A stretch of 64,000 nucleotides of DNA from positions 32,001 to 96,000 of IMG/VR virus record IMGVR_UViG_3300043773_000401. One strand, given 5' to 3'. This document shows, piece after piece, positions 1 through 64,000 of the stretch; position 1 is the first letter of the stretch; every line of letters begins with the position of its first letter. A program made the position numbers and the translations under genes. Source of the DNA: a virus. The notes under the pieces were generated by a model. That model was not told the DNA's origin and did no database searches. It saw only the letters and a list, made by a program, of their open reading frames with translations.

Positions 1-102
1 ACAATGAACTCTCTTACTTTTACTGATATAGATTTTACTGATGATATAAAGAGTAAGATAATTCTAGATCCTGTAGTAGAAGAAAAATTAGAACAACTAT
101 GA
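1..102 (+). CDS. 3' end of an upstream hypothetical gene (partial)
   Basis: Frame 1 is open from base 1 (TMNSLTFTDIDFTDDIKSKIILDPVVEEKLEQL) to TGA at 100-102, which overlaps the next start as ATGA. Confidence 0.6.
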   Translation, partial: TMNSLTFTDIDFTDDIKSKIILDPVVEEKLEQL

Positions 103-1166
103 TAAACACAGAAGTTAATGCTATTAGACTAGAAGAAGAATTTTATGGTAGGTATCACTACTTTAGTTATTCAGCAATTAACAGACTGTTATTCTCACCT
201 AAGTTATTTTACAATCACTATATTCTTGGTGAAAGAGAAGATAAATTAGAATCTCATTTGATAGAGGGCAAGGTTATCCATTGCCTTCTATTAGATAGAG
301 ATAAGTTTGAAGAGCAGTTTGCATTGTCACCGGATAAACTTCCAACTGATAGTGTGAAGACTGTAATAGATAGAGTATATAACTATCATATGCAGCAAGT
401 TAAAGAAGGCTTCTCAGTAGAGACTGCCACATTAGATTATTATGCAGATATAATTTTACAGACTCTAGTAGAAGTAAACTTGCATCAAGCATTAACAGAT
501 GATAAGAAAGCAGATAAAGAAGGGGTCCAAAAGACCGGAGACCAAAAGAGATTAGAGAAAGTTATAACAGATCAAACAGCTAGTTACTTTGAGTTCTTAA
601 AGATAAAAGAAAAGAGAGACATAATAGATCAAGCAACGTATAATAAATGTATGGATATTGTTTCTATACTGGAGCAAGATCCTAAAGTAAGAATGTTACT
701 GAATCTTGATGATGATGGGAGAACTACATTTAATGAGTATCCATTATCCTTTGAATCTAAAGCTCACGGTTTTGGGTTTAAAGGTATAGTAGATAATTTC
801 TCTATAGACTTTGCTCACCGCAAGATTTATATTAATGACCTAAAGACATCTGCCAAGTCAATTGATAAGTTTCCTGAAAGTGTAGAATATTACAAGTACA
901 ATCTCCAAGCTATTATGTATGTCAGATTAGTATCATGGTATATAGAGAATCATTTTGGTATTGATGTAGATGGTACATGGACTATAGACTTACATTTTGT
1001 AGTAATAGATCCGTACAAGCAGGTCTATGCTTACAAAGTATCTGATGATACTATGGTTAGATGGTTAGATGAGTTCTCTGATGTACTTAAGAAGGTTCAG
1101 TGGCATTATGACAACAGAAGATATGACTTACCCTATAGTTTAGCTGTTGATAACTTAACACTGTAA
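99..1166 (+). CDS. PD-(D/E)XK exonuclease (RecE/exonuclease VIII, Cas4-like fold)
   Basis: N-terminal FSYSAINRL and GKVIHCLLL; catalytic E(YP)...GIVD...DLKT; YNLQAIMY (QxxxY) motif. Confidence 0.85.
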   Translation: MINTEVNAIRLEEEFYGRYHYFSYSAINRLLFSPKLFYNHYILGEREDKLESHLIEGKVIHCLLLDRDKFEEQFALSPDKLPTDSVKTVIDRVYNYHMQQVKEGFSVETATLDYYADIILQTLVEVNLHQALTDDKKADKEGVQKTGDQKRLEKVITDQTASYFEFLKIKEKRDIIDQATYNKCMDIVSILEQDPKVRMLLNLDDDGRTTFNEYPLSFESKAHGFGFKGIVDNFSIDFAHRKIYINDLKTSAKSIDKFPESVEYYKYNLQAIMYVRLVSWYIENHFGIDVDGTWTIDLHFVVIDPYKQVYAYKVSDDTMVRWLDEFSDVLKKVQWHYDNRRYDLPYSLAVDNLTL

Positions 1167-1173
1167 ATACCAT

Positions 1174-1743
1174 ATGAGCAAAATTAAGGACTTATATCGG
1201 AACTATTTTCAAAAGTCTAGGATATTTTTATATCCAGCATTAGACATAAAGAAGGGTAATAGTGTTACTCCTATTGAAACCTATATATCTTGGAAAGGAT
1301 ATGTAGAACAAACAGACCGGAGGTTAATCTGTCTCTATCATCTAAGAAATGATGTAGAATATAGAACCTTTGAGAAATCCAAGTTACTAAAGAGTAGTTT
1401 ATTTGAAGACTTTAGAGAAGTAGAGGGTGGTAAAGGAGTGTATATATTTAACTATGACATGTATAGTAAAGACTGGCAGCATTTTCTGAATGGTGAGTAT
1501 TCTAAATTTAGTTTCCCACTAAAGAAGAAGATCAGAGACTTTATAGGCTCAGCATCTAGTAACTCTGTATATGTAGATAGTTATTTGTATCCTGAGAAGT
1601 ATTATAGAATATATGCAGATATACTTGGTGTAGATGAAGATACTCTTAGATCTACTGGGCAATTATGTGATAAACCAGATTTTAACAAAGAATTGTTAGA
1701 AATATCTGTAAAAGATTTGCAAATAAATAAAATTATCACTTAA
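1174..1743 (+). CDS. hypothetical protein
   Basis: 189-aa ORF tightly packed in the replication operon; no motif recognised. Confidence 0.75.
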   Translation: MSKIKDLYRNYFQKSRIFLYPALDIKKGNSVTPIETYISWKGYVEQTDRRLICLYHLRNDVEYRTFEKSKLLKSSLFEDFREVEGGKGVYIFNYDMYSKDWQHFLNGEYSKFSFPLKKKIRDFIGSASSNSVYVDSYLYPEKYYRIYADILGVDEDTLRSTGQLCDKPDFNKELLEISVKDLQINKIIT

Positions 1744-1748
1744 ATTTG
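1716..1748 (+). promoter_or_regulatory. Bacteroidota primary-sigma promoter (-33 TTTG, -7 TAnnTTTG)
   Basis: TTTG at 1716-1719, 21-nt spacer, TAAATTTG at 1741-1748; exact match to the Bacteroidota consensus, upstream of ATG 1772. Confidence 0.7.
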
Positions 1749-1771
1749 TGCTCTATTAAAAACCAAAGTAT

Positions 1772-2170
1772 ATGAATTCAATGATGTTAGTATCTGGTAC
1801 ATTCCAGAACATCCCAACTTTTAGAATGATCCCATTAACTAAAGAGTGTCCATATGTAGAGGCATACTATAATCCTATGTATAATGTACTAGGTATTGTA
1901 TCTCTAAATAAGAAAGCAGCTTTACATCTTACTAATAAGTTAGATGATAATGGAGATCCTATATTGAGAAAGGATTTTAAAGCTAGAGAAGAACAGAAGC
2001 AATCTCCTTATAAACAACACAAGGTTACCTTGGAAAACTATGAAGAATTCTTTATTACAAATAGAGATGAGATCAAGTGGTTTATTGAGAAGTTTGCAGC
2101 TAACATGAATGAATTTGACTATAGTAAATATCTTACTAGTATTGCAGCAGAAGAAGTTCCTGCTCCATAA
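1772..2170 (+). CDS. hypothetical protein
   Basis: 132-aa ORF with its own promoter, A-rich leader and downstream terminator. Confidence 0.75.
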   Translation: MNSMMLVSGTFQNIPTFRMIPLTKECPYVEAYYNPMYNVLGIVSLNKKAALHLTNKLDDNGDPILRKDFKAREEQKQSPYKQHKVTLENYEEFFITNRDEIKWFIEKFAANMNEFDYSKYLTSIAAEEVPAP

Positions 2171-2206
2171 CTGGTATTAAATTAATGTGTTTGGCGACTG
2201 ATAACT

Positions 2207-2234
2207 AGGGGGTAGAAATATCCCCTTTTTATTT
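2207..2234 (+). terminator. intrinsic terminator
   Basis: AGGGGGTA-GAAA-TATCCCCT hairpin with a GNRA loop, followed by TTTTATTT. Confidence 0.8.
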
Positions 2235-2272
2235 AATTATAACGGGGAGACAGCTTAACTGAATAAAACATT

Positions 2273-4267
2273 ATGGAGAAAAAGTCACATTGGGTAATGG
2301 ACTATGAGACTTTATTGAATTGCTTTGTAGCTGTATTTGAGCACTATAAAGAAGATGAGATAAAGATATTTGTAGTATCCAGACTAAGAAATGATATAAA
2401 GGAGCTATACAAGTTCCTAGAAAGAAACAAGGCTAATAGAGAGTATCACATATCTTTCAATGGTTTAGGATTTGACTCACAGATAACTGAGTTTATACTA
2501 AATAACAAGAAGAGTTTTATAGAAGGTGATCCTCAATATATTGCCAACATGATCCATGAGAAAGCTAATGAGATAATATCATCTCAAGAACGTGGAGAAT
2601 TTTTAGAGTTTAGTGAAGGCAAGCTTAGCATCCCACAGATTGATGTATTTAAACTTAATCACTGGGATAATCCAGCAAAGAGATCTAGTCTAAAGTGGAT
2701 ACAATATAGTATGGATTGGTATAATATTCAAGAGATGCCTATCCATCATAGTAGTTATATAGATAAAATGAAAGATCTAGAAACTATTATTGGTTATTGT
2801 ATTAATGATGTTAGGTCTACTAAACAGATATATAACCTATCAAAAGATTTGGTAGGACTTAGAAAAGCATTAACAGAACAATACAATCTTAAACTTTATA
2901 GTGCATCTGAACCAAGGATAGCTAAAGAGATATTCCTGGAGTTGTTATGTAGAGATCTTAAACTTCCTAAGTATGATGTAAGACAATACAGAACTAATAG
3001 AAGCAAGATAAAAGTAAAAGATATAATATTACCTTATATAAAATTTAGAACCCCGGAGTTTCAGAGTATCCTAGAAAACTTTAACAAGTTAGTTATTGAT
3101 CCACAGAATACTAAGGGAGGATTCAAGTATTCAATTACTCACAAGAAAGTAAGAACTGATTTTGGTCTAGGTGGTGTTCATGGTGCAAAGGAAGCAGGAG
3201 AATATGCAGCAAGTGAAGATATGATAATCATGACTTCAGATGTTACTAGCTTCTATCCTAACCTAGCTATTAGAAATAAATGGGCTCCAGCACACTTATC
3301 TAAAGATGTATTTTGTCAGTTGTATGAATGGTTCTTTGAGGAAAGAAAAAAGATACCCAAGAAAGATCCAAGAAATTATGTATACAAGATTATATTGAAT
3401 TCAACTTATGGTTTGAGCAATGACCGTAATAGTTTTCTATATGATCCAGAGTTTACAATGAAGATTACCATTAATGGTCAATTGAGTCTGATGATGTTGT
3501 ATGAGATGTTGTCTACAGGTATCCCAGAGTCTAAGCCTTTGATGCAGAATACAGATGGTCTAGAGATGATAATCCCAAGACAGTACAAAGAGAAGTATCT
3601 AGAGATATGCAAAGAGTGGGAAGATATGACTCAGCTACAATTAGAGCATGATGAGTATCAGAAACTATTCTTAGCAGATGTGAATAATTATATTGCTGTA
3701 AATAACTACAAGGAAGTATCTAAAGAAGTGTATGAGGAAGTAAAATCTAGCAGCCCTCATTATCTATTCAAGGAAGAATCTAGTAAATATTTCTATGCAG
3801 CTACTAAATGTAAAGGTAGATTTGAGTTTCATGGTCTGCCGTTACACAAGAATAAAAGCTATCTAGTAATTAGAAAAGCAGTATATAACTATTTTGTTCA
3901 TAGTATAGCTCCTACAGATTATCTAGAACAGAATAGAAATATTTATGATTATTGTGCTGGTGTAAAAATAAAAGGAGACTGGCACTTTCAAAGTATATGT
4001 TACAAGAATGGCAAGCTTATAGAGCAGGATCTACAGAACATCTTAAGATATTATATATCTGATAATGGATGTAAGATTCTTAAGAAGCACAAAACTGATA
4101 ATAGAGTTATCCAATTAGAAAGTGGTAACTGGTTACAGACAGTGTTTAATACTCTAGAGAAGAAGCCATGGGAAGAATATCATATTAATCTTGATTACTA
4201 TATGAAAGAGATTAATAAGGAGATTCACAATATCACAATTAGTAAAAATCAATTAAAATTATTTTAG
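2273..4267 (+). CDS. polB: DNA polymerase, family B
   Basis: ExoI MDYET, ExoII FNGLGFD, ExoIII YCINDV; polymerase motifs SDVTSFYPN, KIILNSTYG and NTDG. Confidence 0.95.
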   Translation: MEKKSHWVMDYETLLNCFVAVFEHYKEDEIKIFVVSRLRNDIKELYKFLERNKANREYHISFNGLGFDSQITEFILNNKKSFIEGDPQYIANMIHEKANEIISSQERGEFLEFSEGKLSIPQIDVFKLNHWDNPAKRSSLKWIQYSMDWYNIQEMPIHHSSYIDKMKDLETIIGYCINDVRSTKQIYNLSKDLVGLRKALTEQYNLKLYSASEPRIAKEIFLELLCRDLKLPKYDVRQYRTNRSKIKVKDIILPYIKFRTPEFQSILENFNKLVIDPQNTKGGFKYSITHKKVRTDFGLGGVHGAKEAGEYAASEDMIIMTSDVTSFYPNLAIRNKWAPAHLSKDVFCQLYEWFFEERKKIPKKDPRNYVYKIILNSTYGLSNDRNSFLYDPEFTMKITINGQLSLMMLYEMLSTGIPESKPLMQNTDGLEMIIPRQYKEKYLEICKEWEDMTQLQLEHDEYQKLFLADVNNYIAVNNYKEVSKEVYEEVKSSSPHYLFKEESSKYFYAATKCKGRFEFHGLPLHKNKSYLVIRKAVYNYFVHSIAPTDYLEQNRNIYDYCAGVKIKGDWHFQSICYKNGKLIEQDLQNILRYYISDNGCKILKKHKTDNRVIQLESGNWLQTVFNTLEKKPWEEYHINLDYYMKEINKEIHNITISKNQLKLF

Positions 4268-4268
4268 T

Positions 4269-5114
4269 ATGCCAACAAAAATTGGATGGTCAACAAGGGG
4301 ATATATAGAAAGTATCCCCTTACCTAATCATGGTAGCACTTATACAGTAATACCACACAAAGACGTAATAGAAAAAGTATATGAGACATTTGCTGCTAAT
4401 AACTTAGTAGTAGAGAAAGAACTTTACCGTGTAACACTTAATGGTAATGTAGCTTCTGCAGTATATCATTTAAAGTCAGATTTAATAGATGATCCAGAGT
4501 TAGGTTTAATCTTCTTCTGGCTTAATAGTTATGATAAGTCTAGAGCATTTACATGTTCAGTAGGAGCATATAATAAAAATAAAGATGTGTATTATATCAA
4601 AGGAGATATATCATCTTGGGTTAGAAGACACAGAGGTGAAGCTGATAAAGAGTATGGTCTAAATATAACTAATCAGATAGACATAGCTAATGATTACTTC
4701 ACTGCAATTATTAAGGACAGAAATAGCATGATGCGGGTAAAAGTATCTGAAAAGGATATTGCTCATATTATGGGAGAAGCTTACTTTACTCATGAAATAT
4801 TATCTACTGATCAAGCAACAGGATTTATTAATTTAAGTAAAGATAAGAATTCTATCTTTAATAAAACAGAAACTTTGTGGGAATTATATACTAAGATTAG
4901 TTTCTGTATAAAGTCCTCACACCCAAGTAAATGGTTCAATAATCAGTGTAACTTACATGATTTAGTAATGACAAATTATTGTAAATTATCAACAAATGAT
5001 GATCAACTTCCAGGTCAATTATCTATATTTGATGTGATTGAGGATACTACTGAGTTAGTTCCTGAATTAGAAACTCAAAAAGATTATTTTGATTTAACTG
5101 ATTATGGCCTTTAA
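4269..5114 (+). CDS. DUF932/DUF945-like phage protein
   Basis: Pattern YTVIPH...NSYDKS...RRH resembles DUF932 (recalled, not searched); acidic C-terminal tail. Confidence 0.55.
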   Translation: MPTKIGWSTRGYIESIPLPNHGSTYTVIPHKDVIEKVYETFAANNLVVEKELYRVTLNGNVASAVYHLKSDLIDDPELGLIFFWLNSYDKSRAFTCSVGAYNKNKDVYYIKGDISSWVRRHRGEADKEYGLNITNQIDIANDYFTAIIKDRNSMMRVKVSEKDIAHIMGEAYFTHEILSTDQATGFINLSKDKNSIFNKTETLWELYTKISFCIKSSHPSKWFNNQCNLHDLVMTNYCKLSTNDDQLPGQLSIFDVIEDTTELVPELETQKDYFDLTDYGL

Positions 5115-5403
5115 AACAGGACAATTAATAGTATGTGTAGATGATAGCATTCCTCCTACTGCAGTTCTTAATAGCTTTAGTAGCTGGATTAAGAAGAATG
5201 CTATCTATACAGTAAGAGAGTTTAAGTTTATGTCTCTATTAGGAGAGTATGCAGTATACTTAAAAGAGATAGAAAATGATCCAATCTATATTGAGCAACT
5301 AGGTACTAAAGTAGAGCCCGGTTACAGAGCATCTAGATTTAGACCTTTAGAGGAAATACTACAAGAAGATTTGGATGTTATAGAACAAGAAGTATCTTTG
5401 TAA
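5104..5403 (+). CDS. hypothetical protein (small beta-rich, FKTGQLIVCVD type)
   Basis: 99-aa ORF overlapping the upstream stop region. Confidence 0.7.
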   Translation: MAFKTGQLIVCVDDSIPPTAVLNSFSSWIKKNAIYTVREFKFMSLLGEYAVYLKEIENDPIYIEQLGTKVEPGYRASRFRPLEEILQEDLDVIEQEVSL

Positions 5404-5415
5404 AAACTAACAAAA

Positions 5416-6057
5416 ATGATAATAGGTTTAAGTGGCAGAATGGGTTCTGGTAAGGACACAGCTGCAGTAATTATGATGAAGCTACTCTATGATTTAAACA
5501 ATGAAGAGTGGCACAACAAGAAGTTTGCTAACAAGTTAAAGTTAGTAACGGCTATCTTAACAGGAACTCCTTTACACTATCTAGAGAGTCAAGAGATCAA
5601 AGCTATGGAGATGCCAGATTGCTGGGACTATAACTATGATCTTATTGATCATGATAATCAACAGATTATAGGTAGAGGTATAGTAAAACTAGAAGATAGA
5701 AGAAAGAAATATACTTATAGAGAGTTCTTACAAAGAGTAGGAACAGAAGCTATGAGAAATGGTATTCATCAGAATGTGTGGGTTAATGCCTTGTTTGCAG
5801 ATTATGATGAGGAAGAAAATAAAAGTAAGTGGATTATCTCTGATGTAAGATTCAAGAATGAAGCTGAAGCTGTAAAGCAACTAGGAGGTATTATTATCCG
5901 TATAGAAAGAGATCTACCAGAAGTAGAGAATAGCAATCATCCTTCAGAGCATGACTTAGATAACTGGGAGTTTGACTATACAGTTACTAATAATGGTACT
6001 AAAGATGAACTAGCTGAGAAATTAAAAGAGATCTTGTTACAAGCAAAGATTCTATAA
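5416..6057 (+). CDS. deoxynucleoside monophosphate kinase (T4 gp1-like)
   Basis: IIGLSGRMGSGKDT P-loop, FANKLK, REFLQRVGTE, ISDVRFKNEA, HPSE, NNGT. Confidence 0.9.
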   Translation: MIIGLSGRMGSGKDTAAVIMMKLLYDLNNEEWHNKKFANKLKLVTAILTGTPLHYLESQEIKAMEMPDCWDYNYDLIDHDNQQIIGRGIVKLEDRRKKYTYREFLQRVGTEAMRNGIHQNVWVNALFADYDEEENKSKWIISDVRFKNEAEAVKQLGGIIIRIERDLPEVENSNHPSEHDLDNWEFDYTVTNNGTKDELAEKLKEILLQAKIL

Positions 6058-6079
6058 TAATTGTTCGTGTGTTTGGATT

Positions 6080-6116
6080 AAAGGGTAGGTTTTGATAGCC
6101 TACCCTTTTTTCTTTT
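6080..6116. terminator. bidirectional intrinsic terminator between the convergent replication and virion modules
   Basis: AAAGGGTAGGTT-ttgat-AGCCTACCCTTT hairpin with a long T tract on the right and a short A tract on the left. Confidence 0.85.
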
Positions 6117-9100
6117 TATCTATTTCTTATAGATGTAATAGTTTTAAGATATTCTTCTGGAGATAGTGTACTACCTGTAAATCCATAAGTAGATAATATA
6201 TCTTTTAGAACTTTAGGTGAACCTTCTTTCTGCCATTCATATGGTCCAACATCTCTTTTATAGAATGCTCTTTCATCACCTGTAGCTAATCTATAAAGAT
6301 CTGTAATTGCATCTGACCATTTTTCTACTGTAGCACCTATTGCAATTGATTCTAACTTTGCCATGTTTAATAATTCTCTTCTTCCTAGTATAGGATTAAA
6401 GAGTTCATTCTCACTTCTTACCTGGATCATCATAAGTAGTGCATGGTTTTCTAACCATCCTTTTAAGTTAAACTCATATCTGTCATCTTCAGGAGCAAAT
6501 AAAAACGGCATAGGTCCACTCTTTTCTCTAAGCTTTCTGTATCTGTCTTCATCATCTGGGTCATAACCAAATAAGAATGGTAATAAAGCAATCATACCAT
6601 ATAGAGTAAACATCTCTACAAACATTCTAAAGGTAAGTAGTTTTTCTCTAGTATCCATCATGTGTCTATACTGACCTTGAGTTCTTATTAGTCGGTATAT
6701 ATTTCTCATACCTTCTAAGTACCATCCCATATCTGTATCAGTAGCTGCTACATTATATCTAGGCATTGGATCCCATACATTACCTCTAAACTGAAAACGT
6801 GACATTAATATTCTTGTGATGAATCTCTTTAAGAAGGCAACAAATCTGTATAGTAGATATCTTTGAGCATCTGGGTTTTCAAATGCAGAGTTACCACCAG
6901 CTACTTTATTCTGTACATCATGCATTCTATTAATGAAGGTTTTATATTTCGTACCACCAATACCCCATTCTTTATCTATACCATCTCTTAATTTGATTTG
7001 GTTTTTATCATCTAGTACCCAAGCCTCCATGTATGGTATCATTTTCTTTACCCCATTCTCAGTAATCTCTACCATTTGACCATACATCATAGCACCATAT
7101 ACTGATAGAGCAGACTGAAGTTCTAACCACTTTCTTGTATTAAGAAGAACACCTTGATAGTTCATTACATCTTTTAGTAATGTTCTAGTTATTCTCTCAT
7201 CCATTTTACTTTCATATCTACCCTGAGATGGATCAAATATTTCTACCTTCTGAAGTTCTAAACTATGTGGACCACGGTTATAAATATTCATGGATAGCTG
7301 TAACATGGTCTTAGAAGCCCATGCATTACCCTTAGCTAGATCTTTTGTGTTATAGTATTTACCACCAACACCTTCTAAGAATGCTTGGTATTGAGCTCCA
7401 AAGTTATTCTTTAATGCAGAAGGTACGTTAAGTGCAAAGAATCCCATACTAGCTCTTCTGAATAAGAAGTCAGAGAACTTATTTAATCCCTGCCATTCTG
7501 CAGTAGGACCAGCTTGTAATACTCCTTCAAATTCTCTTTCAAATAAGTTATCTATTACTTTAGCTCTCAGGTTCTCTCCTTTCTTGTTTAAGAATACCAT
7601 ACGTCCTAGATTTTTAAAAGCACTTTTGTAGAACCTGGACATATCTTTATTTTTCTTAGGAGCATTAGTGTTAGGATCTTTAACTGCTTCTTGTATACCT
7701 TTAGCAAAAGGAAGCATCTTAAGTTTAACCTTATGTTTTTCTCCAGAGAGCATGTATCTCATCACACTATTAATAACATTTAGAGATACTATTTCATGAT
7801 CAATATAGTTCTTACCATCTATAGGTACACGGGTATCATTTTCATCAAACATATCCATGTTAGTCATTACTACCTCATCTTCAAAGTTCTGACCATTTAA
7901 GTAGCCATCTTTGGTAGCCGTGAATATATTTTTGATAGACTCCCATATATTCTTAACTGTCTTTCTAGTACCATTTAATTGGAATGTTTCTAGTGATCCC
8001 ATTCTATATCTAGGTACATCCAAGTATAGTTTTGCATTTAAGCTTAATCCTTCCTGGTACTTTAGATAGAAGTCAGTAAGTTTCTGTAAAGCTTCAAAGT
8101 AATTTCTTTTTGAAGGATCTTCTTTAAGCTCATAATACTTCTCATTGATATATCTTAGATGTTCATTAGGATCAGATGGATCAAATTCTTCAGGATAAGC
8201 TTGTCTATAAGCTATCATGTCTTCTTTATTCTTAGGAAGCCATTGACCTCTGTTATCTATAGTTTTATAGACAGTTCTTTCAGTATTAGCATATGCTTCA
8301 TTCTCTACTCTTTTCTTAAACTTAAGACTAGGAACTCTATAGATAGTTTGTTCTACACCATTCTCATCTAAGATAACAGTAGATTCTTTATATTTATTAT
8401 CAGTAGGTTCAGTATAACTATAAGCATTTCTTCTTACTACTTGTTTTTTATATCCTTTAGATTTCTTATCATACTTTCTAGCAACTCTATGAGTCTTATT
8501 AAACCATGCTCTCAGATTTTCATTACCTGGTAATTGTATAAATGATAATTGTTTACCTTCACTTTCATATCTAGGAGTAATGATAGCTTTTTCAAAAGCA
8601 TCTAACAATCCTTTTTCATAAAGCTTATCTACATCTGTAATAGTTTCACCTAGATCATTAGTAAAGATTTCATATAAAATAGTTCTTAACTGGAATGGTT
8701 GACTAGGATCATCTTGTATGTTCTTTAACTGAGCAGCAAATTGATTTAGATAATAGTTACTTGGTTTAATAGTTTCTAAATCTTCAAGTTCTTTAAATAA
8801 AGATTCTAAAGCTAGTTTTTCTTCATCAGTTAAACCATTTTTAGCTTGACCAGAGTCTTTAAAGTCTTGCATTTTTTGTTCATACATCTCTAGTCTTTCT
8901 ATCTCTTCATCTGTTAGAAGAGCAGATGACATTTGATTTAGATCATAATAATCTCTAGCTTCTGCTTTAGTAAGACCATTACTTGTCAGCTTCTCATCTT
9001 TAAGTTTTTCTAACTGATCTTCAATTTGATTTAACTCTTCTAGTGCTTCAGGACTAAGAGAATCTAGATTAAGCTGTCTGTTATCATCTCTATTACCAGA

Positions 9101-12100
9101 AATAATGTTTGCTCTTCTCCTATATAAGTCAGATATTTCTTTATCTACATCACTAGGTATATTAATCTTATCAGTAAGAATTTTAATAGCATTTAAGATT
9201 CTATTCTTTTCAGCATAGAACTCTTCTTTAATTTTTACTACACTATTAGCTCTTAACCATTGTTCTTTCTTAATATCAAATTGTTCTTTAGTAATCTTAC
9301 CAGAATTTAATTCATAGGTAAGTTTCTCTAGGAAGCTAGAAAAGGCAGCTTGGAATGCACCAGGACGGTCTACATATTTATAGTATTGTCTGGATTTAGT
9401 TCTATATTCAATAAGTCTTTCTGCTATCTTAAGATCTGCACCTTTTTTATCAGTACCATCTGGATATGTAAGAGAGAATAACTGATTGTATTGATCCCAT
9501 GCATCCTCTATAGTTTTCATTTCTACAAAGTCATTAGGATCATCTACTTTCTGAGATAGACTATTAATATTGTTAAGAGCTTCATCTTTAAGTCTCTTAG
9601 CTTCTTGACCAATAGAGTCCTGGAAGAGTTTATTTAAGTCATAGATTTCTCTAGCAAAAGGCTCATAGAAGTATTTTCTTTGCCACTTCTCAAACTCAGC
9701 TTCCATCTTTCTATATGTGCTATAGTCTCCTCTACTTTTAGCTTTTAGTTTTTCTTCTTCTAGTTTATTCTCCCATTCTTTAAGATCATGTCTCCAGTTT
9801 TTATTAGCATTTAAGAAAGTATGTACTTTTCTTTTTTGAAATACTCCTTTCTCATCTACAAAACCATCATCATCTAAGAATGTAAGTATATTACCTAGCT
9901 CTCTAATATTATTAGGGTTGAAGCCTAACTTCTCTAAGATAGGTAGCATCTCAGTAGCAAACTCATTATAGTATCTCTGAGCATTGTTAAGAGCATCTAT
10001 ATAGTTATCTTTGATATACTTTGCTAATCCAAATACTGTAGGATCTTGATTATACATATATCCTTCTAAGTATGAGTTTAAGAAGTTAGCATCATTTAAC
10101 TCACCACCTAGTAGCTTTTTAATTTTATCTTTAATCTGACCATTAGCATCTTTAAGAGTTATATTTGCATACTCATCTTCATAGCTCTTTATTAACCATG
10201 CAGGTTGATTAGTTGACTTAGCAAGATCTATTAGTCTTTTGTATTTCTCATCTATAGCCTCTTGTATAGGACCAAGGATTTCTTCATAGGTTTCAGAAGT
10301 AGTTTCAGTAACTATTTCATTAACTCTTTCTTTAATTCTTCCTACCTTTTCCCCAATTCTAATAACTAAATCATATGTAGCATTCTTATCACTGAGTCTT
10401 TTAGTTACACCATCTACAGTGTACTCAGCATTTCTCATGACTTCTTTTAGTTCAGTAATCATGTTTTCCCAGCTCATAATGATTTTGTTATAGTTCATTA
10501 TCTTAGCAAGGGTATCTTTATTATCTACTGAATCAAAGTCTGTATTAAAATAATTATCCAGCTTCTCTGCCATTATCTCAATCTGGACAAGAGTATTGAT
10601 AACTGCATCTGCTCGGTTCTTAGCTTGTGTTACATCATTTTCTATTTCTTCTAGTTTATCTTCTAGAAGGTTCTGATACTTAGATAAGTTCTTAGTAATA
10701 ATACTATACTGAGCTTCACCAAACTGATCTCTGAATAATTTTGCAATCTCTTTATAGTCTTTATTAAATCTTAACTCTTGAATATGTCTTCTAGTTCTTT
10801 CATATACAATGTTAGCTGCTTGTTGTGCAGTACTGTTCTTAGTTCTTCTATCTACTAACCGGGTAAGTTCTTCTACTTCCTGCTCAGTATTTTTAAAGAA
10901 CATAGCTTCAGTATCTGTTTCTGCAGTAAGCTGGGATAGAGCAAATCTATTACCTTCAACTAACATGTTAGCTAGTGTATCTAGTGAAGTATCTACATCT
11001 AGTGTAGAAACATTTACTTTACCAAATAACTGTCTAAGCATTTTCTTTATAGCTGCCAAGATATCTTTGATTACTTTAGCAAAGCCTTTTTCAATAGGTG
11101 CATTCTGACTTTTAAGGGTTGCCATCCTTCCTAATGCAGTCACTATTACTTCCTCCATAAATGCTGGAGTACCTTCTACTAATTCTTGATATTCAGTCTT
11201 TACATAATCTATAATATCTGGGCTATTAGCTTCTAGACTATCATATAAGTTTTCAAATAACTGTGGGTTACCTTTTCTAATAGCTCTTACTAGTGGGTGA
11301 GAAAACTCATGGAATACCATTTCCATAGTTAGTCTTTCTCCTACAAAGAATACAGTATCACCATAGTAGAAAGCTGGTTCACCATTATACTTATCACCAA
11401 GCATTTGCTTAGCTCTTTCAGCTGTAACTAGTTCATAGTTAACACCTAGGTTAACCATTAACATTTCAGCAAGCTGGGTTAAGTTAGCTGTAGCATTAGC
11501 ATTGTCTACTACTTCTGCAGTTTTAACTGATGTTTCACCAACATCTGGGTTATTACTTCTTTCTGGATTGGTAATTAAAGCTACTTCTTCTATACTTTCC
11601 ACTACTTGATTAGCTTGTTCAAGTTTAGATAATATTACATCTCCTGTTTTATCTTTTTTATTATCTTCTTGATCTCTTCTATATCTTTCTTCGGCAGTTT
11701 GTCTTGTTGATACATCATCAACATCCCTTTGAATATCCCTAGAAGTGTCTCTTTTGACTTCGTCTCCTTCGAAGCTTTCTGATAAATTTCTTGTATTGGA
11801 CTTGTCATATTCTATTTTAAGTTTTACAAATGTATCAAAATGTTTTTTATAAACAGATCTAAATAATCCTTCATATAAAGCATACTTACCAGTGCCATAT
11901 ATTTTACCATATAATATACCTAAAGCAGTTGTAAAATTAGCTCCTTCACCACTTACTGTAGTATGATTAATTTCATGAATTGTTACATGAAGAGCTACGC
12001 CAACTGCTTCTTCTAAAGATTTAACATCAAATGCTAAAGGATTAACAAATATAGCATTAATTATTTTTCTAATATGTATTCCTGCATATTGTTTATCTAT

Positions 12101-13852
12101 AGATACACCAGCAAAAAACTTTTCATCTATAGATTTTAATTTTTTATATTCATATCCTAATTCATTACCAGCAAATCTTACCATGTCTAGTACTACAGAT
12201 CCAAAGTCAGAAAAGAATTCTGCAGCACCTGGAGTATTTAAGTAATCAACATTTGTATTATTATGATATTGTGGAAGAGCCGGATTAAAATCAGTAGTTA
12301 CAATAGCTTCTACTGCTTCTATTTCTTTTTCAGCTTTAAAAGATGTATCATAATCTTTTTCAGTACTTACTTCTAATTTTCCTGTTTCTGCATTTTTTAC
12401 ACCCTTTTCTGATATTATGAGTTTAATTACTTTTCTTACTTCTTCTTCTGCTGATTCTAAACCTTTTTCTATTCTCCTTCTTTTATTTTCCTCTATAGTT
12501 TTTTCTACATCAGCATAAAGTTTAGATCTTTCTTCTGGTGTAAGTACTTTATTAGGATCTACTTTTGGTAAACCTGTGATATTACTAAAAACAGCTTTTG
12601 CATCTTTTTCTGCTTCTCCACTTGCATACTTCTTTAAGTAATTATTTAATGCTTTTATATCATTTTTAACTGTATTTTTGAAGCCTTCTCTTTGATTATT
12701 AAAAGGATATTGTTCTGATGTGGATGCTACAGATGGTTTAATATTTACAACTATATCATAGGGAATATTTTCCCAATCTCTAAAACTAAAAGATGTTTCA
12801 AACTGATATATTCCTGAAGATAATATTTTATGACTAGGGTATTCTTTTTTTTCAGTACTCATGTAAAGATCAGCAGTACCCCATGAAAATTCTAATTTAG
12901 AAAATAATGGAGGTAGTACTTCTTCAGTTATATTTTTACCTAGTGGAAGAACTTTAGTATTTGTTTTATCTCCTTTAACCCAAGTAAAGTTAACATTAAG
13001 ATCACCTATTAAAGGTTTATCTAATATATCAAATCTTTCATATGGTGTTGATGAATACTCTCCTGGAAAATCAATAGATCTTTTTACTCCTTCTGCTGTA
13101 GTATATGATTCTGGTATTTTTACTTCAACAAAACTACCATTAGGTTCTGTTGTTTGTTCTGTTGTAATTAAAAAATCATCATTATAAAGTTGTATAGCTG
13201 TAGCATTGATAGATGTTTTAATACCATCTCTTATTGTAACTACTCTAACATATTCTGAACCAAGTAAAAATTGTACTTTTGCTAATCCAAATCCACCACT
13301 TCTTTCTGAAACATCAAGACCTTCTTTATTAGTTCCACCTATAGATAAAAATGCATTTTTAACAATGTCAGGTGTCATACCTATACCATCATCTTGAATA
13401 GATATTGTCCTGTTATTATAATCTACTGTAATATTGAGATTCCCAGTTGTTGTATTTCCAGTAATATTCATTCTTGCCTTAATTGCATCAAAACTATTTT
13501 GTAATAATTCTTTTATAGCAACTTGGGCTAATGGTTTATTATACATAGTTGGACCTAAAAGCATTAATAACTGTTGTTTATTAACTCCTATAGATCCTTT
13601 TTCAGATTGCATTAACTCTCCAGTAAGACCACCTAATTTTGATATATCTTGTATTTGAGGTTTTGCAAAAGCTATAACCTCTGGCATTTTTGTAAGTACC
13701 TTAGCTACAACATCTTCTGGGTTTCTAAAAGTACCATACTCTAGATAATCTCTTTTTGCTTCAAATTCTGCAGTAATAACACCAGCATCCTTAAGTGCTT
13801 GAACTATAGCTATATAGTCTGGGTTAGATGTATTTATACAATCTCTTCTCAT
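6116..13852 (-). CDS. giant virion cargo/ejection protein with N-terminal GHKL ATPase, two zincin HEXXH motifs, coiled coils and a C-terminal hydrophobic helix
   Basis: Likely start MRRDCINTSNP at 13852 (TAATG overlap with the RNAP stop) rather than 13870. GHKL boxes ELLQNSFDA, DDGIGM, GGFGLAK, GSFV; HEINH (11963-11977); HEFSH (11297-11311); FTLYGMIALLPFLFG near the C-terminus; adjacent to the virion RNAP as in crAss-like phages. Confidence 0.8.
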   Translation of the reverse strand: MRRDCINTSNPDYIAIVQALKDAGVITAEFEAKRDYLEYGTFRNPEDVVAKVLTKMPEVIAFAKPQIQDISKLGGLTGELMQSEKGSIGVNKQQLLMLLGPTMYNKPLAQVAIKELLQNSFDAIKARMNITGNTTTGNLNITVDYNNRTISIQDDGIGMTPDIVKNAFLSIGGTNKEGLDVSERSGGFGLAKVQFLLGSEYVRVVTIRDGIKTSINATAIQLYNDDFLITTEQTTEPNGSFVEVKIPESYTTAEGVKRSIDFPGEYSSTPYERFDILDKPLIGDLNVNFTWVKGDKTNTKVLPLGKNITEEVLPPLFSKLEFSWGTADLYMSTEKKEYPSHKILSSGIYQFETSFSFRDWENIPYDIVVNIKPSVASTSEQYPFNNQREGFKNTVKNDIKALNNYLKKYASGEAEKDAKAVFSNITGLPKVDPNKVLTPEERSKLYADVEKTIEENKRRRIEKGLESAEEEVRKVIKLIISEKGVKNAETGKLEVSTEKDYDTSFKAEKEIEAVEAIVTTDFNPALPQYHNNTNVDYLNTPGAAEFFSDFGSVVLDMVRFAGNELGYEYKKLKSIDEKFFAGVSIDKQYAGIHIRKIINAIFVNPLAFDVKSLEEAVGVALHVTIHEINHTTVSGEGANFTTALGILYGKIYGTGKYALYEGLFRSVYKKHFDTFVKLKIEYDKSNTRNLSESFEGDEVKRDTSRDIQRDVDDVSTRQTAEERYRRDQEDNKKDKTGDVILSKLEQANQVVESIEEVALITNPERSNNPDVGETSVKTAEVVDNANATANLTQLAEMLMVNLGVNYELVTAERAKQMLGDKYNGEPAFYYGDTVFFVGERLTMEMVFHEFSHPLVRAIRKGNPQLFENLYDSLEANSPDIIDYVKTEYQELVEGTPAFMEEVIVTALGRMATLKSQNAPIEKGFAKVIKDILAAIKKMLRQLFGKVNVSTLDVDTSLDTLANMLVEGNRFALSQLTAETDTEAMFFKNTEQEVEELTRLVDRRTKNSTAQQAANIVYERTRRHIQELRFNKDYKEIAKLFRDQFGEAQYSIITKNLSKYQNLLEDKLEEIENDVTQAKNRADAVINTLVQIEIMAEKLDNYFNTDFDSVDNKDTLAKIMNYNKIIMSWENMITELKEVMRNAEYTVDGVTKRLSDKNATYDLVIRIGEKVGRIKERVNEIVTETTSETYEEILGPIQEAIDEKYKRLIDLAKSTNQPAWLIKSYEDEYANITLKDANGQIKDKIKKLLGGELNDANFLNSYLEGYMYNQDPTVFGLAKYIKDNYIDALNNAQRYYNEFATEMLPILEKLGFNPNNIRELGNILTFLDDDGFVDEKGVFQKRKVHTFLNANKNWRHDLKEWENKLEEEKLKAKSRGDYSTYRKMEAEFEKWQRKYFYEPFAREIYDLNKLFQDSIGQEAKRLKDEALNNINSLSQKVDDPNDFVEMKTIEDAWDQYNQLFSLTYPDGTDKKGADLKIAERLIEYRTKSRQYYKYVDRPGAFQAAFSSFLEKLTYELNSGKITKEQFDIKKEQWLRANSVVKIKEEFYAEKNRILNAIKILTDKINIPSDVDKEISDLYRRRANIISGNRDDNRQLNLDSLSPEALEELNQIEDQLEKLKDEKLTSNGLTKAEARDYYDLNQMSSALLTDEEIERLEMYEQKMQDFKDSGQAKNGLTDEEKLALESLFKELEDLETIKPSNYYLNQFAAQLKNIQDDPSQPFQLRTILYEIFTNDLGETITDVDKLYEKGLLDAFEKAIITPRYESEGKQLSFIQLPGNENLRAWFNKTHRVARKYDKKSKGYKKQVVRRNAYSYTEPTDNKYKESTVILDENGVEQTIYRVPSLKFKKRVENEAYANTERTVYKTIDNRGQWLPKNKEDMIAYRQAYPEEFDPSDPNEHLRYINEKYYELKEDPSKRNYFEALQKLTDFYLKYQEGLSLNAKLYLDVPRYRMGSLETFQLNGTRKTVKNIWESIKNIFTATKDGYLNGQNFEDEVVMTNMDMFDENDTRVPIDGKNYIDHEIVSLNVINSVMRYMLSGEKHKVKLKMLPFAKGIQEAVKDPNTNAPKKNKDMSRFYKSAFKNLGRMVFLNKKGENLRAKVIDNLFEREFEGVLQAGPTAEWQGLNKFSDFLFRRASMGFFALNVPSALKNNFGAQYQAFLEGVGGKYYNTKDLAKGNAWASKTMLQLSMNIYNRGPHSLELQKVEIFDPSQGRYESKMDERITRTLLKDVMNYQGVLLNTRKWLELQSALSVYGAMMYGQMVEITENGVKKMIPYMEAWVLDDKNQIKLRDGIDKEWGIGGTKYKTFINRMHDVQNKVAGGNSAFENPDAQRYLLYRFVAFLKRFITRILMSRFQFRGNVWDPMPRYNVAATDTDMGWYLEGMRNIYRLIRTQGQYRHMMDTREKLLTFRMFVEMFTLYGMIALLPFLFGYDPDDEDRYRKLREKSGPMPFLFAPEDDRYEFNLKGWLENHALLMMIQVRSENELFNPILGRRELLNMAKLESIAIGATVEKWSDAITDLYRLATGDERAFYKRDVGPYEWQKEGSPKVLKDILSTYGFTGSTLSPEEYLKTITSIRNR

Positions 13853-16800
13853 TATAGACCTGTTAAACATTTAATTATATAATCTGCCACGTCTTGGTCA
13901 GTAACCTCTATAGGGGGCTGAGCCATTGCTTTTTCCTCACCACTAAGATAATATCCTGGGTTAACATATCCAAAAGATTCGTATAGTCTTTTTGATATAT
14001 GTGTAAACAACTCTCTGTTATACTTATTAGGTGAGTCTTTAAGATAAGTGCCGTACCCTTCTGGGTTTAGATTAACTACTGCTCCTGCTTTGTTTAGGTT
14101 TACTAACTTATCTATATCCTCATCAATTAATCCTTTAGCTTTTTCTAATGATTCGGTACTAGATATCTTATAAGAGTATGCTGGTAAACTAACTTCTTCT
14201 ATTATAGGAGTTTCAGTTACAGTTACATCTGTAAATTCTGATACATCTGATAAATCTTTTTCTGGTTTATAAAGTTTAGATACATCAAATCCTAATTCAG
14301 CCAACCTTTGTTCATTCTCAGAACCTTTTTCAAGATTTGTTCCAATACTTAATAAACCTTTCTTAAATTGAGTACGGTCTATTCTTCTACCACTTGTTAA
14401 GTCCTCTATATTACCTGTTGACTCAATTAAATAGAATTTAAGATTATGACCAGGTATGATAACTTTGTAACCTACTTCATCTTCAGCTTCACGTCTTATT
14501 AAATTTCCATCATTATCTACTATTTCTCTACTTAAAGATATTTTTTCAGGGATAGGACTTATTACATAGCTTGGTACACGACCTTGAATAAATACTTGTT
14601 GGTCACGTTTTGTATTATAAGATGTCCATAGTTCTTCTGCTTTTTTCTGAAGCTCTTGTTTTTTTTCTTTAATCTCTGGAGTTATTTCAAATACTCCACC
14701 TGTTAATATTTCAATTTTTTCTCCTTTACCTTCATTATTAACAAAATAAGTATATTCTTTTTCTCCACTAAGTAATACTACTCTATAACCTAATTTAGTT
14801 TTACTAAATGATTTAAGTTCAAGTTCTGATTCTGAATCACTTTTAACAAAGTAAACTTCAATATCATCACCTTTTTCAAATAGTCTTGTATTTTCTCTTA
14901 GGTTTGTTAGTTCATTTATTGTACTATTAAGTTCTTCTATTGTATCTTTTAAAGATAATTCTTTAACTGGAGTTGTTATAACTGGTTTCTTTGCACCTGG
15001 TTTTTTAGAAAGTTCAGCTAGTTGTTCAGATTGAGTAAGACCTCTTAATGTTCTTAGTCCTAATAAATTAGCTTTAGATAGTTTAGTCCAGTTTTTAGGA
15101 TCTACTAGTGTATTATCCCATTGACCTTCAGGTCTAGCTTTAGATGTAGGTACTACTGATGAGTTTACTAAGTAATAGTTATTTACATTAGCTGATATAG
15201 CTTTAGCAGTTTCTACTGCTTTGTTTGGATCAAAATAGAATAAGTTTACATTATTCTTTCCTGGGATCGGAGTAGTTTGTACTTCTGCAGTTACTATTGC
15301 TGTAGGTTGATCTAGTCCTCTTAGAATAGATGCTGCCTGTTGACCAAAGATTCTATAGTCTCTTAAACGGTCTCTCTTTTCAATGTTAGTATATGCATTA
15401 ACTCTATTAAACTTATCAAAGTATAGCTTTAACATTTCTTCATTTAGATTCTTAGAGTAGAATGCTATAGGTTTCTCTAGTATTTTATCAATAGCTTCAG
15501 TAGGAACAATACTATTAAGTGAGAATCTAGATGCATTGTTTAACCCAGCCTGTAAGAAAGAGTATATAGGAAGCATTGTAAATACATCACTAATAAACTT
15601 ATTAGCTGCTGGATCATTAGGTACTTTAACTACTGTTGGATCTGAAAGCTTAATAATATTATTGTTGTATTTATTCTTTTCATCTTGATCTAGTGAAGCC
15701 TTGTTGATCATTATGTTCTTTATTCTTGAAGCTTCATCTCTACCAGGACCCCAGTTAGACTCAATTACATTAAGTACACTGTATGTATCTGCTAGTTCAG
15801 GATAGTTTTGTTTAATGTAGTTTAACTTGTTAGCTAATGCATGACGGCTATAGAACATGAAGTTCACATTACCTATGTTTTCTAAAGCTTTATTTCTTAA
15901 GAATACTTCATAGCCGGTAGCTAATGCTTCTTCTTGAGATCTACCAGTAGCAACTAAATCATCTACAATAATCTTATATTCAATACTTTTGTATGTACCT
16001 TCAGAATATAGTGAGTCAATAGATGGATAAATGCTTCTTAGTACTTCTCTCTCCATTACAAACTTAACATACTCTTCACTAGTAGTAATATAGTTAGCAG
16101 GGATTGTAGCTAGATTAATAGCAAGTTCTCTTTGTGTACCATCTGTTTCATCTTGCACTGTATATTTATAGTCAGCTGACTTAATATATGCTTTAGATTG
16201 AAACTCATTAACTAGCTTAGCTCTGTTTACATAAAGAACATTATCTTTTACAAATGCACCATACTGAAGATAAGGAGCATCTTTAATTGTAACATCATAA
16301 GATAGAGCTCTACTCTTATATTCCTTACCAGTAGTATTAGTATTAAGAATGGTGTTCTGAAATACAAATAACATGAAGTCATTAACAAAGTTATCCATGT
16401 AGCTCTCAACTGTAGGGAAATAACTAGAATCAACTTTATTATAAATAGTAGGATCAGCCATCTTTTTCTTTATGAAAGTCTCCATAGTTTCACTTCTCCT
16501 AAGCTTGAATAATCTAGTTACTAAAGCTCTTAATGCATCTTCAGCATTAAATGGAGATACAGGGCTATCACTTATGATTCTTTCAATAGGTCTTTGTGGT
16601 AATCTTCCACTAGCTAATAATTTCTCTATCTTAATATCTCTATTGTATAATTCAAATATTGATCCAATGTTGATAACATCAAAGTCAGTATTAGCAGATA
16701 CTTTTCTTACTGCTTCAGACATCTCCTGGATTTGTAAGTAATGCATTAAGAACATCATCTGTTGGTTAAGAACCTTATTCTTATCTGCTTTTATTTTTTC

Positions 16801-19800
16801 TTTCCAGTTATCTTCATTCTCACCTCTTTCAGTAGCTGTATCTTTAATAGTCTGTAAAAGGTTATTATTATCAAACATCTCTGCCCAGTTCTCATCCATA
16901 GAGAACATAGCTTGACCTTCATTACCTAGTGCTAGCCAATACTGTGGAGTACGTAATGACTCCATATATTGGTTGTATTTATTATTTACAGTTTTTCTGA
17001 AGATCTCTTCATTTTCATTATCTTGTATATCAATAAAACTATCTCTAAGAATATCTAGTATCTCTTTTCTTTCAGGACTAGCATAAGTAGTATTAAGTAG
17101 ATTCTGTAATAATGATACAAAGTCTCTTCCTTCACTAGCTAGAGTTCTATTAAATACATTTTTGTATATACCCTTATTCATTAGGTATGAAAATGCATTT
17201 TGATTTACTTGAGATATATTTCTAGGTATAAACTGATCTGGTACAATTGTTCTAGCATATGGACCAGTTAGAAGATCTTTAGTTCTAGTATACTCTCTGA
17301 TAAGTGGTTGTGATACAAAGTATATAGCGGTCTTTAAGTCTACACCTGCCTGTACTAAAAATAGAATAACAGGAGATACTTTTTTGTTACCTTGTAAGTA
17401 ATAGATGTAAGGATTCTTTGCAGCATCTACCCATCCATTCATAAGCTGAGATATCTGTTCTGCAATATTTCTTTCAAAGTTAGCATCAAATATTCCTGCT
17501 AATGATATTGCAGGTTGTCCATCAACCATGATAGAATTATAAGCAGGCATTAAAAGTCTTTGAGTGTAGCTAGATTTACCAGATGCACTTTGTCCAACAG
17601 GTAGTAAATACATGCCTGATGAGTTAAACTGTACATTAGTAACATTATTCTTAGCACCAATACCTAATGTTTCTTTACTTACAGAGTTTACTTCTCTCAT
17701 GTGATAGTTCACATCTGGTTCAATAATCTTAGTAGGTATAATACCTTTCTTGGCAGGCTTAGAGAACACAGTGCTCTTACTATTGAAGTTACCCATTACA
17801 AACATCTGAAGACCATCTTTCTCATCTTCAGCAAGTGGTTGTGTATAGTAAGTATCATTAGGAGTAATAAGCTTAGTATAACTATCTTTGCTAAGAAGAA
17901 TTTCTCTCATAGCTTTAATCAAGTCATTCTGTATACCATTATAAGAATACTGATCAATCTTAGTTCTTACTTCTTCTAGTGAATCTAAGATTGGTTTTCT
18001 TGCAGCTGTCCAGGCATCTAATATATTGTTATAGTCTTTAGAACCCGTAACAATTGATTTAATAAACTTACCTTGACTAGTAATATAATCTTCAGTAAGA
18101 CTAATTAGGCTTTCATGAATACTATCTAATTCTTCATCAGTACTAGCTGTAAGTCCTCTAGTAATCAATTGCTTTTTACTGTCTTTGAATTCTTTTCTGA
18201 ATTCTTTTATCTTAGCTTTATCTTCAGGAGTGAATACATAATCAAACTTCTTAAGCTGCTCATTAAAGTCTTCATCAACTTTATCTAGTTTAGCTTTAAG
18301 ATCTTCTCTAGATTTTTGTAGGTCATCTATAGACTCAGTAATATCAACATCTTCAACTAACTTAGGAGCTCCTTTTTCCATTCTATAAGAAGGCATAAGG
18401 ATTGTAAGTTTATCAATATCAAAGTCACCACCTGATTTAGCAACTATCTCTGATGGTAGAATAATAATGTTACCTGCAGATTCTGGTAAGAACTCATATA
18501 CTTCCATAACATCCATCTGAGCAAAACCTTGAACAGGAATACGTACTCCTAATAGAGTAATCATATCTCTATTTTCTTTTAACCAGTCTTCTTGTTTAAT
18601 AAGAATATTGAGAGCTTTGAATGTAGATACATTATTTTCTTCAGCATATTTTATTACGGATGGAAGCTTAAGTAACTTCTTAAAGCTGCCAGTTAAAGCA
18701 ACTTTAATTTTCATAGCTGCTGTAGTGCCATCTTCTTTAGAGTAGTAATATGGTAAGTCATTAGTACCGGTTGTACCTTTCCATTTATTATACTCTTCTT
18801 CTGTAGGTTTACGGAATCCAGATCTTTTAAGTTCTGTAGGTTCATATCCAGAAGATGCTACTTGGATAAGAGCTTCACCATGAAGTTTAGGTTTAACTAA
18901 TCTCTTCATGATTAAAGATGCTATTGCATTTTCTATTTCAGTAGCTTGTAAAGATGCAGATAGATCACGTTGAATACCATTACCATCTGTTGTAGCTGCA
19001 ATATAGTTTACAATGTGATTAGGAAGACCTTTATTATCTAAGTGTCTTCTTATCTTAGTTACAAACTTTTCAAAATTACCATCTTTAATATCATATACTT
19101 TTTTACCATTCTCATATGAGATAGTAAAGCCAAATTCTTCAGCAAGATTCTTTTCTAATCTGGCAGCTAATTTGTTAAGTACTTTTAGATAGTTACTGTA
19201 TAATTTATATTTTTCAAACTTAAGTTTTTCATTCTCTGCTAAAGCTTCCCATTCATCTATTGTACCAGTATATCCAACAGGTACACCATTCTCCATCAAA
19301 CCTAATGGTATTAACTTCTTAAGCTGTGTAGATAAAGTTACTTTACCTTTAAACTCACTACCAGTTTCTAACTGATGTTTAAAATACTGAGGATAAACTG
19401 GATTTACTGTAAACTTATAATCAACATTAATAGTAGCTAATTGAGTTGTTTCAGTATCATAGAATTTATCATAAGCTGGTTTACCATTTTCAGTTCTAGA
19501 AGTAATAGATACCATCTTAGAACCAGATATATATGTAGAGTAGTGAACATTCTGTTCTACCATTCTATTATGGAATGATTCTAACTTAGTTCCTTTTATT
19601 ACTGCAGGGTTAAGTGGTGTTAGTGAGAACTTATGAAATCCAAATACTGGGAAACCTTCTGTTGCTAATGGTCCCCACATCTGCATTTTAAGTGTTGGGA
19701 AGAAGTAATTAAATGTCTTAGTATCTACATTCTTACCTGATAAGATAAGATCATATATACGTTGATGAGATGGTGTCCAGATACCAAGACCTTCCATAAC

Positions 19801-22800
19801 TATTCTTATACCTGGGAATGAGATATAACCTTGACCATCAGCCTCATTCATTTCTTCATAGTTCTTAAGATCTCTTTCAGCTCTTCTTTTAGCTTCCTCT
19901 AGCTCAATACCTTGTTCTAAACTTTCTTTTAGTTTAGCAGCATACATTGTATCATAGTAGATAGATCTTACATTAACATCTTCTACAATAGCTGTATTTA
20001 TAACACCATTATATGTTGGAATTGCTGCAGGTCTATTACCAGTAAATACAGGAGAATTTATATAACTTCCAATAACATTCTTATGAACATTGATATAAGT
20101 TTCAAAACCAGGATCTGTTCTCATGAAGTTTCCAGTAGACTGAATACCTGTGTTTCTTTTATGAAACTCATTCTTAGAATGATTATAGTTTATAAAATCA
20201 CCATAGAAGAAGAATACTGATTCTAAGTTATGTATTAATTGGTTAACATAGAAAGCATTTGCAATAGCTTGTTTATTTTCACTATCATTTGATATACCTA
20301 TTTGTTTACCAAATGATTGTGTACGGTATCTATTAAATAAAGTATTAGCAGTCTTATTAGATATACCACCCATTAACTTTGCTATGCCTGTGTTGAACAG
20401 ACTTAGTTTAGCATCAAAGTAGGTTAATAAATCCTCAGCTATTAGACCTTGTATATCAGCTCCTTTAGTTGCAAAGAATTTATCTACATCTGCTTGAGCT
20501 ACATTATTATCTTTGATAGCTTTTTTAATAGCTGCCATAGTATCTTCACTAAGCATATCTTTGAAGTCAACAAAGTCAGCACCTACTTCAGATATTCTTT
20601 GTCCACCAATAACAGCATTGTATTCAGTAAACCTACTTGGATTAGGATCATTATTAATAGCTGTCATATATATAATCCTACTAATCTCATTGTATACTTT
20701 AGGTAACATGATATTAGTTACATTATTTTTCCAGCTTAGATCAGTGTCATCAAGTTTACTTAAGAATCTAGCAGGGTGAATATAAAACTTATCAGTGACT
20801 ACAGAACCAGATAATTTATCTATATCTACATATAGTTTCTCGGGCCCTGTTCTATATGTACTAGACTTATCACCAGCTTGAAGAGTGCTAGTAAATCCTC
20901 TTTGCATGAATGTTTCTATATCAGATAAAATTCTTGTAGAGTTATCTGCACTAAAAGACTCAATACCCATTAAGAATATATCATGCTCATCAACTAATCT
21001 AGCACCAGATAAGTTCTCAATAACTAGTTTATTATCTCCTCTCTTATTACCGTTCTTCTCAAATAAGCTAGACATCCAAGTATGATTTTTTAACATTGGA
21101 TTTCTAGACTTATCTAAGTGTGACATGTGAGGCATGGCTAGTAACTGTGATAAGTTGCTTACAGCATTAACCGGGTTAATCATCATAGTAAGAGACATGT
21201 TCTGAGAGTGCACATACTGCATATTATTCTCAGCTGTCATAACCATAAAGGATACATTCTTACCAGAGAAATCATTCTCAATATTGGCTATCTCATTGAA
21301 TGCTGTATTCTCATCTCTAAATAAAGATGATGCTACATTCTTATCATTTATAAAACGGATAACATCTTTACTTCTATCTAGCTCTTTGTTATAACCTAGA
21401 GCTTTACCTAGAGCATATGCAATGTTTCTTAATTTCTTAGACTTACTTAGGGCATCTCTAACTTCTCTGCTATCTGTAAGGATTACACCAAAGTTATATA
21501 ATGTTTGGTATGCATCTTTAGTAAGAGCTTTTTCTATATCACTTACTGCAGGATATGCAGATCTTAAAGCATTAGTATTAAGGTATCTTCCTTGTGAGTC
21601 AATAACTATATAAGGATGTCCTGTAGATAAGTAGAAAGCATCATCTATTCTTCTCTTAGTCTGGAATACATTTCTACCAGATGTAGTCACTGTTGATTCA
21701 AATGTACCCTCAGCATTGTTATATGCTAGAGTAGTTCTGATAAGTTGAATATTAGTGATATTAAATGCACTTTGTACTACACTTAATAATGTTTGTTCAC
21801 TCTGATCAGGGCTATCAGGATTACCTAAATAGCTTAAGAACTGTCTTACTTTAGCTCCAAGTCTAGTTTTTTCTTTAGCCTTTTCATTTAAGCGGGTTAA
21901 GATATCTGTAAGACCTAAGTTGTCTTCAAGTAAGTTAGCAAAGTCAAACCAGTTATTACCTAGACTATCTAGTTTTTCAAAACCTAATTCATCAGTAACA
22001 ACATTACCAGATGCATCATAGTCATTAATGAAAGATAGAATCCTATTAATTTCTGGTGCTGCCATATCAGATAATGATTTCTCATTACCTCTTTTATCAT
22101 ATGTAGTACTTTCATCTTTTGATTCTTCTTCTAGACTTAGTTTCTCATCAGCTGTTAAGAACTTAGTCTTCATTATATAGTAAGGAACTACTCCTTTCTT
22201 AGAATCTGCAGGACTCTCTTCATTTTCACCAAAGTTCTTTACTGTCCAATCTAACAGATCAGCTTTATAGTTTAGAGCTTGTAGTTCTTTAACCTGGTCT
22301 ATAGTAAGTTTATCTGTATCTTTAAACTTAGTTTGTATCTCATATAATACTAAGTTACGGTTAGCTTGAAGTTCTGCTTTTACCCTTTTAAGTACTACAT
22401 TAAGAGACTCTTTATTAGATAAAAGTACAGTAGAAAACTTCTTAGTTTGACCAAGTAAGTTATAGCTAGCAACTAACTTAGCAATGATTGAGTTAATAGA
22501 TGTAACTATCTTTTCTGAATCTTCATAAGACAGTTCTTCTTTTTCATCTACACTTAGGTTCTCAATAGTCTTATTATAAACTAGAGCTGAGTTAGACTGA
22601 CGGAATGTATATTGATTTAGATTACCAACATACAAATTGTCATACATCTCTTTAACCATTGGTATAGAGTAAGGATCTATCATAACATCTTCTATGTTTG
22701 TACCATAGAATAATGCTGTTAAGAAATCCCATATCTTTTGGAACATTGATTTTCTAACTGGTGATTTAATAGTTCTCTTACCACCAGACATAGCAAACTT

Positions 22801-25185
22801 TCTAAAGTCTTCAGCTAAGAATTCACTAGGATCTACTGAAGGGAATTGTTTTCTTACTTCAGCATGTAGTGCTTCTTTCTGTGCAGGAGTTAAGAAGCTT
22901 TCTTCAAATCCATGCCATGCTTCATGATATATATCTGTATAGTCTGATCCTTTGTATAAAGTAATAGCATTAGATACCCATGATGCTACAGCATTAGGGT
23001 TACTTGTATTTACTGCATTGAATGCTTCTGTTACTGGCCACAAACTATTGAATGTAGTAGTAACAGTTTTAGCTTCACCTGTTTTAGGATCTATCTTTTT
23101 AACTGTAACTTTTTTAGTCTTAGCCCAAGCTTCAGCTGCATTAACTTTTTCTTGTAGTTCTTCTGCTGAGAGTTTTTCATTGAGAGCTTTCTGACTTCCA
23201 GTTTTATACTTAATGTTCTTTAAGATATCTAGGTCATTCTGTAAAGCTTCTACATTTAACTCTATAGGTTTTTCTTCTGCGGCTTCAGGAGTACGGATAG
23301 CTTCTACTTCTTCAGTAAGTGGTATAAATGATAAGTATCCATTAAGAGCCATTAACCTACCATTCTTAACTTCTAGTCTAGTATATGTATTAGCTTTAAC
23401 CCAATCTTTATAGGGCATAAAGTTAGATACAAGTGTTACCTGACCATCAACTGTTTTAAGTGAGAAGTCATTTACACTGATATCAGACTGAGCTAAATAT
23501 TTACCATTAAGATTTTGTATTTCTTTTACTAGTAGAGTATACTTACCATCTTTAAATAATAGACCATCAGAAGTATAAGGTTTAATAATCATAGACTTAT
23601 CTCCTGTCTTAGTAAGTACATAGTTAGTATTATCTAGTTTAAATAACATAGACATACCTTTCTTGATACCTAAGGCTTTATCCATCTTAGCATCATAGAA
23701 AGTATAACCGTCCCCGGAGAATAAACTAACATGGTTAGCTTTAATGCTAGCATCTAGTTGATTGTTTATTTCAGGATTTAGAGTAGGTAAAGAAGTTGTC
23801 TTATCAAAGCTTTCAAATACTGGAAGCTTGCTATATTGTTTAACATTTACTTCTTTAGGATATTGAAACTGTCCTTTTAGACGGTTGTATAAGATATCTC
23901 TAGTAGCAGGATCAAATCTATTATATGTAGTACCGTCTATTGTGATCTCTGTATCAGTCATGTCATCATAGTTGATACCTTCTTTTCTAGAGAATACAAA
24001 TAGGTTTAGTAATTTGATAATTGCATATGGACTTAACTGTTTACCAGTCTCATCATATACTGGAGTAGTTACTAAAGTAACAATATCATTTATCTTAGCA
24101 TCAGATAATGGTTGAGTTTGTACTTCAATAGGTTCATCCATGTATGGTACTTGGATATATACTTTACCTTCAGTGTCTGGAGTAGTAGGATTAAATACTT
24201 CTGCAATCTCTGTAAAGTAAGTTTTCTTATCTGTAAAGTTCCTAAGCCCCTTACTACCACCTATGATTTTAGATTTAACTCTTGCACCTGGGTTCTTAAG
24301 AATATGATTAATGATAAGATCTAATGTTTCTTCATCACGTTGATAAATCTCATTAGCTTCAGCCAGTGCTTGCTCAGGTGTAAGATATGGTTTATCTCTA
24401 AGAATAGTCTTAGCAAACTCTTGAGGTGTTTGTCTTTTAGTAGGATCTTGTGTTCTTACGTCAAAGAATTCTATGCGGGCAGATGGTTCAGATATATCTA
24501 CTATCTCATTATTACTATTGAAATATAAAGCATTACCATCAACATCAGTTAGTACATTTACTATTCTGTCTTCAGTACCTGCTGGCATTTCATAGTTTGG
24601 TATCTCAGATAGCATACTCATGGTTAAGTATATACCACCAGGTACAACTTCTGTCTCAGAGCTGTCATTATTAGACTTCTCTATTATACCAAGGATGTTA
24701 TTGATTACTTTGTATTTAGGATCTTCAGGATCTGTCTGTGCTCCTGTTGTAGTAAATAAATTACTAGGTCTTCTGCTTAATGGAACTCTTACTATTTTCT
24801 TGCCAATAATAGCTTGTACAGATGGGCTTTCTGGTCTTTCTGTAAATACGGGCTCATCTTTTTTAGTAGCAATGTTAAGTATCTTAGATAGAAAGTCAGG
24901 ATCTTTTTCAATCTTATCTCTTAGCTCTATAAGCTTAGCTGCATGTGGGGCAATACTATCGGATATAGTTTTATCACTAAGTAAGCTAATTAATGCAGAT
25001 GGAGTATTATAGGTATAGAATAATGCATATTGTGGATTAGTACCAAATTCTATAAAGTTATTATAGACATGTCTTAAGAATGTTTCTGGATTAGTTATCC
25101 CTACATTCTTTACAGTCTTATATATACTGTTACGTAATTTAGCTTTTATCTGAGGTAATTGTTCATCTGAAAATCCACAAAACAT
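13852..25185 (-). CDS. virion-packaged single-chain two-barrel DNA-dependent RNA polymerase (crAss-like, phi14:2 gp66 type) with zincin-like domain
   Basis: Catalytic SGGDFDIDK (DFDID at 18412-18426) preceded by RIPVQG; ADGQGYI and HKFSL segments; HEAWH (22912-22926) plus EFLAEDF; 3777 aa. Confidence 0.92.
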   Translation of the reverse strand: MFCGFSDEQLPQIKAKLRNSIYKTVKNVGITNPETFLRHVYNNFIEFGTNPQYALFYTYNTPSALISLLSDKTISDSIAPHAAKLIELRDKIEKDPDFLSKILNIATKKDEPVFTERPESPSVQAIIGKKIVRVPLSRRPSNLFTTTGAQTDPEDPKYKVINNILGIIEKSNNDSSETEVVPGGIYLTMSMLSEIPNYEMPAGTEDRIVNVLTDVDGNALYFNSNNEIVDISEPSARIEFFDVRTQDPTKRQTPQEFAKTILRDKPYLTPEQALAEANEIYQRDEETLDLIINHILKNPGARVKSKIIGGSKGLRNFTDKKTYFTEIAEVFNPTTPDTEGKVYIQVPYMDEPIEVQTQPLSDAKINDIVTLVTTPVYDETGKQLSPYAIIKLLNLFVFSRKEGINYDDMTDTEITIDGTTYNRFDPATRDILYNRLKGQFQYPKEVNVKQYSKLPVFESFDKTTSLPTLNPEINNQLDASIKANHVSLFSGDGYTFYDAKMDKALGIKKGMSMLFKLDNTNYVLTKTGDKSMIIKPYTSDGLLFKDGKYTLLVKEIQNLNGKYLAQSDISVNDFSLKTVDGQVTLVSNFMPYKDWVKANTYTRLEVKNGRLMALNGYLSFIPLTEEVEAIRTPEAAEEKPIELNVEALQNDLDILKNIKYKTGSQKALNEKLSAEELQEKVNAAEAWAKTKKVTVKKIDPKTGEAKTVTTTFNSLWPVTEAFNAVNTSNPNAVASWVSNAITLYKGSDYTDIYHEAWHGFEESFLTPAQKEALHAEVRKQFPSVDPSEFLAEDFRKFAMSGGKRTIKSPVRKSMFQKIWDFLTALFYGTNIEDVMIDPYSIPMVKEMYDNLYVGNLNQYTFRQSNSALVYNKTIENLSVDEKEELSYEDSEKIVTSINSIIAKLVASYNLLGQTKKFSTVLLSNKESLNVVLKRVKAELQANRNLVLYEIQTKFKDTDKLTIDQVKELQALNYKADLLDWTVKNFGENEESPADSKKGVVPYYIMKTKFLTADEKLSLEEESKDESTTYDKRGNEKSLSDMAAPEINRILSFINDYDASGNVVTDELGFEKLDSLGNNWFDFANLLEDNLGLTDILTRLNEKAKEKTRLGAKVRQFLSYLGNPDSPDQSEQTLLSVVQSAFNITNIQLIRTTLAYNNAEGTFESTVTTSGRNVFQTKRRIDDAFYLSTGHPYIVIDSQGRYLNTNALRSAYPAVSDIEKALTKDAYQTLYNFGVILTDSREVRDALSKSKKLRNIAYALGKALGYNKELDRSKDVIRFINDKNVASSLFRDENTAFNEIANIENDFSGKNVSFMVMTAENNMQYVHSQNMSLTMMINPVNAVSNLSQLLAMPHMSHLDKSRNPMLKNHTWMSSLFEKNGNKRGDNKLVIENLSGARLVDEHDIFLMGIESFSADNSTRILSDIETFMQRGFTSTLQAGDKSSTYRTGPEKLYVDIDKLSGSVVTDKFYIHPARFLSKLDDTDLSWKNNVTNIMLPKVYNEISRIIYMTAINNDPNPSRFTEYNAVIGGQRISEVGADFVDFKDMLSEDTMAAIKKAIKDNNVAQADVDKFFATKGADIQGLIAEDLLTYFDAKLSLFNTGIAKLMGGISNKTANTLFNRYRTQSFGKQIGISNDSENKQAIANAFYVNQLIHNLESVFFFYGDFINYNHSKNEFHKRNTGIQSTGNFMRTDPGFETYINVHKNVIGSYINSPVFTGNRPAAIPTYNGVINTAIVEDVNVRSIYYDTMYAAKLKESLEQGIELEEAKRRAERDLKNYEEMNEADGQGYISFPGIRIVMEGLGIWTPSHQRIYDLILSGKNVDTKTFNYFFPTLKMQMWGPLATEGFPVFGFHKFSLTPLNPAVIKGTKLESFHNRMVEQNVHYSTYISGSKMVSITSRTENGKPAYDKFYDTETTQLATINVDYKFTVNPVYPQYFKHQLETGSEFKGKVTLSTQLKKLIPLGLMENGVPVGYTGTIDEWEALAENEKLKFEKYKLYSNYLKVLNKLAARLEKNLAEEFGFTISYENGKKVYDIKDGNFEKFVTKIRRHLDNKGLPNHIVNYIAATTDGNGIQRDLSASLQATEIENAIASLIMKRLVKPKLHGEALIQVASSGYEPTELKRSGFRKPTEEEYNKWKGTTGTNDLPYYYSKEDGTTAAMKIKVALTGSFKKLLKLPSVIKYAEENNVSTFKALNILIKQEDWLKENRDMITLLGVRIPVQGFAQMDVMEVYEFLPESAGNIIILPSEIVAKSGGDFDIDKLTILMPSYRMEKGAPKLVEDVDITESIDDLQKSREDLKAKLDKVDEDFNEQLKKFDYVFTPEDKAKIKEFRKEFKDSKKQLITRGLTASTDEELDSIHESLISLTEDYITSQGKFIKSIVTGSKDYNNILDAWTAARKPILDSLEEVRTKIDQYSYNGIQNDLIKAMREILLSKDSYTKLITPNDTYYTQPLAEDEKDGLQMFVMGNFNSKSTVFSKPAKKGIIPTKIIEPDVNYHMREVNSVSKETLGIGAKNNVTNVQFNSSGMYLLPVGQSASGKSSYTQRLLMPAYNSIMVDGQPAISLAGIFDANFERNIAEQISQLMNGWVDAAKNPYIYYLQGNKKVSPVILFLVQAGVDLKTAIYFVSQPLIREYTRTKDLLTGPYARTIVPDQFIPRNISQVNQNAFSYLMNKGIYKNVFNRTLASEGRDFVSLLQNLLNTTYASPERKEILDILRDSFIDIQDNENEEIFRKTVNNKYNQYMESLRTPQYWLALGNEGQAMFSMDENWAEMFDNNNLLQTIKDTATERGENEDNWKEKIKADKNKVLNQQMMFLMHYLQIQEMSEAVRKVSANTDFDVINIGSIFELYNRDIKIEKLLASGRLPQRPIERIISDSPVSPFNAEDALRALVTRLFKLRRSETMETFIKKKMADPTIYNKVDSSYFPTVESYMDNFVNDFMLFVFQNTILNTNTTGKEYKSRALSYDVTIKDAPYLQYGAFVKDNVLYVNRAKLVNEFQSKAYIKSADYKYTVQDETDGTQRELAINLATIPANYITTSEEYVKFVMEREVLRSIYPSIDSLYSEGTYKSIEYKIIVDDLVATGRSQEEALATGYEVFLRNKALENIGNVNFMFYSRHALANKLNYIKQNYPELADTYSVLNVIESNWGPGRDEASRIKNIMINKASLDQDEKNKYNNNIIKLSDPTVVKVPNDPAANKFISDVFTMLPIYSFLQAGLNNASRFSLNSIVPTEAIDKILEKPIAFYSKNLNEEMLKLYFDKFNRVNAYTNIEKRDRLRDYRIFGQQAASILRGLDQPTAIVTAEVQTTPIPGKNNVNLFYFDPNKAVETAKAISANVNNYYLVNSSVVPTSKARPEGQWDNTLVDPKNWTKLSKANLLGLRTLRGLTQSEQLAELSKKPGAKKPVITTPVKELSLKDTIEELNSTINELTNLRENTRLFEKGDDIEVYFVKSDSESELELKSFSKTKLGYRVVLLSGEKEYTYFVNNEGKGEKIEILTGGVFEITPEIKEKKQELQKKAEELWTSYNTKRDQQVFIQGRVPSYVISPIPEKISLSREIVDNDGNLIRREAEDEVGYKVIIPGHNLKFYLIESTGNIEDLTSGRRIDRTQFKKGLLSIGTNLEKGSENEQRLAELGFDVSKLYKPEKDLSDVSEFTDVTVTETPIIEEVSLPAYSYKISSTESLEKAKGLIDEDIDKLVNLNKAGAVVNLNPEGYGTYLKDSPNKYNRELFTHISKRLYESFGYVNPGYYLSGEEKAMAQPPIEVTDQDVADYIIKCLTGL

Positions 25186-25202
25186 ATTCTATAGTATTTT
25201 AA

Positions 25203-28200
25203 TTATAAACCACAATCACTTGGTAGATCAGAGTCATCTGGATCAGCTGGTCCATTAGGGAAGTCTGAATCATCTTTTGATATACCATCTTTAGTTTCTG
25301 AATCAAATTTAATATTTTTTCCTGAAGCTTGCTTCATTTTAGTCTCAATTAATTCAGAAAGAAACTTAGTATCTATTGTTACCATATTTTTTGCTCTTTC
25401 CGCAATGTATTCAGCAACCTTATCTTTTATCTCTGTAAGTTTAGCAATATCACCTTCGGCTTCTCTTACTTGTTTAGCAAAGTCAAGTATCATTTGAGAG
25501 TCAGCTTTACTAACTTGCATAGCCTCAGTAACTTCTGCTTGACCAGTTAATACATTAGCTAGGTTATTAGAGCTTGCTACACCACCTATTCTAATTACTT
25601 TTTGTTTTTTAGTAGGTACAAATACTGATTCAGCTGCTCTATATTTTGCTAGTGTACTAGTAATTTCTTCTGGAGTGTTACCTCTAACAGCCATATGATT
25701 CATAAAGTCTTGATCTTCAGAAGATATAAACAATACATCTAGAGCTTTCTTATATGTAGGAGTATCTATAAAAGCATATGTTCCTGTAAGTATGATCTTA
25801 TCTGGGTTATCTGCTTTAAGTTCTTTCATTTTACGGAATGCTTCAGAATAGAAGGTCTTGTTCTTAAGTGCACCAGTGGCAAGTCTATCATAGATAGCTT
25901 TACCTATATTATTTCTTTCTAGGTCAGTAAGTACATCTCCTGTTTGTTCTTCTATCAAGTCAGCTAGTACTTGATCCATATCTATAATAAGACCAGGGAA
26001 CATTCTTCCTAGTGTAGTTTTACCAGTACCCGGAGTAGCATATATAATTTTACCTATATACTCTGGCTTAATAGCTACTTCAGTTGTACCTTGAGTACCA
26101 GTTACTGGCTTAGTTTCTAAAGCATCTAGTTCTGCATCATATTTAGCATTGATTTTATTAATTACTTCTTGTTCTGTTTTAGCTTCTATTTTTTCTACAA
26201 TATTCCAATTAGTAACTCCATCAAAACTTGGAGGATAATATAACATAGCATATCCTGTAATACGTTTTGCACCTGTTTTAACATCTGTTTTTGTTTGAGG
26301 AACTACTTTACTTAAACTTCTTTTTTGTCTTAATTTAATACTTTCTTTTAATGTTTCTATTTCAGCTTTTTTATCTTGTATATCAGTAGTAGGAGTAACA
26401 GGTACTGGTCCTTTATTATATATTTCTAGGATCTGATCACTAGTAAGTGCTGTTACCTGTTCTGCTGTAAGACCATAAGCTTCTGGAGATTTCTCAAGTG
26501 CTAGTCTAGCTTCTACTACTATTGGGGTTTCTGTAACCTCTGTAACTTCTGGTTTAGGTATACCAAGTATTTGGAAGATATCTCTTGAGCTATCTATAAT
26601 AATAGTCTTATCATCAGCTTTATCAGGATTAGAACTTCTTTTAACAGATGTATAAGATCTAGTTTTAATATCAAATGTAGCTTCTAAAGGAAGTACTAAT
26701 ATTCTTTTAACTTCTATACCTGTTCTTTGCTTAAGTAATTCTCTATATGCATTAAGTTGTATCTCATCAGCTTTAGTCTTATCAGGAGTGTTAAATCTGT
26801 TTACTCCTTCTTCTGTAGTTTTAAGGTCAATGATAAATACTTCTCCCTCACTATTTACTGCAAGCATGTCTATAGTACCAGCTCTCTTACCTTTAATCTC
26901 ACCATATAATGTAGGTACATTAGTAAGAAGTACAAATCCTTTTTTCTTTAATGTAACACGGATATCTTTAAGTACTACATATAGTTGTTTATAAAACTCT
27001 GGTGTTGTATTAAGGTTAGAGAAGTCTTCTCTTGTTTCAGGATTAGATGAATTTCTTTTTTGCTCTAATAATTCCATAGCTTTTCTATAGAATTGATCTA
27101 GAGATGTAATAGTAGAATCTGGATCTAAGTATTCTCTAAGAAGGTCATCTATATGTGTACCTCTAGCAGTAGCTGCTTTAAGTTTGTTGGCTGTACCTTT
27201 GAACTCTGGTTTAAGATCTGATACTCTACCATACTCATTATCATCTTCATCAACATATACACTTTTAACTTTACCATCAGCATCTGTTATAGTTTTAAGT
27301 TGTAAAGGTTTGCTAGTAAGAGGTAGTAATCTTTTCTTTATATCCATCATGATAACACTTCTCTTTGTAGCTACTTCTGAGCTAGGTTCAAAGATCATAT
27401 TATCAATAATTGTATTCTGGTCTTCTTCAGGCATTTTAGATATCTGGTCTTCAGAATATCCTAGATCTTTTAGAAGTTCTACTTTCTCAGCTGGGGTCAG
27501 AGAAAGAATCTCACCTGGTGTAGGTTCTTCCATCTTCTGAGTTCTTAATGCATATCTTTGTAAAAGAGGTGGGATATTAGGAGAGCTCTTATAAAACTCT
27601 ACATAATCTGAAGCTCCATTTGCCATTGCTTCTGCCTGCATCTCTGCAAGTAGATCATTAGGTAAAGTATCAAACTCTTCATTCTTAATAGCATTGGTAA
27701 GATTTTCTACAGATGTTACATCTAGTTTAGTTACTATTCCACCGGGAGATGGAGCAGCAAATATTCTAGAACTAATAATATCTACAGCTTCTTTTACTAA
27801 AGAGCCATCTATATCACCTCTTATTAATTCTCTTAGTACTTGTTTAAATGCATCAAATAGTTCTTGGAATAAAGATTTATATGCAGGCTTAGTACTTTTA
27901 ATTAATGCTAGTAATGCTTGGAATCTAGGATTAGTCATAGCCTCCGTCATAAACTCTTCAGGAGTAGACAATCCTAATGGTTTTATCTGATATAATGCAG
28001 CATATTTTTCTTTGTTTTCTTCTAAGGCAAACCAGTTATTAGCATTCTCAAACATTCTATCAATCTCTTCTTTAAAAGCAGAGTCTTTAGAATATTCTGT
28101 AGTTAATATAGATTTAAGAACTTCACGGATAATAACTCTCTCCATAGGAGTATTAGCATTATTAAATTCTGCTGCTCCATATCTTAAGTCTATTTGTATA

Positions 28201-31200
28201 CCAGTTGCAACTCCTGTAGTTCCTGGTTGTGTTAATCCAGTAACAAAGTTTACAGTTGTATCTGGTCTTACTATAGGTATAAGTAGTCTTGCAAGTAATG
28301 CTTCTCCTTCTGTAGCTTGTGGACTAGCTAGTATTGCAGCTAGTACATCCTTAGCACTTTTAGCAGTAGATACTTTAGGGTCAACACCAAATGTAGCAGC
28401 TAACTGAGCTAGAGTTCTGGTATCTGAAGCATCTTTTGTAGCAAAACTTTCATCAAATTCACCAGCAGGTCTTCTTTCAATAATAGTCTTTTGCATTAAA
28501 GGTCTGCCTATTTCACGTTCATGTTCAGCAATAAGCTCTAATGCTTTATTATATTTTTCAATTATAGCAGGATCATTAGATGCAGCATTTACTTCTACAT
28601 AATCACCTTTATCTATATCTGCTGGTATTAGTAAAAACTTAGGCATTCTACCTGCTCTGAAGTCAGCTACACTATCTGGGTCTAAGAACATTCCATTATC
28701 AAATAGTTTCTGGAAAAATTTATTAGTAGATAGTATCTTTTTAAATTCTAAGTAGCCTTCTTTAAGATATGTTTTACGATTAGCAGCTACATCTTTTAAT
28801 ATGTTAGATAGTCTTTCTACATGCTCAGCAAAGTTTCTAGGATTAGATAAAATGTTTACTGCCGTTACAGCAGACCTTTGATCTTGTTTAAGAGCATAGA
28901 AGTCAATTAGTTTTTGTAAGCTTTCTTCTAGGTTATCATCTAGTAATGACTCATCTTCTTTAGCTGCCAATTCTTTCATGTAACCAAAGTAAGCTTCTTT
29001 TAAATTGGCTACTGAGTTATTAAGAAGCTCATTATCTTTTTCTGTTTCATAGTCTAAGAATTCTTCTCTTGTCATAGAAAGAATCTTATCATATTCTTGA
29101 GTCTGCTCAGTTAGTCTTTGCTCTAATGCACTAATATAGCTTTTATTAGCTTCAATAGCATCTTCTATTTCTTTTCTTTTAACTGGATCAGTTTCTGTTT
29201 CTAAGTCTACTTCTAACTCATCAATTATAAGATTAGCTTGATCTATATCCTGAGTAATTTCTTTTGATGTAGTTTCTCTTTGTTCAGATAGTTTTGTTCT
29301 GAATTCTTCATCTGTTTTATATTTCTCAGATAATTCAGCAGCACGGGTATCTTTTGATTCTAATCTAGCTCTTATATCAGATAGTGATTTGATAGAGTTA
29401 TACATTTTAGATAATCTATCATACTTAGCTTGTTTTTCTTTAGCTTGTTTTTTCTGTTCAGCTGTAGCTTCCTTAGATGAATAAGCACTTATCTCTGAAG
29501 ATAGAATACCTAGTTCATTAGATATGAAACCTAAATCAAAAAGAATACTTACATCGGTAGCTTTAATTTTTTTACCACCAGGACTAGCAACTACTTCATT
29601 AAGCATTGTTTCCATCCTATCAGCTATTCTTTCAATATTATAGTTATTGAATGTAAAGTGTAATCTAGCTATATCATATGCTCTTCCTGTTATATTATCT
29701 TTAGGAAAATCATATCTACCATATTTGTTATTAAAGTAGTTCCAGTTACTTATATACTTCTCAGCATTAGTAATAGTATTTTCTAATCTTTTTCTAACAT
29801 TAGCACCATCTTCTTGTTCTGGTTTTGCTTCAATTGCTTGTAAGAGTTCATCATCAGTTAGATCTCTTAAACTTTTGAGCTGATCTAAGATTATATCTGC
29901 TTTATCATTAGCTAGTAATGTATGTATATGAAGTGCAAGAGAAGCATCTTTACCATCATGGAATCTTTTTGCATCACCTAGTTCTGCAGCTGTCTGCATT
30001 TCTAATGCTAGATTCCTTTGTTCTAAAGCATTCTGTTCTATAAGAGAGAAGATCTCTTGAGGTGTTGAGCCACTCTTTTGCATCTCAACAGCATTCATTG
30101 CTTCTATAAGATTATCTAAAGCTTTATCTCTAGCTTCTTTTTCTTTCTTAAGAGCTTCTTTGTTTTGTATTTCTACTCCTAAAATCTTATCAGGTCCATA
30201 CTTTTGATAAATAGAAACAGGTGCTTCAAAAACTACTTTTTGAGTAACTTGTGATAAACCACCCATTAATAAACCAGATAGGAATACATCTAATCCTTGT
30301 GCAGACATTTGACTTTCTACACCAGCACCAAATGCTTTTAACATAATTTCTTTATTACCAGCTAGCTGAGGATTCTTGTATATAGATGAGTAGTAATCTT
30401 TTATTGCTACTGATACTCCTTCTTGATAAAGTTCTTGTACACCCTCAATATAATTAGCTGCACCATATCTTAATAGTCCACCAGTTCCAGCTAATCCAGC
30501 TTGTTTATAAAAAGCTCTTTTAGTTAAAAGTCCTAATCCTCTTTCATATGCTTTATAGGCATCAGTACCTAGTTTTTTCCAATCATTATTTTTAAGAATT
30601 ATTTTACCAGCTGTTTGTAATCTAGTAAAGTTAAATCCTTTTAATGCTTTATCTAATACAAGCTTATTGCTATATAAGATAGCAGGTATATTGGCTAGTG
30701 TTGTTTTATCACCAGCAGTCTTAGCATTTTGATATATTTCTTTTGCAGCATCACTTTCAGCATCTGGTATTCTTCCATTCTGTTGATAGTATTCATGCAT
30801 GAGTTTATCAAACTGATCTTTTTGTACAAATCCACCTTCTAGTTTAGCTTCATCAAAAGCAGCATTAATCATCCTCATATCTCTATAGAATGCACCAAAG
30901 CCTTTTCTTAACATTGCTGCATCAGATAGTTTATCTACATGTTTTAGTTGATTAAAACCTCTTATATAATCTGTTGTTTGTTCTAAAGGGTTAAAAAAGT
31001 CTAGAGCAGCTCTACCAGCTCCTGCTCCAAATGCTTTAGCTCCTGCAAAAAAGTTTCTAGCAGTAGATACATCTCTAAGAGTATGTACAGTTTGTTTTAA
31101 GGACTTAACTCCTTTTACATAATCTAATACTTTAGATATTTCATTACCTAATCTAAATACATTTTGTCCAGTTTTAGCTGCTGCAAATCCACTAGCTCCA

Positions 31201-31934
31201 CCACCAGTAGCAAAAGACACACCCATTAAAGCTACTTCTTCAAGAAGTATTTCTGTTAATATACCAGCTGTATATGCAAAGTTACCTACTAAGTTAGTAA
31301 AGAAAGCACCTGTCCCTCCTCTTGATGAGTTAGCTATGGACATTGCTTTTTCCATCTTCTCAGCATTTTTGATATCACCAGCTAAACTATAGTCTCCCCA
31401 GTTTTCAAAGTTACCTACAATTGCATCTTGCCATAGGGTACCCCATTGACCAGTCATTCTAGAAAAATCATCTGCCCAGCTAGAGTTAGCATTATATAAT
31501 GATTCATTATCTCTGAATGGTGAAAAGCCAAGTTCTTTAAACTTTGGATGATGATAATATCTATTATAATTCAAACCATACATTGAGCCATTAAAGCTTA
31601 TTGGTTTGAAAGCTGCCATCTCATCTTGATAAGCAGCACCATTTCTTAACTTATCTGCAAATAAAGATACACGTTTATCAGCAGGCATATTTAATGATCT
31701 AGCTGGATTAGGACCAGTCATTACATTACCTGATAAATAATTTTGAATATTTACTGATTTCTCAAACCCATTTGGTACAGCATTTTTTAATGCAGAGGTA
31801 AGAGCATAAGTATTTTTCTCATTTTCATATTGCTGATTAAACTCACTAGTTACATCCTGAACTATCTTAGTAGCTTCATCCTTATTTTTGTAATATGAAT
31901 TCCAGTCAAAATTTTGTAAAGGATTTTCTGGCAT
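25203..31934 (-). CDS. giant virion cargo/ejection protein with membrane segment, degenerate zincin, PD-(D/E)XK nuclease and P-loop kinase domains
   Basis: Gly/Ala-rich hydrophobic stretch (FFTNLVGNFAYTAGIL...GVSFATGGGASGFAAA); ARGTHID...GTIDML...IIDLKT...QLNAY; IIYATPGTGKTT. Confidence 0.8.
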   Translation of the reverse strand: MPENPLQNFDWNSYYKNKDEATKIVQDVTSEFNQQYENEKNTYALTSALKNAVPNGFEKSVNIQNYLSGNVMTGPNPARSLNMPADKRVSLFADKLRNGAAYQDEMAAFKPISFNGSMYGLNYNRYYHHPKFKELGFSPFRDNESLYNANSSWADDFSRMTGQWGTLWQDAIVGNFENWGDYSLAGDIKNAEKMEKAMSIANSSRGGTGAFFTNLVGNFAYTAGILTEILLEEVALMGVSFATGGGASGFAAAKTGQNVFRLGNEISKVLDYVKGVKSLKQTVHTLRDVSTARNFFAGAKAFGAGAGRAALDFFNPLEQTTDYIRGFNQLKHVDKLSDAAMLRKGFGAFYRDMRMINAAFDEAKLEGGFVQKDQFDKLMHEYYQQNGRIPDAESDAAKEIYQNAKTAGDKTTLANIPAILYSNKLVLDKALKGFNFTRLQTAGKIILKNNDWKKLGTDAYKAYERGLGLLTKRAFYKQAGLAGTGGLLRYGAANYIEGVQELYQEGVSVAIKDYYSSIYKNPQLAGNKEIMLKAFGAGVESQMSAQGLDVFLSGLLMGGLSQVTQKVVFEAPVSIYQKYGPDKILGVEIQNKEALKKEKEARDKALDNLIEAMNAVEMQKSGSTPQEIFSLIEQNALEQRNLALEMQTAAELGDAKRFHDGKDASLALHIHTLLANDKADIILDQLKSLRDLTDDELLQAIEAKPEQEDGANVRKRLENTITNAEKYISNWNYFNNKYGRYDFPKDNITGRAYDIARLHFTFNNYNIERIADRMETMLNEVVASPGGKKIKATDVSILFDLGFISNELGILSSEISAYSSKEATAEQKKQAKEKQAKYDRLSKMYNSIKSLSDIRARLESKDTRAAELSEKYKTDEEFRTKLSEQRETTSKEITQDIDQANLIIDELEVDLETETDPVKRKEIEDAIEANKSYISALEQRLTEQTQEYDKILSMTREEFLDYETEKDNELLNNSVANLKEAYFGYMKELAAKEDESLLDDNLEESLQKLIDFYALKQDQRSAVTAVNILSNPRNFAEHVERLSNILKDVAANRKTYLKEGYLEFKKILSTNKFFQKLFDNGMFLDPDSVADFRAGRMPKFLLIPADIDKGDYVEVNAASNDPAIIEKYNKALELIAEHEREIGRPLMQKTIIERRPAGEFDESFATKDASDTRTLAQLAATFGVDPKVSTAKSAKDVLAAILASPQATEGEALLARLLIPIVRPDTTVNFVTGLTQPGTTGVATGIQIDLRYGAAEFNNANTPMERVIIREVLKSILTTEYSKDSAFKEEIDRMFENANNWFALEENKEKYAALYQIKPLGLSTPEEFMTEAMTNPRFQALLALIKSTKPAYKSLFQELFDAFKQVLRELIRGDIDGSLVKEAVDIISSRIFAAPSPGGIVTKLDVTSVENLTNAIKNEEFDTLPNDLLAEMQAEAMANGASDYVEFYKSSPNIPPLLQRYALRTQKMEEPTPGEILSLTPAEKVELLKDLGYSEDQISKMPEEDQNTIIDNMIFEPSSEVATKRSVIMMDIKKRLLPLTSKPLQLKTITDADGKVKSVYVDEDDNEYGRVSDLKPEFKGTANKLKAATARGTHIDDLLREYLDPDSTITSLDQFYRKAMELLEQKRNSSNPETREDFSNLNTTPEFYKQLYVVLKDIRVTLKKKGFVLLTNVPTLYGEIKGKRAGTIDMLAVNSEGEVFIIDLKTTEEGVNRFNTPDKTKADEIQLNAYRELLKQRTGIEVKRILVLPLEATFDIKTRSYTSVKRSSNPDKADDKTIIIDSSRDIFQILGIPKPEVTEVTETPIVVEARLALEKSPEAYGLTAEQVTALTSDQILEIYNKGPVPVTPTTDIQDKKAEIETLKESIKLRQKRSLSKVVPQTKTDVKTGAKRITGYAMLYYPPSFDGVTNWNIVEKIEAKTEQEVINKINAKYDAELDALETKPVTGTQGTTEVAIKPEYIGKIIYATPGTGKTTLGRMFPGLIIDMDQVLADLIEEQTGDVLTDLERNNIGKAIYDRLATGALKNKTFYSEAFRKMKELKADNPDKIILTGTYAFIDTPTYKKALDVLFISSEDQDFMNHMAVRGNTPEEITSTLAKYRAAESVFVPTKKQKVIRIGGVASSNNLANVLTGQAEVTEAMQVSKADSQMILDFAKQVREAEGDIAKLTEIKDKVAEYIAERAKNMVTIDTKFLSELIETKMKQASGKNIKFDSETKDGISKDDSDFPNGPADPDDSDLPSDCGL

Positions 31935-31936
31935 GA

Positions 31937-34900
31937 TTACTTATTTAAGTATTGGTTTATATCATATGAAACATTCTTATTATTTCTAAGAGCCATCTTA
32001 GTCATAAGGTTCTGAGCATAGATCTTTTGTGTTTCTCCTTGGAAGTCAGCAATAATATCATCTATAGCAGGCATTCCTTTAACAAAGATAGGTCCATCAT
32101 TATCAAGATTAACTACTTGAGGTGCTCCATTTATAGGATTAGTATATATAAAACTACCTGTTATTTTGGCACCAGTACCAGTTCTTGTTATATCTATGCT
32201 ACCAGATTCTGGATCATTAATAGATACTTTACCATTCATTTTGTACTGTAGTTCATATGGACTTTCTGTTGTTCTATTAAACCATAGATTGTTTGTATTT
32301 TTTCTAGGAATAACTATAGTAAACTCACCATCTATACCAGTATCATCTAAATAGTCATACATATTCTTTTCTGCATCTGTAGCTGAAGACTTATTATTTT
32401 TAATATAGTCATCAACATTTAAGATTTTAAAAGTATAAGCTGTTAGATCTCCTTTGTTATACCCTATAGATGATGGATAAAATTGAACAAAAGGTCTATT
32501 AGCATTATCTTCTTTCCAATCAGTATAGAAGAATTTAGTTAAGAAAGCTTTAGCTGCAGCATCTGCTCTATCAAGTTTTTCTGGATCTAATTCAGTAGAG
32601 ATAATATTTTTAGCAGGACCGTATATAATTCTAGCTTCTGGATTTATACCTTCTACATCTCTTAAATTATCAAATACTGATAAACCATCTGCCCAAGCTT
32701 GAGACTCAAATTTAGCAGGATCTATTGTAGCAACACCAGCTCTAACAAATATACTTTGTCCACCTGGTACTTGATCTATAGATTTAACACCTACTGCTTG
32801 ATTACCTGAGTTATATACTTCTTTAATAGATGATGCAAAATCATCATACTCTTCACCTATACTTTTATTTATTCTAGATATAATAGAAGCATCTTTATTA
32901 TTTATCCAATAACCTAGATTTTCTTTTACAGTTTCTAAATCTTTATAGGTATTATAAACACCTTTACCAATACGTTCTGCTAGTTGATTACTTATTTCAT
33001 ATTGATCTCCTGTAATAGGATCTTTAACATAAGCTATATTGGCATCAATATTAACATCTAACTCAATAGGTTTATTTGCAACTTGTTTTTTATATATTTC
33101 ATTGATATATGAACTCTTAGGTCTCATAGTTTTATCTGGACCCATCATATAATCTATCCTTAATCTTTTTGGAGCTTTGGGATCTTTTTCAACTAACATT
33201 TTATCTTTTAACATATCTTCTAATTCTTTAGTTGTACCATTACCTGGCATCATTGAATCAGGTGTTAACCAAGAATAAACTGTAGCTGTAATATCTGCTA
33301 ATGTAGATCTTATACCTCCTTCGTATTCATCACTAAGTTGAATACCTTTAATATAGTTAACTGCATTTTCAAAATTTTCTGTATGTGCAGTTTTTATAAG
33401 TTTGTTAGTTTCACTATACACATCATAATCAGTCTTGGTTCTTTTTAAGTTGTTAAGTACCTCTAGTCTTCTAGGATTATTAAAAAGAATCTTCTGATTG
33501 TCTTTGTCTGCTATTACTTCATATGCTTTATCAACAGTGTTATTCATATTAGGCATATTGTCTAATATCCACTTAACACCATAGTCATTTAGGTTACCAT
33601 TAGAATCCATTCCTCTGCCTTTTTCTTTTAAGTGATTAATCAGAGGGGCACCAAAAATTGATAATATTTGTTCATTAGCATACTCACCTAGCTTATTACC
33701 TTTATTATTAACAGCTATGTGGTTAAGTTCTGCATATACATCGGTTAAGAAGTTCTTACCTTTATCATAAGCAGCATCAGAATAATTTCTTAGAATAGCG
33801 TTAAAGTTTCCTTGTAGATCAATATCAGTTTCTGGAGCTACATAGTTAGCATCTTCTGTTGCTGCATAATCATTACCTGTAATAGACTTAGTAATAAGAT
33901 CTTTGGTAGAACCAGATCCTTTAGCTCTTTCTTTAGTAATGTCCATTATGGTCTTATACTCTTCTAACTTCATTGCAAGGTCATTCTGATATTTAGCTAA
34001 TGCATAAGGATCAGGTTTAATATCTTCTTGCTTTTTAGTCATCATTGAGTAAGAATATGCAGCATTATATAAGTCACCTAATAATAAGGAACTTGCTAAT
34101 GCACTATCTGCTCTATATCTTAAACTAGAAATATCTTGGTCAGCTATAGCATCATCATTTACTATTTGTAGATTAGTAGAAGCTATATTAACATTTGTTC
34201 TTGCTACTTGCTCTTGTTGATTTAGATTAGAGATCATTTCAGCAATACTAGGGTCATCCATATCAACCCCATCTTGTTTAACTGATTCTGCCAATGCTTG
34301 TTTCTTATCTATGATTTTACCTAGATGTTGATTGTTAAGATCTTCTAGAGCTTTCTGTTGTTTTTTAACTGCATCAAACACAGTACCTAAGAATTCTCTT
34401 TCTGCAGCTTCTTCTCCTATTTCAGGAGCTTTACTCATTATATAATCTTTTCTAGCTAAAGCTCCTTTAACTTCGTATACATCTTTTACTCTTGGATCAT
34501 TACCATATACACTAACAAAGTAATCAGTTAATGTAGGAATTAATTTCTCACCATTAGTAGTTGTTATAAGATACTTACCATCATTATCTATATATTGTAT
34601 AGATACTCCCATTTCTTTTGCAAACTTGGTAGCATCTTTTACTACATTAACATAAGGAACATATCTAGGAGACTGAAACATCATTGCTTCATCATCAGTA
34701 GCTTTAGAGAAATCATTTCTCATATAGTTAAGATACCTTACTCCATCTGACCAGTATTGGTCTTTACATTCTTCACTAGTACAATTCTTAAAGTATTCAG
34801 ACTTACCTAGTGCTTTATTATATGTTTTAGTCCATGCCATATCTTTAACAACATTCTTGTCATTAATAAAAGGCTTGAATACATTATATGCAGCATCTAC

Positions 34901-35164
34901 ATTTTGTTCTAAGGATAGATCTAGTGAAGATATCTTTTTAATATCATTACCAATCTGTTGAAAAAACTTGTTTCTTCGTTCTATGTTAATATCTCTGGAT
35001 AGTTCAGAGTTAAGAAGAGTATCATATAACTTACTTAGTTTATCATAACCAGCTTGATACTGTGATTCTTTAGTTTGTAATACAGCATTATAAAAATTGA
35101 AGTCTGGCTGAAACGGTTGTATCTGTGGTATGTAATCTCTAGAACCTTTTAGATATGTTGCCAT
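31937..35164 (-). CDS. putative virion cargo protein
   Basis: 1075-aa ORF with helical N-terminus (MATYL...PQIQPFQPDFNFY), directly upstream of the three giant genes. Confidence 0.65.
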   Translation of the reverse strand: MATYLKGSRDYIPQIQPFQPDFNFYNAVLQTKESQYQAGYDKLSKLYDTLLNSELSRDINIERRNKFFQQIGNDIKKISSLDLSLEQNVDAAYNVFKPFINDKNVVKDMAWTKTYNKALGKSEYFKNCTSEECKDQYWSDGVRYLNYMRNDFSKATDDEAMMFQSPRYVPYVNVVKDATKFAKEMGVSIQYIDNDGKYLITTTNGEKLIPTLTDYFVSVYGNDPRVKDVYEVKGALARKDYIMSKAPEIGEEAAEREFLGTVFDAVKKQQKALEDLNNQHLGKIIDKKQALAESVKQDGVDMDDPSIAEMISNLNQQEQVARTNVNIASTNLQIVNDDAIADQDISSLRYRADSALASSLLLGDLYNAAYSYSMMTKKQEDIKPDPYALAKYQNDLAMKLEEYKTIMDITKERAKGSGSTKDLITKSITGNDYAATEDANYVAPETDIDLQGNFNAILRNYSDAAYDKGKNFLTDVYAELNHIAVNNKGNKLGEYANEQILSIFGAPLINHLKEKGRGMDSNGNLNDYGVKWILDNMPNMNNTVDKAYEVIADKDNQKILFNNPRRLEVLNNLKRTKTDYDVYSETNKLIKTAHTENFENAVNYIKGIQLSDEYEGGIRSTLADITATVYSWLTPDSMMPGNGTTKELEDMLKDKMLVEKDPKAPKRLRIDYMMGPDKTMRPKSSYINEIYKKQVANKPIELDVNIDANIAYVKDPITGDQYEISNQLAERIGKGVYNTYKDLETVKENLGYWINNKDASIISRINKSIGEEYDDFASSIKEVYNSGNQAVGVKSIDQVPGGQSIFVRAGVATIDPAKFESQAWADGLSVFDNLRDVEGINPEARIIYGPAKNIISTELDPEKLDRADAAAKAFLTKFFYTDWKEDNANRPFVQFYPSSIGYNKGDLTAYTFKILNVDDYIKNNKSSATDAEKNMYDYLDDTGIDGEFTIVIPRKNTNNLWFNRTTESPYELQYKMNGKVSINDPESGSIDITRTGTGAKITGSFIYTNPINGAPQVVNLDNDGPIFVKGMPAIDDIIADFQGETQKIYAQNLMTKMALRNNKNVSYDINQYLNK

Positions 35165-35249
35165 AGTGTCATTTATAGAGTAAATATAAGCATTTAAAAT
35201 CTAAATATAAAATTAATTTTAAAAGTTAATTTGTACTTAGAAACTTAAT

Positions 35250-37835
35250 CTATTGCTTATTTTGTGGATTAGAAGCTGTTGGATAACTATAATAATCAGG
35301 AAGTTCATATTCATCTTGTGGTTGATTTTTTGAACTTGCTGTTATAAGTTTAATAAGCTCTGCATTAGATAAATCAGAATAGTTTGGATCTGATCTATAT
35401 ATGTCATATAGCTCAAGTGGTGTTTTAGCAGAACCTGCACTTGGTTTCATTGTAGAACCTCTAGTAAATATAACATTACCTGTAACAGGATCTGTTTGAA
35501 AGTGAGGATACATTGCATTCATAGCTGCTGTCTTACCAGCATTAGTAAGACCTGTAATATAGTTTTGTCTTGCAGCAACTCTTAATGCTCTTGTAGTATC
35601 ATCATAGTTTTGATTAGTAGCTACAGTTTCATCATAGAAGTTTTTCATAATAGCAGCATTCTGTCTATTCTGCTCATTAGATATTTGTTTTCTAGTAAGC
35701 TCAAATGTATTAGCAATACCAACATTCTGTTTATTTACTTGATCCATAATGTTAGCTGCATTAGCTGCTGCCTTTCCTTGTACACTAGATACTCTAGATG
35801 ATAAAGCTTGTGGTCCTGCAAATGCTCCTAATGCTTGTGATGCTATAGCTGCTTGTTCAGCATTAGCTGCAAGAGCTCTTTCTGGAGATATAAAAGTAGG
35901 ACTAGGTAACTCATAGTTAACTGTCTGTAGTGTTGGGTAGTATCTGTTAACTGAATAGATATCACCTATTGATCCTAAAGTATTTGCTACATCTTGTGTC
36001 CACCATCTAGCTGGAGTAACACCAGTTTCAGTAGCATCTAATGGTTCAACATCATAAGGTTCTACTTTATCTTCTTCTTTTTCTTCTTCTAAATCTAATA
36101 GATTATAAGCTGCATCTTTAGGAAGAATAATTTCACCTGCTGTAGTATTTCCATAGATAGCATCTATTGGAGAAATTGGTCTTCCTTTTTCATCTGTTTG
36201 ATCTTTTTTACCTATAGGTGTAACATCAAAGTTAGCAAGAACATCTTTATACTTAGGATCATCAGCTAGCTCTTGTATAGATTTAAAAATTCCTTGGAAT
36301 GCTCTGATTTTAGTATCATCAAAAGCATCAAACCCTAGTTGAGACATTACTTCTTTATATCTTTTATTTCTTGGGTATGTATCCCAGGATGGATCACCAA
36401 CTACTTTAGTACCAGATGCATTAATAGCATAGTTCTGTTTTTGTCCTTCTAAGAATATCTCAGTTACTTCTTCAGGTGTAAGTTTTAAAAGCTCATCTTT
36501 TTGACCTTGACTTAGTCCACTTCTAAAACCTTTAATTTTTTCTTGAAACTGTTTATATAAATCTTGTTGTAAATTTTTATTGTTTCTGAAAAGATAATCT
36601 AACTGACCATACTGAGTTTGTAGTTTACCTAATCTAGGATCATCAATTTTAGTTGAAGGCATTACAACACCTTTAAGCAACTGATATCCTCCACCTGGTT
36701 TTTCTACAAATATTTTTTGGTCTTTAGTAGCTATCTTTTGAGTTTGTTGTAGTCTTGCTTGGAAGTCTATATCGGATTCTCCTTTTATTCTAGATACAAT
36801 AAGATCTTTACCTTCTCTTGGTCCATTCTTATATTTCTTAGTAACTTGTTCTCCATCTTGGTATTTTTTTAAACTACCTCCTTGTTTCATCATTGCTTGG
36901 CCTTGCATATAAGCTGGTTCTTCAAACATGACTTGTTCTTCCATAGGAGCTTCCATTGTCATAGGTTGCTGCAATGCTTCAGCCATTTGTTGAATAGTAA
37001 CCATCTGATCTTCTTCTGGTAGTTCTTGAAGCTGCATCATTATTTGTTTAGCATCTCCACCAGTAAGTTGTGCAAACTGTGATATAATATTACTAATAAC
37101 ATCATAGTCTAATTCTGTGTCTTCTTCCATTTCTGGTGATCCCCCATATTGCATAGGTGGTACCATTTCATATTGTGCTTCTGATTGAGCCATTGCATTT
37201 TGTTGTGGCATACCTTGTTGCATTTGTTGAGGTGCCATCTGTGGTAAAATAGACTCTGCTGTAGTACCTACTTTATCCATATAAGGTAAAGCTACTATTG
37301 GAACTCCTTGAGGAAATCCTTTTTTAGCTTCTTGTACTAATGCTAGCTTTCCTAACTTAATGTTATAGTTCTTAATCATTAGTTCAGCAGTTTTCTTAGC
37401 AAACTTATCAGAGTCTGGACTAGCAAGAATCTTTACATATTCATTAATGTCATATTTATTAGCAAGCTCTGCAGGTGTATAACCTTTAACTCCTTTCTTT
37501 TTAGTTTTACCAAATTGTTCTAAGAGTTCTTTTTCTTTGATCTTCATACTGTTGGTATCACTGTATATAAAAGAATCATTAGGAGCTTTTAAAGGTGTGC
37601 CTCCCTCATAATGTCTTTTACCTCCAATCTTATATGTTGCAGGAATACCACCAAACTTAGAAGGTATCATAATAATTTCACCTTTCTCAGCTTCTAGATC
37701 AGCTTCTTCTCTAGGTACACCAGGAAGACTTTTATTTACCTTAAGCTTTGGTTCAGATAATTTATCAGGAATAAACTGGGGAGCCATCTGATTATACCAG
37801 ATACCACCATTTTTAAATATGAATTTCTTACTCAT
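35250..37835 (-). CDS. putative virion cargo protein with xxGG motifs and Q/M-rich linker
   Basis: Probable start MSKKFIFKNGG at 37835; EAEKGE...GKRHYEGG domain; QYGG and MKQGG motifs; C-terminal Ala/Gln/Asn-rich coiled coil. Confidence 0.65.
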   Translation of the reverse strand: MSKKFIFKNGGIWYNQMAPQFIPDKLSEPKLKVNKSLPGVPREEADLEAEKGEIIMIPSKFGGIPATYKIGGKRHYEGGTPLKAPNDSFIYSDTNSMKIKEKELLEQFGKTKKKGVKGYTPAELANKYDINEYVKILASPDSDKFAKKTAELMIKNYNIKLGKLALVQEAKKGFPQGVPIVALPYMDKVGTTAESILPQMAPQQMQQGMPQQNAMAQSEAQYEMVPPMQYGGSPEMEEDTELDYDVISNIISQFAQLTGGDAKQIMMQLQELPEEDQMVTIQQMAEALQQPMTMEAPMEEQVMFEEPAYMQGQAMMKQGGSLKKYQDGEQVTKKYKNGPREGKDLIVSRIKGESDIDFQARLQQTQKIATKDQKIFVEKPGGGYQLLKGVVMPSTKIDDPRLGKLQTQYGQLDYLFRNNKNLQQDLYKQFQEKIKGFRSGLSQGQKDELLKLTPEEVTEIFLEGQKQNYAINASGTKVVGDPSWDTYPRNKRYKEVMSQLGFDAFDDTKIRAFQGIFKSIQELADDPKYKDVLANFDVTPIGKKDQTDEKGRPISPIDAIYGNTTAGEIILPKDAAYNLLDLEEEKEEDKVEPYDVEPLDATETGVTPARWWTQDVANTLGSIGDIYSVNRYYPTLQTVNYELPSPTFISPERALAANAEQAAIASQALGAFAGPQALSSRVSSVQGKAAANAANIMDQVNKQNVGIANTFELTRKQISNEQNRQNAAIMKNFYDETVATNQNYDDTTRALRVAARQNYITGLTNAGKTAAMNAMYPHFQTDPVTGNVIFTRGSTMKPSAGSAKTPLELYDIYRSDPNYSDLSNAELIKLITASSKNQPQDEYELPDYYSYPTASNPQNKQ

Positions 37836-40440
37836 ATGTATTACCTCCAATATTTTTGATTTTTCTTATAACAGGGCTAGTTAAGAATTGTGTCATACCA
37901 TTTACAAATACACCACCTTGTTGTGCATATGGTCCAGTATATACTAGTTCATTAGGTCTAAATGAATTCCAGTTAGTAGAATAATCTCCACGGTTAGTAT
38001 CATAGTTTTGCATAAACAAAGAAGTAGGGTCTTGCATCTTCTTTCTAAAGTCTTGCTTTCTTTTATTAGCTTCTAGATCTTTTCCTATACCTGTAAGCAT
38101 ATTAACACCCATCAATGATAGATCTGCTATAGATTGATTAGTAGGTCTTAGACCTTCTTTAATATCAGCTTCTACAGAATTATTTAATAGGTTTTTAAAT
38201 TTGAATGTTTTATTAAATCCAGATCCATCTGCATATTTAGGCATACCTCCATATCTTCTATAAGTCATATCATATAACTTAGTACCTGGTTGTCCTTCAC
38301 CTTGTCCAGTAGTATTATCCATAGTAGGAGCTGGAGTATTATAATTATTAGCAGCAGTATTTGTAGCTGTTGAAGGTGTTGTATTAGTATTAGTAAGATT
38401 ACTAGTAGTTGTATTAGATGTGTTAGTTGTATTGGCAGTATTACTTGTTGCTGTACCTGGACCAAAGTTTAATATCCCTTTGAATCTTTTAAGTGAAGGA
38501 GATCCCCAGAATATAGGATTTCTAGTTTTTAGTTCATTAACAACTATTTGATTTAAAGGACCAGCAAATCCTGTAAAACCACCAGGGAAATTACCTTTAA
38601 GTTTAACATTAGAATATGGTTGCCAGTTAATAGGTAGTAAATCAAATAAACCACCTGTAGGTCTTGGACTTGTTTGTACATTAGTTTTAGAACTTACATC
38701 TACCCAAGTTGTACCATCCCATCTTTTATATTTACCATCTATTACTCTTATATCTCCTTTTTCTAGTCCACTTGTTTTACCATCTGTCCCAGTATTAGCT
38801 TTACTATCTGTTCCACCAGAAGGTCCAGCAACATTAACACCTGTTGGAAGATTACTAGTAGTAGCTGATCCTGCATTAGAACTATAATATTTCTTAGCAT
38901 AATCTTTTGTTTCATTTACTCTATTTGTCCATTCAGCTAGTTTAGAAGGAGTAACACCTGAAGTATTAGTATAACTTCTAATTTTTTCTGCAGCAAAAGG
39001 ATCACCTAAAGCATCTCCCATTGCCATAACATCTTTACCATATTTTTGCCAAGCTGCATCTACAGCAGTAGGATCTAATTTTCCTGACTTATACATAGCA
39101 ACTTTTTCTGCAGGTGTTAATTTACCAGCAGCTACCATCATAGAAGCTCTAGGATCTTCACTATTAAAAGCAAAGTCAAAACCCATAGCTTGTTGGGATA
39201 GTGGAAGTTCATAAAGTCCATACTTATTATAGTACTTATCTATAGCATCTTTAATAGCTTCATCTCTTCCTCCTGTATATGGTGAATATGATTTTTCTGG
39301 ATCTTGTGTAAATCCATAATTGTCATAACCTAATCTAGTCTCACGATCTATTGTATTAGCAACAATATCATATGCTTTATTATACTCAGGTGTACCAGGT
39401 TGAACAGCTTTTCCTACTTGAGCTTGTTCTAATGCTTCATCTTCTTTTTCTAGCTCTTCTTGATTCTTTAAGTATTGACTAAATGGAGTAAACTGATCAG
39501 ATCTCATATTATCAAATCTACCACCAAAGAATGCTGATAACCCTTCTCTAAATCCTGGTTCTGTTTCAGAAGCTTCATAAGCATCTTGAAAAGATTCCCA
39601 GTTACTAAATGGATCAAAGTTAAGTTCATTAGTATTACCACCATCTGCCATCTTTTTCATTCCTCCATTCTTCATTAAGAAAGGATATGTTTCTTTAAGA
39701 TTAGCCATGGCAGCTGTACTTCTTAGATAATTGATAAAGTTAGTTGTCTTACCTAAATAACTATCTGGTCCTTCTGAGTATCCTGCCATACCACCATCTT
39801 GTGCCATTGGCATAGCCTCTTCTTGCATTTCTCCCATTTGTTGGGGTTGCATTTGTTGAGCTTGCATTTCTTGTTCCATCATCTGTTGATCCATAGGAGC
39901 TTCAGTTTGTGGTGAAGAAGATTGAGCTTCCATAATAGGTCTTACTTCTTCAATGATCTGCATTAAAGCTTGTTCTTGTTCTTCAGGACTAAGTTGCTGT
40001 AGTTGTGCTATTACATCTTCTACACTTGAGTTTATAGATTCAGCATATATAGCAAGTACTTGAGCTATCATATCTTGTTGACTCTGACCACCATCTTGTC
40101 TTTTTCTTAATCCTCCCCCACATTCAAAACATGGCTGACCACCTTTCATGAACATCATCATATTAGGAGCAGGTATACCATAGCTAAACATTTGAGCTGC
40201 AGTAGGAGCTGCATAATAAGGAGACCCCCCATTCTTCATGGTAACAGTACTAAACTGCATAGGAGCACCAAAGTTATAAAACTCTGCTTCTGTTCTAGCT
40301 TGGGGAAAAGCTGTAGTACCACCAAACTTCATCTGAAATTTTTCTGGGGTATCATACTCTCTATAAAATGCTGCTTCTCCTTCTGGGGTGTTTGGATACC
40401 CTGCCATGCTTAGGTAGTCTTCTTTTCTCATAGAATACAT
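37828..40440 (-). CDS. putative virion cargo protein with many xxGG motifs and a GH108-like muramidase domain
   Basis: Repeated KFGG/KNGG/MKGG/QDGG/ADGG/RYGG/QQGG; central RET...NYGFT...LP...FDFAFNS...WTNRV pattern; T/N-rich linker. Confidence 0.65.
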   Translation of the reverse strand: MYSMRKEDYLSMAGYPNTPEGEAAFYREYDTPEKFQMKFGGTTAFPQARTEAEFYNFGAPMQFSTVTMKNGGSPYYAAPTAAQMFSYGIPAPNMMMFMKGGQPCFECGGGLRKRQDGGQSQQDMIAQVLAIYAESINSSVEDVIAQLQQLSPEEQEQALMQIIEEVRPIMEAQSSSPQTEAPMDQQMMEQEMQAQQMQPQQMGEMQEEAMPMAQDGGMAGYSEGPDSYLGKTTNFINYLRSTAAMANLKETYPFLMKNGGMKKMADGGNTNELNFDPFSNWESFQDAYEASETEPGFREGLSAFFGGRFDNMRSDQFTPFSQYLKNQEELEKEDEALEQAQVGKAVQPGTPEYNKAYDIVANTIDRETRLGYDNYGFTQDPEKSYSPYTGGRDEAIKDAIDKYYNKYGLYELPLSQQAMGFDFAFNSEDPRASMMVAAGKLTPAEKVAMYKSGKLDPTAVDAAWQKYGKDVMAMGDALGDPFAAEKIRSYTNTSGVTPSKLAEWTNRVNETKDYAKKYYSSNAGSATTSNLPTGVNVAGPSGGTDSKANTGTDGKTSGLEKGDIRVIDGKYKRWDGTTWVDVSSKTNVQTSPRPTGGLFDLLPINWQPYSNVKLKGNFPGGFTGFAGPLNQIVVNELKTRNPIFWGSPSLKRFKGILNFGPGTATSNTANTTNTSNTTTSNLTNTNTTPSTATNTAANNYNTPAPTMDNTTGQGEGQPGTKLYDMTYRRYGGMPKYADGSGFNKTFKFKNLLNNSVEADIKEGLRPTNQSIADLSLMGVNMLTGIGKDLEANKRKQDFRKKMQDPTSLFMQNYDTNRGDYSTNWNSFRPNELVYTGPYAQQGGVFVNGMTQFLTSPVIRKIKNIGGNTYE

Positions 40441-40449
40441 ATTAATATA

Positions 40450-40481
40450 CTAATATACAAATATAATGTTAATTATTCAAA
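40450..40481 (-). promoter_or_regulatory. Bacteroidota-like promoter TTTG-N20-TATATTAG
   Basis: Minus-strand TTTG (40481-40478), 20-nt spacer, TATATTAG (40457-40450), 9 nt before ATG 40440. Confidence 0.6.
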
Positions 40482-43400
40482 TTATCTAGCCAGCCTCTCT
40501 TTTGTCCTCCATATTTATTCATTTGACCAGTAGTAAATCCTAAAGGCACATTAATAGCTTTTCCTGTATTTTGAAATGGAAGAATTATTGCAGGACGTTC
40601 ATTTACCCATCTATCACTATAACTTGGATCTCTTCCTATACTTTGTAAAAAATTAAAAAGTTTTGCTGAATATCTTCTTTCATTTCCTGCAGCATAATCA
40701 CTTAATCTAGATCTTTTTGAAATATCTAATCCTGTATCTGCAGGTTTAAATAATTTATTAATTTTTCTTGCTTGTTCAGGAGTAAGTTCTTTATCTCTAA
40801 AACTATGATTTATTTTCATTATATCTTCCCATTCCTTTTTTAAATTTGGATATATTTCATTTATATCATTAGGAGTTTTATTAGGATCTATTTTACCATA
40901 TTTATCATAAATAGCATCTATTCTTTTTAAATATTCTTTATTATTTTTTATAAGTTGATTGATTTCAGCATTTGTATAAAAATCTTTTTCTGTTAAAAGA
41001 GGTTCTTTAGTAGCTAGACTTTTTGCCTCATTTACTAGATTTTTTTTATTAGTTAGTTGTTCTTTTTTCCATTTCCTAGCATAGTCTTTTACATCTTTAA
41101 TAGCCTCATCGTAATATTTTCTTTGAGTAAAATTTTGATAATCTTCAGGATCTGCTTTGTATACAAGTCTTCCAGAAGCATCTCTATATTCTAACTTCTT
41201 AGGATTTACATATGTAGGTTTACCTTTACCTCTAGTAAATTGTGGTTGACCAGCAAATGAAGAAAGTATACCTTCAGCACCAGTTAATGCCATTTTAGTA
41301 TAATCTACTTCTCCAGTATTAGGATCCACAAATGGAGCCGATATATCTGTAGAAGGTAGATTAATAGACCCTTGATTCATTGGTCCATATCCTGATGTTC
41401 CTTGCTCTGTATAAAATAATTGAGGTAGTCTATTTCTAAATTCTTTAATAAACTTATTAGGTTCTTTACCAAAGAATGCTCCTTGATTTATTAATGCTCT
41501 AGGATCTGCTTTATCAGATATTTCTATAGCTGGTAAATCTATAGGTCCTATAGTAGGAACTTCTTCACCTACTTGTGCTTTAGGTAGATTATCTAACCAT
41601 CCTCCTTTTTTATACATTGTATTATTATTTAATTGATTATATCCTGCAGCACCTAATCCAGTTAAACCTATTGCTGGTATTAAAGCTGGAGCATTATTTA
41701 ACTGTTCTGTTAAGAATCTAAGATTAATAGGACTCTTTTTTATAAAACTACCTATTCTGTCTCCTTTAGTACTATTAAAATAATCTATTACCATATCTTT
41801 AGTAATACGATCTTCTAAGTTTTTAATAATGCCTTTATTCATCATATTCTGTCTTAACTCTCTTAAATGAGGTAATCTTTCAACATCTCCTTTCTCAAGG
41901 TGGTGCCAATAATCTAAAGATTCTGCTGCTCTTGTAAGTTCAGGTGTATTTGTCATTGTTCTAGATGAGCCTTCAATATTAGCTAATTGTTGTATAGCTT
42001 CAGGTTTAGCTTCTAATGTTTTTAAAGCTTCATCTATTTTAGTAGGTTTACTTAATAATGTTGGTCCTGTTGGTTCAGGATCATATAACCAATTATATAT
42101 ATTACGTTTAAATGGATTGGTAGTTTTTTTAGCTTCAATTTGTCTTTGTTTCCATTCAGCTAATTCATCTTGAAATTTTTTAATATCTTTCAAGTATTCA
42201 TTCATTCTATAATATTCTCTTTGTAAATGGTGACCTGTTTCATGTTCTAATGCAGTTCTAGGAGTTAAATCTAAACCTCGTTGTTTTTTTAAGTTATTTA
42301 ATTCTCTAAAGTCTATATTAACTGTAGCTGTTGGAGAAAAATACTTGGTCTTTTCACCTGATCTAAATGTTAAATTATAAGGTATCATTTTGTCAGGTGT
42401 AATACCAATATCTTCTAATCTTCTTCTACCTTCTGGTGTTTTCCAAAACTCTGCTGATTTATTAGAATATTCTTTAAGATCTTTAATCTCTTTTCTAAAT
42501 TGTAAAGGGGTTATAAGCTTATTATCTAAGTTATTCTTAAGCTTAGTAGTAAGTTCTTTAAAAAAGTTTTTTAACTCTTCAGAACTAAGATCTCTATATC
42601 GTAATGCATTAACAGCATTTGATAATGGTTTTTTAGTTAATGATCCTATTCCTCCTAACATAGGAGTTACCTCAGCCATATTAAGTGATCTTTCTACATC
42701 AGCTTCATCTAAAATAGGAGTAGCACCATATGCCCCAGCAACTAGGTTAAGGAAAGTTTTACCATACTTAGTAGGATTATTATAGATATCTCTAGCAGCA
42801 TTAATAGGTGATGATAATATTTCTGCCATGTATTGTCCAGAAGGATCTAGTTTAGGTCCTAGATCTATATCTGGTAAGTTTTGTCTAAAACCAGCTACTC
42901 TAGTTGCATCTTGTGCTCTATTAGCTTCAAGAGCTTCTTGTTTAGATAAACCTTTATTATTAAACTCATACATACTAGGTTTAGGCTTAGTAGCTTCTTT
43001 AAGAAATGTACCTAAATCTTTATTTTTACTATATTGAAATTTAGGTTTAACTTCACCTCTATCCTGATAAGTATCTAACCACCCACCTTTACCAAATCTA
43101 TAACTTACTCCTGTAGTTATATTGGGTTGATTATAATATGATCCTGCAGAAAAGTTTACATTACCTCTACCTTTATTAAAGGGTATATTAGCACTTATAC
43201 TAGGACTAATATATTGACTTAATTCAGGGTCAGATTCTATATTAAATCTATTAGCTAAGTCAAAATTTATATTACCAAAATCTACATTAGCTCCAAAGTC
43301 TCCTTCTATACCTGTATCTCCAGACCATGTTGGATAACCACCAATGTAACCATATGGACTAACTTGAATTCTTCCTTTTTGTGCTCTATCTAACCATCCT

Positions 43401-44650
43401 CCTGTTTTCTTTTTATTTATAAATTGCTTATAAGATTCTGATTGTTTTAGTATATCATATTCTTTAGGTGATAATGTTTGTGTTTTAGTATTTTTATTTG
43501 TAGGATCACCATAATATATTGTGTATGTATCACCTATTCCTTGAGTCCAATCTTTTGATATGTGATTTATAGGTTTAGGTTTTTGGTTCTTTACAGTAAT
43601 TATTTCTTTTTTTGGTTCTTCTTTTTTTACAGAATTTTTATTTTTCTGATATTCTTCCCAAGCAGCTTGTGATTTTTTACCCCATATACCATCTACTTCA
43701 CCAATATTAAATCCAGCATTTACTAATTCTTCTTGTTTAGCTCTTATTTCTGGATTTCTATACACTACAGGTTGTACTGGTTTTTTATATACAGGAACAA
43801 ATGCTGTTCCTGCTCCATTATATCCAGAAGTATATTGATCTATTCTTGTAGGTTTAATTTTATTTTTATCAATACCATACAAAGGAAGTAAATCAGATAT
43901 TAATGGGTCATTTATATTAAATCTTCTTTCTACACTTTCACTTCCTCTAGTAGCTAAATCTTTTTTATATTTATTATATAAACTTAAACTATCATTATAA
44001 TCCTGTAGTCTAGGATCATTAGGGTTATCTACATAGATAGTTCCTCTTTGAGCTTTAGGTATATTATCTAGCCACCCTCCATTTTTCTTTATACCTAGTT
44101 CTTTTTTCCAAGATCCTTTATCTGCAAAATTTATAGCAGCTTCTTCATCTTCTCCAAAGTTATATACCTCACCTCTTTTTTGAGCTTCCTTATATATCTT
44201 CATCCAGTCTTTTTCATCAGACATATTAACCCATGAGTTATCTGGATTTTGAAATATACTAGGAAATGCTACCCATCCTGTAGGTCCGTATTCTCTCATC
44301 ATGTAATGAGTAGAAGGTTCAGTTTGTCCTTTTAATGTTATTGATCCAACTCTAGGTTTTACATTATATCCTTTCTGAGCCATAGGTATCTCATATACTT
44401 TGTTACCTGGATAGAGATAGTCTTGTTCTGGATACATCATCTGTGAGTTACCTAAATCATCCATTCCAAATACTGGATAAGGAACTCCTTTCATAGTTAT
44501 ACTATTACTATTAATTAGTGTAGGTTCTCCGGGGAATTCCCATTGACCATAATCAGATTCTATAAAACCTGATGTAGTTCTTTTAACATAATTAGGACCT
44601 CCTTTAAGACCTTCAGTAGCTTTCTTCTGATAGTATAACTTCTTCTTCAT
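40469..44650 (-). CDS. modular cargo polyprotein with GGWLD-delimited cassettes (peptidoglycan-binding, beta-strand-rich, zincin and unknown modules)
   Basis: Five GWLD linkers; QEELVNAGFNIGEVDGIWGKKSQAAW (PG_binding_1-like); HETGH at 42230-42244. Confidence 0.75.
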   Translation of the reverse strand: MKKKLYYQKKATEGLKGGPNYVKRTTSGFIESDYGQWEFPGEPTLINSNSITMKGVPYPVFGMDDLGNSQMMYPEQDYLYPGNKVYEIPMAQKGYNVKPRVGSITLKGQTEPSTHYMMREYGPTGWVAFPSIFQNPDNSWVNMSDEKDWMKIYKEAQKRGEVYNFGEDEEAAINFADKGSWKKELGIKKNGGWLDNIPKAQRGTIYVDNPNDPRLQDYNDSLSLYNKYKKDLATRGSESVERRFNINDPLISDLLPLYGIDKNKIKPTRIDQYTSGYNGAGTAFVPVYKKPVQPVVYRNPEIRAKQEELVNAGFNIGEVDGIWGKKSQAAWEEYQKNKNSVKKEEPKKEIITVKNQKPKPINHISKDWTQGIGDTYTIYYGDPTNKNTKTQTLSPKEYDILKQSESYKQFINKKKTGGWLDRAQKGRIQVSPYGYIGGYPTWSGDTGIEGDFGANVDFGNINFDLANRFNIESDPELSQYISPSISANIPFNKGRGNVNFSAGSYYNQPNITTGVSYRFGKGGWLDTYQDRGEVKPKFQYSKNKDLGTFLKEATKPKPSMYEFNNKGLSKQEALEANRAQDATRVAGFRQNLPDIDLGPKLDPSGQYMAEILSSPINAARDIYNNPTKYGKTFLNLVAGAYGATPILDEADVERSLNMAEVTPMLGGIGSLTKKPLSNAVNALRYRDLSSEELKNFFKELTTKLKNNLDNKLITPLQFRKEIKDLKEYSNKSAEFWKTPEGRRRLEDIGITPDKMIPYNLTFRSGEKTKYFSPTATVNIDFRELNNLKKQRGLDLTPRTALEHETGHHLQREYYRMNEYLKDIKKFQDELAEWKQRQIEAKKTTNPFKRNIYNWLYDPEPTGPTLLSKPTKIDEALKTLEAKPEAIQQLANIEGSSRTMTNTPELTRAAESLDYWHHLEKGDVERLPHLRELRQNMMNKGIIKNLEDRITKDMVIDYFNSTKGDRIGSFIKKSPINLRFLTEQLNNAPALIPAIGLTGLGAAGYNQLNNNTMYKKGGWLDNLPKAQVGEEVPTIGPIDLPAIEISDKADPRALINQGAFFGKEPNKFIKEFRNRLPQLFYTEQGTSGYGPMNQGSINLPSTDISAPFVDPNTGEVDYTKMALTGAEGILSSFAGQPQFTRGKGKPTYVNPKKLEYRDASGRLVYKADPEDYQNFTQRKYYDEAIKDVKDYARKWKKEQLTNKKNLVNEAKSLATKEPLLTEKDFYTNAEINQLIKNNKEYLKRIDAIYDKYGKIDPNKTPNDINEIYPNLKKEWEDIMKINHSFRDKELTPEQARKINKLFKPADTGLDISKRSRLSDYAAGNERRYSAKLFNFLQSIGRDPSYSDRWVNERPAIILPFQNTGKAINVPLGFTTGQMNKYGGQKRGWLDNLNN
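40484..44080 (-). repeat. dispersed in-frame (G)GWLD linker repeats, five copies
   Basis: + strand ATCTARCCAYCCWCC at 44066-44080, 43388-43402, 43073-43087 and 41591-41605, with a partial copy at 40484-40495. Confidence 0.85.
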
Positions 44651-47600
44651 CGTGGTGACAGTAAGTTTTTAGTATTAGATATCTTGAATATCATTTTAAC
44701 ATTTCCAGATTTTTCTCTATATAGATTTATAAAGTTAAGATAATGTCTAAACTTCTTTCTCTGTAATGGATCTTTGCTATAGTTTAAGTTGTTCTGGTTA
44801 AGAACTCTATCATAACCATTTTCTGATGTATCCCATATAGCTCTTTGAGCATAACCAGGAATAGTAGGATTTAAGAACTCTCCTCTATCTGCAGTAATAT
44901 CCCAGAACTGATTGAATCTATATTTGTTTTCTTCTTTAGAAAATAGTACTTCTATATTGTTAAGATTGATAATAGGATATTGTAGTCTTCCTATGATATC
45001 ATTCTTAGGTGTACCTCTAAGTATTAACTGTCCTGATACTTGTTCAGGATTGTAAATAACGGCATGATCAAAGTTAAAGTCTAGTCCTGTGTTAGGATCT
45101 GTAAGAACATTAAACTGATCTATACCATTAGTAGAGTAAATATAGTTTTCTAGAATATACTCTACACTTCTTATAGTATTTACTGTTTGACCGGTAGGTA
45201 TTGCATACTCTACTTCAAATCTGTAATCTTGATTATAGAAGTTACAGAAGCTATCTGTTCTAAAGTTATGTCTCCAAATACCAGTATCTTTTGTAGTATA
45301 GAAGTTTCTTCTACTAGGTATAACCATATCAGGGTGCCAGTCATGGTAAGATATCCAAGCTTCTGATTTAGCATCATAACTTACTGTCCAAGATGCATCT
45401 TCAAAGATTTCATTTTCTTCTAGTTTATACTCACCACCTCTGTAAATAAATAGGTTTACTTCAGTTTCTTTACCAGTTACTGGATCTGTTTGGTATCTTA
45501 CAAATCTAACTTCTTCCTTAGGAACCTTAAGTTTAAAGTCTTTCTTACAGAAGTATACTAACTGATCAGAGTTATCATATATAGTTTGACATCCTACACC
45601 AGATATTGGATTATCAGTAAATGGATATTCTGGAAAATCTTGTGTTAGTCTATAAGGTAAATACCAATCAAACCACCATCTTAATCCTGAAGCAGATATT
45701 TCTTTTAATCCACCAAAGTATCTAAAGATTTTACCTTGACTTTGACTTATCCAATATACTCCAGTAGGTGTGCTTATTATTGAGTATCTGTCTTGGCATG
45801 ATCCATATTCAAATGCTATATCTGCATTTACAATTGACTGTTGTGGTTGTGAGAATAGACCTCCATCACCAATAGTTACCTTAGTACCAAGTTCTGTTTC
45901 TAGAACATCTACTCCTTGGAACATTAATGGACTATCAGTTTCAAATGTTATAATAGCACCATTCTTAGCAATACCATTAATAGAGTTAGGTTTGTTTAAG
46001 AACTCTTTATAGTTATTAGCTAGGAATGCATACCAGAAATCTTTCTTAGCTTCCAAGTTTTGAGGAAGAGAATAAAGAACTCTGTTTGGATAATAAGTAT
46101 AACAAAACTCAGATACATTAGGGTCATAACCTCTATCTTGCATATTACCCCATGAGATATAGTTATTAAATAACTTAGTTATACTTAGTGAGTAATCATA
46201 CTTATAGTAGTTATCAGCTTTTATAATCTCAGTATCAAACAATGCTTGTAGATCTGTATATCTAAATGGATCATAGAATCTTTCTTGTGGTTCTTCATCC
46301 CAGTCTCTTTGATCTACATTAATCTCTGACTCTACAATGAAGTCTCTTACTCCTGTATTAAATAAATAGAAGAATCCATTAAGTACATTAAATAGTCCAC
46401 TGCTACCTGCAAATGGTACAGCTGTACAATGTCCTCTATCTAGATGATGAAAATTACTTGGGAATAAAGGATTAGATACTGGATCAGGTTCAGTAAATGT
46501 TGATCCATTAAATAGTGTATTTAAGAAACTACCTAAATCAAAGCCTGTAAAATTTGCCCAGAATCTAGGATACTGAATCATATACTTAAGTGTATAGTCT
46601 AGTTCAGTACCATCTGGTAAATTATATAACCAGTCATAGAAATAGAAGAACTTATTTTTTTCTGTATATCTACCAACATATGTATCTCCACCAAACATTA
46701 ATCCTGTAGAATATTTTTTATCAAACTCACAAGGATTAGCTAGTTGTTCATTAGTAATTCTACCAATCTTAAACATACATGGAGAAGCTACTACTTGTTT
46801 AACTTGATCTAGTTGACCATACAAGTTTCTTATCCTATACTTAAGAGCTCCATAATAAACTGCTGTTTTAGTTCTAAACTGAGCAGTGTAATTATCAAAC
46901 CATACTTTATCTTGTGAATTAGCAGATAGGTTATTACCTAAGTTATCAGCACCTGTTGGAAATAAAGCAGGGAAACTCGTAGCAGCTTGAACAGATCCTA
47001 AAGTTTGTATAGTATTATCTGTAAATAAATATTGTGAATTAGGATTAGTAATACAAGTACCTATAGCATTAAGTATTTTATCTTGTAGAGTTATAGGTTT
47101 ATCTAGATCTAGTACTACACATTTATTTCTAAATAAGTTATTTATAGTATACTCTTTAGGATTTAATGGGAAGTTTTCTACCTGTATAGTTTGTAGATTA
47201 GTATCTAAGTATAATGATTGATTTATAAGTTTTCTTTGATTACCTATAGCACAAGCTCTTCCTGGATCAAATACTGTATAAGCTCCATGAGATCTATACA
47301 TAAGAGCATACTGTTCATATGATAAGAAAGCTTCTATAAGTTTAAGTACAGAGTCTGCTGCTTGTGTCCAATAATATATAAGTGTAGTAATAGCACCAAC
47401 CGGCATAATAGAATTACTATTTTGAAAAGCAGTCTCTTCAAATTCATATTCTGTTTCTGGTCCTAATGATGCAGGCTGACCTGTAGCTGTTGTAAAACTT
47501 ATTGTAGCACCAACATCAGCTGAACCAATTAATGGTACAAGAGAATTTAATAATTCTGCTATTGGAGTTTGAGCTGCTAAAGCACCATTTACAGATCCTG

Positions 47601-50010
47601 TAATTATTCCTGCTGATGTAGCAGCTGCTGCAGTTATTGGTTGATCTACTATACCTGTTATAACTCCACCATTAGGTCCTCCTAATACTAAATTGTATTG
47701 AGCTCCTCCTATGTTTAATGTTCTTGCAGATGTTACTCTTTTCTTTTTACCACCGGATATAGCTAAAGCAGCAATACCAATACCTGCTATAGCTGATACA
47801 GTAAATGCAAAATCAGAAACTAGTTTATGTTTAGGATGTCCTGGTACATCATCAAAATTACCATATACATCACCAAATAATTCACCATATAACTTAAGTT
47901 CTGTCTCAGCTAAGAATGGTTCTCTAAATGTAGTATCAGGAGAATGAAAAGTAAACTGTTGAGTTTTAACATTTGAGGATGTTACTTGAGCATCATTATA
48001 ATTTGAACATCCTAAAGGAGGATAACTTAATTCATCAGTAGCAAGAGAAAAATCAGTACCTAGTGGATTATATGGATAGTTCTGATATAATGCAGATCTT
48101 ACTCCATTACCATCATCATCTATAGTATACTCTCTCATGTTATTAAGAATACCTTTAGCAACAATAGTTTTGTTACCTTCACGAGTACCTCTTAATATTT
48201 CATAACCAACAATACCAGGTATACCTATACCATCATTATCAACCGGGTATCTTATATTGTCAAACTCAACACCTAGTAATACATAACCATCAGCAATACC
48301 ATACTGATGACCAATCTGGTTACTACTGTTATTGTTTACACCACCTGTTGTTGTAAAGTGAGGTATACATTTATTATCTGGCATCTTATGATGTCTAATA
48401 AACTCACTACATAGATTAACTTCAGGTTCTTCAGTACATGCTTCATTAGACCAAGGATGAGCACAAGTATTCCATACATTAGGTTTATTAGGATATACTT
48501 CAGTTGACTGCCAGTATCCCATATCTCCTCTTGCTAATACTTCTCCACCATCATCTGAAAACTCTGTACCTGGAAGAACTAATTGTGTTACTGATGCTGT
48601 GTTATATACTTCAAAGAAATATTTATCAAAATAGATGTTATCTTCTACAGGGAAAGACTGACTAAGATCTCCATAACCTTGAGGTACACAATTACCTAAA
48701 TCTAATTGTTCTTTAGGTGGTCTACCAGGAATATGATAGCTAGCTGATTTTTCTCCTGTTTCATATACCCATCTAATCCAGAATGAATATATCTCATCTC
48801 TTAAGTATCCAGTTTTGTTACCACCTTTACGGTAATAGTCTGCCGGATATTTAACTGCTACCCATTTAGCTTTAATTCTATTTGCTAAAGGTTGATAGTT
48901 AAAGTCTAATCTTGTGGTAGGACTAAGTCTTAATAAGTAGTCATTAACACTAGAGATAATCTCAGACTTCTCATATATAGGAGTTCTGATAGGAATAAAC
49001 TCTAGTGGTACAGTAGGAAGCTCAAGATTAAATATATCTAGAGTAATAGATCCTACACGTGTATTATAATAACCTACTCTTTTAGCTATAGTATTCTGAG
49101 CAATGTTAGATACAAGTACTAATTCAAATTCATCAAAGAAGTCTTGATCTATATCTTCTATAGTAATATCTAATGATCCCGCAAGATTATTATGAGCAAA
49201 TAGAGATTGAGTATTAGAAGGACTAAAATAGTCTGTTACTTTTTGTCCATTAATAGAATAAGCTAGTACTACATAATAACTACCATTAGGTAAAGTACCA
49301 CCGGCAATTCCTTTGCTTACTTTAACACATGGTGTCTTAACTAATCTAGCTAATCTTATTTTATCACAATCTAAAGCAAGAGGAAGTTTATTTACACATA
49401 CTTCACAACCAATACCAGAATCAGAAGGAATAGGATTAGTTTTACAGTCAGGATCTATAAAAGAACAATCTTGTTCATAAGGAAGACCAGGCCATTCTCC
49501 AGTATATTCACATCCTTGATTTGCAGCAGGCCATAATTGGGGATCTCCTATATTCATAGATCTATCTGGATTCTTACCATCAGCCCAATATATTTGCCAA
49601 GAACAATCAAAGTTCTTTTTAGCTTTACCTGTAATAGGATATAGTGTACTAAAGTTTAAGCAAGTATCTCTAGTAATAGGTATATAAGTACAATTCTTTT
49701 CATTGAACAAACCTATCTCAGAAGATTGTGTAAAGTCATTAGCTGCAAAGATTACCCAGTTGCTATCAAACAAATGTATTCTACCATGAATTCTACCACC
49801 AGGTGTACATATAGAAGCACAAAGTAAGTTAGACTGTTCATTACTTAATGTACCTAAGTCTCCTTCACTAGTTGCATTAACTGTATTTACTGCATGTGAC
49901 CAAGCATTATCTGGAAAGTATGAATCATTATAATCTTTTATAAGACCTTTGACAAAACTCTGTGTTTTAACAGAGCTGCTTCCTGATGAAGGTGTTTGCT
50001 TCTTACCCAT
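44647..50010 (-). CDS. tail stabilisation/muzzle-like protein (crAss-like)
   Basis: 1787 aa, beta-rich; FVKGLIKD N-terminus, YWADGKNPDR, GYLRDEIYSF, FGGDTYVGR, WTVSYD...WISYHDW; located after two ring genes. Confidence 0.7.
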   Translation of the reverse strand: MGKKQTPSSGSSSVKTQSFVKGLIKDYNDSYFPDNAWSHAVNTVNATSEGDLGTLSNEQSNLLCASICTPGGRIHGRIHLFDSNWVIFAANDFTQSSEIGLFNEKNCTYIPITRDTCLNFSTLYPITGKAKKNFDCSWQIYWADGKNPDRSMNIGDPQLWPAANQGCEYTGEWPGLPYEQDCSFIDPDCKTNPIPSDSGIGCEVCVNKLPLALDCDKIRLARLVKTPCVKVSKGIAGGTLPNGSYYVVLAYSINGQKVTDYFSPSNTQSLFAHNNLAGSLDITIEDIDQDFFDEFELVLVSNIAQNTIAKRVGYYNTRVGSITLDIFNLELPTVPLEFIPIRTPIYEKSEIISSVNDYLLRLSPTTRLDFNYQPLANRIKAKWVAVKYPADYYRKGGNKTGYLRDEIYSFWIRWVYETGEKSASYHIPGRPPKEQLDLGNCVPQGYGDLSQSFPVEDNIYFDKYFFEVYNTASVTQLVLPGTEFSDDGGEVLARGDMGYWQSTEVYPNKPNVWNTCAHPWSNEACTEEPEVNLCSEFIRHHKMPDNKCIPHFTTTGGVNNNSSNQIGHQYGIADGYVLLGVEFDNIRYPVDNDGIGIPGIVGYEILRGTREGNKTIVAKGILNNMREYTIDDDGNGVRSALYQNYPYNPLGTDFSLATDELSYPPLGCSNYNDAQVTSSNVKTQQFTFHSPDTTFREPFLAETELKLYGELFGDVYGNFDDVPGHPKHKLVSDFAFTVSAIAGIGIAALAISGGKKKRVTSARTLNIGGAQYNLVLGGPNGGVITGIVDQPITAAAATSAGIITGSVNGALAAQTPIAELLNSLVPLIGSADVGATISFTTATGQPASLGPETEYEFEETAFQNSNSIMPVGAITTLIYYWTQAADSVLKLIEAFLSYEQYALMYRSHGAYTVFDPGRACAIGNQRKLINQSLYLDTNLQTIQVENFPLNPKEYTINNLFRNKCVVLDLDKPITLQDKILNAIGTCITNPNSQYLFTDNTIQTLGSVQAATSFPALFPTGADNLGNNLSANSQDKVWFDNYTAQFRTKTAVYYGALKYRIRNLYGQLDQVKQVVASPCMFKIGRITNEQLANPCEFDKKYSTGLMFGGDTYVGRYTEKNKFFYFYDWLYNLPDGTELDYTLKYMIQYPRFWANFTGFDLGSFLNTLFNGSTFTEPDPVSNPLFPSNFHHLDRGHCTAVPFAGSSGLFNVLNGFFYLFNTGVRDFIVESEINVDQRDWDEEPQERFYDPFRYTDLQALFDTEIIKADNYYKYDYSLSITKLFNNYISWGNMQDRGYDPNVSEFCYTYYPNRVLYSLPQNLEAKKDFWYAFLANNYKEFLNKPNSINGIAKNGAIITFETDSPLMFQGVDVLETELGTKVTIGDGGLFSQPQQSIVNADIAFEYGSCQDRYSIISTPTGVYWISQSQGKIFRYFGGLKEISASGLRWWFDWYLPYRLTQDFPEYPFTDNPISGVGCQTIYDNSDQLVYFCKKDFKLKVPKEEVRFVRYQTDPVTGKETEVNLFIYRGGEYKLEENEIFEDASWTVSYDAKSEAWISYHDWHPDMVIPSRRNFYTTKDTGIWRHNFRTDSFCNFYNQDYRFEVEYAIPTGQTVNTIRSVEYILENYIYSTNGIDQFNVLTDPNTGLDFNFDHAVIYNPEQVSGQLILRGTPKNDIIGRLQYPIINLNNIEVLFSKEENKYRFNQFWDITADRGEFLNPTIPGYAQRAIWDTSENGYDRVLNQNNLNYSKDPLQRKKFRHYLNFINLYREKSGNVKMIFKISNTKNLLSPR

Positions 50011-51050
50011 TACACAACATTATTTACTCTCAAAGTAGGATTATAAAAGTAGCTCTTAAACATATCATAGTATCTAGAATACTGTGCTTTTCTATTCATT
50101 AACCATACCTTCTGCATTTCAGAGAAGTTAGGAGTATTAACTATAGATAAAGCATTATTTCTAGCTGCCCTTAATTCTTGTTGTATATATTGAAGTTGGC
50201 CTACAACATTGTCTCCAGACATTAATAAATTCTCAAGTACTCTTTTCTTCATAGCATACTCATAATATTCATTAATCATTGGATGATCTACTACCATTAA
50301 GTTACCATCATCATCTTCCATCATTCCTTGGTAGTTAATATATAGATGACCACATTCCATTGTAGTATGTACAAAACCATCTTTTATCCAAGCTTCATCT
50401 GCAGCAGCCATATTTACGTTAGGACAGTCACAGTCTGTAAACATGGAGTTTCTAAACTTAATAGGAAAGAAATGTCTCCATACTCTAGTTTCTGTATTGA
50501 TAACTTGTACCATCTCATATGCTTCTCCTTGTTTACAGTTAACCACTAGTCTAGGTTTGATACAAGTATCACCTTGTGGTTCTGCTGGGTTATATACTGG
50601 AGCAGGCATTGTACAAGAACAAACTCTAGGAGCTAAGCAAGATGCATTAGCACAACCACATACTGTTGTATTACATTTACTACAGTTGACAGTAGGACTA
50701 GAACATATATTTATAGTTGCTGGATACTCTTTATATTGAGGTACATAATCAATCTGCTGTATATTAGTTCCCTGTGGTGTAGCATAAGTAGTAGTCATCT
50801 CTCCACATAGAGTAGCAAAGTTCATTACAAAGAAGTCATCTGGTAACTTAGCTTTATTCTTTTCTATTTCAAGAACTACTTCTTTAGTTACATATATCCT
50901 TAGACCAAGGTCATAATTAACCTTCATTGCTATCTTAACAAGTTGAGCAGGATCTACTTTACCTTCTAAAGATTGGGTATATAGATCTAACCTGACATCA
51001 TCTAATAGACTGTCAAAGGTTCTGTATTTGAGGGTATAGTTATAATTCAT
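50010..51050 (-). CDS. tail ring/adaptor protein with Cys-rich insertion
   Basis: KAKLPDDF and YINYQG...DDDG...DHP pattern; position between ring and muzzle genes; central CSKC...CGC...C...CSC stretch. Confidence 0.6.
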   Translation of the reverse strand: MNYNYTLKYRTFDSLLDDVRLDLYTQSLEGKVDPAQLVKIAMKVNYDLGLRIYVTKEVVLEIEKNKAKLPDDFFVMNFATLCGEMTTTYATPQGTNIQQIDYVPQYKEYPATINICSSPTVNCSKCNTTVCGCANASCLAPRVCSCTMPAPVYNPAEPQGDTCIKPRLVVNCKQGEAYEMVQVINTETRVWRHFFPIKFRNSMFTDCDCPNVNMAAADEAWIKDGFVHTTMECGHLYINYQGMMEDDDGNLMVVDHPMINEYYEYAMKKRVLENLLMSGDNVVGQLQYIQQELRAARNNALSIVNTPNFSEMQKVWLMNRKAQYSRYYDMFKSYFYNPTLRVNNVV

Positions 51051-51727
51051 TATCTAAGAACATTTTGTTTGTCATCTGCGGCCATGTCTACAGGTACCTG
51101 CATATTAATAGACATATCTTTTACCACCATTTGTTCAATCTCAGCAAGTAAGAAGTCTGGTATTTGTAAAGCCTGGCTTTGACGAATAGCACACTTCTGC
51201 TCCTCAGTTGTACACTGATAAATAGATATATCATCTTCAAAGATACCTTCAATACTAAGTGCATCCCAATCTACATTTGGTACATATATATAATCATTAA
51301 TATACCAATAATATTTCTTTTTATCATACTTAGCACCTGATGTATTTCTAGATGCTTGAAAAATAGCAGGTTGTGTAATGTATACATTCTCAGATCCATC
51401 TATAGAACTGATTGTTCTAAACAATGGACCAAAAGGACCTTCCATAATCCTAGGAAGCTTATCTTTAGTTCTCTTAAATGTAACATTAGATTTTACTCCA
51501 GCACAACATGCTTCTACTCTATCTACATCTATAAGTTCTACACAAGGTAAAGTTTTAAAGAAGCTCTGAAACTTTAAGATCTGGTTTAAAGAATCTTGTC
51601 TCTTAATAAGTAGTTTACCATACTTAATTATCTCACTGTAGATAAATCTATCTGTAAGAAATGGATCTTCCTTTACAGCTTTAAGAATGTTTCTAACACG
51701 TGATATTGCTTCTCCTATTGTTGTCAT
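51050..51727 (-). CDS. tail ring/tube protein (crAss-like)
   Basis: TLPCVELIDVD...CC...KRTKDKLP...YYWYINDYIY...IEGIFED pattern; follows the IHF-like gene. Confidence 0.6.
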   Translation of the reverse strand: MTTIGEAISRVRNILKAVKEDPFLTDRFIYSEIIKYGKLLIKRQDSLNQILKFQSFFKTLPCVELIDVDRVEACCAGVKSNVTFKRTKDKLPRIMEGPFGPLFRTISSIDGSENVYITQPAIFQASRNTSGAKYDKKKYYWYINDYIYVPNVDWDALSIEGIFEDDISIYQCTTEEQKCAIRQSQALQIPDFLLAEIEQMVVKDMSINMQVPVDMAADDKQNVLR

Positions 51728-52293
51728 ATTTCAAATTCATTATAGTCTTCTAAGGATTGATTTTCTCTTCTTTCCTTTAGAATACTTTTGGTGTATAAGT
51801 TAGATATAGTTCTGTAATTATCCACTACTACATATTTTTCCCAGTTTTCTTTAAATGCTCTTGAGACAGATCTCTTAAACTCCCTTGTTCCTTTGAATCC
51901 CCAGATTTCCCGATTCTCAAGTTTATATTTAGGGCTATAGTTAGTATAGATAATCTTAGAGATATTTCCATCAGTTTCCCAGTTTTTAGCTAATATACGT
52001 TTACCATACTTGATAGATTTTGTAACATCTACAATATCTCTGCTTATCTTATGTCTACCTATAAATATGTATCCTAACCCCTCTGGTAACTCTATTCCAT
52101 CTCTATTCTCTATTACCTGCTCCCACATATAAGTAGAAAACTTCTTCACTATATTAGAGAATTCTTTATTGCTTAGGTCTTTATATTTAGGATTCTTTTT
52201 TATGAATGCTTTATGTGCATCATCATTAAGTAGGTATTTAACCTTTTTCCTAAATCTAGGTCCCTTCACATCTGGTTTATTAAACTCTGCCAT
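51724..52293 (-). CDS. IHF/HU-like protein of the tail module
   Basis: Basic protein with helix-helix then IELPEGLGYIFI beta signature; IHF-like genes occur at this position in crAss-like phages. Confidence 0.55.
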   Translation of the reverse strand: MAEFNKPDVKGPRFRKKVKYLLNDDAHKAFIKKNPKYKDLSNKEFSNIVKKFSTYMWEQVIENRDGIELPEGLGYIFIGRHKISRDIVDVTKSIKYGKRILAKNWETDGNISKIIYTNYSPKYKLENREIWGFKGTREFKRSVSRAFKENWEKYVVVDNYRTISNLYTKSILKERRENQSLEDYNEFEI

Positions 52294-52300
52294 AGATATA

Positions 52301-52311
52301 CTAATTTACAA
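52301..52311 (-). promoter_or_regulatory. -7-type element TTGTAAATTAG
   Basis: Same motif as other virion-module intergenic sites; 7 nt before ATG 52293 and just downstream of a terminator. Confidence 0.5.
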
Positions 52312-52357
52312 ATTTTTTTCAAAGAATAAAAATAATTCTTTTACTAGTAACTACCAA

Positions 52358-52392
52358 ATAAAAAGACCCAGGGATTAGCCTGGGCCTCTTTT
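52358..52392 (-). terminator. intrinsic terminator
   Basis: Minus strand GGCCCAGG-CTAATC-CCTGGGTC followed by TTTTTATTT. Confidence 0.8.
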
Positions 52393-52429
52393 GTCAGTCA
52401 GGGAAACCAACAAACCATGACTTATTATT

Positions 52430-53617
52430 TTAGATACAATCTGCTTCAGTTAATGTAAGATTAGCATTAAATCCTGGAGCAGTTGCAAATGATCCCTCTT
52501 GTATCTGGAATGTACCTAAGTTTACTCCACCTGGGTTAAGAGCAATAGGTCCTGCTACATATATAACATTTTTAGTTAAATAGTCAGTGTAATAGTAGTA
52601 TGGTAATACAGTTCCTAAGTCTCCAGTTACAATAGCCGTAACTCTTTTACAGTTACAACATGTTCCTATAGGAGTAACATTATAAGCAGGGTCCAATACT
52701 GGTGCTCCAGTGCTTTCACAGAAGATAACTGGTACAGCAATTTCACCTTCTACATTCTGTACTGCTCCACATGAAGGAGAAGCAAATGTAGGACATGGAT
52801 CCATTGCTACTACAATAGCTCCTTGTACTTCTGGAGTACCTCCTACAAACTGTGCTTGTACTGGACCAGAACATCCTGTACCTAATGTACCTACAGTAAT
52901 AGTTTCTACTTGATAGTTTATATTAAATGTTGCTCCAGTTCCACCTGCTGGTGCTACTGTTGATGCTACATTTGTTGTACCTGGTAAGGTTGTATATGAT
53001 CCATTATTAAGTACTGTAAATGTTTGAATGCTTCCACCACCATCTACTGTATCTACTCTAATAGTTATAGGTGTTCCTGCTCCACCAGTAATTGTTATTA
53101 CATTTAATGGAGAGTATCCTGTACTTACATTAGGAAATGAAGATTGTACATTAAATGCTTCCATTGTAGTAACTGTTGCTGCTGAAGAAACAGAACAAGG
53201 ACCTCCTGTAAATGTTATAGTAGGAAAAGATAAATAAGCTTCTCCTGCAGAGTCAAGAGCTATACTTGCTACATCTGTAGTAATACATTCTACTTCATAA
53301 CTTAAACATGTAGGTACTTGAGTAAATGATACTGTAAAAGGTGTTCTAGCATCTAGTGAATCAATAGTTTCACAGATAGGTTGAACATATCCTTCATATT
53401 CATAAGGTCCGCAATCAGATACTACTGGAGTAGTTACTTGATTAGCTGTACCAAAACAATAATCTGCAGGTACTGAAAAATCAATAGTAAATGTCTGTGG
53501 TCCAATTGCAGCTACTGTATCTAGTAAACAACAATAGTTAGTTGTTCCTACTTGACGGTAGCAGATTCGGTGGTTACCACCATAGTTTGCTGTGTAATTA
53601 ATTGTAATTGTGCTCAT
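52430..53617 (-). CDS. tail fibre/spike-like structural protein
   Basis: Likely start MSTITINY at 53617 (AAAAACCAAA leader); G/T-rich beta repeats (ITFTGG, ITITGG, GSYT, GGTGATFNI); Cys-rich ends. Confidence 0.6.
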   Translation of the reverse strand: MSTITINYTANYGGNHRICYRQVGTTNYCCLLDTVAAIGPQTFTIDFSVPADYCFGTANQVTTPVVSDCGPYEYEGYVQPICETIDSLDARTPFTVSFTQVPTCLSYEVECITTDVASIALDSAGEAYLSFPTITFTGGPCSVSSAATVTTMEAFNVQSSFPNVSTGYSPLNVITITGGAGTPITIRVDTVDGGGSIQTFTVLNNGSYTTLPGTTNVASTVAPAGGTGATFNINYQVETITVGTLGTGCSGPVQAQFVGGTPEVQGAIVVAMDPCPTFASPSCGAVQNVEGEIAVPVIFCESTGAPVLDPAYNVTPIGTCCNCKRVTAIVTGDLGTVLPYYYYTDYLTKNVIYVAGPIALNPGGVNLGTFQIQEGSFATAPGFNANLTLTEADCI

Positions 53618-53619
53618 AT

Positions 53620-54165
53620 TTATGCTTTGGTTTTTATACTTAAGGTTACTGAATAACAAATACTAGGAGGAGAAATACAGTTTGATGCTACTCTAACTAA
53701 GTAAGTTGTGTTAGGTGTTAAGTTAGGAATAGTAGCAATTGTATTAGTTTGATTAGGAAATGTAGACCAAGTTGGTGCACTAGGTAGTTTATATTCTAAT
53801 GTATATGAGTTTGCACCTGAAGATGCCCAACCCATTGTTATATACGTTTGTCCTATCTCAGAAGGAAATAAGTTAAATGTAGATTTACAATTACCTGTAG
53901 CACAAGCTGTATTAGTTAAATAAATAGTCAACATTTGAATCATTGACTGCATACTCATATCAGCTGTAAAAGGTAGATCTGTAATAACAGCATCTTGATA
54001 AGTAATACATCTAGAGTTAAATATCTCATCACATACTGGTGGTTCTGGACAATCTCCAGGAGGACAAGTATATGTTGGTATAGTAGTAAGAGCAGTATCT
54101 TTACATCCACATCTTCCTGTTTGTGGACTTGTTGACTGACTGCATGTTTTACAATAGTGTGCCAT
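53620..54165 (-). CDS. Cys-rich structural protein with C-terminal fibronectin type III domain
   Basis: ITMGW...YTLEYK...W...IPNLTPNTTYLVRVAS is the FN3 signature. Confidence 0.75.
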   Translation of the reverse strand: MAHYCKTCSQSTSPQTGRCGCKDTALTTIPTYTCPPGDCPEPPVCDEIFNSRCITYQDAVITDLPFTADMSMQSMIQMLTIYLTNTACATGNCKSTFNLFPSEIGQTYITMGWASSGANSYTLEYKLPSAPTWSTFPNQTNTIATIPNLTPNTTYLVRVASNCISPPSICYSVTLSIKTKA

Positions 54166-54167
54166 AA

Positions 54168-55091
54168 TTAGTATGATGCTGATGCGTTAAACATTGTAGG
54201 AGCTGGACATGATGCTGCAGAACAACAATCTTGAAGATTACTTACAGCAGCTCTAAGATCACAGATAGTAATCCACATATTAGTAATACTATCTGCAAGT
54301 GTATTATAATTAGCATCTGGTACCCATCCTGCTAAACTTCCCATATTAGTTGCTGGGAAAGCAAGTGATGGACTAGCTGCTAAGTTAGGACACTGATATC
54401 CAATAGCTGTTAATATTTCTGTAGGACCACCTGTAGCATTTTGTAATGCACAGAAAGCAGTTTCTAAGTTAGTAAGTACTGTTTGTATTAACCATCCATT
54501 AGGAGGATTAGTTCCTAATAAACAACTATTTAAGATATAAATTTGTTGTGGTGTAGGAGGATTGCAACAGTTAGCTTCTATATAACTTATTCTTGTTTCG
54601 TGATTAGCAAGAGTAATATTAATAGTTTGAATCTCACTTACTAATGTACATACCTTAGTAGCTATTGCTTTAACATAATCTGTTAATTGCATTGTAGTAA
54701 CCAGGTCTCCTGTTTGATTTACATATTGAAAACATGGAGCTATGTTAATAAAGCAATTAGTGGGACAATCAGAGTTAAAACTTTTAGGATCTACCTGACT
54801 AGGGGTAGTAGTACCTTCACAACAATCACAATACTTATTAATAAGTAATTGTATAAGATCATGAATATTTTGAGGAGCAGGACATATTGTAGATAAACAG
54901 TTAAGGTCAAATGTAGATACATCTAATTGACCTAATAGATCACATAATTCCTGGGCTAATTTAGCTACCACATCTGATACAGAATCTCCCTTACATAATT
55001 GAATGCATGGGATATCTGGTCCTTGCCAAACTACACAGTTTGAGGATAGTGGCACACAGCCTTCTTGATTGTCTTTATTTGTTGGTATCAT
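54168..55091 (-). CDS. Cys-rich structural (collar/fibre-associated) protein
   Basis: SSNCVVWQGPDIPC N-terminus, short coiled coil (ITLANHETRISYIE), many Cys. Confidence 0.6.
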   Translation of the reverse strand: MIPTNKDNQEGCVPLSSNCVVWQGPDIPCIQLCKGDSVSDVVAKLAQELCDLLGQLDVSTFDLNCLSTICPAPQNIHDLIQLLINKYCDCCEGTTTPSQVDPKSFNSDCPTNCFINIAPCFQYVNQTGDLVTTMQLTDYVKAIATKVCTLVSEIQTINITLANHETRISYIEANCCNPPTPQQIYILNSCLLGTNPPNGWLIQTVLTNLETAFCALQNATGGPTEILTAIGYQCPNLAASPSLAFPATNMGSLAGWVPDANYNTLADSITNMWITICDLRAAVSNLQDCCSAASCPAPTMFNASASY

Positions 55092-55097
55092 ACCTTT

Positions 55098-55129
55098 TTA
55101 ATATACAAAAATTATTTAACTAAATCAAA
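55098..55129 (-). promoter_or_regulatory. Bacteroidota-like promoter TTTG-N20-TATATTAA
   Basis: TTTG (55129-55126), 20-nt spacer, TATATTAA (55105-55098), 6 nt before ATG 55091. Confidence 0.6.
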
Positions 55130-55130
55130 T

Positions 55131-55580
55131 TCATATTTCACCATAAGATGCAAATGTTGTTACTAAAGTAGCTGGTTCACAAAGTAAAGGTGTTGGTGTA
55201 GGATATACACATACAGGTTCTGCCTCTGTAGATACTGTAACAGGAACACATAGTGTTGGATCAAATAACATTGATAAATCAGATAGCTGTTTCTTAATCC
55301 ATATCTTATCAAAGTTTACTGGACAAGAAGCTTCTATACCATATCTTAATTGTTTTACTTGTTCATAGTATGCATTACCAAACTTTACATTAGCTTCTAT
55401 ATCACATCTAGATCTTGTAATTCTATAAAACTCTTTACTATACTTAGGTATAGATCTAATAGGTGGTGGAGCTGGAACAGGTTCTGGTTCTACACAACAC
55501 TCACATAGGTCTATTAACCAACCATCAGCTTGTGGTGGAGGACATGTACATTCTTCTATTAACCAGCCTATAAAATTCAT
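55131..55580 (-). CDS. Cys/Pro-rich hypothetical structural protein
   Basis: 149 aa; duplicated GWLI(E/D)xC motif; RYGIEASC. Confidence 0.6.
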   Translation of the reverse strand: MNFIGWLIEECTCPPPQADGWLIDLCECCVEPEPVPAPPPIRSIPKYSKEFYRITRSRCDIEANVKFGNAYYEQVKQLRYGIEASCPVNFDKIWIKKQLSDLSMLFDPTLCVPVTVSTEAEPVCVYPTPTPLLCEPATLVTTFASYGEI

Positions 55581-55584
55581 AATA

Positions 55585-56907
55585 TTATGGTATTACTTCT
55601 TCACAAATTGCTTCCATATCACAGTCTTGTATAATTTCTTCTATAGTCCAACATATAGATGGAAGATAATCAGAAACTGCTAAACAAGGTGATACAGAGT
55701 TACCTCCACTCCAATTAATTGTAACACTAGCACCTACACCATAAGATGATAATAATGTATTTGTACCAACATTATATATATCTTTTATAATTACTTCTCT
55801 AGTGCCATTACACTCTTTAAGTCTAACACATAAAGTGTTTTCATACTCTGTCCATACTGCATAAAATTCAGGTTCAGGTACTTCAGGATCAGCTATTTGC
55901 GGAGCATCAGCAATTGCAGTAGGTGCAAGATTTGCAGGAAATGTTAAAGGAATATCTGATGTATTTTGTGTAGTTATACTATAGTGTAATCCTGGAGGTG
56001 TACCATTAAAGTTAGTACATAAGAATCCTAAAAATTCAGTAACTGGTGATGGAGTAGATGTAACTATTTTATAGAAATGAGCACCTCTTACATTATCAGG
56101 ACTAAAGAGAACAGTAGGTGATGCAATACCCCATGTAGTTCCATATGTTTCTGAAAATAAAATACCACCATTTAAGTCTGTTGCCCAGAAGTTACTGTCA
56201 CCAAACCAAGTTAAATGTTCTCCAATTCTTATTCCATAGTCATGTCTAGTTAAGAAATTAACTCCTGAATCTAATGATTGAGCTATACCTTGATCAGCAA
56301 GTACAGTAATTCTATAACTACCAGATCCTTGTTGTGCTATATGAATACCTTTTATTAATACACAGTTTTGTCCATTAATAGCAATAGGTAAATCAAAGTT
56401 TGTAGATATCCATGTATTTGTACTATCAGTAGTATAATATACTTTATTACCTATAGCCACAACTCCAAGATTAGGAGTAGGAAAATGTACTGCCATTGCT
56501 GGAGATTGAGTAGAAGCAGTAGATGGTAATGTCCTACTTTCAAATGTAGCACCTCCATTTATAGATCTTAAAATTACCGGATTACCTGTAACTTCATCTT
56601 GACCTACTGCATATACAAATGTTGCACTCTGTACCCATACTTCATAGATTACTGTTGGTATACTACCAGGTCCTACAATATTAGAAGGTGTCCATGTTGA
56701 TCCTCCATTAGAACTAAACCAAACAGATGCAGTTCCAGGAGTAGTATGTCTACCTACTGCAATTACTCTTATAGAGTTACCTGGAAATGCCATAATATCA
56801 TATAGAGTATCTACATTTGCTATACTGGCATTAGACCAGGTAGAAGTACTATGATCATACTTTCTAGCATATCCGTAATTTCCACAGTAGTATGTTAATG
56901 TTGCCAT
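55585..56907 (-). CDS. BNR/Asp-box beta-propeller protein (putative receptor-binding)
   Basis: Asp-box-like repeats SSNGGSTW, SINGGATF, TTDSTNTW, SLDSGVNF, SETYGTTW. Confidence 0.75.
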   Translation of the reverse strand: MATLTYYCGNYGYARKYDHSTSTWSNASIANVDTLYDIMAFPGNSIRVIAVGRHTTPGTASVWFSSNGGSTWTPSNIVGPGSIPTVIYEVWVQSATFVYAVGQDEVTGNPVILRSINGGATFESRTLPSTASTQSPAMAVHFPTPNLGVVAIGNKVYYTTDSTNTWISTNFDLPIAINGQNCVLIKGIHIAQQGSGSYRITVLADQGIAQSLDSGVNFLTRHDYGIRIGEHLTWFGDSNFWATDLNGGILFSETYGTTWGIASPTVLFSPDNVRGAHFYKIVTSTPSPVTEFLGFLCTNFNGTPPGLHYSITTQNTSDIPLTFPANLAPTAIADAPQIADPEVPEPEFYAVWTEYENTLCVRLKECNGTREVIIKDIYNVGTNTLLSSYGVGASVTINWSGGNSVSPCLAVSDYLPSICWTIEEIIQDCDMEAICEEVIP

Positions 56908-57092
56908 TACTTTTTATAATTTATTGAATTAATTGTAGCTGCTAAATGAGTATTACTAGGTTTTGCTGTTGGTAAGTTTGCTGCTGTTCTATTATAAGAT
57001 GCAACACAATTACTACATACTATTTTACCATCTGCTGCTGTTCTCTTTTGGCATCCACAACTTAATTGAGATTTACAATTTACACATGTCAT
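56907..57092 (-). CDS. small Cys-rich (Zn-finger-like) protein
   Basis: CVNC...SCGCQ...CSNC in 61 aa; AAAAACCAAA leader; TAATG coupling to the next gene. Confidence 0.7.
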   Translation of the reverse strand: MTCVNCKSQLSCGCQKRTAADGKIVCSNCVASYNRTAANLPTAKPSNTHLAATINSINYKK

Positions 57093-57114
57093 ATTCTTTG
57101 GTTTTTATTTGTTA

Positions 57115-57675
57115 CTAACATAAGTCATTGCATCCACATCCACAAGCTAGTTTCTTAAGTTTTTTGTAAACATAGTTGTACATATCCATACCTTTAGTAG
57201 GATGATGACAATATTCTACTTCTACTTTAGCAGCTTGTAATTGTGTTTGCAGTAATTGAAGCTCTCTAACCTTATCTTTAATAGGTTTTTGAGGTTCACA
57301 TGCAGCTAAGTCCATACAGCAAAGTATCTGATTAATCAGATTTAAAGCATTAGTAATCCTAAGATGATTATATTCTACATACACATATTCATTAGGAGAT
57401 ACAGAATATCTTACTACATATACACCATCTGGTAGATCTTGAATAATCTGACCACAGTTATATATCTGTAATCCCATATCACATGCTGTAATATTCTCAG
57501 TAAAGTTCTCAGTTAGATCTGGTACTTCATAAGATTGATAGAATCCAGGAGGTGTTATCTGTAATTTAGGACATTCTACTGGAACATCTTCACTGTATAT
57601 ACTAGTGTCTATAACTCTTATAATACACTTATTTAAAGTATCAGGAATTTCTAAGCTTAATGTATGCTTTGCCAT
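57115..57675 (-). CDS. putative structural protein (Ig-like plus helical, Cys-rich)
   Basis: LQITPPGF, LPDGVYVVRYSVSPN, C-terminal CGCGC. Confidence 0.6.
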   Translation of the reverse strand: MAKHTLSLEIPDTLNKCIIRVIDTSIYSEDVPVECPKLQITPPGFYQSYEVPDLTENFTENITACDMGLQIYNCGQIIQDLPDGVYVVRYSVSPNEYVYVEYNHLRITNALNLINQILCCMDLAACEPQKPIKDKVRELQLLQTQLQAAKVEVEYCHHPTKGMDMYNYVYKKLKKLACGCGCNDLC

Positions 57676-57679
57676 AGTA

Positions 57680-57690
57680 CTAATTTACAT
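57680..57690 (-). promoter_or_regulatory. -7-type element ATGTAAATTAG
   Basis: 4 nt before ATG 57675, directly downstream of a terminator. Confidence 0.45.
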
Positions 57691-57700
57691 ATAATAATTG

Positions 57701-57742
57701 AAAAAGAAAAAGGGAGAGGAGAGATTTTACTCCCACTCTCCC
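57701..57742 (-). terminator. intrinsic terminator
   Basis: Minus strand GGGAGAGTGGGAG-TAAAAT-CTCTCCTCTCCC followed by TTTTTCTTTTT. Confidence 0.8.
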
Positions 57743-57771
57743 AATTTTCTATAAGTTATACTAGTGTGAGA

Positions 57772-59160
57772 TTATGCTAATACTCCAGGAATGATTGCTA
57801 CACCACGGCAGTCAAAACATCCTACATACTCAACACCTTTGCAAGGACCATTACATGCAGCTAACCAAGCATCCATGAATGTTTCAAATGCTGTAGCTCC
57901 AGGAGCAATGTTTAATCCACCAGCAAAGTTAGATAAGTTAGGAACAACAATCTCTAACAAGTACTGATCATTATCAAATACTCCAGTTGGGTTATTGAAA
58001 CGAGGTACATTGTGCTGTACATAGAAACGGCTATAGAAAGCATTTCTGTTAGGTATAGCTAAGTTAAAGTCATAACCTTGAGTTACTTCACGGATACGAA
58101 GATCAGAGTTAGTAGCAAAGTAGTTCTGCTGATAAGACTCAGATAAAATTAAACTCTTAAGAGCTGTATCACCAAATCCAGTACCTTGACGTGGAGCACA
58201 TTCTTCTACTACACAGATACCTGTAAATAAACAAGGATCTCCAGTGTAATCTACTTCAGAAGGAAGAATCTTAACTAATTCTTTTTCATAGAAGTCATTA
58301 GGATAGAATGTACAGTTTCCAAATACTGTATCTACATAAGCTCCAGTAAATGTCATACCAGCACATTCTCCTTCGAATGGACCAGCAGGAGATACGTAAA
58401 GATCCCAAGCTAAAGTACCAGCAGCAACTGCAGCATTATAAGTATCAATTGTATAAGATGGACCTACAGGAGCACCAGTTGTATCATAAATACGGATAGC
58501 AATGAATGGAGCAATCAACGGACTGTTGAAGAATTGCTTAGCCCATCCAATGTAAACTAATGTAGGATCTACTGCTACAGGAGCTGTATCATCAACACAA
58601 CATCCAGTGTAGTAATCTGCAGTATAGTATGAGTTACGAGTTAAGAAACGTAATGCTGGAGATCCTTTGATGTCAAGACGTAAATAGTAAGTCTCATCAC
58701 ACAAGAAATCTTTGCAACATCCTGTATTCTCAACAGTGTAAGGTGTAGAACCTACGTGCACAATATTCTGAATAGGAGCACAAGGGTCAACACGGTAAGC
58801 ACGTGATACATACTTAGCATTGATTACTTTAGATTTAGTAGTCTCTTTATAACCACCAGCAAAAGGTCCAATCTTGTCATTGTGAAAGATAGGAGAGCTA
58901 GCAATGATAATAGGACAACAATCTTCTGGAGTAGATAAAGGTGCTAATGAAGTGTAAGTTTCTGAATTAAATACACCATAAACTCCATAAGGATTTGGAT
59001 CAGGTACAGTGTTGTAAGTACCATTAGATAATTCTACGGTAGCAACACCTGAAGACAACAACATACCAGTATTATCAATACCAGCAACTGTTGGAGATGC
59101 AACTTGAGCAGGGTGCCCACCCAAGAAGACCTTGTTAAACGCATGATTAAAATAAGCCAT
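57772..59160 (-). CDS. abundant structural protein (capsid auxiliary/decoration-like)
   Basis: 462 aa with own promoter and terminator; CGT/TAC/TTC codons suggest high expression; HNVPRFNNPTGVFDND motif. Confidence 0.55.
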   Translation of the reverse strand: MAYFNHAFNKVFLGGHPAQVASPTVAGIDNTGMLLSSGVATVELSNGTYNTVPDPNPYGVYGVFNSETYTSLAPLSTPEDCCPIIIASSPIFHNDKIGPFAGGYKETTKSKVINAKYVSRAYRVDPCAPIQNIVHVGSTPYTVENTGCCKDFLCDETYYLRLDIKGSPALRFLTRNSYYTADYYTGCCVDDTAPVAVDPTLVYIGWAKQFFNSPLIAPFIAIRIYDTTGAPVGPSYTIDTYNAAVAAGTLAWDLYVSPAGPFEGECAGMTFTGAYVDTVFGNCTFYPNDFYEKELVKILPSEVDYTGDPCLFTGICVVEECAPRQGTGFGDTALKSLILSESYQQNYFATNSDLRIREVTQGYDFNLAIPNRNAFYSRFYVQHNVPRFNNPTGVFDNDQYLLEIVVPNLSNFAGGLNIAPGATAFETFMDAWLAACNGPCKGVEYVGCFDCRGVAIIPGVLA

Positions 59161-59198
59161 TGTTTTTTGTTTTAAAAGTTATACAAATAAATAATAAT

Positions 59199-59230
59199 AT
59201 AATATAAGTAATAGTTTACTAATATCCAAA
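59199..59230 (-). promoter_or_regulatory. Bacteroidota-like promoter TTTG-N20-TATATTAT
   Basis: TTTG (59230-59227), 20-nt spacer, TATATTAT (59206-59199), upstream of ATG 59160. Confidence 0.6.
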
Positions 59231-59231
59231 T

Positions 59232-59825
59232 TTACCCCATCATTTCATCATCTAGCAGACGGAGAGCTATCTTGTCTGTACCAAATGCTTCTAGACGGTC
59301 CATCCAGTTTTGCATCTTGCCCATCTCTTCTACTTGTTCTTTAAGATAACCTAATGCTAGTTCATACATAATATGATCACCTCTCATTAAAGCTTTAGAA
59401 GCTAGATCTTTAATTTGAGAACTAATCTCAATCTCATGATCATATGACTTCTGAATAATCTCAGGTAATCCACCTGGATAGTTTTGTTCTGGTTGATCAA
59501 GTACAGGAGTTAATGGTTGTAAACCAAATGATAAGACATACTTACGTGCTATATCAGCATGACCCATTTCTTCTGCAGAATATCCATTCCATTGTTTAGC
59601 AGCACCTAGATAACCTTTGTCATCTAACCACATTGCCATAGACTTATATATTCTAGCAGAATATTCTTCCTGTTGTATACGGTAGTTAAGATAATCTAAA
59701 CCTTCTTGTGAGATTAAAGGATTGTCTGTCTTAAGTGGAGGAGCTCCTTTTAAACCTGAAACACCAACTACTTTTGGTGCTGAGCTTGCATCTCCTGTTC
59801 TTTTAAGCATTCTATTGTTTTCCAT
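59232..59825 (-). CDS. ftn: ferritin (non-heme, FtnA-like)
   Basis: Ferroxidase-centre pattern QEEYSARIYKSMAMW, EEMGHA, HEIEIS, EQVEE and terminal LLD. Confidence 0.88.
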   Translation of the reverse strand: MENNRMLKRTGDASSAPKVVGVSGLKGAPPLKTDNPLISQEGLDYLNYRIQQEEYSARIYKSMAMWLDDKGYLGAAKQWNGYSAEEMGHADIARKYVLSFGLQPLTPVLDQPEQNYPGGLPEIIQKSYDHEIEISSQIKDLASKALMRGDHIMYELALGYLKEQVEEMGKMQNWMDRLEAFGTDKIALRLLDDEMMG

Positions 59826-59836
59826 TTATATAAAAA

Positions 59837-60541
59837 TTAATTGTTCTGTTCTCCTGATTGAGCATTAATCTGTACTTGAGCAATAGATTCTATATCACCT
59901 GCTATAATAGCACAAGCCTCATCAATAAGAACTTCAGTAATGTCATCCTTGAATTCACATTCTACATTAGTAGTACTAATTAGACCTGTGTATGGATCAA
60001 CACAACCTTCAATCTGTATATTGATAGGCTTTCTATAGAAGTATAAATCTATATTTTCTAGATCAAACTCATTGTTTGTATATATCCTAAGTTTATTATT
60101 AATAAGGGTCATAAAAGTTTCTCCCCATTCAAAACTAGGTTTCTTAAGATAATCTCTAAGTAAGTTAGGTACGTTAGCTTCTTCTGCTAAATATACTACC
60201 ATTTCTTTGTTAGTACAGCATTCTGAAAAAGCTGATAGATGAACTCTCTTAAACTCCATATAGTTTTCTGGAAGATCCAGAGTAGTTTCATAATAACCAT
60301 CAAACTTACTTAGATCTAGGGTAGACTTATTTAACAATATCTGTAAGTCATCTACTCTTCTCTTAGATTGTTCATCTCCTTGTTTAAGAATATTAGTACC
60401 AACAAGCTGTCTACGGCACCATTGAATCATGCCTTTATTGAATGCTTCTATTATTTGCCAACATTCAATATTGTCATAATCCTGGCTATCTAACTTGTTT
60501 AGCCTTTGCTTAACCTTTATTTGGAGTGTTGAATTTAACAT
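59837..60541 (-). CDS. head-tail ring/adaptor protein (crAss-like)
   Basis: RLNKLDSQ...EQSKRRVDDLQIL...LPENY...KPSFEW...YFYRKP...CEF pattern. Confidence 0.65.
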   Translation of the reverse strand: MLNSTLQIKVKQRLNKLDSQDYDNIECWQIIEAFNKGMIQWCRRQLVGTNILKQGDEQSKRRVDDLQILLNKSTLDLSKFDGYYETTLDLPENYMEFKRVHLSAFSECCTNKEMVVYLAEEANVPNLLRDYLKKPSFEWGETFMTLINNKLRIYTNNEFDLENIDLYFYRKPINIQIEGCVDPYTGLISTTNVECEFKDDITEVLIDEACAIIAGDIESIAQVQINAQSGEQNN

Positions 60542-60945
60542 TATCCTTTCTTGCTACGCATTTTACCTAGAGTTTTAGCTAAGTTAGCTTGTCTCTTAGT
60601 TGTTGTACTTGCTTTAGATCCTGGTTTAGTTACCTTAGCAGCATAAGCAGCAGTAGACATACCAGCAGCTTTAGCTTTAGCAGAGAATGCACCTGGGTTT
60701 TTAATAGCACCCTTGATCCAATTTTTCTTAGCTCCACCAGCTTTAAATACTCCACGTCCTTTAAGGATGTCTGCTTGAGTTACTTTACCATCACCTGTAA
60801 GATCTGGAAACTTTGATCCTCCCATCTTATAGTTCTTACTTTCCATCTTCTGATAATCAGCATTAAGTTTATTTACCTTACTCTTTTTATCTTGAGGACG
60901 GGTAACATACCCTGGATTCATGTTTAATTTAGTAGTCTTTTTCAT
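60541..60945 (-). CDS. small basic modular protein (EF-hand/dockerin-like loop plus KNWIKGAIK module)
   Basis: YKMGG-[FPDLTGDGKVTQADIL]-FKAGG-[KNWIKGAIKNPGA...RQANLAKTL]. Confidence 0.7.
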   Translation of the reverse strand: MKKTTKLNMNPGYVTRPQDKKSKVNKLNADYQKMESKNYKMGGSKFPDLTGDGKVTQADILKGRGVFKAGGAKKNWIKGAIKNPGAFSAKAKAAGMSTAAYAAKVTKPGSKASTTTKRQANLAKTLGKMRSKKG

Positions 60946-60955
60946 ATATAAATAA

Positions 60956-61315
60956 TTAGCAGTTCCATTTTCTTAATGACTTATTAATCCTAGAGTTAGG
61001 ATCATTTGCAGTCTTAGATGAAGTAAGCTTCTTCTTCATACCAGACATTCTAGCACAAAAAGACTTTCTTCTATTAGCAGCTTCACTACCTTTCTTTAAC
61101 TTAGAAGGTTCTGTAGTAACAGCTGTCTTAAGTTTAGATCCAGGGTTTTCTCTACGGTAAGAAGCAACACCTTTAGCATTAAGACCACCAGAAGGATTCT
61201 TACCTTCTTTTCTCTGCCATGCAGGAGTAGATCCTCCCTTCTTCATCTGAGGAGTCTTACCAGCTTTCTTCATTGAGATAGCTATTGCTGCTTGTTGTTT
61301 TGCATTCTTTGTCAT
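60956..61315 (-). CDS. small basic protein (DUF6321-like)
   Basis: AWQRKEGKNPSGGLN...RRKSFCARM...LRKWNC (family recalled, not searched); QQAAIAIS module and MKKGG linker in front. Confidence 0.7.
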   Translation of the reverse strand: MTKNAKQQAAIAISMKKAGKTPQMKKGGSTPAWQRKEGKNPSGGLNAKGVASYRRENPGSKLKTAVTTEPSKLKKGSEAANRRKSFCARMSGMKKKLTSSKTANDPNSRINKSLRKWNC

Positions 61316-61324
61316 AGTAATATT

Positions 61325-61459
61325 TTATCTACCTTGACCTCTATATCTTTTAGGTTTCTGTTCCTTAGGACCAAACTTCTTTTTAAGCTTGCCTGTAGTT
61401 TTAACACCAAAGGTTACTTTACCTCTTTCTACTTTACCTTTACCACCTGCTTTTGCCAT
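61325..61459 (-). CDS. 44-aa basic protein ending in YRGQGR (not in the ORF track)
   Basis: Translated by hand: MAKAGGKGKVERGKVTFGVKTTGKLKKKFGPKEQKPKRYRGQGR*; fills the gap between its neighbours. Confidence 0.8.
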   Translation of the reverse strand: MAKAGGKGKVERGKVTFGVKTTGKLKKKFGPKEQKPKRYRGQGR

Positions 61460-61461
61460 AA

Positions 61462-61731
61462 CTATCTATATTTACTAGCTTTATTAGCTATTGATTTAGG
61501 TTGTTTTACAAATTGTTTACCCTTCCTATTACCTTCAGCTTTAACCTTATTAGTAGCAGCTTTTTCTCCTGCTGACATAGCAGACCAGGCAGCTTCAGGA
61601 AGATACCTTTTAGTACCCTTAGATTTTACTTCTTTACTCAAGCCTTTCTTTTTATTAGCATGAGTACCAGAAGTCATCCATTTCTGAGCTGTCCAGTCTT
61701 TTAAACTCTTCTGTGATTTAGCTAGTGCCAT
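61462..61731 (-). CDS. small basic protein (DUF5872-like, C-terminal half)
   Basis: KSQKSLKDWTAQKW...RYLPEAAW...KAATNKVK...GKQFVKQP (family recalled). Confidence 0.7.
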   Translation of the reverse strand: MALAKSQKSLKDWTAQKWMTSGTHANKKKGLSKEVKSKGTKRYLPEAAWSAMSAGEKAATNKVKAEGNRKGKQFVKQPKSIANKASKYR

Positions 61732-61749
61732 TCTTTTTCTAATTTAAAC

Positions 61750-62205
61750 TTATTCTCCATAATAACCAAACATCTTTAAATAATCAATTGCATTCTGTAA
61801 TATAATAGGACTATCTTCAAACATACCTAATGCCCTATTACACTTCTTACACAACAGACCTCTAAATTCATCTGTCTTATGATTATGATCAATTGCGCTT
61901 TCACTTATTAATATATGTTTATTACATATGGCACAACATTCTTCTTGCCTTTCATAAACATCTATTAATTCTTCAGGTGTTATTCCTCTTCTTTGACATC
62001 TTTTTGCTAGAGTCCACGAGTCTTTCTCTCTATATTCTCTAACTTTATCTGGATTATTTTCAGTCCAGTTTCTATGTTCATTATATAAACATTTATTACA
62101 TTTACTTTTTAATAAATGTTTTTGTGATCCACCTCTACTTCTAAACTCAGAAGTATCTTTAGATTTTTTACAACTTGAACATATTTTAGTTTCTATATCC
62201 ACCAC
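61750..62205 (-). CDS. endonuclease VII-family (His-Me finger) nuclease, probable free-standing homing endonuclease
   Basis: N-terminal CSSC...CNKC zinc finger; CAIC...IDHNHKT...RGLLCKKCNRALG; GTG start overlapping the upstream gene. Confidence 0.88.
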   Translation of the reverse strand: MVDIETKICSSCKKSKDTSEFRSRGGSQKHLLKSKCNKCLYNEHRNWTENNPDKVREYREKDSWTLAKRCQRRGITPEELIDVYERQEECCAICNKHILISESAIDHNHKTDEFRGLLCKKCNRALGMFEDSPIILQNAIDYLKMFGYYGE

Positions 62206-62551
62206 CTTTACTTTTGTACTCTTTAGCTAACAACTGACTTTTTCTAGCTGACCATTCTCCAGGATCTCCACCTTTAGTACCAGCCTTTATCTTGTTGAAT
62301 AATGATTTACGCATACCAGGCTTGGTATAATTACCTGCCTGGTTTACCTTAGACTTAGTAGAACCACCTTTTTTCATAGTCTCAGCTATTCTGATTTTAC
62401 GGTCTTGAACTTTAGCTGCTCTACCTAATAGTCTATTAGCTTTTTGTTCTCTACCTTCATCAACAGCTTTATTGCCTTTATAAACTAGACGTTCTTCTCT
62501 TTTCTGAAGTCTTGCTAGTTTTCTTGCTTTATCACCAGGTGTTTTCATCAT
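62186..62551 (-). CDS. small basic protein (helical module plus DUF5872-like N-terminal half)
   Basis: MKKGG linker, then NYTKPGMRK...GTKGGDPGEWSARKSQLLAKEYKSKGGGY. Confidence 0.7.
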   Translation of the reverse strand: MMKTPGDKARKLARLQKREERLVYKGNKAVDEGREQKANRLLGRAAKVQDRKIRIAETMKKGGSTKSKVNQAGNYTKPGMRKSLFNKIKAGTKGGDPGEWSARKSQLLAKEYKSKGGGYRN

Positions 62552-62552
62552 A

Positions 62553-62858
62553 TTATTTCTTTTTACCCATTTTCTTCATGCCACCCTTCTTCATCATACC
62601 ACCATATTTTAATGGAGATACAGTAGCTTTAGGATTAACATTAGTCATAACTCCACTAGATCCAGGAACTTTTTGTACAGTAGCTCCTTTATTAACTCCT
62701 ACCATAACTCCTCTTGAGCTAGGTACTTTAGTTACTTGGAAGTCACTTTGTGGATTAGGGTTATTCATAGCACCAGTCTTAGCCTTAGGTAAAGACTTCA
62801 TACCACCTTTCTTCATCATTGAGGCAGTAGATGCTTTTTTGGTCATAGATTTTTTCAT
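62553..62858 (-). CDS. small Lys/Met/Gly-rich protein with MMKKGG repeats
   Basis: MMKKGGMK twice, LKYGG, and a tandem VxKVPxSxGVMxxVN repeat. Confidence 0.7.
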   Translation of the reverse strand: MKKSMTKKASTASMMKKGGMKSLPKAKTGAMNNPNPQSDFQVTKVPSSRGVMVGVNKGATVQKVPGSSGVMTNVNPKATVSPLKYGGMMKKGGMKKMGKKK

Positions 62859-62883
62859 TTTACAAAAATATTAAAGTGTTATA

Positions 62884-62915
62884 CTAATATACTATTTATT
62901 CCAATAAGGTTCAAC
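62884..62915 (-). promoter_or_regulatory. Bacteroidota-like promoter GTTG-N20-TATATTAG for the small basic gene cluster
   Basis: GTTG (62915-62912), 20-nt spacer, TATATTAG (62891-62884). Confidence 0.5.
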
Positions 62916-63908
62916 TTTTTTTAGAAGTTTTGTAAGAATTTCATCATTAAGAGGATTCTTAAGATACTCAACCACATCAGTTTGGTTTCTACCCATCATA
63001 GTATTACTATCTGTTTCATAGATAAAACCATCAGACTTTAATGTGATAAACTTATAATAAGTACAGTCTTTTACTAAAGATCTGATCTTTAAAGTTTCCA
63101 TATCTAGTTCAGCAGTCTTAAGGAAAGTTTCTACTGCTCTCTTAGGATTAGTCTCTGTACCATCTCCATTAATATACTTATCTGCATTATCATAAAGTAC
63201 ATCATTAGGAGTAGACTTCTTATACTGCACACTGTTAAGATCAATTACCTTTAAGATATACATAAGCTTGTTAGTATTCTTATTGAATAACTTATCTAGT
63301 TCAGCAAGTGCTTTATTTTTAATTTTCTTGAATTCAGTTTTAGTAGTAATGGTATCTTCATACTTGTCTAAGAAAAACTTAGTAGGTACTGCTCTTGATC
63401 TAGCATCCTCATAGTTCTTAGCTACAATAGAAAACCCACCTGCCTGAATAGCATAAAACTTAATAAGATCATAAGGATCATTAAGTGGATCAATGAATAA
63501 AGGTTCATTACCACAACGGATAGTGATCTTCTGCCAGAACTCATCATTATCTGGTCTTAGAAGTTTTACCTTATTCCAGAAATCAGGATCTTCTGGATCA
63601 ATAACATTAGCTACTAGTTCTTTCTCTAACTGAGAAACAACAGCTCTAATTTCATTAATCTTAGCCTGTTTTTCTTCTGGGTCCTTAATAAGTTTAATTT
63701 CAGGAGCAAATTCATTAAGACCTGATAAGTATCTCTTGATACCATTGTGCTCAATGCATGCTAATTGTTCTTCATGGAATACACCATCATAAAGAGCTAG
63801 TCCATATTTTTCTAGACCCATGTTAGATACTGAAGGGTCAAAAAAAGCTTTAATAGCAATAGGCCCGGACTTAAGAGCCTGATGCTTTTCAATCATTGTG
63901 TAAGACAT
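62892..63908 (-). CDS. hypothetical capsid-module protein
   Basis: 338 aa, first gene after a strong terminator; C-terminal GRN...VEYLKNPLN. Confidence 0.6.
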   Translation of the reverse strand: MSYTMIEKHQALKSGPIAIKAFFDPSVSNMGLEKYGLALYDGVFHEEQLACIEHNGIKRYLSGLNEFAPEIKLIKDPEEKQAKINEIRAVVSQLEKELVANVIDPEDPDFWNKVKLLRPDNDEFWQKITIRCGNEPLFIDPLNDPYDLIKFYAIQAGGFSIVAKNYEDARSRAVPTKFFLDKYEDTITTKTEFKKIKNKALAELDKLFNKNTNKLMYILKVIDLNSVQYKKSTPNDVLYDNADKYINGDGTETNPKRAVETFLKTAELDMETLKIRSLVKDCTYYKFITLKSDGFIYETDSNTMMGRNQTDVVEYLKNPLNDEILTKLLKKVEPYWNK

Positions 63909-63946
63909 AATTTATTTGGTTTTTAAAGTTAATGTACAAAGTTAGT

Positions 63947-63976
63947 AAAAAAGGGGAGAATAAAAACTCTCCCCTT
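63947..63976 (-). terminator. intrinsic terminator after the upstream (off-window) gene
   Basis: Minus strand AAGGGGAGAG-TTTTTA-TTCTCCCCTT followed by TTTT; TTC TAA at the window edge may be the upstream stop. Confidence 0.8.
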
Positions 63977-64000
63977 AGATACTTATTTTAGAGATTAGAA

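Follow-up and report, generated by a model that had tools for sequence, protein, structure and literature searches.

A short GG motif in cargo-like and small basic proteins of a crAss-like phage: a possible portable tag for virion cargo

A short peptide motif ending in two glycines recurs in a 115-kb crAss-like phage in three cargo-like genes and, separately, in an array of tiny basic genes. Many unrelated aquatic phages have it at exactly the place where T4-like phages have their signals for capsid targeting and cleavage, so the motif probably serves as an as yet undescribed address label or cut mark on proteins that the virion carries within it. The reading that we tentatively favour makes the GG peptide a portable tag, borne by virion proteins that are internal or ejected. 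Its core is hydrophobic-[K/Q/R]-x-G-G, often followed by a second half, ..[L/I]PKA[Q/K]xG or K[Y/M][Q/A]DG; as a putative short linear tag, we refer to it as the GG dialect. The literature searched had no description of the motif, no experiment on a GG-tagged protein, no relevant paper containing the motif strings and no papers on DUF6321, one of the module families that carry it.

The window is a stretch of 64,000 nucleotides (positions 32,001 to 96,000 of IMG/VR record IMGVR_UViG_3300043773_000401). Coordinates given below are those of the window, and all features described are on its minus strand.

Enrichment and placement of the motif in the phage proteome

The proteome scanned comprised 119 ORFs of an AT-rich genome (32% GC). 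All motif peptides listed in the initial annotation were found on the minus strand. The pattern [MFYK]K.GG was seen 16 times, compared to 2.3 ± 1.4 in within-protein shuffles of the 119 ORFs. We also considered the context of each GG site, asking for M, F, Y or W at position -3 together with K, Q or R at position -2. For the seven motif proteins, 14 of the 42 GG sites fitted this context, compared to 1.04 by composition (binomial p 9e-13), while in the remaining proteome only 2 of 106 did (Fisher p 3e-7 vs the seven motif proteins). Shuffling in blocks of 10, 20 or 40 residues left 0.8-0.9 ± 0.9-1.0 matches, and none of 1000 shuffles exceeded 5. The enrichment thus goes beyond what composition predicts, and block shuffles do not reproduce it.

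A composition artefact was therefore ruled out by the within-protein shuffles, the block shuffles and the context test. A repeat at the DNA level, or a recombination linker, was ruled out as well, because the Gly and Lys codons differ among the copies; this variable codon choice indicates that selection acts on the peptide. A by-product of Shine-Dalgarno-like GGAGG was also rejected: GGAGG encodes only 9 of the 17 copies, and the positions misfit the downstream start codons.

The specificity for cargo-like and tiny basic genes that had been claimed is borne out. There were no motif matches in the 1075-, 2243-, 3777- and 2584-aa proteins, nor in the ring and fibre genes. The same scan found the giant RNA-polymerase-associated proteins and the tail genes to be without the motif, as were the linkers in every other large protein of this phage that has several domains. 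The muzzle-like 1787-aa protein had two weak matches (shuffle p 0.18). The second half of the motif was confined to the 866-, 870-, 1393- and 101-aa proteins. The pattern as originally written is loose, with RQDGG, AQDGG, MADGG and AQQGG as weak members.

The cargo-like genes follow each other on the minus strand in the order 1787-aa muzzle-like protein (phrog_37948, 5e-55), 1393, 870, 866 and 1075 aa, and then the giants. Their slot, between the muzzle and the virion RNA-polymerase genes, matches the order in crAss001 and phi14:2. The 866-aa protein (35250..37850, likely start ATG at 37835) has FKNGG at 37803-37817, MQYGG at 37140-37154 and MKQGG, followed by SLKKYQDG, at 36876-36890. According to AlphaFold, its first ~30 residues, which include a motif, have pLDDT of 42-55, and the next domain has 82-94. 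Its N-terminal domain had no Foldseek match in PDB, and a PDB sequence search gave no match.

The 870-aa protein (37828..40440; 6 motif hits, shuffle p 0.0005) carries MKFGG at 40318-40332, MKNGG at 40225-40239 and again at 39661-39675, FMKGG at 40138-40152, RQDGG at 40087-40101, AQDGG at 39790-39804, MADGG at 39637-39651, RRYGG, followed by MPKYADG, at 38245-38259, and AQQGG at 37912-37926. It had no Pfam or PHROG family match. The 1393-aa protein (40469..44650; shuffle p 0.002) has a beads-on-a-string layout that includes a peptidoglycan-binding-like stretch (residues 299-338) and a HETGH zincin motif, for which no Pfam family match was found. In this protein, KKNGG (44075-44089), KKTGG (43397-43411), FGKGG (43082-43096) and YKKGG (41600-41614) are followed by WLD, and NKYGG (40505-40519) lies 11 residues from the C-terminus. 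Relatives of the 870- and 1393-aa proteins were found neither in a pattern scan of IMG/VR nor by tblastn in cultured phages, and a nucleotide search of the region returned nothing relevant.

The array of tiny basic genes is located after the major capsid protein gene; its tagged proteins contain 20-37% Lys+Arg. Two proteins of 404 and 338 aa, whose genes flank the capsid gene, are candidate scaffold proteins, and the wing of the portal protein covers about residues 190-650. The 134-aa protein (60541..60945) consists of a leader, YKMGG (60817-60831), an EF-hand-like module, FKAGG (60733-60747) and a phrog_20603 module, whose profile match begins at residue 75; in other contigs both modules are found bare or behind other GG junctions. 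The 119-aa protein (60956..61315) has a helical leader, MKKGG (61232-61246) and then a module that is a member of DUF6321 (PF19846; 77.5 bits against a cut-off of 28.5, residues 38-117). AlphaFold gave pLDDT below 50 for residues 22-26 and 80-90 for the module. The initial annotation counted five tiny basic motif genes, and the fifth proved to be a previously unlisted putative ORF of 44 aa (61325..61459) that starts with MAKAGG. The 121-aa protein (62186..62551) has a helical N-terminal part, MKKGG (62363-62377) and a phrog_17747 module; the profile match begins with the final G of the motif (residue 63), and occurrences of the module in other contigs also support this boundary. The 101-aa protein (62553..62858; shuffle p 0.003) has MKKGG, followed by MKSLPKAKTG, at 62802-62816, LKYGG at 62598-62612 and MKKGG with a Lys-rich tail at 62580-62594. 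The array also includes a bare 89-aa basic protein with a phrog_14910 module and no GG (61462..61731), while an Endonuclease VII gene situated within it (61750..62205; Pfam 8e-20) has no motif and lies outside the feature. For a protein of ~212 aa that accompanies such arrays, the ESM Atlas was uninformative.

The placement in linkers that had been described is largely upheld: the motif sits at flexible module boundaries, AlphaFold confidence is lowest around it, and the profile matches of the modules begin immediately after it. The exception is YKIGG of the 866-aa protein (residues 73-77, 37620-37634), absent from the earlier list, which is inside a conserved folded domain.

The motif in other phages and T4-type signals at the same boundary

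Sequence comparison shows that other phages have the motif as well. Among 75 homologues of the 866-aa protein, which are likewise motif-rich, we counted 235 [MFY]..GG sites (53 expected) and 38 P[KQ]A[QKR].G sites (0.8 expected), within linkers that otherwise cannot be aligned. Three residues before the first G, M is preferred 4.6-fold and F 3.2-fold, which yields hydrophobic-x-x-G-G; conservation lies N-terminal of GG and the residue that follows is variable. The cargo genes of the crAss-like relatives G001, G005 and G006 carry the motif, and acidic cargo variants also occur (FMEDGG, FLEDGG, QQKDGG). Weaker forms are present in cargo proteins that have been demonstrated in virions, namely gp45 of crAss001 and g069/g070 of phi14:2.

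Small basic genes on further viral contigs are enriched in the motif too. For 80 viral loci around DUF6321 we counted [MFYK]K.GG 132 times, compared to 27 ± 5 expected. At least five module families, DUF6321 included, each occur bare, behind a leader (e.g. MR.YYK.GG), or fused via ..GG, with GG standing 0-6 residues ahead of the point where the bare form starts. Leaders are as short as 9 residues, and those of the DUF6321 homologues are variable (alignment A2). The phrog_14910 module, for example, follows MRRYYRTGG in one locus (L005) and ..MASGG or ..MMANGG in two polyproteins (L003 and L002, respectively). Some genomes with GG tags in other places also have the same modules bare, and in Pelagibacter phage HTVC033P they are bare throughout.

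The arrays come after the capsid or portal gene in podoviruses encoding an SU10-type adaptor, and they lie within head modules in three lineages. The podovirus loci examined share only the small basic modules with the phage studied here, plus a phrog_3704-like protein in one of them (L026). DUF6321-bearing polyproteins of cyanophages carry the database labels of virion or structural proteins; with respect to the latter label, 'GC0119' is absent from the available part of the supplements of the cyanophage proteomics paper, so this label could not be followed back to data.

The function of the T4 capsid targeting sequence (CTS) has been documented (PMC9026906). We tested a CTS pattern of a ~10-residue N-terminal propeptide with aromatics at positions 4 and 7 and I/L-x-E at 8-10. 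In T4-like contigs DUF6321 stands behind CTS-like N-termini (MKKFNEYINE, MLTFQEFITE) or behind L/I-x-E junctions, at the same boundary, whereas none of the leaders in the window fits the CTS pattern and all end in G-G. Three contigs of ~105-157 kb with both a CTS-like N-terminus and an L-x-E junction on the DUF6321 ORF (G007, G008 and G009) encode a gp21-type Peptidase_S77. On the other hand, Peptidase_S77 had no match at E<=1 in G000 (96% complete), G001, G006, G012 and G013, nor in five further contigs, most of them fragments. Neighbouring ORFs contain 15.5 GG motifs per 10,000 aa in loci with GG junctions, compared to 1.7 in loci with L-x-E junctions. Judged from these sequences, the GG and L-x-E dialects exclude each other.

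The CTS of the T4 internal proteins IPI-III and Alt, removed by gp21 at L/I-x-E, is likewise a short portable peptide on small basic proteins; both signals are N-terminal or at junctions, and the DUF6321 module carries either one at the same boundary. Still, the GG tag ends in G-G rather than I/L-x-E, is often multi-copy, occurs at C-termini too, and belongs to genomes without a detectable Peptidase_S77; both targeting by it and cleavage at it are putative.

Processing, binding and linker explanations

The initial annotation had offered a docking signal or a protease site. The signals of T4 type at the same boundary, in contigs with a gp21-type protease, lend comparative support to a portable address or processing mark, with docking and cleavage both putative. 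That the motif is purely a processing site with no targeting role, cut after GG by an unrecognised protease, is in our judgement unlikely. The enzyme might be a cargo zincin, for example the one with HETGH in the 1393-aa protein, or else some other enzyme of phage or host, and leaders, polyproteins and basic tails would be cut into free modules. Internal GG junctions are indeed positionally equivalent to the T4-like L/I-x-E junctions that fit the gp21 cleavage rule, the conserved residues are those before GG rather than after it, the sites are disordered in the AlphaFold models, and the predicted mature N-termini would match those of the bare forms. Processing by zincins has been proposed before, as self-processing of polyvalent proteins by zincin-like metallopeptidase domains (PMC5512222) and for crAss-like virion proteins (bioRxiv 10.1101/2020.03.07.982082). 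The polyvalent proteins are likewise multi-module, virion-delivered and endowed with an embedded HExxH domain, although no linker motif is described for them (PMC5512222). A cargo zincin could not be the general enzyme, however, because the SU10-adaptor-type podovirus loci examined share with this phage only the modules and the single protein named above. Scans of structural modules with Pfam and PHROG found no protease family in head modules, and the five GG-dialect genomes searched, of which two are 96-99% complete, had no detectable S77, C48 or C5. Cutting at tandem copies spaced by 6-8 residues (MKNGGMKKMADGG, LKYGGMMKKGG) would, moreover, release peptides too small for use.

The solved crAss001 virion, in which segment 425-552 of gp45 (cargo protein C1) is reported as resolved (PMC10172136), also bears against processing. 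The equivalent site of gp45, AFGGWL, is within this segment, and the reported segment runs from residue 425 across G427-G428-W429, with the GG intact. That paper has no discussion of the motif, and the crAss001 atlas makes no mention of cleavage. Both resolved docking pieces of gp45 (214-245 and 425-552) are bracketed by hydrophobic-x-x-GG sites. The gp45 gene occupies the same slot, between muzzle and RNA polymerase genes, and the GG sites of gp45 bracket each segment that docks on the portal or the tail rings, but these sites seldom have Lys. Its homology to the 866-aa protein is weakly supported: VIA-align placed 7qog_M at rank 1 of 48,161 chains with a weak score tied with unrelated chains (Z 2.6, rmsd 4.1, 66 residues), hhalign against the portal-bound domain (425-552) gave a probability of 7.8%, and BLASTP gave no significant match between gp45 and the three cargo-like proteins.

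Cleavage at GG is known in other settings. The adenovirus protease cuts (M/I/L)-x-G-G|x, and pS273R of ASFV cuts G-G|x in the maturation of viral core proteins. There, too, a hydrophobic residue precedes G-G in very basic, DNA-associated internal proteins or polyproteins. However, the hydrophobic residue in our motif is one position farther from GG, so that the consensus (M/I/L)-x-G-G is not matched, and the virus is a tailed phage with no detectable clan-CE protease (Pfam C5 and C48 had no match at E<=1 in the five GG-dialect genomes, a search that may miss remote homologues). Bacteriocin double-glycine leaders, which are cut by C39 peptidase domains and serve export, are likewise N-terminal and end in G-G, but they are longer than ours and have a spaced hydrophobic pattern.

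It is quite improbable that the motif binds DNA or a conserved host target and has no role in loading the virion, its Lys-rich GG turns acting like histone-tail or SPKK/AT-hook contacts. The high Lys+Arg content of the tagged proteins, the common tails of the type MKKGGKVKKKK and the AT-rich genome are in line with such binding, and module identities between phage lineages that reach about 90% suggest a universal target. The conserved aromatic residue or Met three positions before GG would be unexpected for a DNA contact, as would the acidic cargo variants. The tag is, besides, strictly at module boundaries, and acidic L-x-E signals replace it in T4-like phages, which argues for a junction role and against a binding role. 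A passive flexible linker or gene-fusion scar, recognised by nothing, is very improbable: Gly-rich linkers are common, some fusions retain the Met of the downstream module right after GG as in a recent fusion (..MASGG-MAKSQ) and the sites are disordered, but standalone single-module genes bear 9-residue leaders (MR.YYK.GG) with nothing to link, the preferences ahead of GG are strong and position-specific, the linkers in this phage's remaining large multidomain proteins lack the motif, and the variable codon choice points to selection on the peptide.

A tag for virion cargo and its implications

Under the portable-tag reading, the GG peptide would mark modules of proteins that the virion transports and that leave it together with the DNA. 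The peptide sits in disordered stretches, where it leads the protein at its N-terminus, separates two fused modules, or directly precedes a short C-terminal tail rich in Lys. A component of head assembly would read the tag, so that the procapsid or the lumen of the tail takes up or retains the tagged module, much as the CTS works for internal proteins of T4 and the short docking segments for gp45 of crAss001. We infer both the packaging of the tagged proteins and the reading of the tag. If this reading is right, cleavage after GG would be somewhat less likely than not.

The tag would not be the sole route into the virion, since the giant RNA-polymerase-associated proteins, presumably packaged as judged by synteny with crAss001 gp47/49/50, are without it. 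A common receptor is hard to name, as the capsid, portal and scaffold sequences of the lineages sharing the tag are unrelated. The extreme conservation and basicity of the modules would also fit a DNA or host target apart from packaging. A stronger version is rather unlikely in our view, namely a GG head-maturation code in Crassvirales and several aquatic podovirus lineages, where the tag would both address a module to the procapsid and be cut, by a protease family not yet recognised, having evolved independently in tailed phages and in parallel to T4 gp21/L-x-E and the GG proteases of adenovirus and ASFV.

Crassvirales dominate the phage community of the human gut and are also common in marine waters. 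To our knowledge, no mechanism has been described by which they select and load their large protein cargo. A shared tag would give a testable rule for which proteins get injected, and it would guide the search for its partner, be it a receptor or a protease. With it, the tiny basic ORFs that stand unannotated in phage genomes by the thousand (DUF6321 and companions) could be read as internal head proteins. Since the T4 signals in some lineages and the GG tag in others are attached to the same modules, such 'address dialects' may be general in head assembly and not a peculiarity of T4. If the head-maturation code were true, any domain flanked by the tag would be injected cargo, the tag would predict phage effectors in metagenomes, and it could be used to load foreign proteins into the virions of crAss-like phages.

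Enrichment and position of the GG motif

All GG peptides listed in the initial annotation were found in the seven motif proteins (cargo-like proteins of 866, 870 and 1393 aa; tiny basic proteins of 134, 119, 121 and 101 aa) and in an unlisted 44-aa ORF, which begins with MAKAGG and is the fifth tiny gene of that annotation. Proteome-wide, [MFYK]K.GG was observed 16 times compared to 2.3 ± 1.4 in shuffles. Within the seven proteins, 14 of 42 GG sites had M/F/Y/W at -3 and K/Q/R at -2 (1.04 expected, p = 9e-13; 0.9 ± 1.0 in a 10-residue-block shuffle), compared to 2 of 106 sites in the other 112 ORFs (Fisher p = 3e-7). The strong enrichment over shuffles and the GG-context test rule out a composition effect as the source of the motif. 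Codons vary among the copies; therefore, selection has acted on the peptide, and a DNA repeat is ruled out as the origin. No matches were found in the giant proteins or in the ring, fibre and capsid genes, and the muzzle-like protein had two weak ones. The companion peptides [LI]PKA[QK]xG and K[YM][QA]DG were present in motif proteins only.

We observed that profile matches start at, or shortly after, the motif. For example, the phrog_17747 match runs from residue 63 of the 121-aa protein (motif at 59-63), the phrog_20603 match from residue 75 of the 134-aa protein (motif at 67-71), and DUF6321 of the 119-aa protein begins a few residues past MKKGG. In AlphaFold models computed with alignments, FKNGG of the 866-aa protein was predicted in a stretch with pLDDT of 42-55, before a domain at 82-94, and the confidence minimum of the 119-aa model (<50, residues 22-26) coincided with the motif, between a predicted leader helix and the module. 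One copy of the listed type, YKIGG of the 866-aa protein, lies inside the conserved fold, unlike the linker copies.

In its residue pattern (FPDLTGDGKVT.AD.LKGRGV; region of window 60733-60831), the middle module of the 134-aa protein matches a calcium loop of the EF-hand or dockerin type. In other contigs (loci L018, L022, L029, L062 and L071), [FY]KKGG connects this module to different partners on its downstream side, at least five in all.

Late gene order and the cargo-like genes

The window covers bases 32001-96000 of a 114.8-kb viral contig. The late genes of this contig lie on the minus strand in the order large terminase, portal, 404-aa protein, major capsid protein, 338-aa protein, tiny basic array, head, ring and fibre genes, muzzle-like gene (1787 aa, phrog_37948, 5e-55), cargo-like genes and giants. 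The capsid protein, just right of the window, is of Crassvirus type (Pfam Crass_capsid, 1.5e-29). The muzzle-like gene is followed by genes for proteins of 1393, 870, 866 and 1075 aa and then giants of 2243, 3777 and 2584 aa. The phages crAss001 and phi14:2 have the same late order, and their post-muzzle genes encode virion-proven cargo proteins (PMC10172136); because of this synteny, the term "cargo-like" given initially to the 866-, 870- and 1393-aa genes is justified.

The basic array, missing from crAss001 and phi14:2, looks like an accessory island. It is split by an endonuclease VII gene (window 61750-62205, minus strand, Pfam 8e-20), possibly a mobile insertion, which shares 20 nt with the 121-aa gene. 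A gene for a ferritin-like protein (59232-59825, minus strand, Pfam Ferritin, 5.9e-21), unusual inside a virion module, lies in the middle of the head and structural module, two genes further downstream than the array. Among the giants, residues 116-225 of the 2584-aa protein (6116-13870, minus strand) form an ATPase domain of GHKL type (HATPase_c_3, 5.5e-10), and residues 1583-1739 of the 2243-aa protein (25203-31934, minus strand) resemble a PD-(D/E)XK nuclease (2.7e-5).

As listed, the 866-aa ORF has a TTG start at 37850, with an ATG five codons downstream at 37835. The nearest database relative, 99% identical over an N-terminal 140-residue query, begins at that ATG (MSKKF..), which gives 861 aa. 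The 866- and 870-aa proteins have in common a Gln/Met/Glu-rich low-complexity region with a similar helical piece in it (..QLQ.L.PEEQ..; 36900-37300 and 39800-40100, minus strand), which suggests paralogues or swapped linkers.

Bare, GG-tagged and T4-type modules across phages

The N-terminal domain of the 866-aa protein had 75 homologues of 584-1378 aa, usually beginning with basic-V-K-I..LPKAQ.G. Among them, [MFY]..GG occurred 235 times compared to 53 expected, and P[KQ]A[QKR].G 38 times compared to 0.8, with the copies lying within otherwise non-aligning linkers. Three crAss-like relatives, found via the muzzle protein, carried the same motifs in cargo genes, extreme C-termini included. The virion-detected proteins crAss001 gp45 and phi14:2 g069/g070 had a Lys-poor version, e.g., SAYGG, AFGGWL, FAYGG and AMFGG. 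A search with the 119-aa protein produced at least 544 viral loci. In the 80 that we retained, with 1126 ORFs between them, [MFYK]K.GG was observed 132 times compared to 27 ± 5, chiefly in tiny basic genes arranged in tandem. Podoviruses that encode an HK97-type capsid protein and an SU10-type adaptor account for some of these loci, and in them the array likewise adjoins a capsid or portal gene.

DUF6321 and at least four other modules (those of the 89- and 121-aa proteins and both in the 134-aa protein) each occurred in three forms: bare with a Met start, behind a short leader (e.g., MR.YYK.GG, ..FAKGG or ..MASGG), and fused behind another module via ..GG. The GG was placed 2-6 residues ahead of the conserved AW of DUF6321, and bare genes begin 3-4 residues ahead of it. 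Polyproteins at two loci (L002, 5498-6643, 381 aa; L003, 680-2803, 707 aa) chain modules that the window encodes as individual tiny genes. At some of their junctions Met is retained right after GG (..MASGG-MAKSQ..), the pattern that an internal start or a recent fusion of genes would leave.

At the same boundary, a separate set of contigs had the module behind N-termini like MLTFQEFITE, MITLKEFIVE and MKKFNEYINE, or behind junctions like VDLEE, LDE and IDE. These match the T4 capsid targeting sequence (CTS), in which residues 4 and 7 act in targeting and 8 and 10 in processing (PMC9026906), and the L/I-x-E rule of the T4 prohead protease gp21. Peptidase_S77, the gp21 family, was found (E about 5e-34) in the three contigs of ~105-157 kb whose DUF6321 ORF joins a CTS-like N-terminus and an L-x-E junction. 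It had no match in the remaining L-x-E contigs that were searched, none of them complete (14-78%), and was found in none of five genomes using the GG motif. Neighbouring ORFs had 15.5 GG motifs per 10,000 aa at GG-junction loci compared to 1.7 at L-x-E loci; the two usages exclude each other.

DUF6321 was present in 527 cultured phage records, mostly from Pelagibacter phages and from cyanophages of T4 type. A 427-aa protein of Synechococcus phage S-B43, labelled "T4-like structural protein" in the database, chains several of the modules by [LIV]-x-E junctions; the S-SCSM1 homologue carries the database label "virion protein". In the cultured Pelagibacter phage HTVC033P, seven genes beside an amidase gene (gp36-gp42) form an array of these basic modules, all bare, so that the phage would make a useful untagged comparator.

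A ~212-aa protein outside the window (G000, this phage's contig, C1:104600-105238; L091:8701-9339, minus strand) matched phrog_3704, labelled "ferredoxin", and had no Pfam match. Its homologues lie in or beside small basic arrays (L026, 6346-7020; HTVC033P gp43), and it is the sole non-module protein common to these lineages. Its conserved positions (Cys, His and QPNNR) point to an enzyme.

Cutting, docking and the reading of the proposed tag

The evidence on GG as a cleavage mark points both ways. Internal GG junctions have their equivalents in internal L-x-E junctions, conservation is confined to the N-terminal side of GG, the sites are disordered, and predicted mature ends would coincide with the bare forms. 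On the other hand, no protease was detected among the head modules by Pfam or PHROG, searches for Peptidase C48, C5 and S77 were negative in the five GG-motif genomes, and the tag-bearing lineages have no proteins in common beyond the small modules and one of ~215 aa. Tandem copies are also just 6-8 residues apart. Moreover, crAss001 gp45 was reported as resolved in the solved virion over residues 425-552, starting A-F-G-G-W-L; therefore, that GG site is intact. Each of the two pieces of gp45 that were resolved, residues 214-245 on the rings and 425-552 on the portal, is flanked by consecutive GG sites. For the N-terminal domain of the 866-aa protein, the best of 48,161 chains in VIA-align was 7qog_M, with Z of just 2.6; hhalign against gp45 aligned the two sensibly, at a probability of 8%.

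A universal loading code is excluded: the giant RNA-polymerase-associated proteins, presumably packaged given their synteny with crAss001 gp47/49/50, are untagged; bare modules also coexist with tagged ones. The initial annotation's more general idea of a virion address or processing code is backed by the positional equivalence to T4 signals, and its interpretation as a whole has support in part. We found nothing on the GG motif or DUF6321 in the searchable literature.

The motif observation is confirmed and reaches well past this genome. The best reading of the modules is as proteins of the head interior. The T4 address-and-cut signals and the GG peptide hold the same position before the same modules, and the GG peptide is the positional counterpart of those signals in other lineages. 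Our best reading of the peptide, offered tentatively, is that it may serve as a portable tag on virion proteins that are internal or ejected.

Follow-up and report, generated by a model that had tools for sequence, protein, structure and literature searches.

A 1393-residue protein encoded directly after the muzzle gene in the window (the whole 64-kb stretch of viral DNA analysed here) is an array of six mutually unrelated modules set apart by recurring copies of a short GGWLD-type peptide, the tag. The gene is that of an uncultured crAss-like phage and, by analogy, its product is probably carried in the virion and injected into the host. The reading preferred here, held at about even confidence, is that of a polyvalent-type protein of the cargo-1 slot which would be packaged into the virion and ejected, with GGWLD serving as a docking or address tag that is left uncut. 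Packaging and ejection are putative, and the binding partner of the tag is so above all. No publication describing a GGWLD tag system was found.

The cargo-slot gene and its tags

The open reading frame (P0001; 40469..44650, minus strand) occupies the cargo-1 slot of a Crassvirales-type tail module. Upstream of it on the same strand lie the genes for the muzzle protein crAss_MUZ (44647..50010; Pfam PF25731, E = 8.6e-30) and tail ring proteins 1 and 2 (50010..51727; PF24228 and PF25702). The order of muzzle followed by cargo protein 1 is also that of crAss001, and of 80 related IMG/VR loci 76 have a muzzle homologue on the same strand, upstream of the gene. The two cargo-slot genes that come next (35250..40440, minus strand) encode proteins of 870 and 866 residues in which these joints recur in degenerate form; the first has 13 xxGG sites and ends in IGGNTYE, while KNGGIWYNQMAPQ stands at the start of the second. 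The proposal of the initial annotation that the modules are injected effectors is plausible, given the gene slot after the muzzle and the analogy with crAss001 gp45.

All linkers claimed by that annotation are present in the open reading frame, four of them internal (KxGGWLD..(P)xAQxG) and one, RGWLDNLNN, at the C-terminus. Tag 1, KKNGGWLDNIPKAQRG, comprises residues 188-203 (44042..44089, minus strand, as are all features below); it is followed by tag 2, KKTGGWLDRAQKG, at residues 414-426 (43373..43411), tag 3, FGKGGWLDTYQDRG, at residues 519-532 (43055..43096), tag 4, YKKGGWLDNLPKAQVG, at residues 1013-1028 (41567..41614), and tag 5, GQKRGWLDNLNN, at residues 1382-1393 (40472..40507), immediately before the stop codon. 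The consensus is (K)-x-G-G-W-L-D-x-[YL], often followed by P-x-A-Q-x-G, in a joint of 13-16 residues, and W-L-D and [YL] are near-invariant among the copies. A six-frame scan of the 64-kb window for GW[LIVM]D returned these five matches and one elsewhere, an unrelated GWVD; among the 34,780 aa encoded by all open reading frames of the 114.8-kb genome, the strict core likewise occurs five times in this protein and once elsewhere. Since a rough estimate from residue frequencies predicts about 0.04 copies per 1393 aa, the recurrence of the tag is not a matter of chance.

Tags are biased toward protein ends. Of 104 copies in the 80 related loci, a stop codon is no more than 12 residues away for 39, and for 31 a Met precedes the tag by at most six residues (about 20 of these 31 follow a Cys-rich leader of ~36 aa, not a true start), such that about two thirds of the copies are at or near a terminus. 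C-terminal copies, the commonest class in the relatives, end 0-2 residues beyond [YL], at the very point where the internal copies change in character. Because neither a hinge nor a scissile bond has any use at a terminus, the tag would be a signal at the level of the peptide. Sub-lineages use different dialects (GGWLDxY; GGTFNPDTDEFLxFVD; GGFILE..GGYIVEEID), each uniform within a protein or genome, and this lineage-specific uniformity points to selection on the peptide.

Modules and their exchange among relatives

The six modules show no similarity to one another by self-BLAST, and over residues 1-540 AlphaFold2 returns separate confident folds, with no sign of a single integrated one; the region around tag 1 (183-206) and all of residues 418-540, tags 2 and 3 included, have pLDDT <50. 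Only the beta head, the peptidoglycan (PG)-binding-like module and the zincin-like core have supported folds; the "beta-strand module" and the final module have none. Module 1, the conserved head (residues 8-95; 44366..44629), is an 88-aa small cupin-like barrel ending in PMAQKG (residues 89-94), with pLDDT 87-98 and VIA matches to cupin-like barrels at Z at most 4.7. Residues 41-100 of the query are common to 104 of 105 other hits, the head was confirmed in 252 IMG/VR stretches, and I51, T52, V56, G67, V85, E87, and P89 are invariant. Module 2 (residues 96-187; 44090..44365) is short and helical, with helices at 146-184 (pLDDT ~70-80), and is common to the close relatives P0003-P0008 only.

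Module 3 (residues 204-413; 43412..44041) opens with the widely shared piece TIYVDNPNDPRL and contains a three-helix domain resembling PG_binding_1 at residues 296-340 (43631-43765). The match to Pfam PG_binding_1 (PF01471; E = 0.0037, 17.9 bits) falls under the cut-off of 23, and for PHROG endolysin families the match over this stretch reaches E = 4e-5. VIA aligns the module to a peptidoglycan-binding protein (Z 5.5, rmsd 2.5 over 44 residues, 27% identity) and to phiKZ gp144 (Z 4.6). Module 4 (residues 427-518; 43097..43372) is rich in Gly, Asn, and Ser, has an alternating strand-like pattern and ends in GVSYRF; AlphaFold2 predicts no fold for it (pLDDT ~30), and a 68% identical copy sits tag-to-tag in P0002. 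Module 6 (residues 1029-1381; 40508..41566) has no Pfam or Atlas lead.

Module 5 (residues 533-1012; 41615..43054) is a candidate zincin-like metallopeptidase with its core at residues 673-993, predicted by AlphaFold at pLDDT >90. Its HETGH motif (residues 803-807; 42230-42244), in which H803, E804, and H807 are invariant, is placed on a helix (264-284 in model numbering) that follows strands 226-245, and E924 and E931, candidate third ligands, are nearly invariant. Homologues form 159 representative clusters at E <= 1e-3, and HExxH is kept in 140 of 147. Among solved structures, zinc peptidases come out on top by VIA, though their Z is only 6.8-5.1; Foldseek returned nothing at E <= 0.001, and no Pfam family matches the module here or in 48 relatives. 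An Atlas look-alike of this part carries LPD23 (score 0.90), a lead drawn from Atlas features alone. The Gly/Ala tail (residues 986-1004; 41639-41695) is weakly hydrophobic, and a membrane helix there is doubtful because the Kyte-Doolittle maximum is only 1.11.

Orthologues are not collinear and differ in the number and identity of their modules, as expected of a cassette array. Relatives have mainly the 88-aa head in common, and proteins of the close clade range from 288 to 2328 aa, with differing modules and Pfam domains; by comparison, more than 100 clusters have a portal of ~75% identity. The position of the head varies: it is N-terminal throughout the close clade (muzzle E = 0), but at the C-terminal end in a more distant clade. 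Pfam domains carried by relatives include SLT, lysozyme, amidase, LysM, ART-PolyVal (PF18760; in P0039, P0043, P0053, and P0099), ADP-ribosyl exotoxin-type, and SET. Modules recur between tags in changed order: Module 6, the last one here, comes first in P0042, bounded by tags at 5 and 280, and is also found inside P0002 and P0009, and in P0013 and P0036 the zincin module runs from tag to tag. Homology breakpoints fall within 15 aa of a tag in 20.1% of cases, compared with 6.3 +/- 0.8% for random tag positions, a roughly threefold enrichment.

Comparison with crAss001 gp45 and other known systems

The closest parallel is gp45 of Bacteroides phage crAss001 (PDB 7QOG, 7QOI, 7QOJ, 7QOL, 8CKB; PF25725), likewise encoded directly after the muzzle gene and likewise a long, largely unstructured chain of modules. 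Its joints have the same grammar (AFGGWLNTQGG, SAYGGPL, FAYGG, and a C-terminal KAKGG..), a weakly hydrophobic segment rich in Gly and Ala again precedes a GGWL-type piece, and its relatives gain modules at the joints. The GG-aromatic-L joints form conserved columns across eight gp45 relatives, with large indels right after them, and most of the eight have KSKGG[YFK]L.. at the C-terminal end as well. Compared with gp45, the 1393-residue protein has a far more regular tag. The two proteins differ in their modules: zincin-like and PG-binding-like modules are present here, whereas gp45 is without such enzyme-like modules, and the most conserved module here is the unrelated-looking 88-aa beta head. 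No CARG1 domain is detectable by sequence; PF25725 (crAss_CARG1) gave no match in the protein (E <= 1) or anywhere in the genome (E <= 10), the head HMM meets gp45 below the inclusion threshold and over only 7 residues, and hhalign aligned the tag alone.

AFGGWLNTQGG occupies residues 425-435 of gp45, at the N-edge of Pfam crAss_CARG1 (424-555), and the portal-bound domain seen by cryo-EM is residues 425-552 (PMC10172136). As this stretch is reported as one domain, its tag is reported as ordered, and from the wording of the cryo-EM paper on chain continuity through 425-435 the tag is probably uncut in the virion. Only one of about five gp45 joints is reported as ordered, however, and the piece bound to the tail barrel (214-245) starts four residues past its joint; therefore the modules, not the tags, may be what docks.

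Polyvalent proteins of phages and conjugative elements likewise unite numerous unrelated domains in a single polypeptide associated with the virion (Iyer, Burroughs, Anand, de Souza, and Aravind, 2017; PMC5512222), and here six such modules stand among virion genes, a zincin-like peptidase among them, with ART-PolyVal, lysozyme, and SLT in relatives. The polyvalent-protein paper (PMC5512222) describes no conserved junction or terminal peptide and contains neither "linker" nor "crAss". A point of difference is that the zincin-like module described here fits no Pfam family.

Short peptides that load cargo into HK97-fold shells include the T4 capsid-targeting sequence and the cargo-loading peptides of encapsulins. 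As in these systems, a conserved end peptide of ~10 residues is found beside a flexible stretch, on proteins that in those systems lie inside the shell; unlike them, the tag described here stands at both ends and between modules, and loading is putative. Ejected proteins of podoviruses offer a further likeness: T7 gp16 is an ejected internal protein with a transglycosylase domain, and cell-wall-directed modules are also present here (PG-binding-like) and in relatives (SLT, lysozyme, and amidase). There is no sequence relation to gp16-type proteins, and we know of no junction tags in them. T7 ejection proteins are cited in the crAss001 structure paper (PMC10172136).

Possible roles of the tag

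The putative role of an uncut docking or address tag is favoured over that of a cleavage site. Were the tags processing sites, a phage protease (perhaps the embedded zincin) or a host protease would cut at or just after each of them and free the modules in the head or the host, an unlikely course of events in our estimation. The architecture is polyprotein-like, with a conserved joint and a zincin with invariant HExxH in the same chain, and autoprocessing of polyvalent proteins by zincin-like peptidases has been proposed (Iyer et al., 2017; PMC5512222). A cut where natural C-termini stop, 0-2 residues after [YL], would make internal modules end alike, and true N-terminal tags (MKGWLDxY) could act as short propeptides in the manner of the T4 capsid-targeting sequence. 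However, the zincin, the sole protease-like module here, does not co-occur with the tags as a cognate protease would: it is found in 9 of the 80 related loci, and 44 loci have GWLD tags with zincin absent within 10 kb on either side; another protease may be encoded elsewhere in those genomes. There is no prohead protease among the window and genome open reading frames scanned, and no productive cleavage is possible at copies that stand at the extreme C-terminus. Both Gly-Gly pairs of the gp45 tag, lying inside the reported 425-552 domain, appear uncut in the virion. Virions of crAss001, in which gp47, gp49, and gp50 were detected, give gel bands of ~150, 270, and >300 kDa (PMC6235969), and the predicted masses of the three proteins are 262.5, 154.5, and 276.9 kDa, respectively (PMC10172136); the bands would thus match the uncut proteins, which suggests that large cargo proteins are not chopped in crAss001.

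A little less probable again is that the tags are flexible, extended joints without a specific partner, the modules unfolding and threading in succession through the portal and tail channel and the joints being conserved through threading or descent by duplication. Gly-Gly pairs in low-confidence AlphaFold stretches are in keeping with such joints, as is the proposal that gp45 extends in stretched form from the tail barrel, by way of the portal, into the head (PMC10172136), and in relatives many joints lack WLD and have only xxGG or AQxG left. A hinge leaves unexplained the near-invariance of W-L-D and [YL], the terminal copies, and dialects that are uniform within a protein but different between lineages. 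The exchange of modules, the enrichment of breakpoints at tags, and the insertions right after joints in gp45 relatives could also be read as tags that are mainly recombination scars or microhomologies, with cassettes exchanged at conserved DNA and the peptide a by-product, but this is highly improbable: the core is just 15 nt, 80% of homology breakpoints lie more than 15 aa from a GWLD tag, the peptide is kept among relatives with only ~40-65% head identity and at termini with no following cassette, and the pairwise nucleotide identity of the five cores (0.853) is that expected from amino-acid conservation and codon bias (0.820 +/- 0.030, P = 0.17). The earlier claim that the linker is conserved as DNA is therefore weaker than first put, and its proposed action as a recombination microhomology draws no support from the DNA, as the cores show no excess nucleotide conservation.

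According to the preferred reading, that of an uncut docking tag, the conserved beta head is followed by exchangeable modules (PG-binding-like, zincin-like with a weakly hydrophobic tail, and three others), each fenced on both sides by a tag that would also act as a flexible joint. The WLDxY core would be recognised inside the particle by the portal, the tail lumen or an assembly factor, and through this recognition each module may be loaded, retained, and passed on as ejection proceeds. It is possible, though we lean against it, that the GG-aromatic-L-acidic peptide is a cargo address code throughout the Crassvirales, borne at the borders of every module destined for the particle, whose putative reader (a conserved internal surface such as the portal wing or tail lumen, or an assembly factor) would load the cargo and set the order of ejection, with dialects co-evolving in each lineage. 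Such a code would be a phage counterpart of the cargo-loading peptides of encapsulins.

Crassviruses carry ~5.5 MDa of cargo protein (PMC10172136), and a tag that fences modules, caps protein ends, and is present in the solved gp45 offers a concrete, mutable element with which to approach the question of cargo selection. A tag system of this kind would explain how effectors (cell-wall enzymes, ADP-ribosyltransferases, and peptidases) are swapped behind a nearly invariant particle and, should the tag prove to be a loading signal, proteins of choice could be packaged into crAss-like phages by means of it.

Tags and genomic setting of the studied protein

The window is positions 32001-96000 of an IMG/VR virus record that is 114,817 bases long and, by estimate, 96% complete. 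The minus-strand ORF 40469..44650 encodes a 1393-aa protein that is indeed divided by short GGWLD-type peptides (tags), as the initial annotation had described. Four internal tags, at residues 188-203, 414-426, 519-532, and 1013-1028, read K-x-G-G-W-L-D followed by (P)-x-A-Q-x-G or Y-Q-D-R-G, while the protein ends in ..K-R-G-W-L-D-N-L-N-N and carries P-M-A-Q-K-G at residues 89-94. In a six-frame scan of the window, the studied ORF held five of the six matches to the GW[LIVM]D core; among all ORFs of the 114.8-kb genome (34,780 aa) the strict core was likewise found five times in the studied ORF and once elsewhere. No similarity was found among the inter-tag modules of the protein.

In minus-strand order, the genes for terminase (5715-7910), portal (2951-5713), and major capsid protein (1-1620, crossing the window end), all numbered in L083, the same record beyond the window, precede those for ring protein 2 (window 51050-51727), ring protein 1 (50010-51050), and the muzzle protein (44647-50010; Pfam crAss_MUZ, E = 8.6e-30). 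The studied gene follows, and after it come six more large genes with products of 870, 866, 1075, 2243, 3777, and 2584 aa. The order in phage crAss001 is ring, muzzle gp44, cargo 1 gp45, cargo 2 gp46, and then large RNA-polymerase-associated proteins (PMC10172136). Because the two orders agree, the studied gene fills the cargo 1 slot of a crAss-like phage.

Several neighbors have features of their own. The 870-aa protein (window 37828-40440, minus strand) contains 13 [KRQYFAM]xxGG sites and ends ..IGGNTYE, and the 866-aa protein (35250-37850, minus strand) starts ..KNGGIWYNQMAPQ; both have degenerate joints of this kind, one cargo-slot gene ending in a tag-like piece and the next starting with one. 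An N-terminal GHKL-type ATPase domain (HATPase_c_3, E = 5.5e-10) in the 2584-aa giant (6116-13870, minus strand) and a PD-(D/E)XK nuclease domain (E = 2.7e-5) in the 2243-aa protein (25203-31934, minus strand) indicate that the giant cargo-region proteins are also multi-domain. A ferritin-like protein (59232-59825, minus strand; Pfam Ferritin, E = 5.9e-21) lies inside the virion-gene block, which is unusual for a structural module. Near the record end, a 732-aa protein (L083:16341-18539, minus strand; genome 112341-114539) with BspA-type leucine-rich repeats (LRR_5, E = 1.6e-40) and DUF285 is a possible host-binding candidate.

Folds of the individual modules

In an AlphaFold2 model of residues 1-540, built from 55 aligned sequences, the head is a beta domain predicted with very high confidence (residues 8-95; pLDDT 87-98). 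Residues 130-182 fold as a small helical piece, 207-236 as one helix, 296-340 as a three-helix domain (pLDDT above 90), and 360-417 as a beta/alpha piece. Both tag 1 (183-206) and all of 418-540, tags 2 and 3 included, fall below pLDDT 50; over residues 1-540 there is therefore no integrated fold with GGWLD as a structural repeat. The head has no Foldseek match at E <= 0.001 and weakly resembles only generic, small cupin-like barrels (VIA Z <= 4.7). The proposed peptidoglycan-binding module at 296-340 resembles a peptidoglycan-binding domain (VIA Z 5.5, rmsd 2.5 over 44 residues, 27% identity) and phiKZ gp144 (VIA Z 4.6) and matches PHROG endolysin families (E = 4e-5), but Pfam PG_binding_1 (E = 0.0037) stays under the cut-off. 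Module 4 (residues 427-518; window 43097-43372, minus strand) gave no confident AlphaFold fold. It is rich in Gly, Asn, and Ser, has alternating aromatic and hydrophobic residues, and ends ..GVSYRF before a tag; judged from its sequence, it recalls outer-membrane beta-barrel strands with a terminal aromatic signal and could be a membrane-inserting piece of an ejection channel. Module 6 (1029-1381) had no usable match in an Atlas search.

Module 5, proposed as a zincin, has a zincin-like core. In an AlphaFold model of residues 533-1012 (49 sequences), this core, at 673-993, is predicted with pLDDT above 90; it is helical except for a three-stranded sheet that precedes the helix carrying HETGH (803-807). 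The family comprises 159 representative clusters at E <= 1e-3 among 1.84 billion proteins; HExxH is present in 140 of 147 relatives, with H803, E804, and H807 invariant and E924 and E931 close to invariant. The best solved matches of the core (VIA) are zinc peptidases, namely PepO/M13 (Z 6.8), the anthrax lethal factor catalytic domain (6.4), and Pro-Pro endopeptidases (5.2). Foldseek returned none at E <= 0.001, and for this module neither the studied protein nor 48 relatives had a Pfam match, apart from one stray Peptidase_M91 (E = 0.0018). The likeness of residues 533-1012 is a generic zincin likeness, not family membership. The hydrophobic tail ascribed to this module is weakly hydrophobic at 986-1004, but a Kyte-Doolittle maximum of 1.11 is too weak for a membrane helix, and that assignment was dropped.

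Tag grammar and module exchange among relatives

An IMG/VR scan confirmed 252 stretches, from which 80 loci were kept, 76 of them with a muzzle homolog upstream on the same strand. Internal copies (n = 157) have the consensus K-K-x-G-G-W-L-D-[KN]-[YL]-[QP]-x-[GA]-[GQ], while C-terminal copies (n = 80) stop 0-2 residues past [YL]. N-terminal-type copies read M-K-(N-G)-G-W-L-D-N-Y and are true starts in some proteins (MAKGWLDNY, MKGWLDKY). A six-frame scan of the 80 loci divided 104 copies into 39 C-terminal, 31 with Met <=6 residues upstream, and 34 internal. The minimal natural form, a 239-aa protein from locus L051, consists of leader, tag, spacer, head, tail, and tag; together with the terminal and internal copies it gives a pattern of n modules and n+1 tags. 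Sub-lineages have their own dialects, uniform within a protein (GGWLDxY; GGTFNPDTDEFLxFVD; GGFILE..GGYIVEEID). The gene after the tag-bearing one (893-1568 aa in L010, L051, L062, and others) starts MKAQILKIAGVK..KKAQxG and ends ..(K/R)NGSIVKxxKN[IL], and these ends, MKAQILKIAGVK and NGSIVKxxKN[IL], look like another terminal-tag dialect. Literature searched on GGWLD and on Crassvirales cargo and motifs, a 2023 review, and the polyvalent-protein paper make no mention of the junction tag.

The constant head anticipated by the initial annotation holds in part. Residues 41-100 of the studied protein, within the head, are common to 104 of 105 other matches among 5.8 billion clusters, and in the close clade the gene begins at the muzzle stop, with the head N-terminal and lengths of 288-2328 aa; in a more distant clade, however, the head is found toward the C-terminus, ahead of a conserved tail and tag. 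Many cargo-1-slot proteins of the distant clade (L051, L066, L077, and others; e.g., L051:9653-9770) open with a leader of ~36 aa that is rich in Cys (..CTCGWSWNK..CHECGRDN..) and is probably a zinc ribbon; the first MKNGGWLD tag comes immediately after it. In others of this clade the tag itself is the start.

Beyond the head the matches differ, whereas the portal is ~75% identical over >100 clusters. Domains among the matches include SLT, lysozyme, amidase, LysM, PG-binding, ART-PolyVal, ADP-ribosyl-exotoxin-type, and SET. Module 6 (tag 1017 to tag 1386) recurs as the first module of the relative P0042 (tags 5 and 280), in P0013 (241 to 784) and P0036 (507 to 1029) the zincin module runs from one tag to the next, and a copy of module 4 with 68% identity follows a tag in P0002. 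Once head alignments were removed, 20.1% of alignment ends fell <=15 aa from a tag, against 6.3 +/- 0.8% for random tag positions (dereplicated, 12.8% against 6.4 +/- 0.6%); with all alignments kept the test was not significant (8.0% against 7.0 +/- 0.9%), because head-domain alignments swamped it. Orthologs are thus not collinear, in agreement with the cassette array first proposed. No cultured relative emerged when the whole protein was compared by tblastn with 50,697 phage records. Of the cultured phages that carry a muzzle-like gene and have virion proteomics, Cellulophaga phage phi4:1 is the closest, and no such tags were present in the eight neighboring structural proteins scanned in it.

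The joints of gp45 and the role of the tag

The solved cargo protein 1 of crAss001, gp45 (842 aa; PDB 7QOG and four more entries), contains A-F-G-G-W-L-N-T-Q-G-G at residues 425-435. The cryo-EM paper (PMC10172136) places twelve copies of residues 425-552, described as a compact domain, on the portal wing; Pfam crAss_CARG1 covers 424-555. The gp45 tag is thus reported as ordered. We infer that both Gly-Gly pairs of this tag stay uncut in the virion. Another resolved stretch, the barrel-bound piece at 214-245 on rings 1 and 2, starts four residues past S-A-Y-G-G.

Eight gp45 proteins were aligned (crAss001, cr106_1, cr128_1, cr111_1, IAS virus, cr126_1, DAC15, and Dulem virus 41). Conserved columns mark the joints SAYGGPL, NARxWxxxGG-aromatic-L, and [FY]xxGG, and the large indels come directly after these joints. 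The barrel-bound piece is present in three of the eight, and a C-terminal K-S-K-G-G-[YFK]-L.. occurs in most; NWLDTL (~residue 800 of gp45), kept in two of eight, was not counted as a tag. In cr128_1 (L087:1040-3604, plus strand) ~210 extra residues lie between ADGGNLN and LGGPINTHGG, just before CARG1, whose match begins at the second joint, residue 487. The start of this insert (..EGW..Y..GG..TVGPGI..) recalls lysozyme-type motifs, with no Pfam match at E <= 0.001. The studied protein shares with gp45 the joint grammar and the slot after the muzzle but has no CARG1 domain detectable by sequence; the head was rejected as a CARG1 relative, since comparison with gp45 by BLASTP, by hhalign, and by an HMM built on 105 head sequences aligned only the tag. 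The grammar is therefore common to a bona fide cargo protein 1 despite this difference.

Processing at the tags would suit the polyprotein-like look of the protein, the peptidase embedded in it, the autoprocessing that Iyer et al. proposed for polyvalent proteins, and C-termini that stop exactly where internal tags change character. It is nonetheless unlikely, given the gp45 tag that is reported as ordered, the copies at protein termini, and the lack of a zincin in 71 of 80 loci, GWLD tags being present in 44 of these. Gel bands of crAss001 virions, in which gp47, gp49, and gp50 were detected, lie at ~150, 270, and >300 kDa (PMC6235969), and predicted masses are 262.5, 154.5, and 276.9 kDa, respectively (PMC10172136), so that these proteins appear to run at about full length, also against processing; no band assignment for gp45 was found in the supplements searched for the 2018 crAss001 paper. 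That the tags are plain hinges seems slightly less likely again. Recombination scars, in keeping with the DNA conservation and microhomology first ascribed to the linkers, are highly improbable, as the 15-nt cores of the five tags share 85.3% pairwise identity, against 82.0 +/- 3.0% expected (P = 0.17) for the same residues with codons drawn from neighboring genes' usage, and the DNA consensus thus adds nothing beyond the peptide.

The reading we favor, at about even probability, is that the protein is a cargo-1-slot, polyvalent-type ejected protein in which a tag peptide would fence each module, stay uncut, and act as an address or docking signal.
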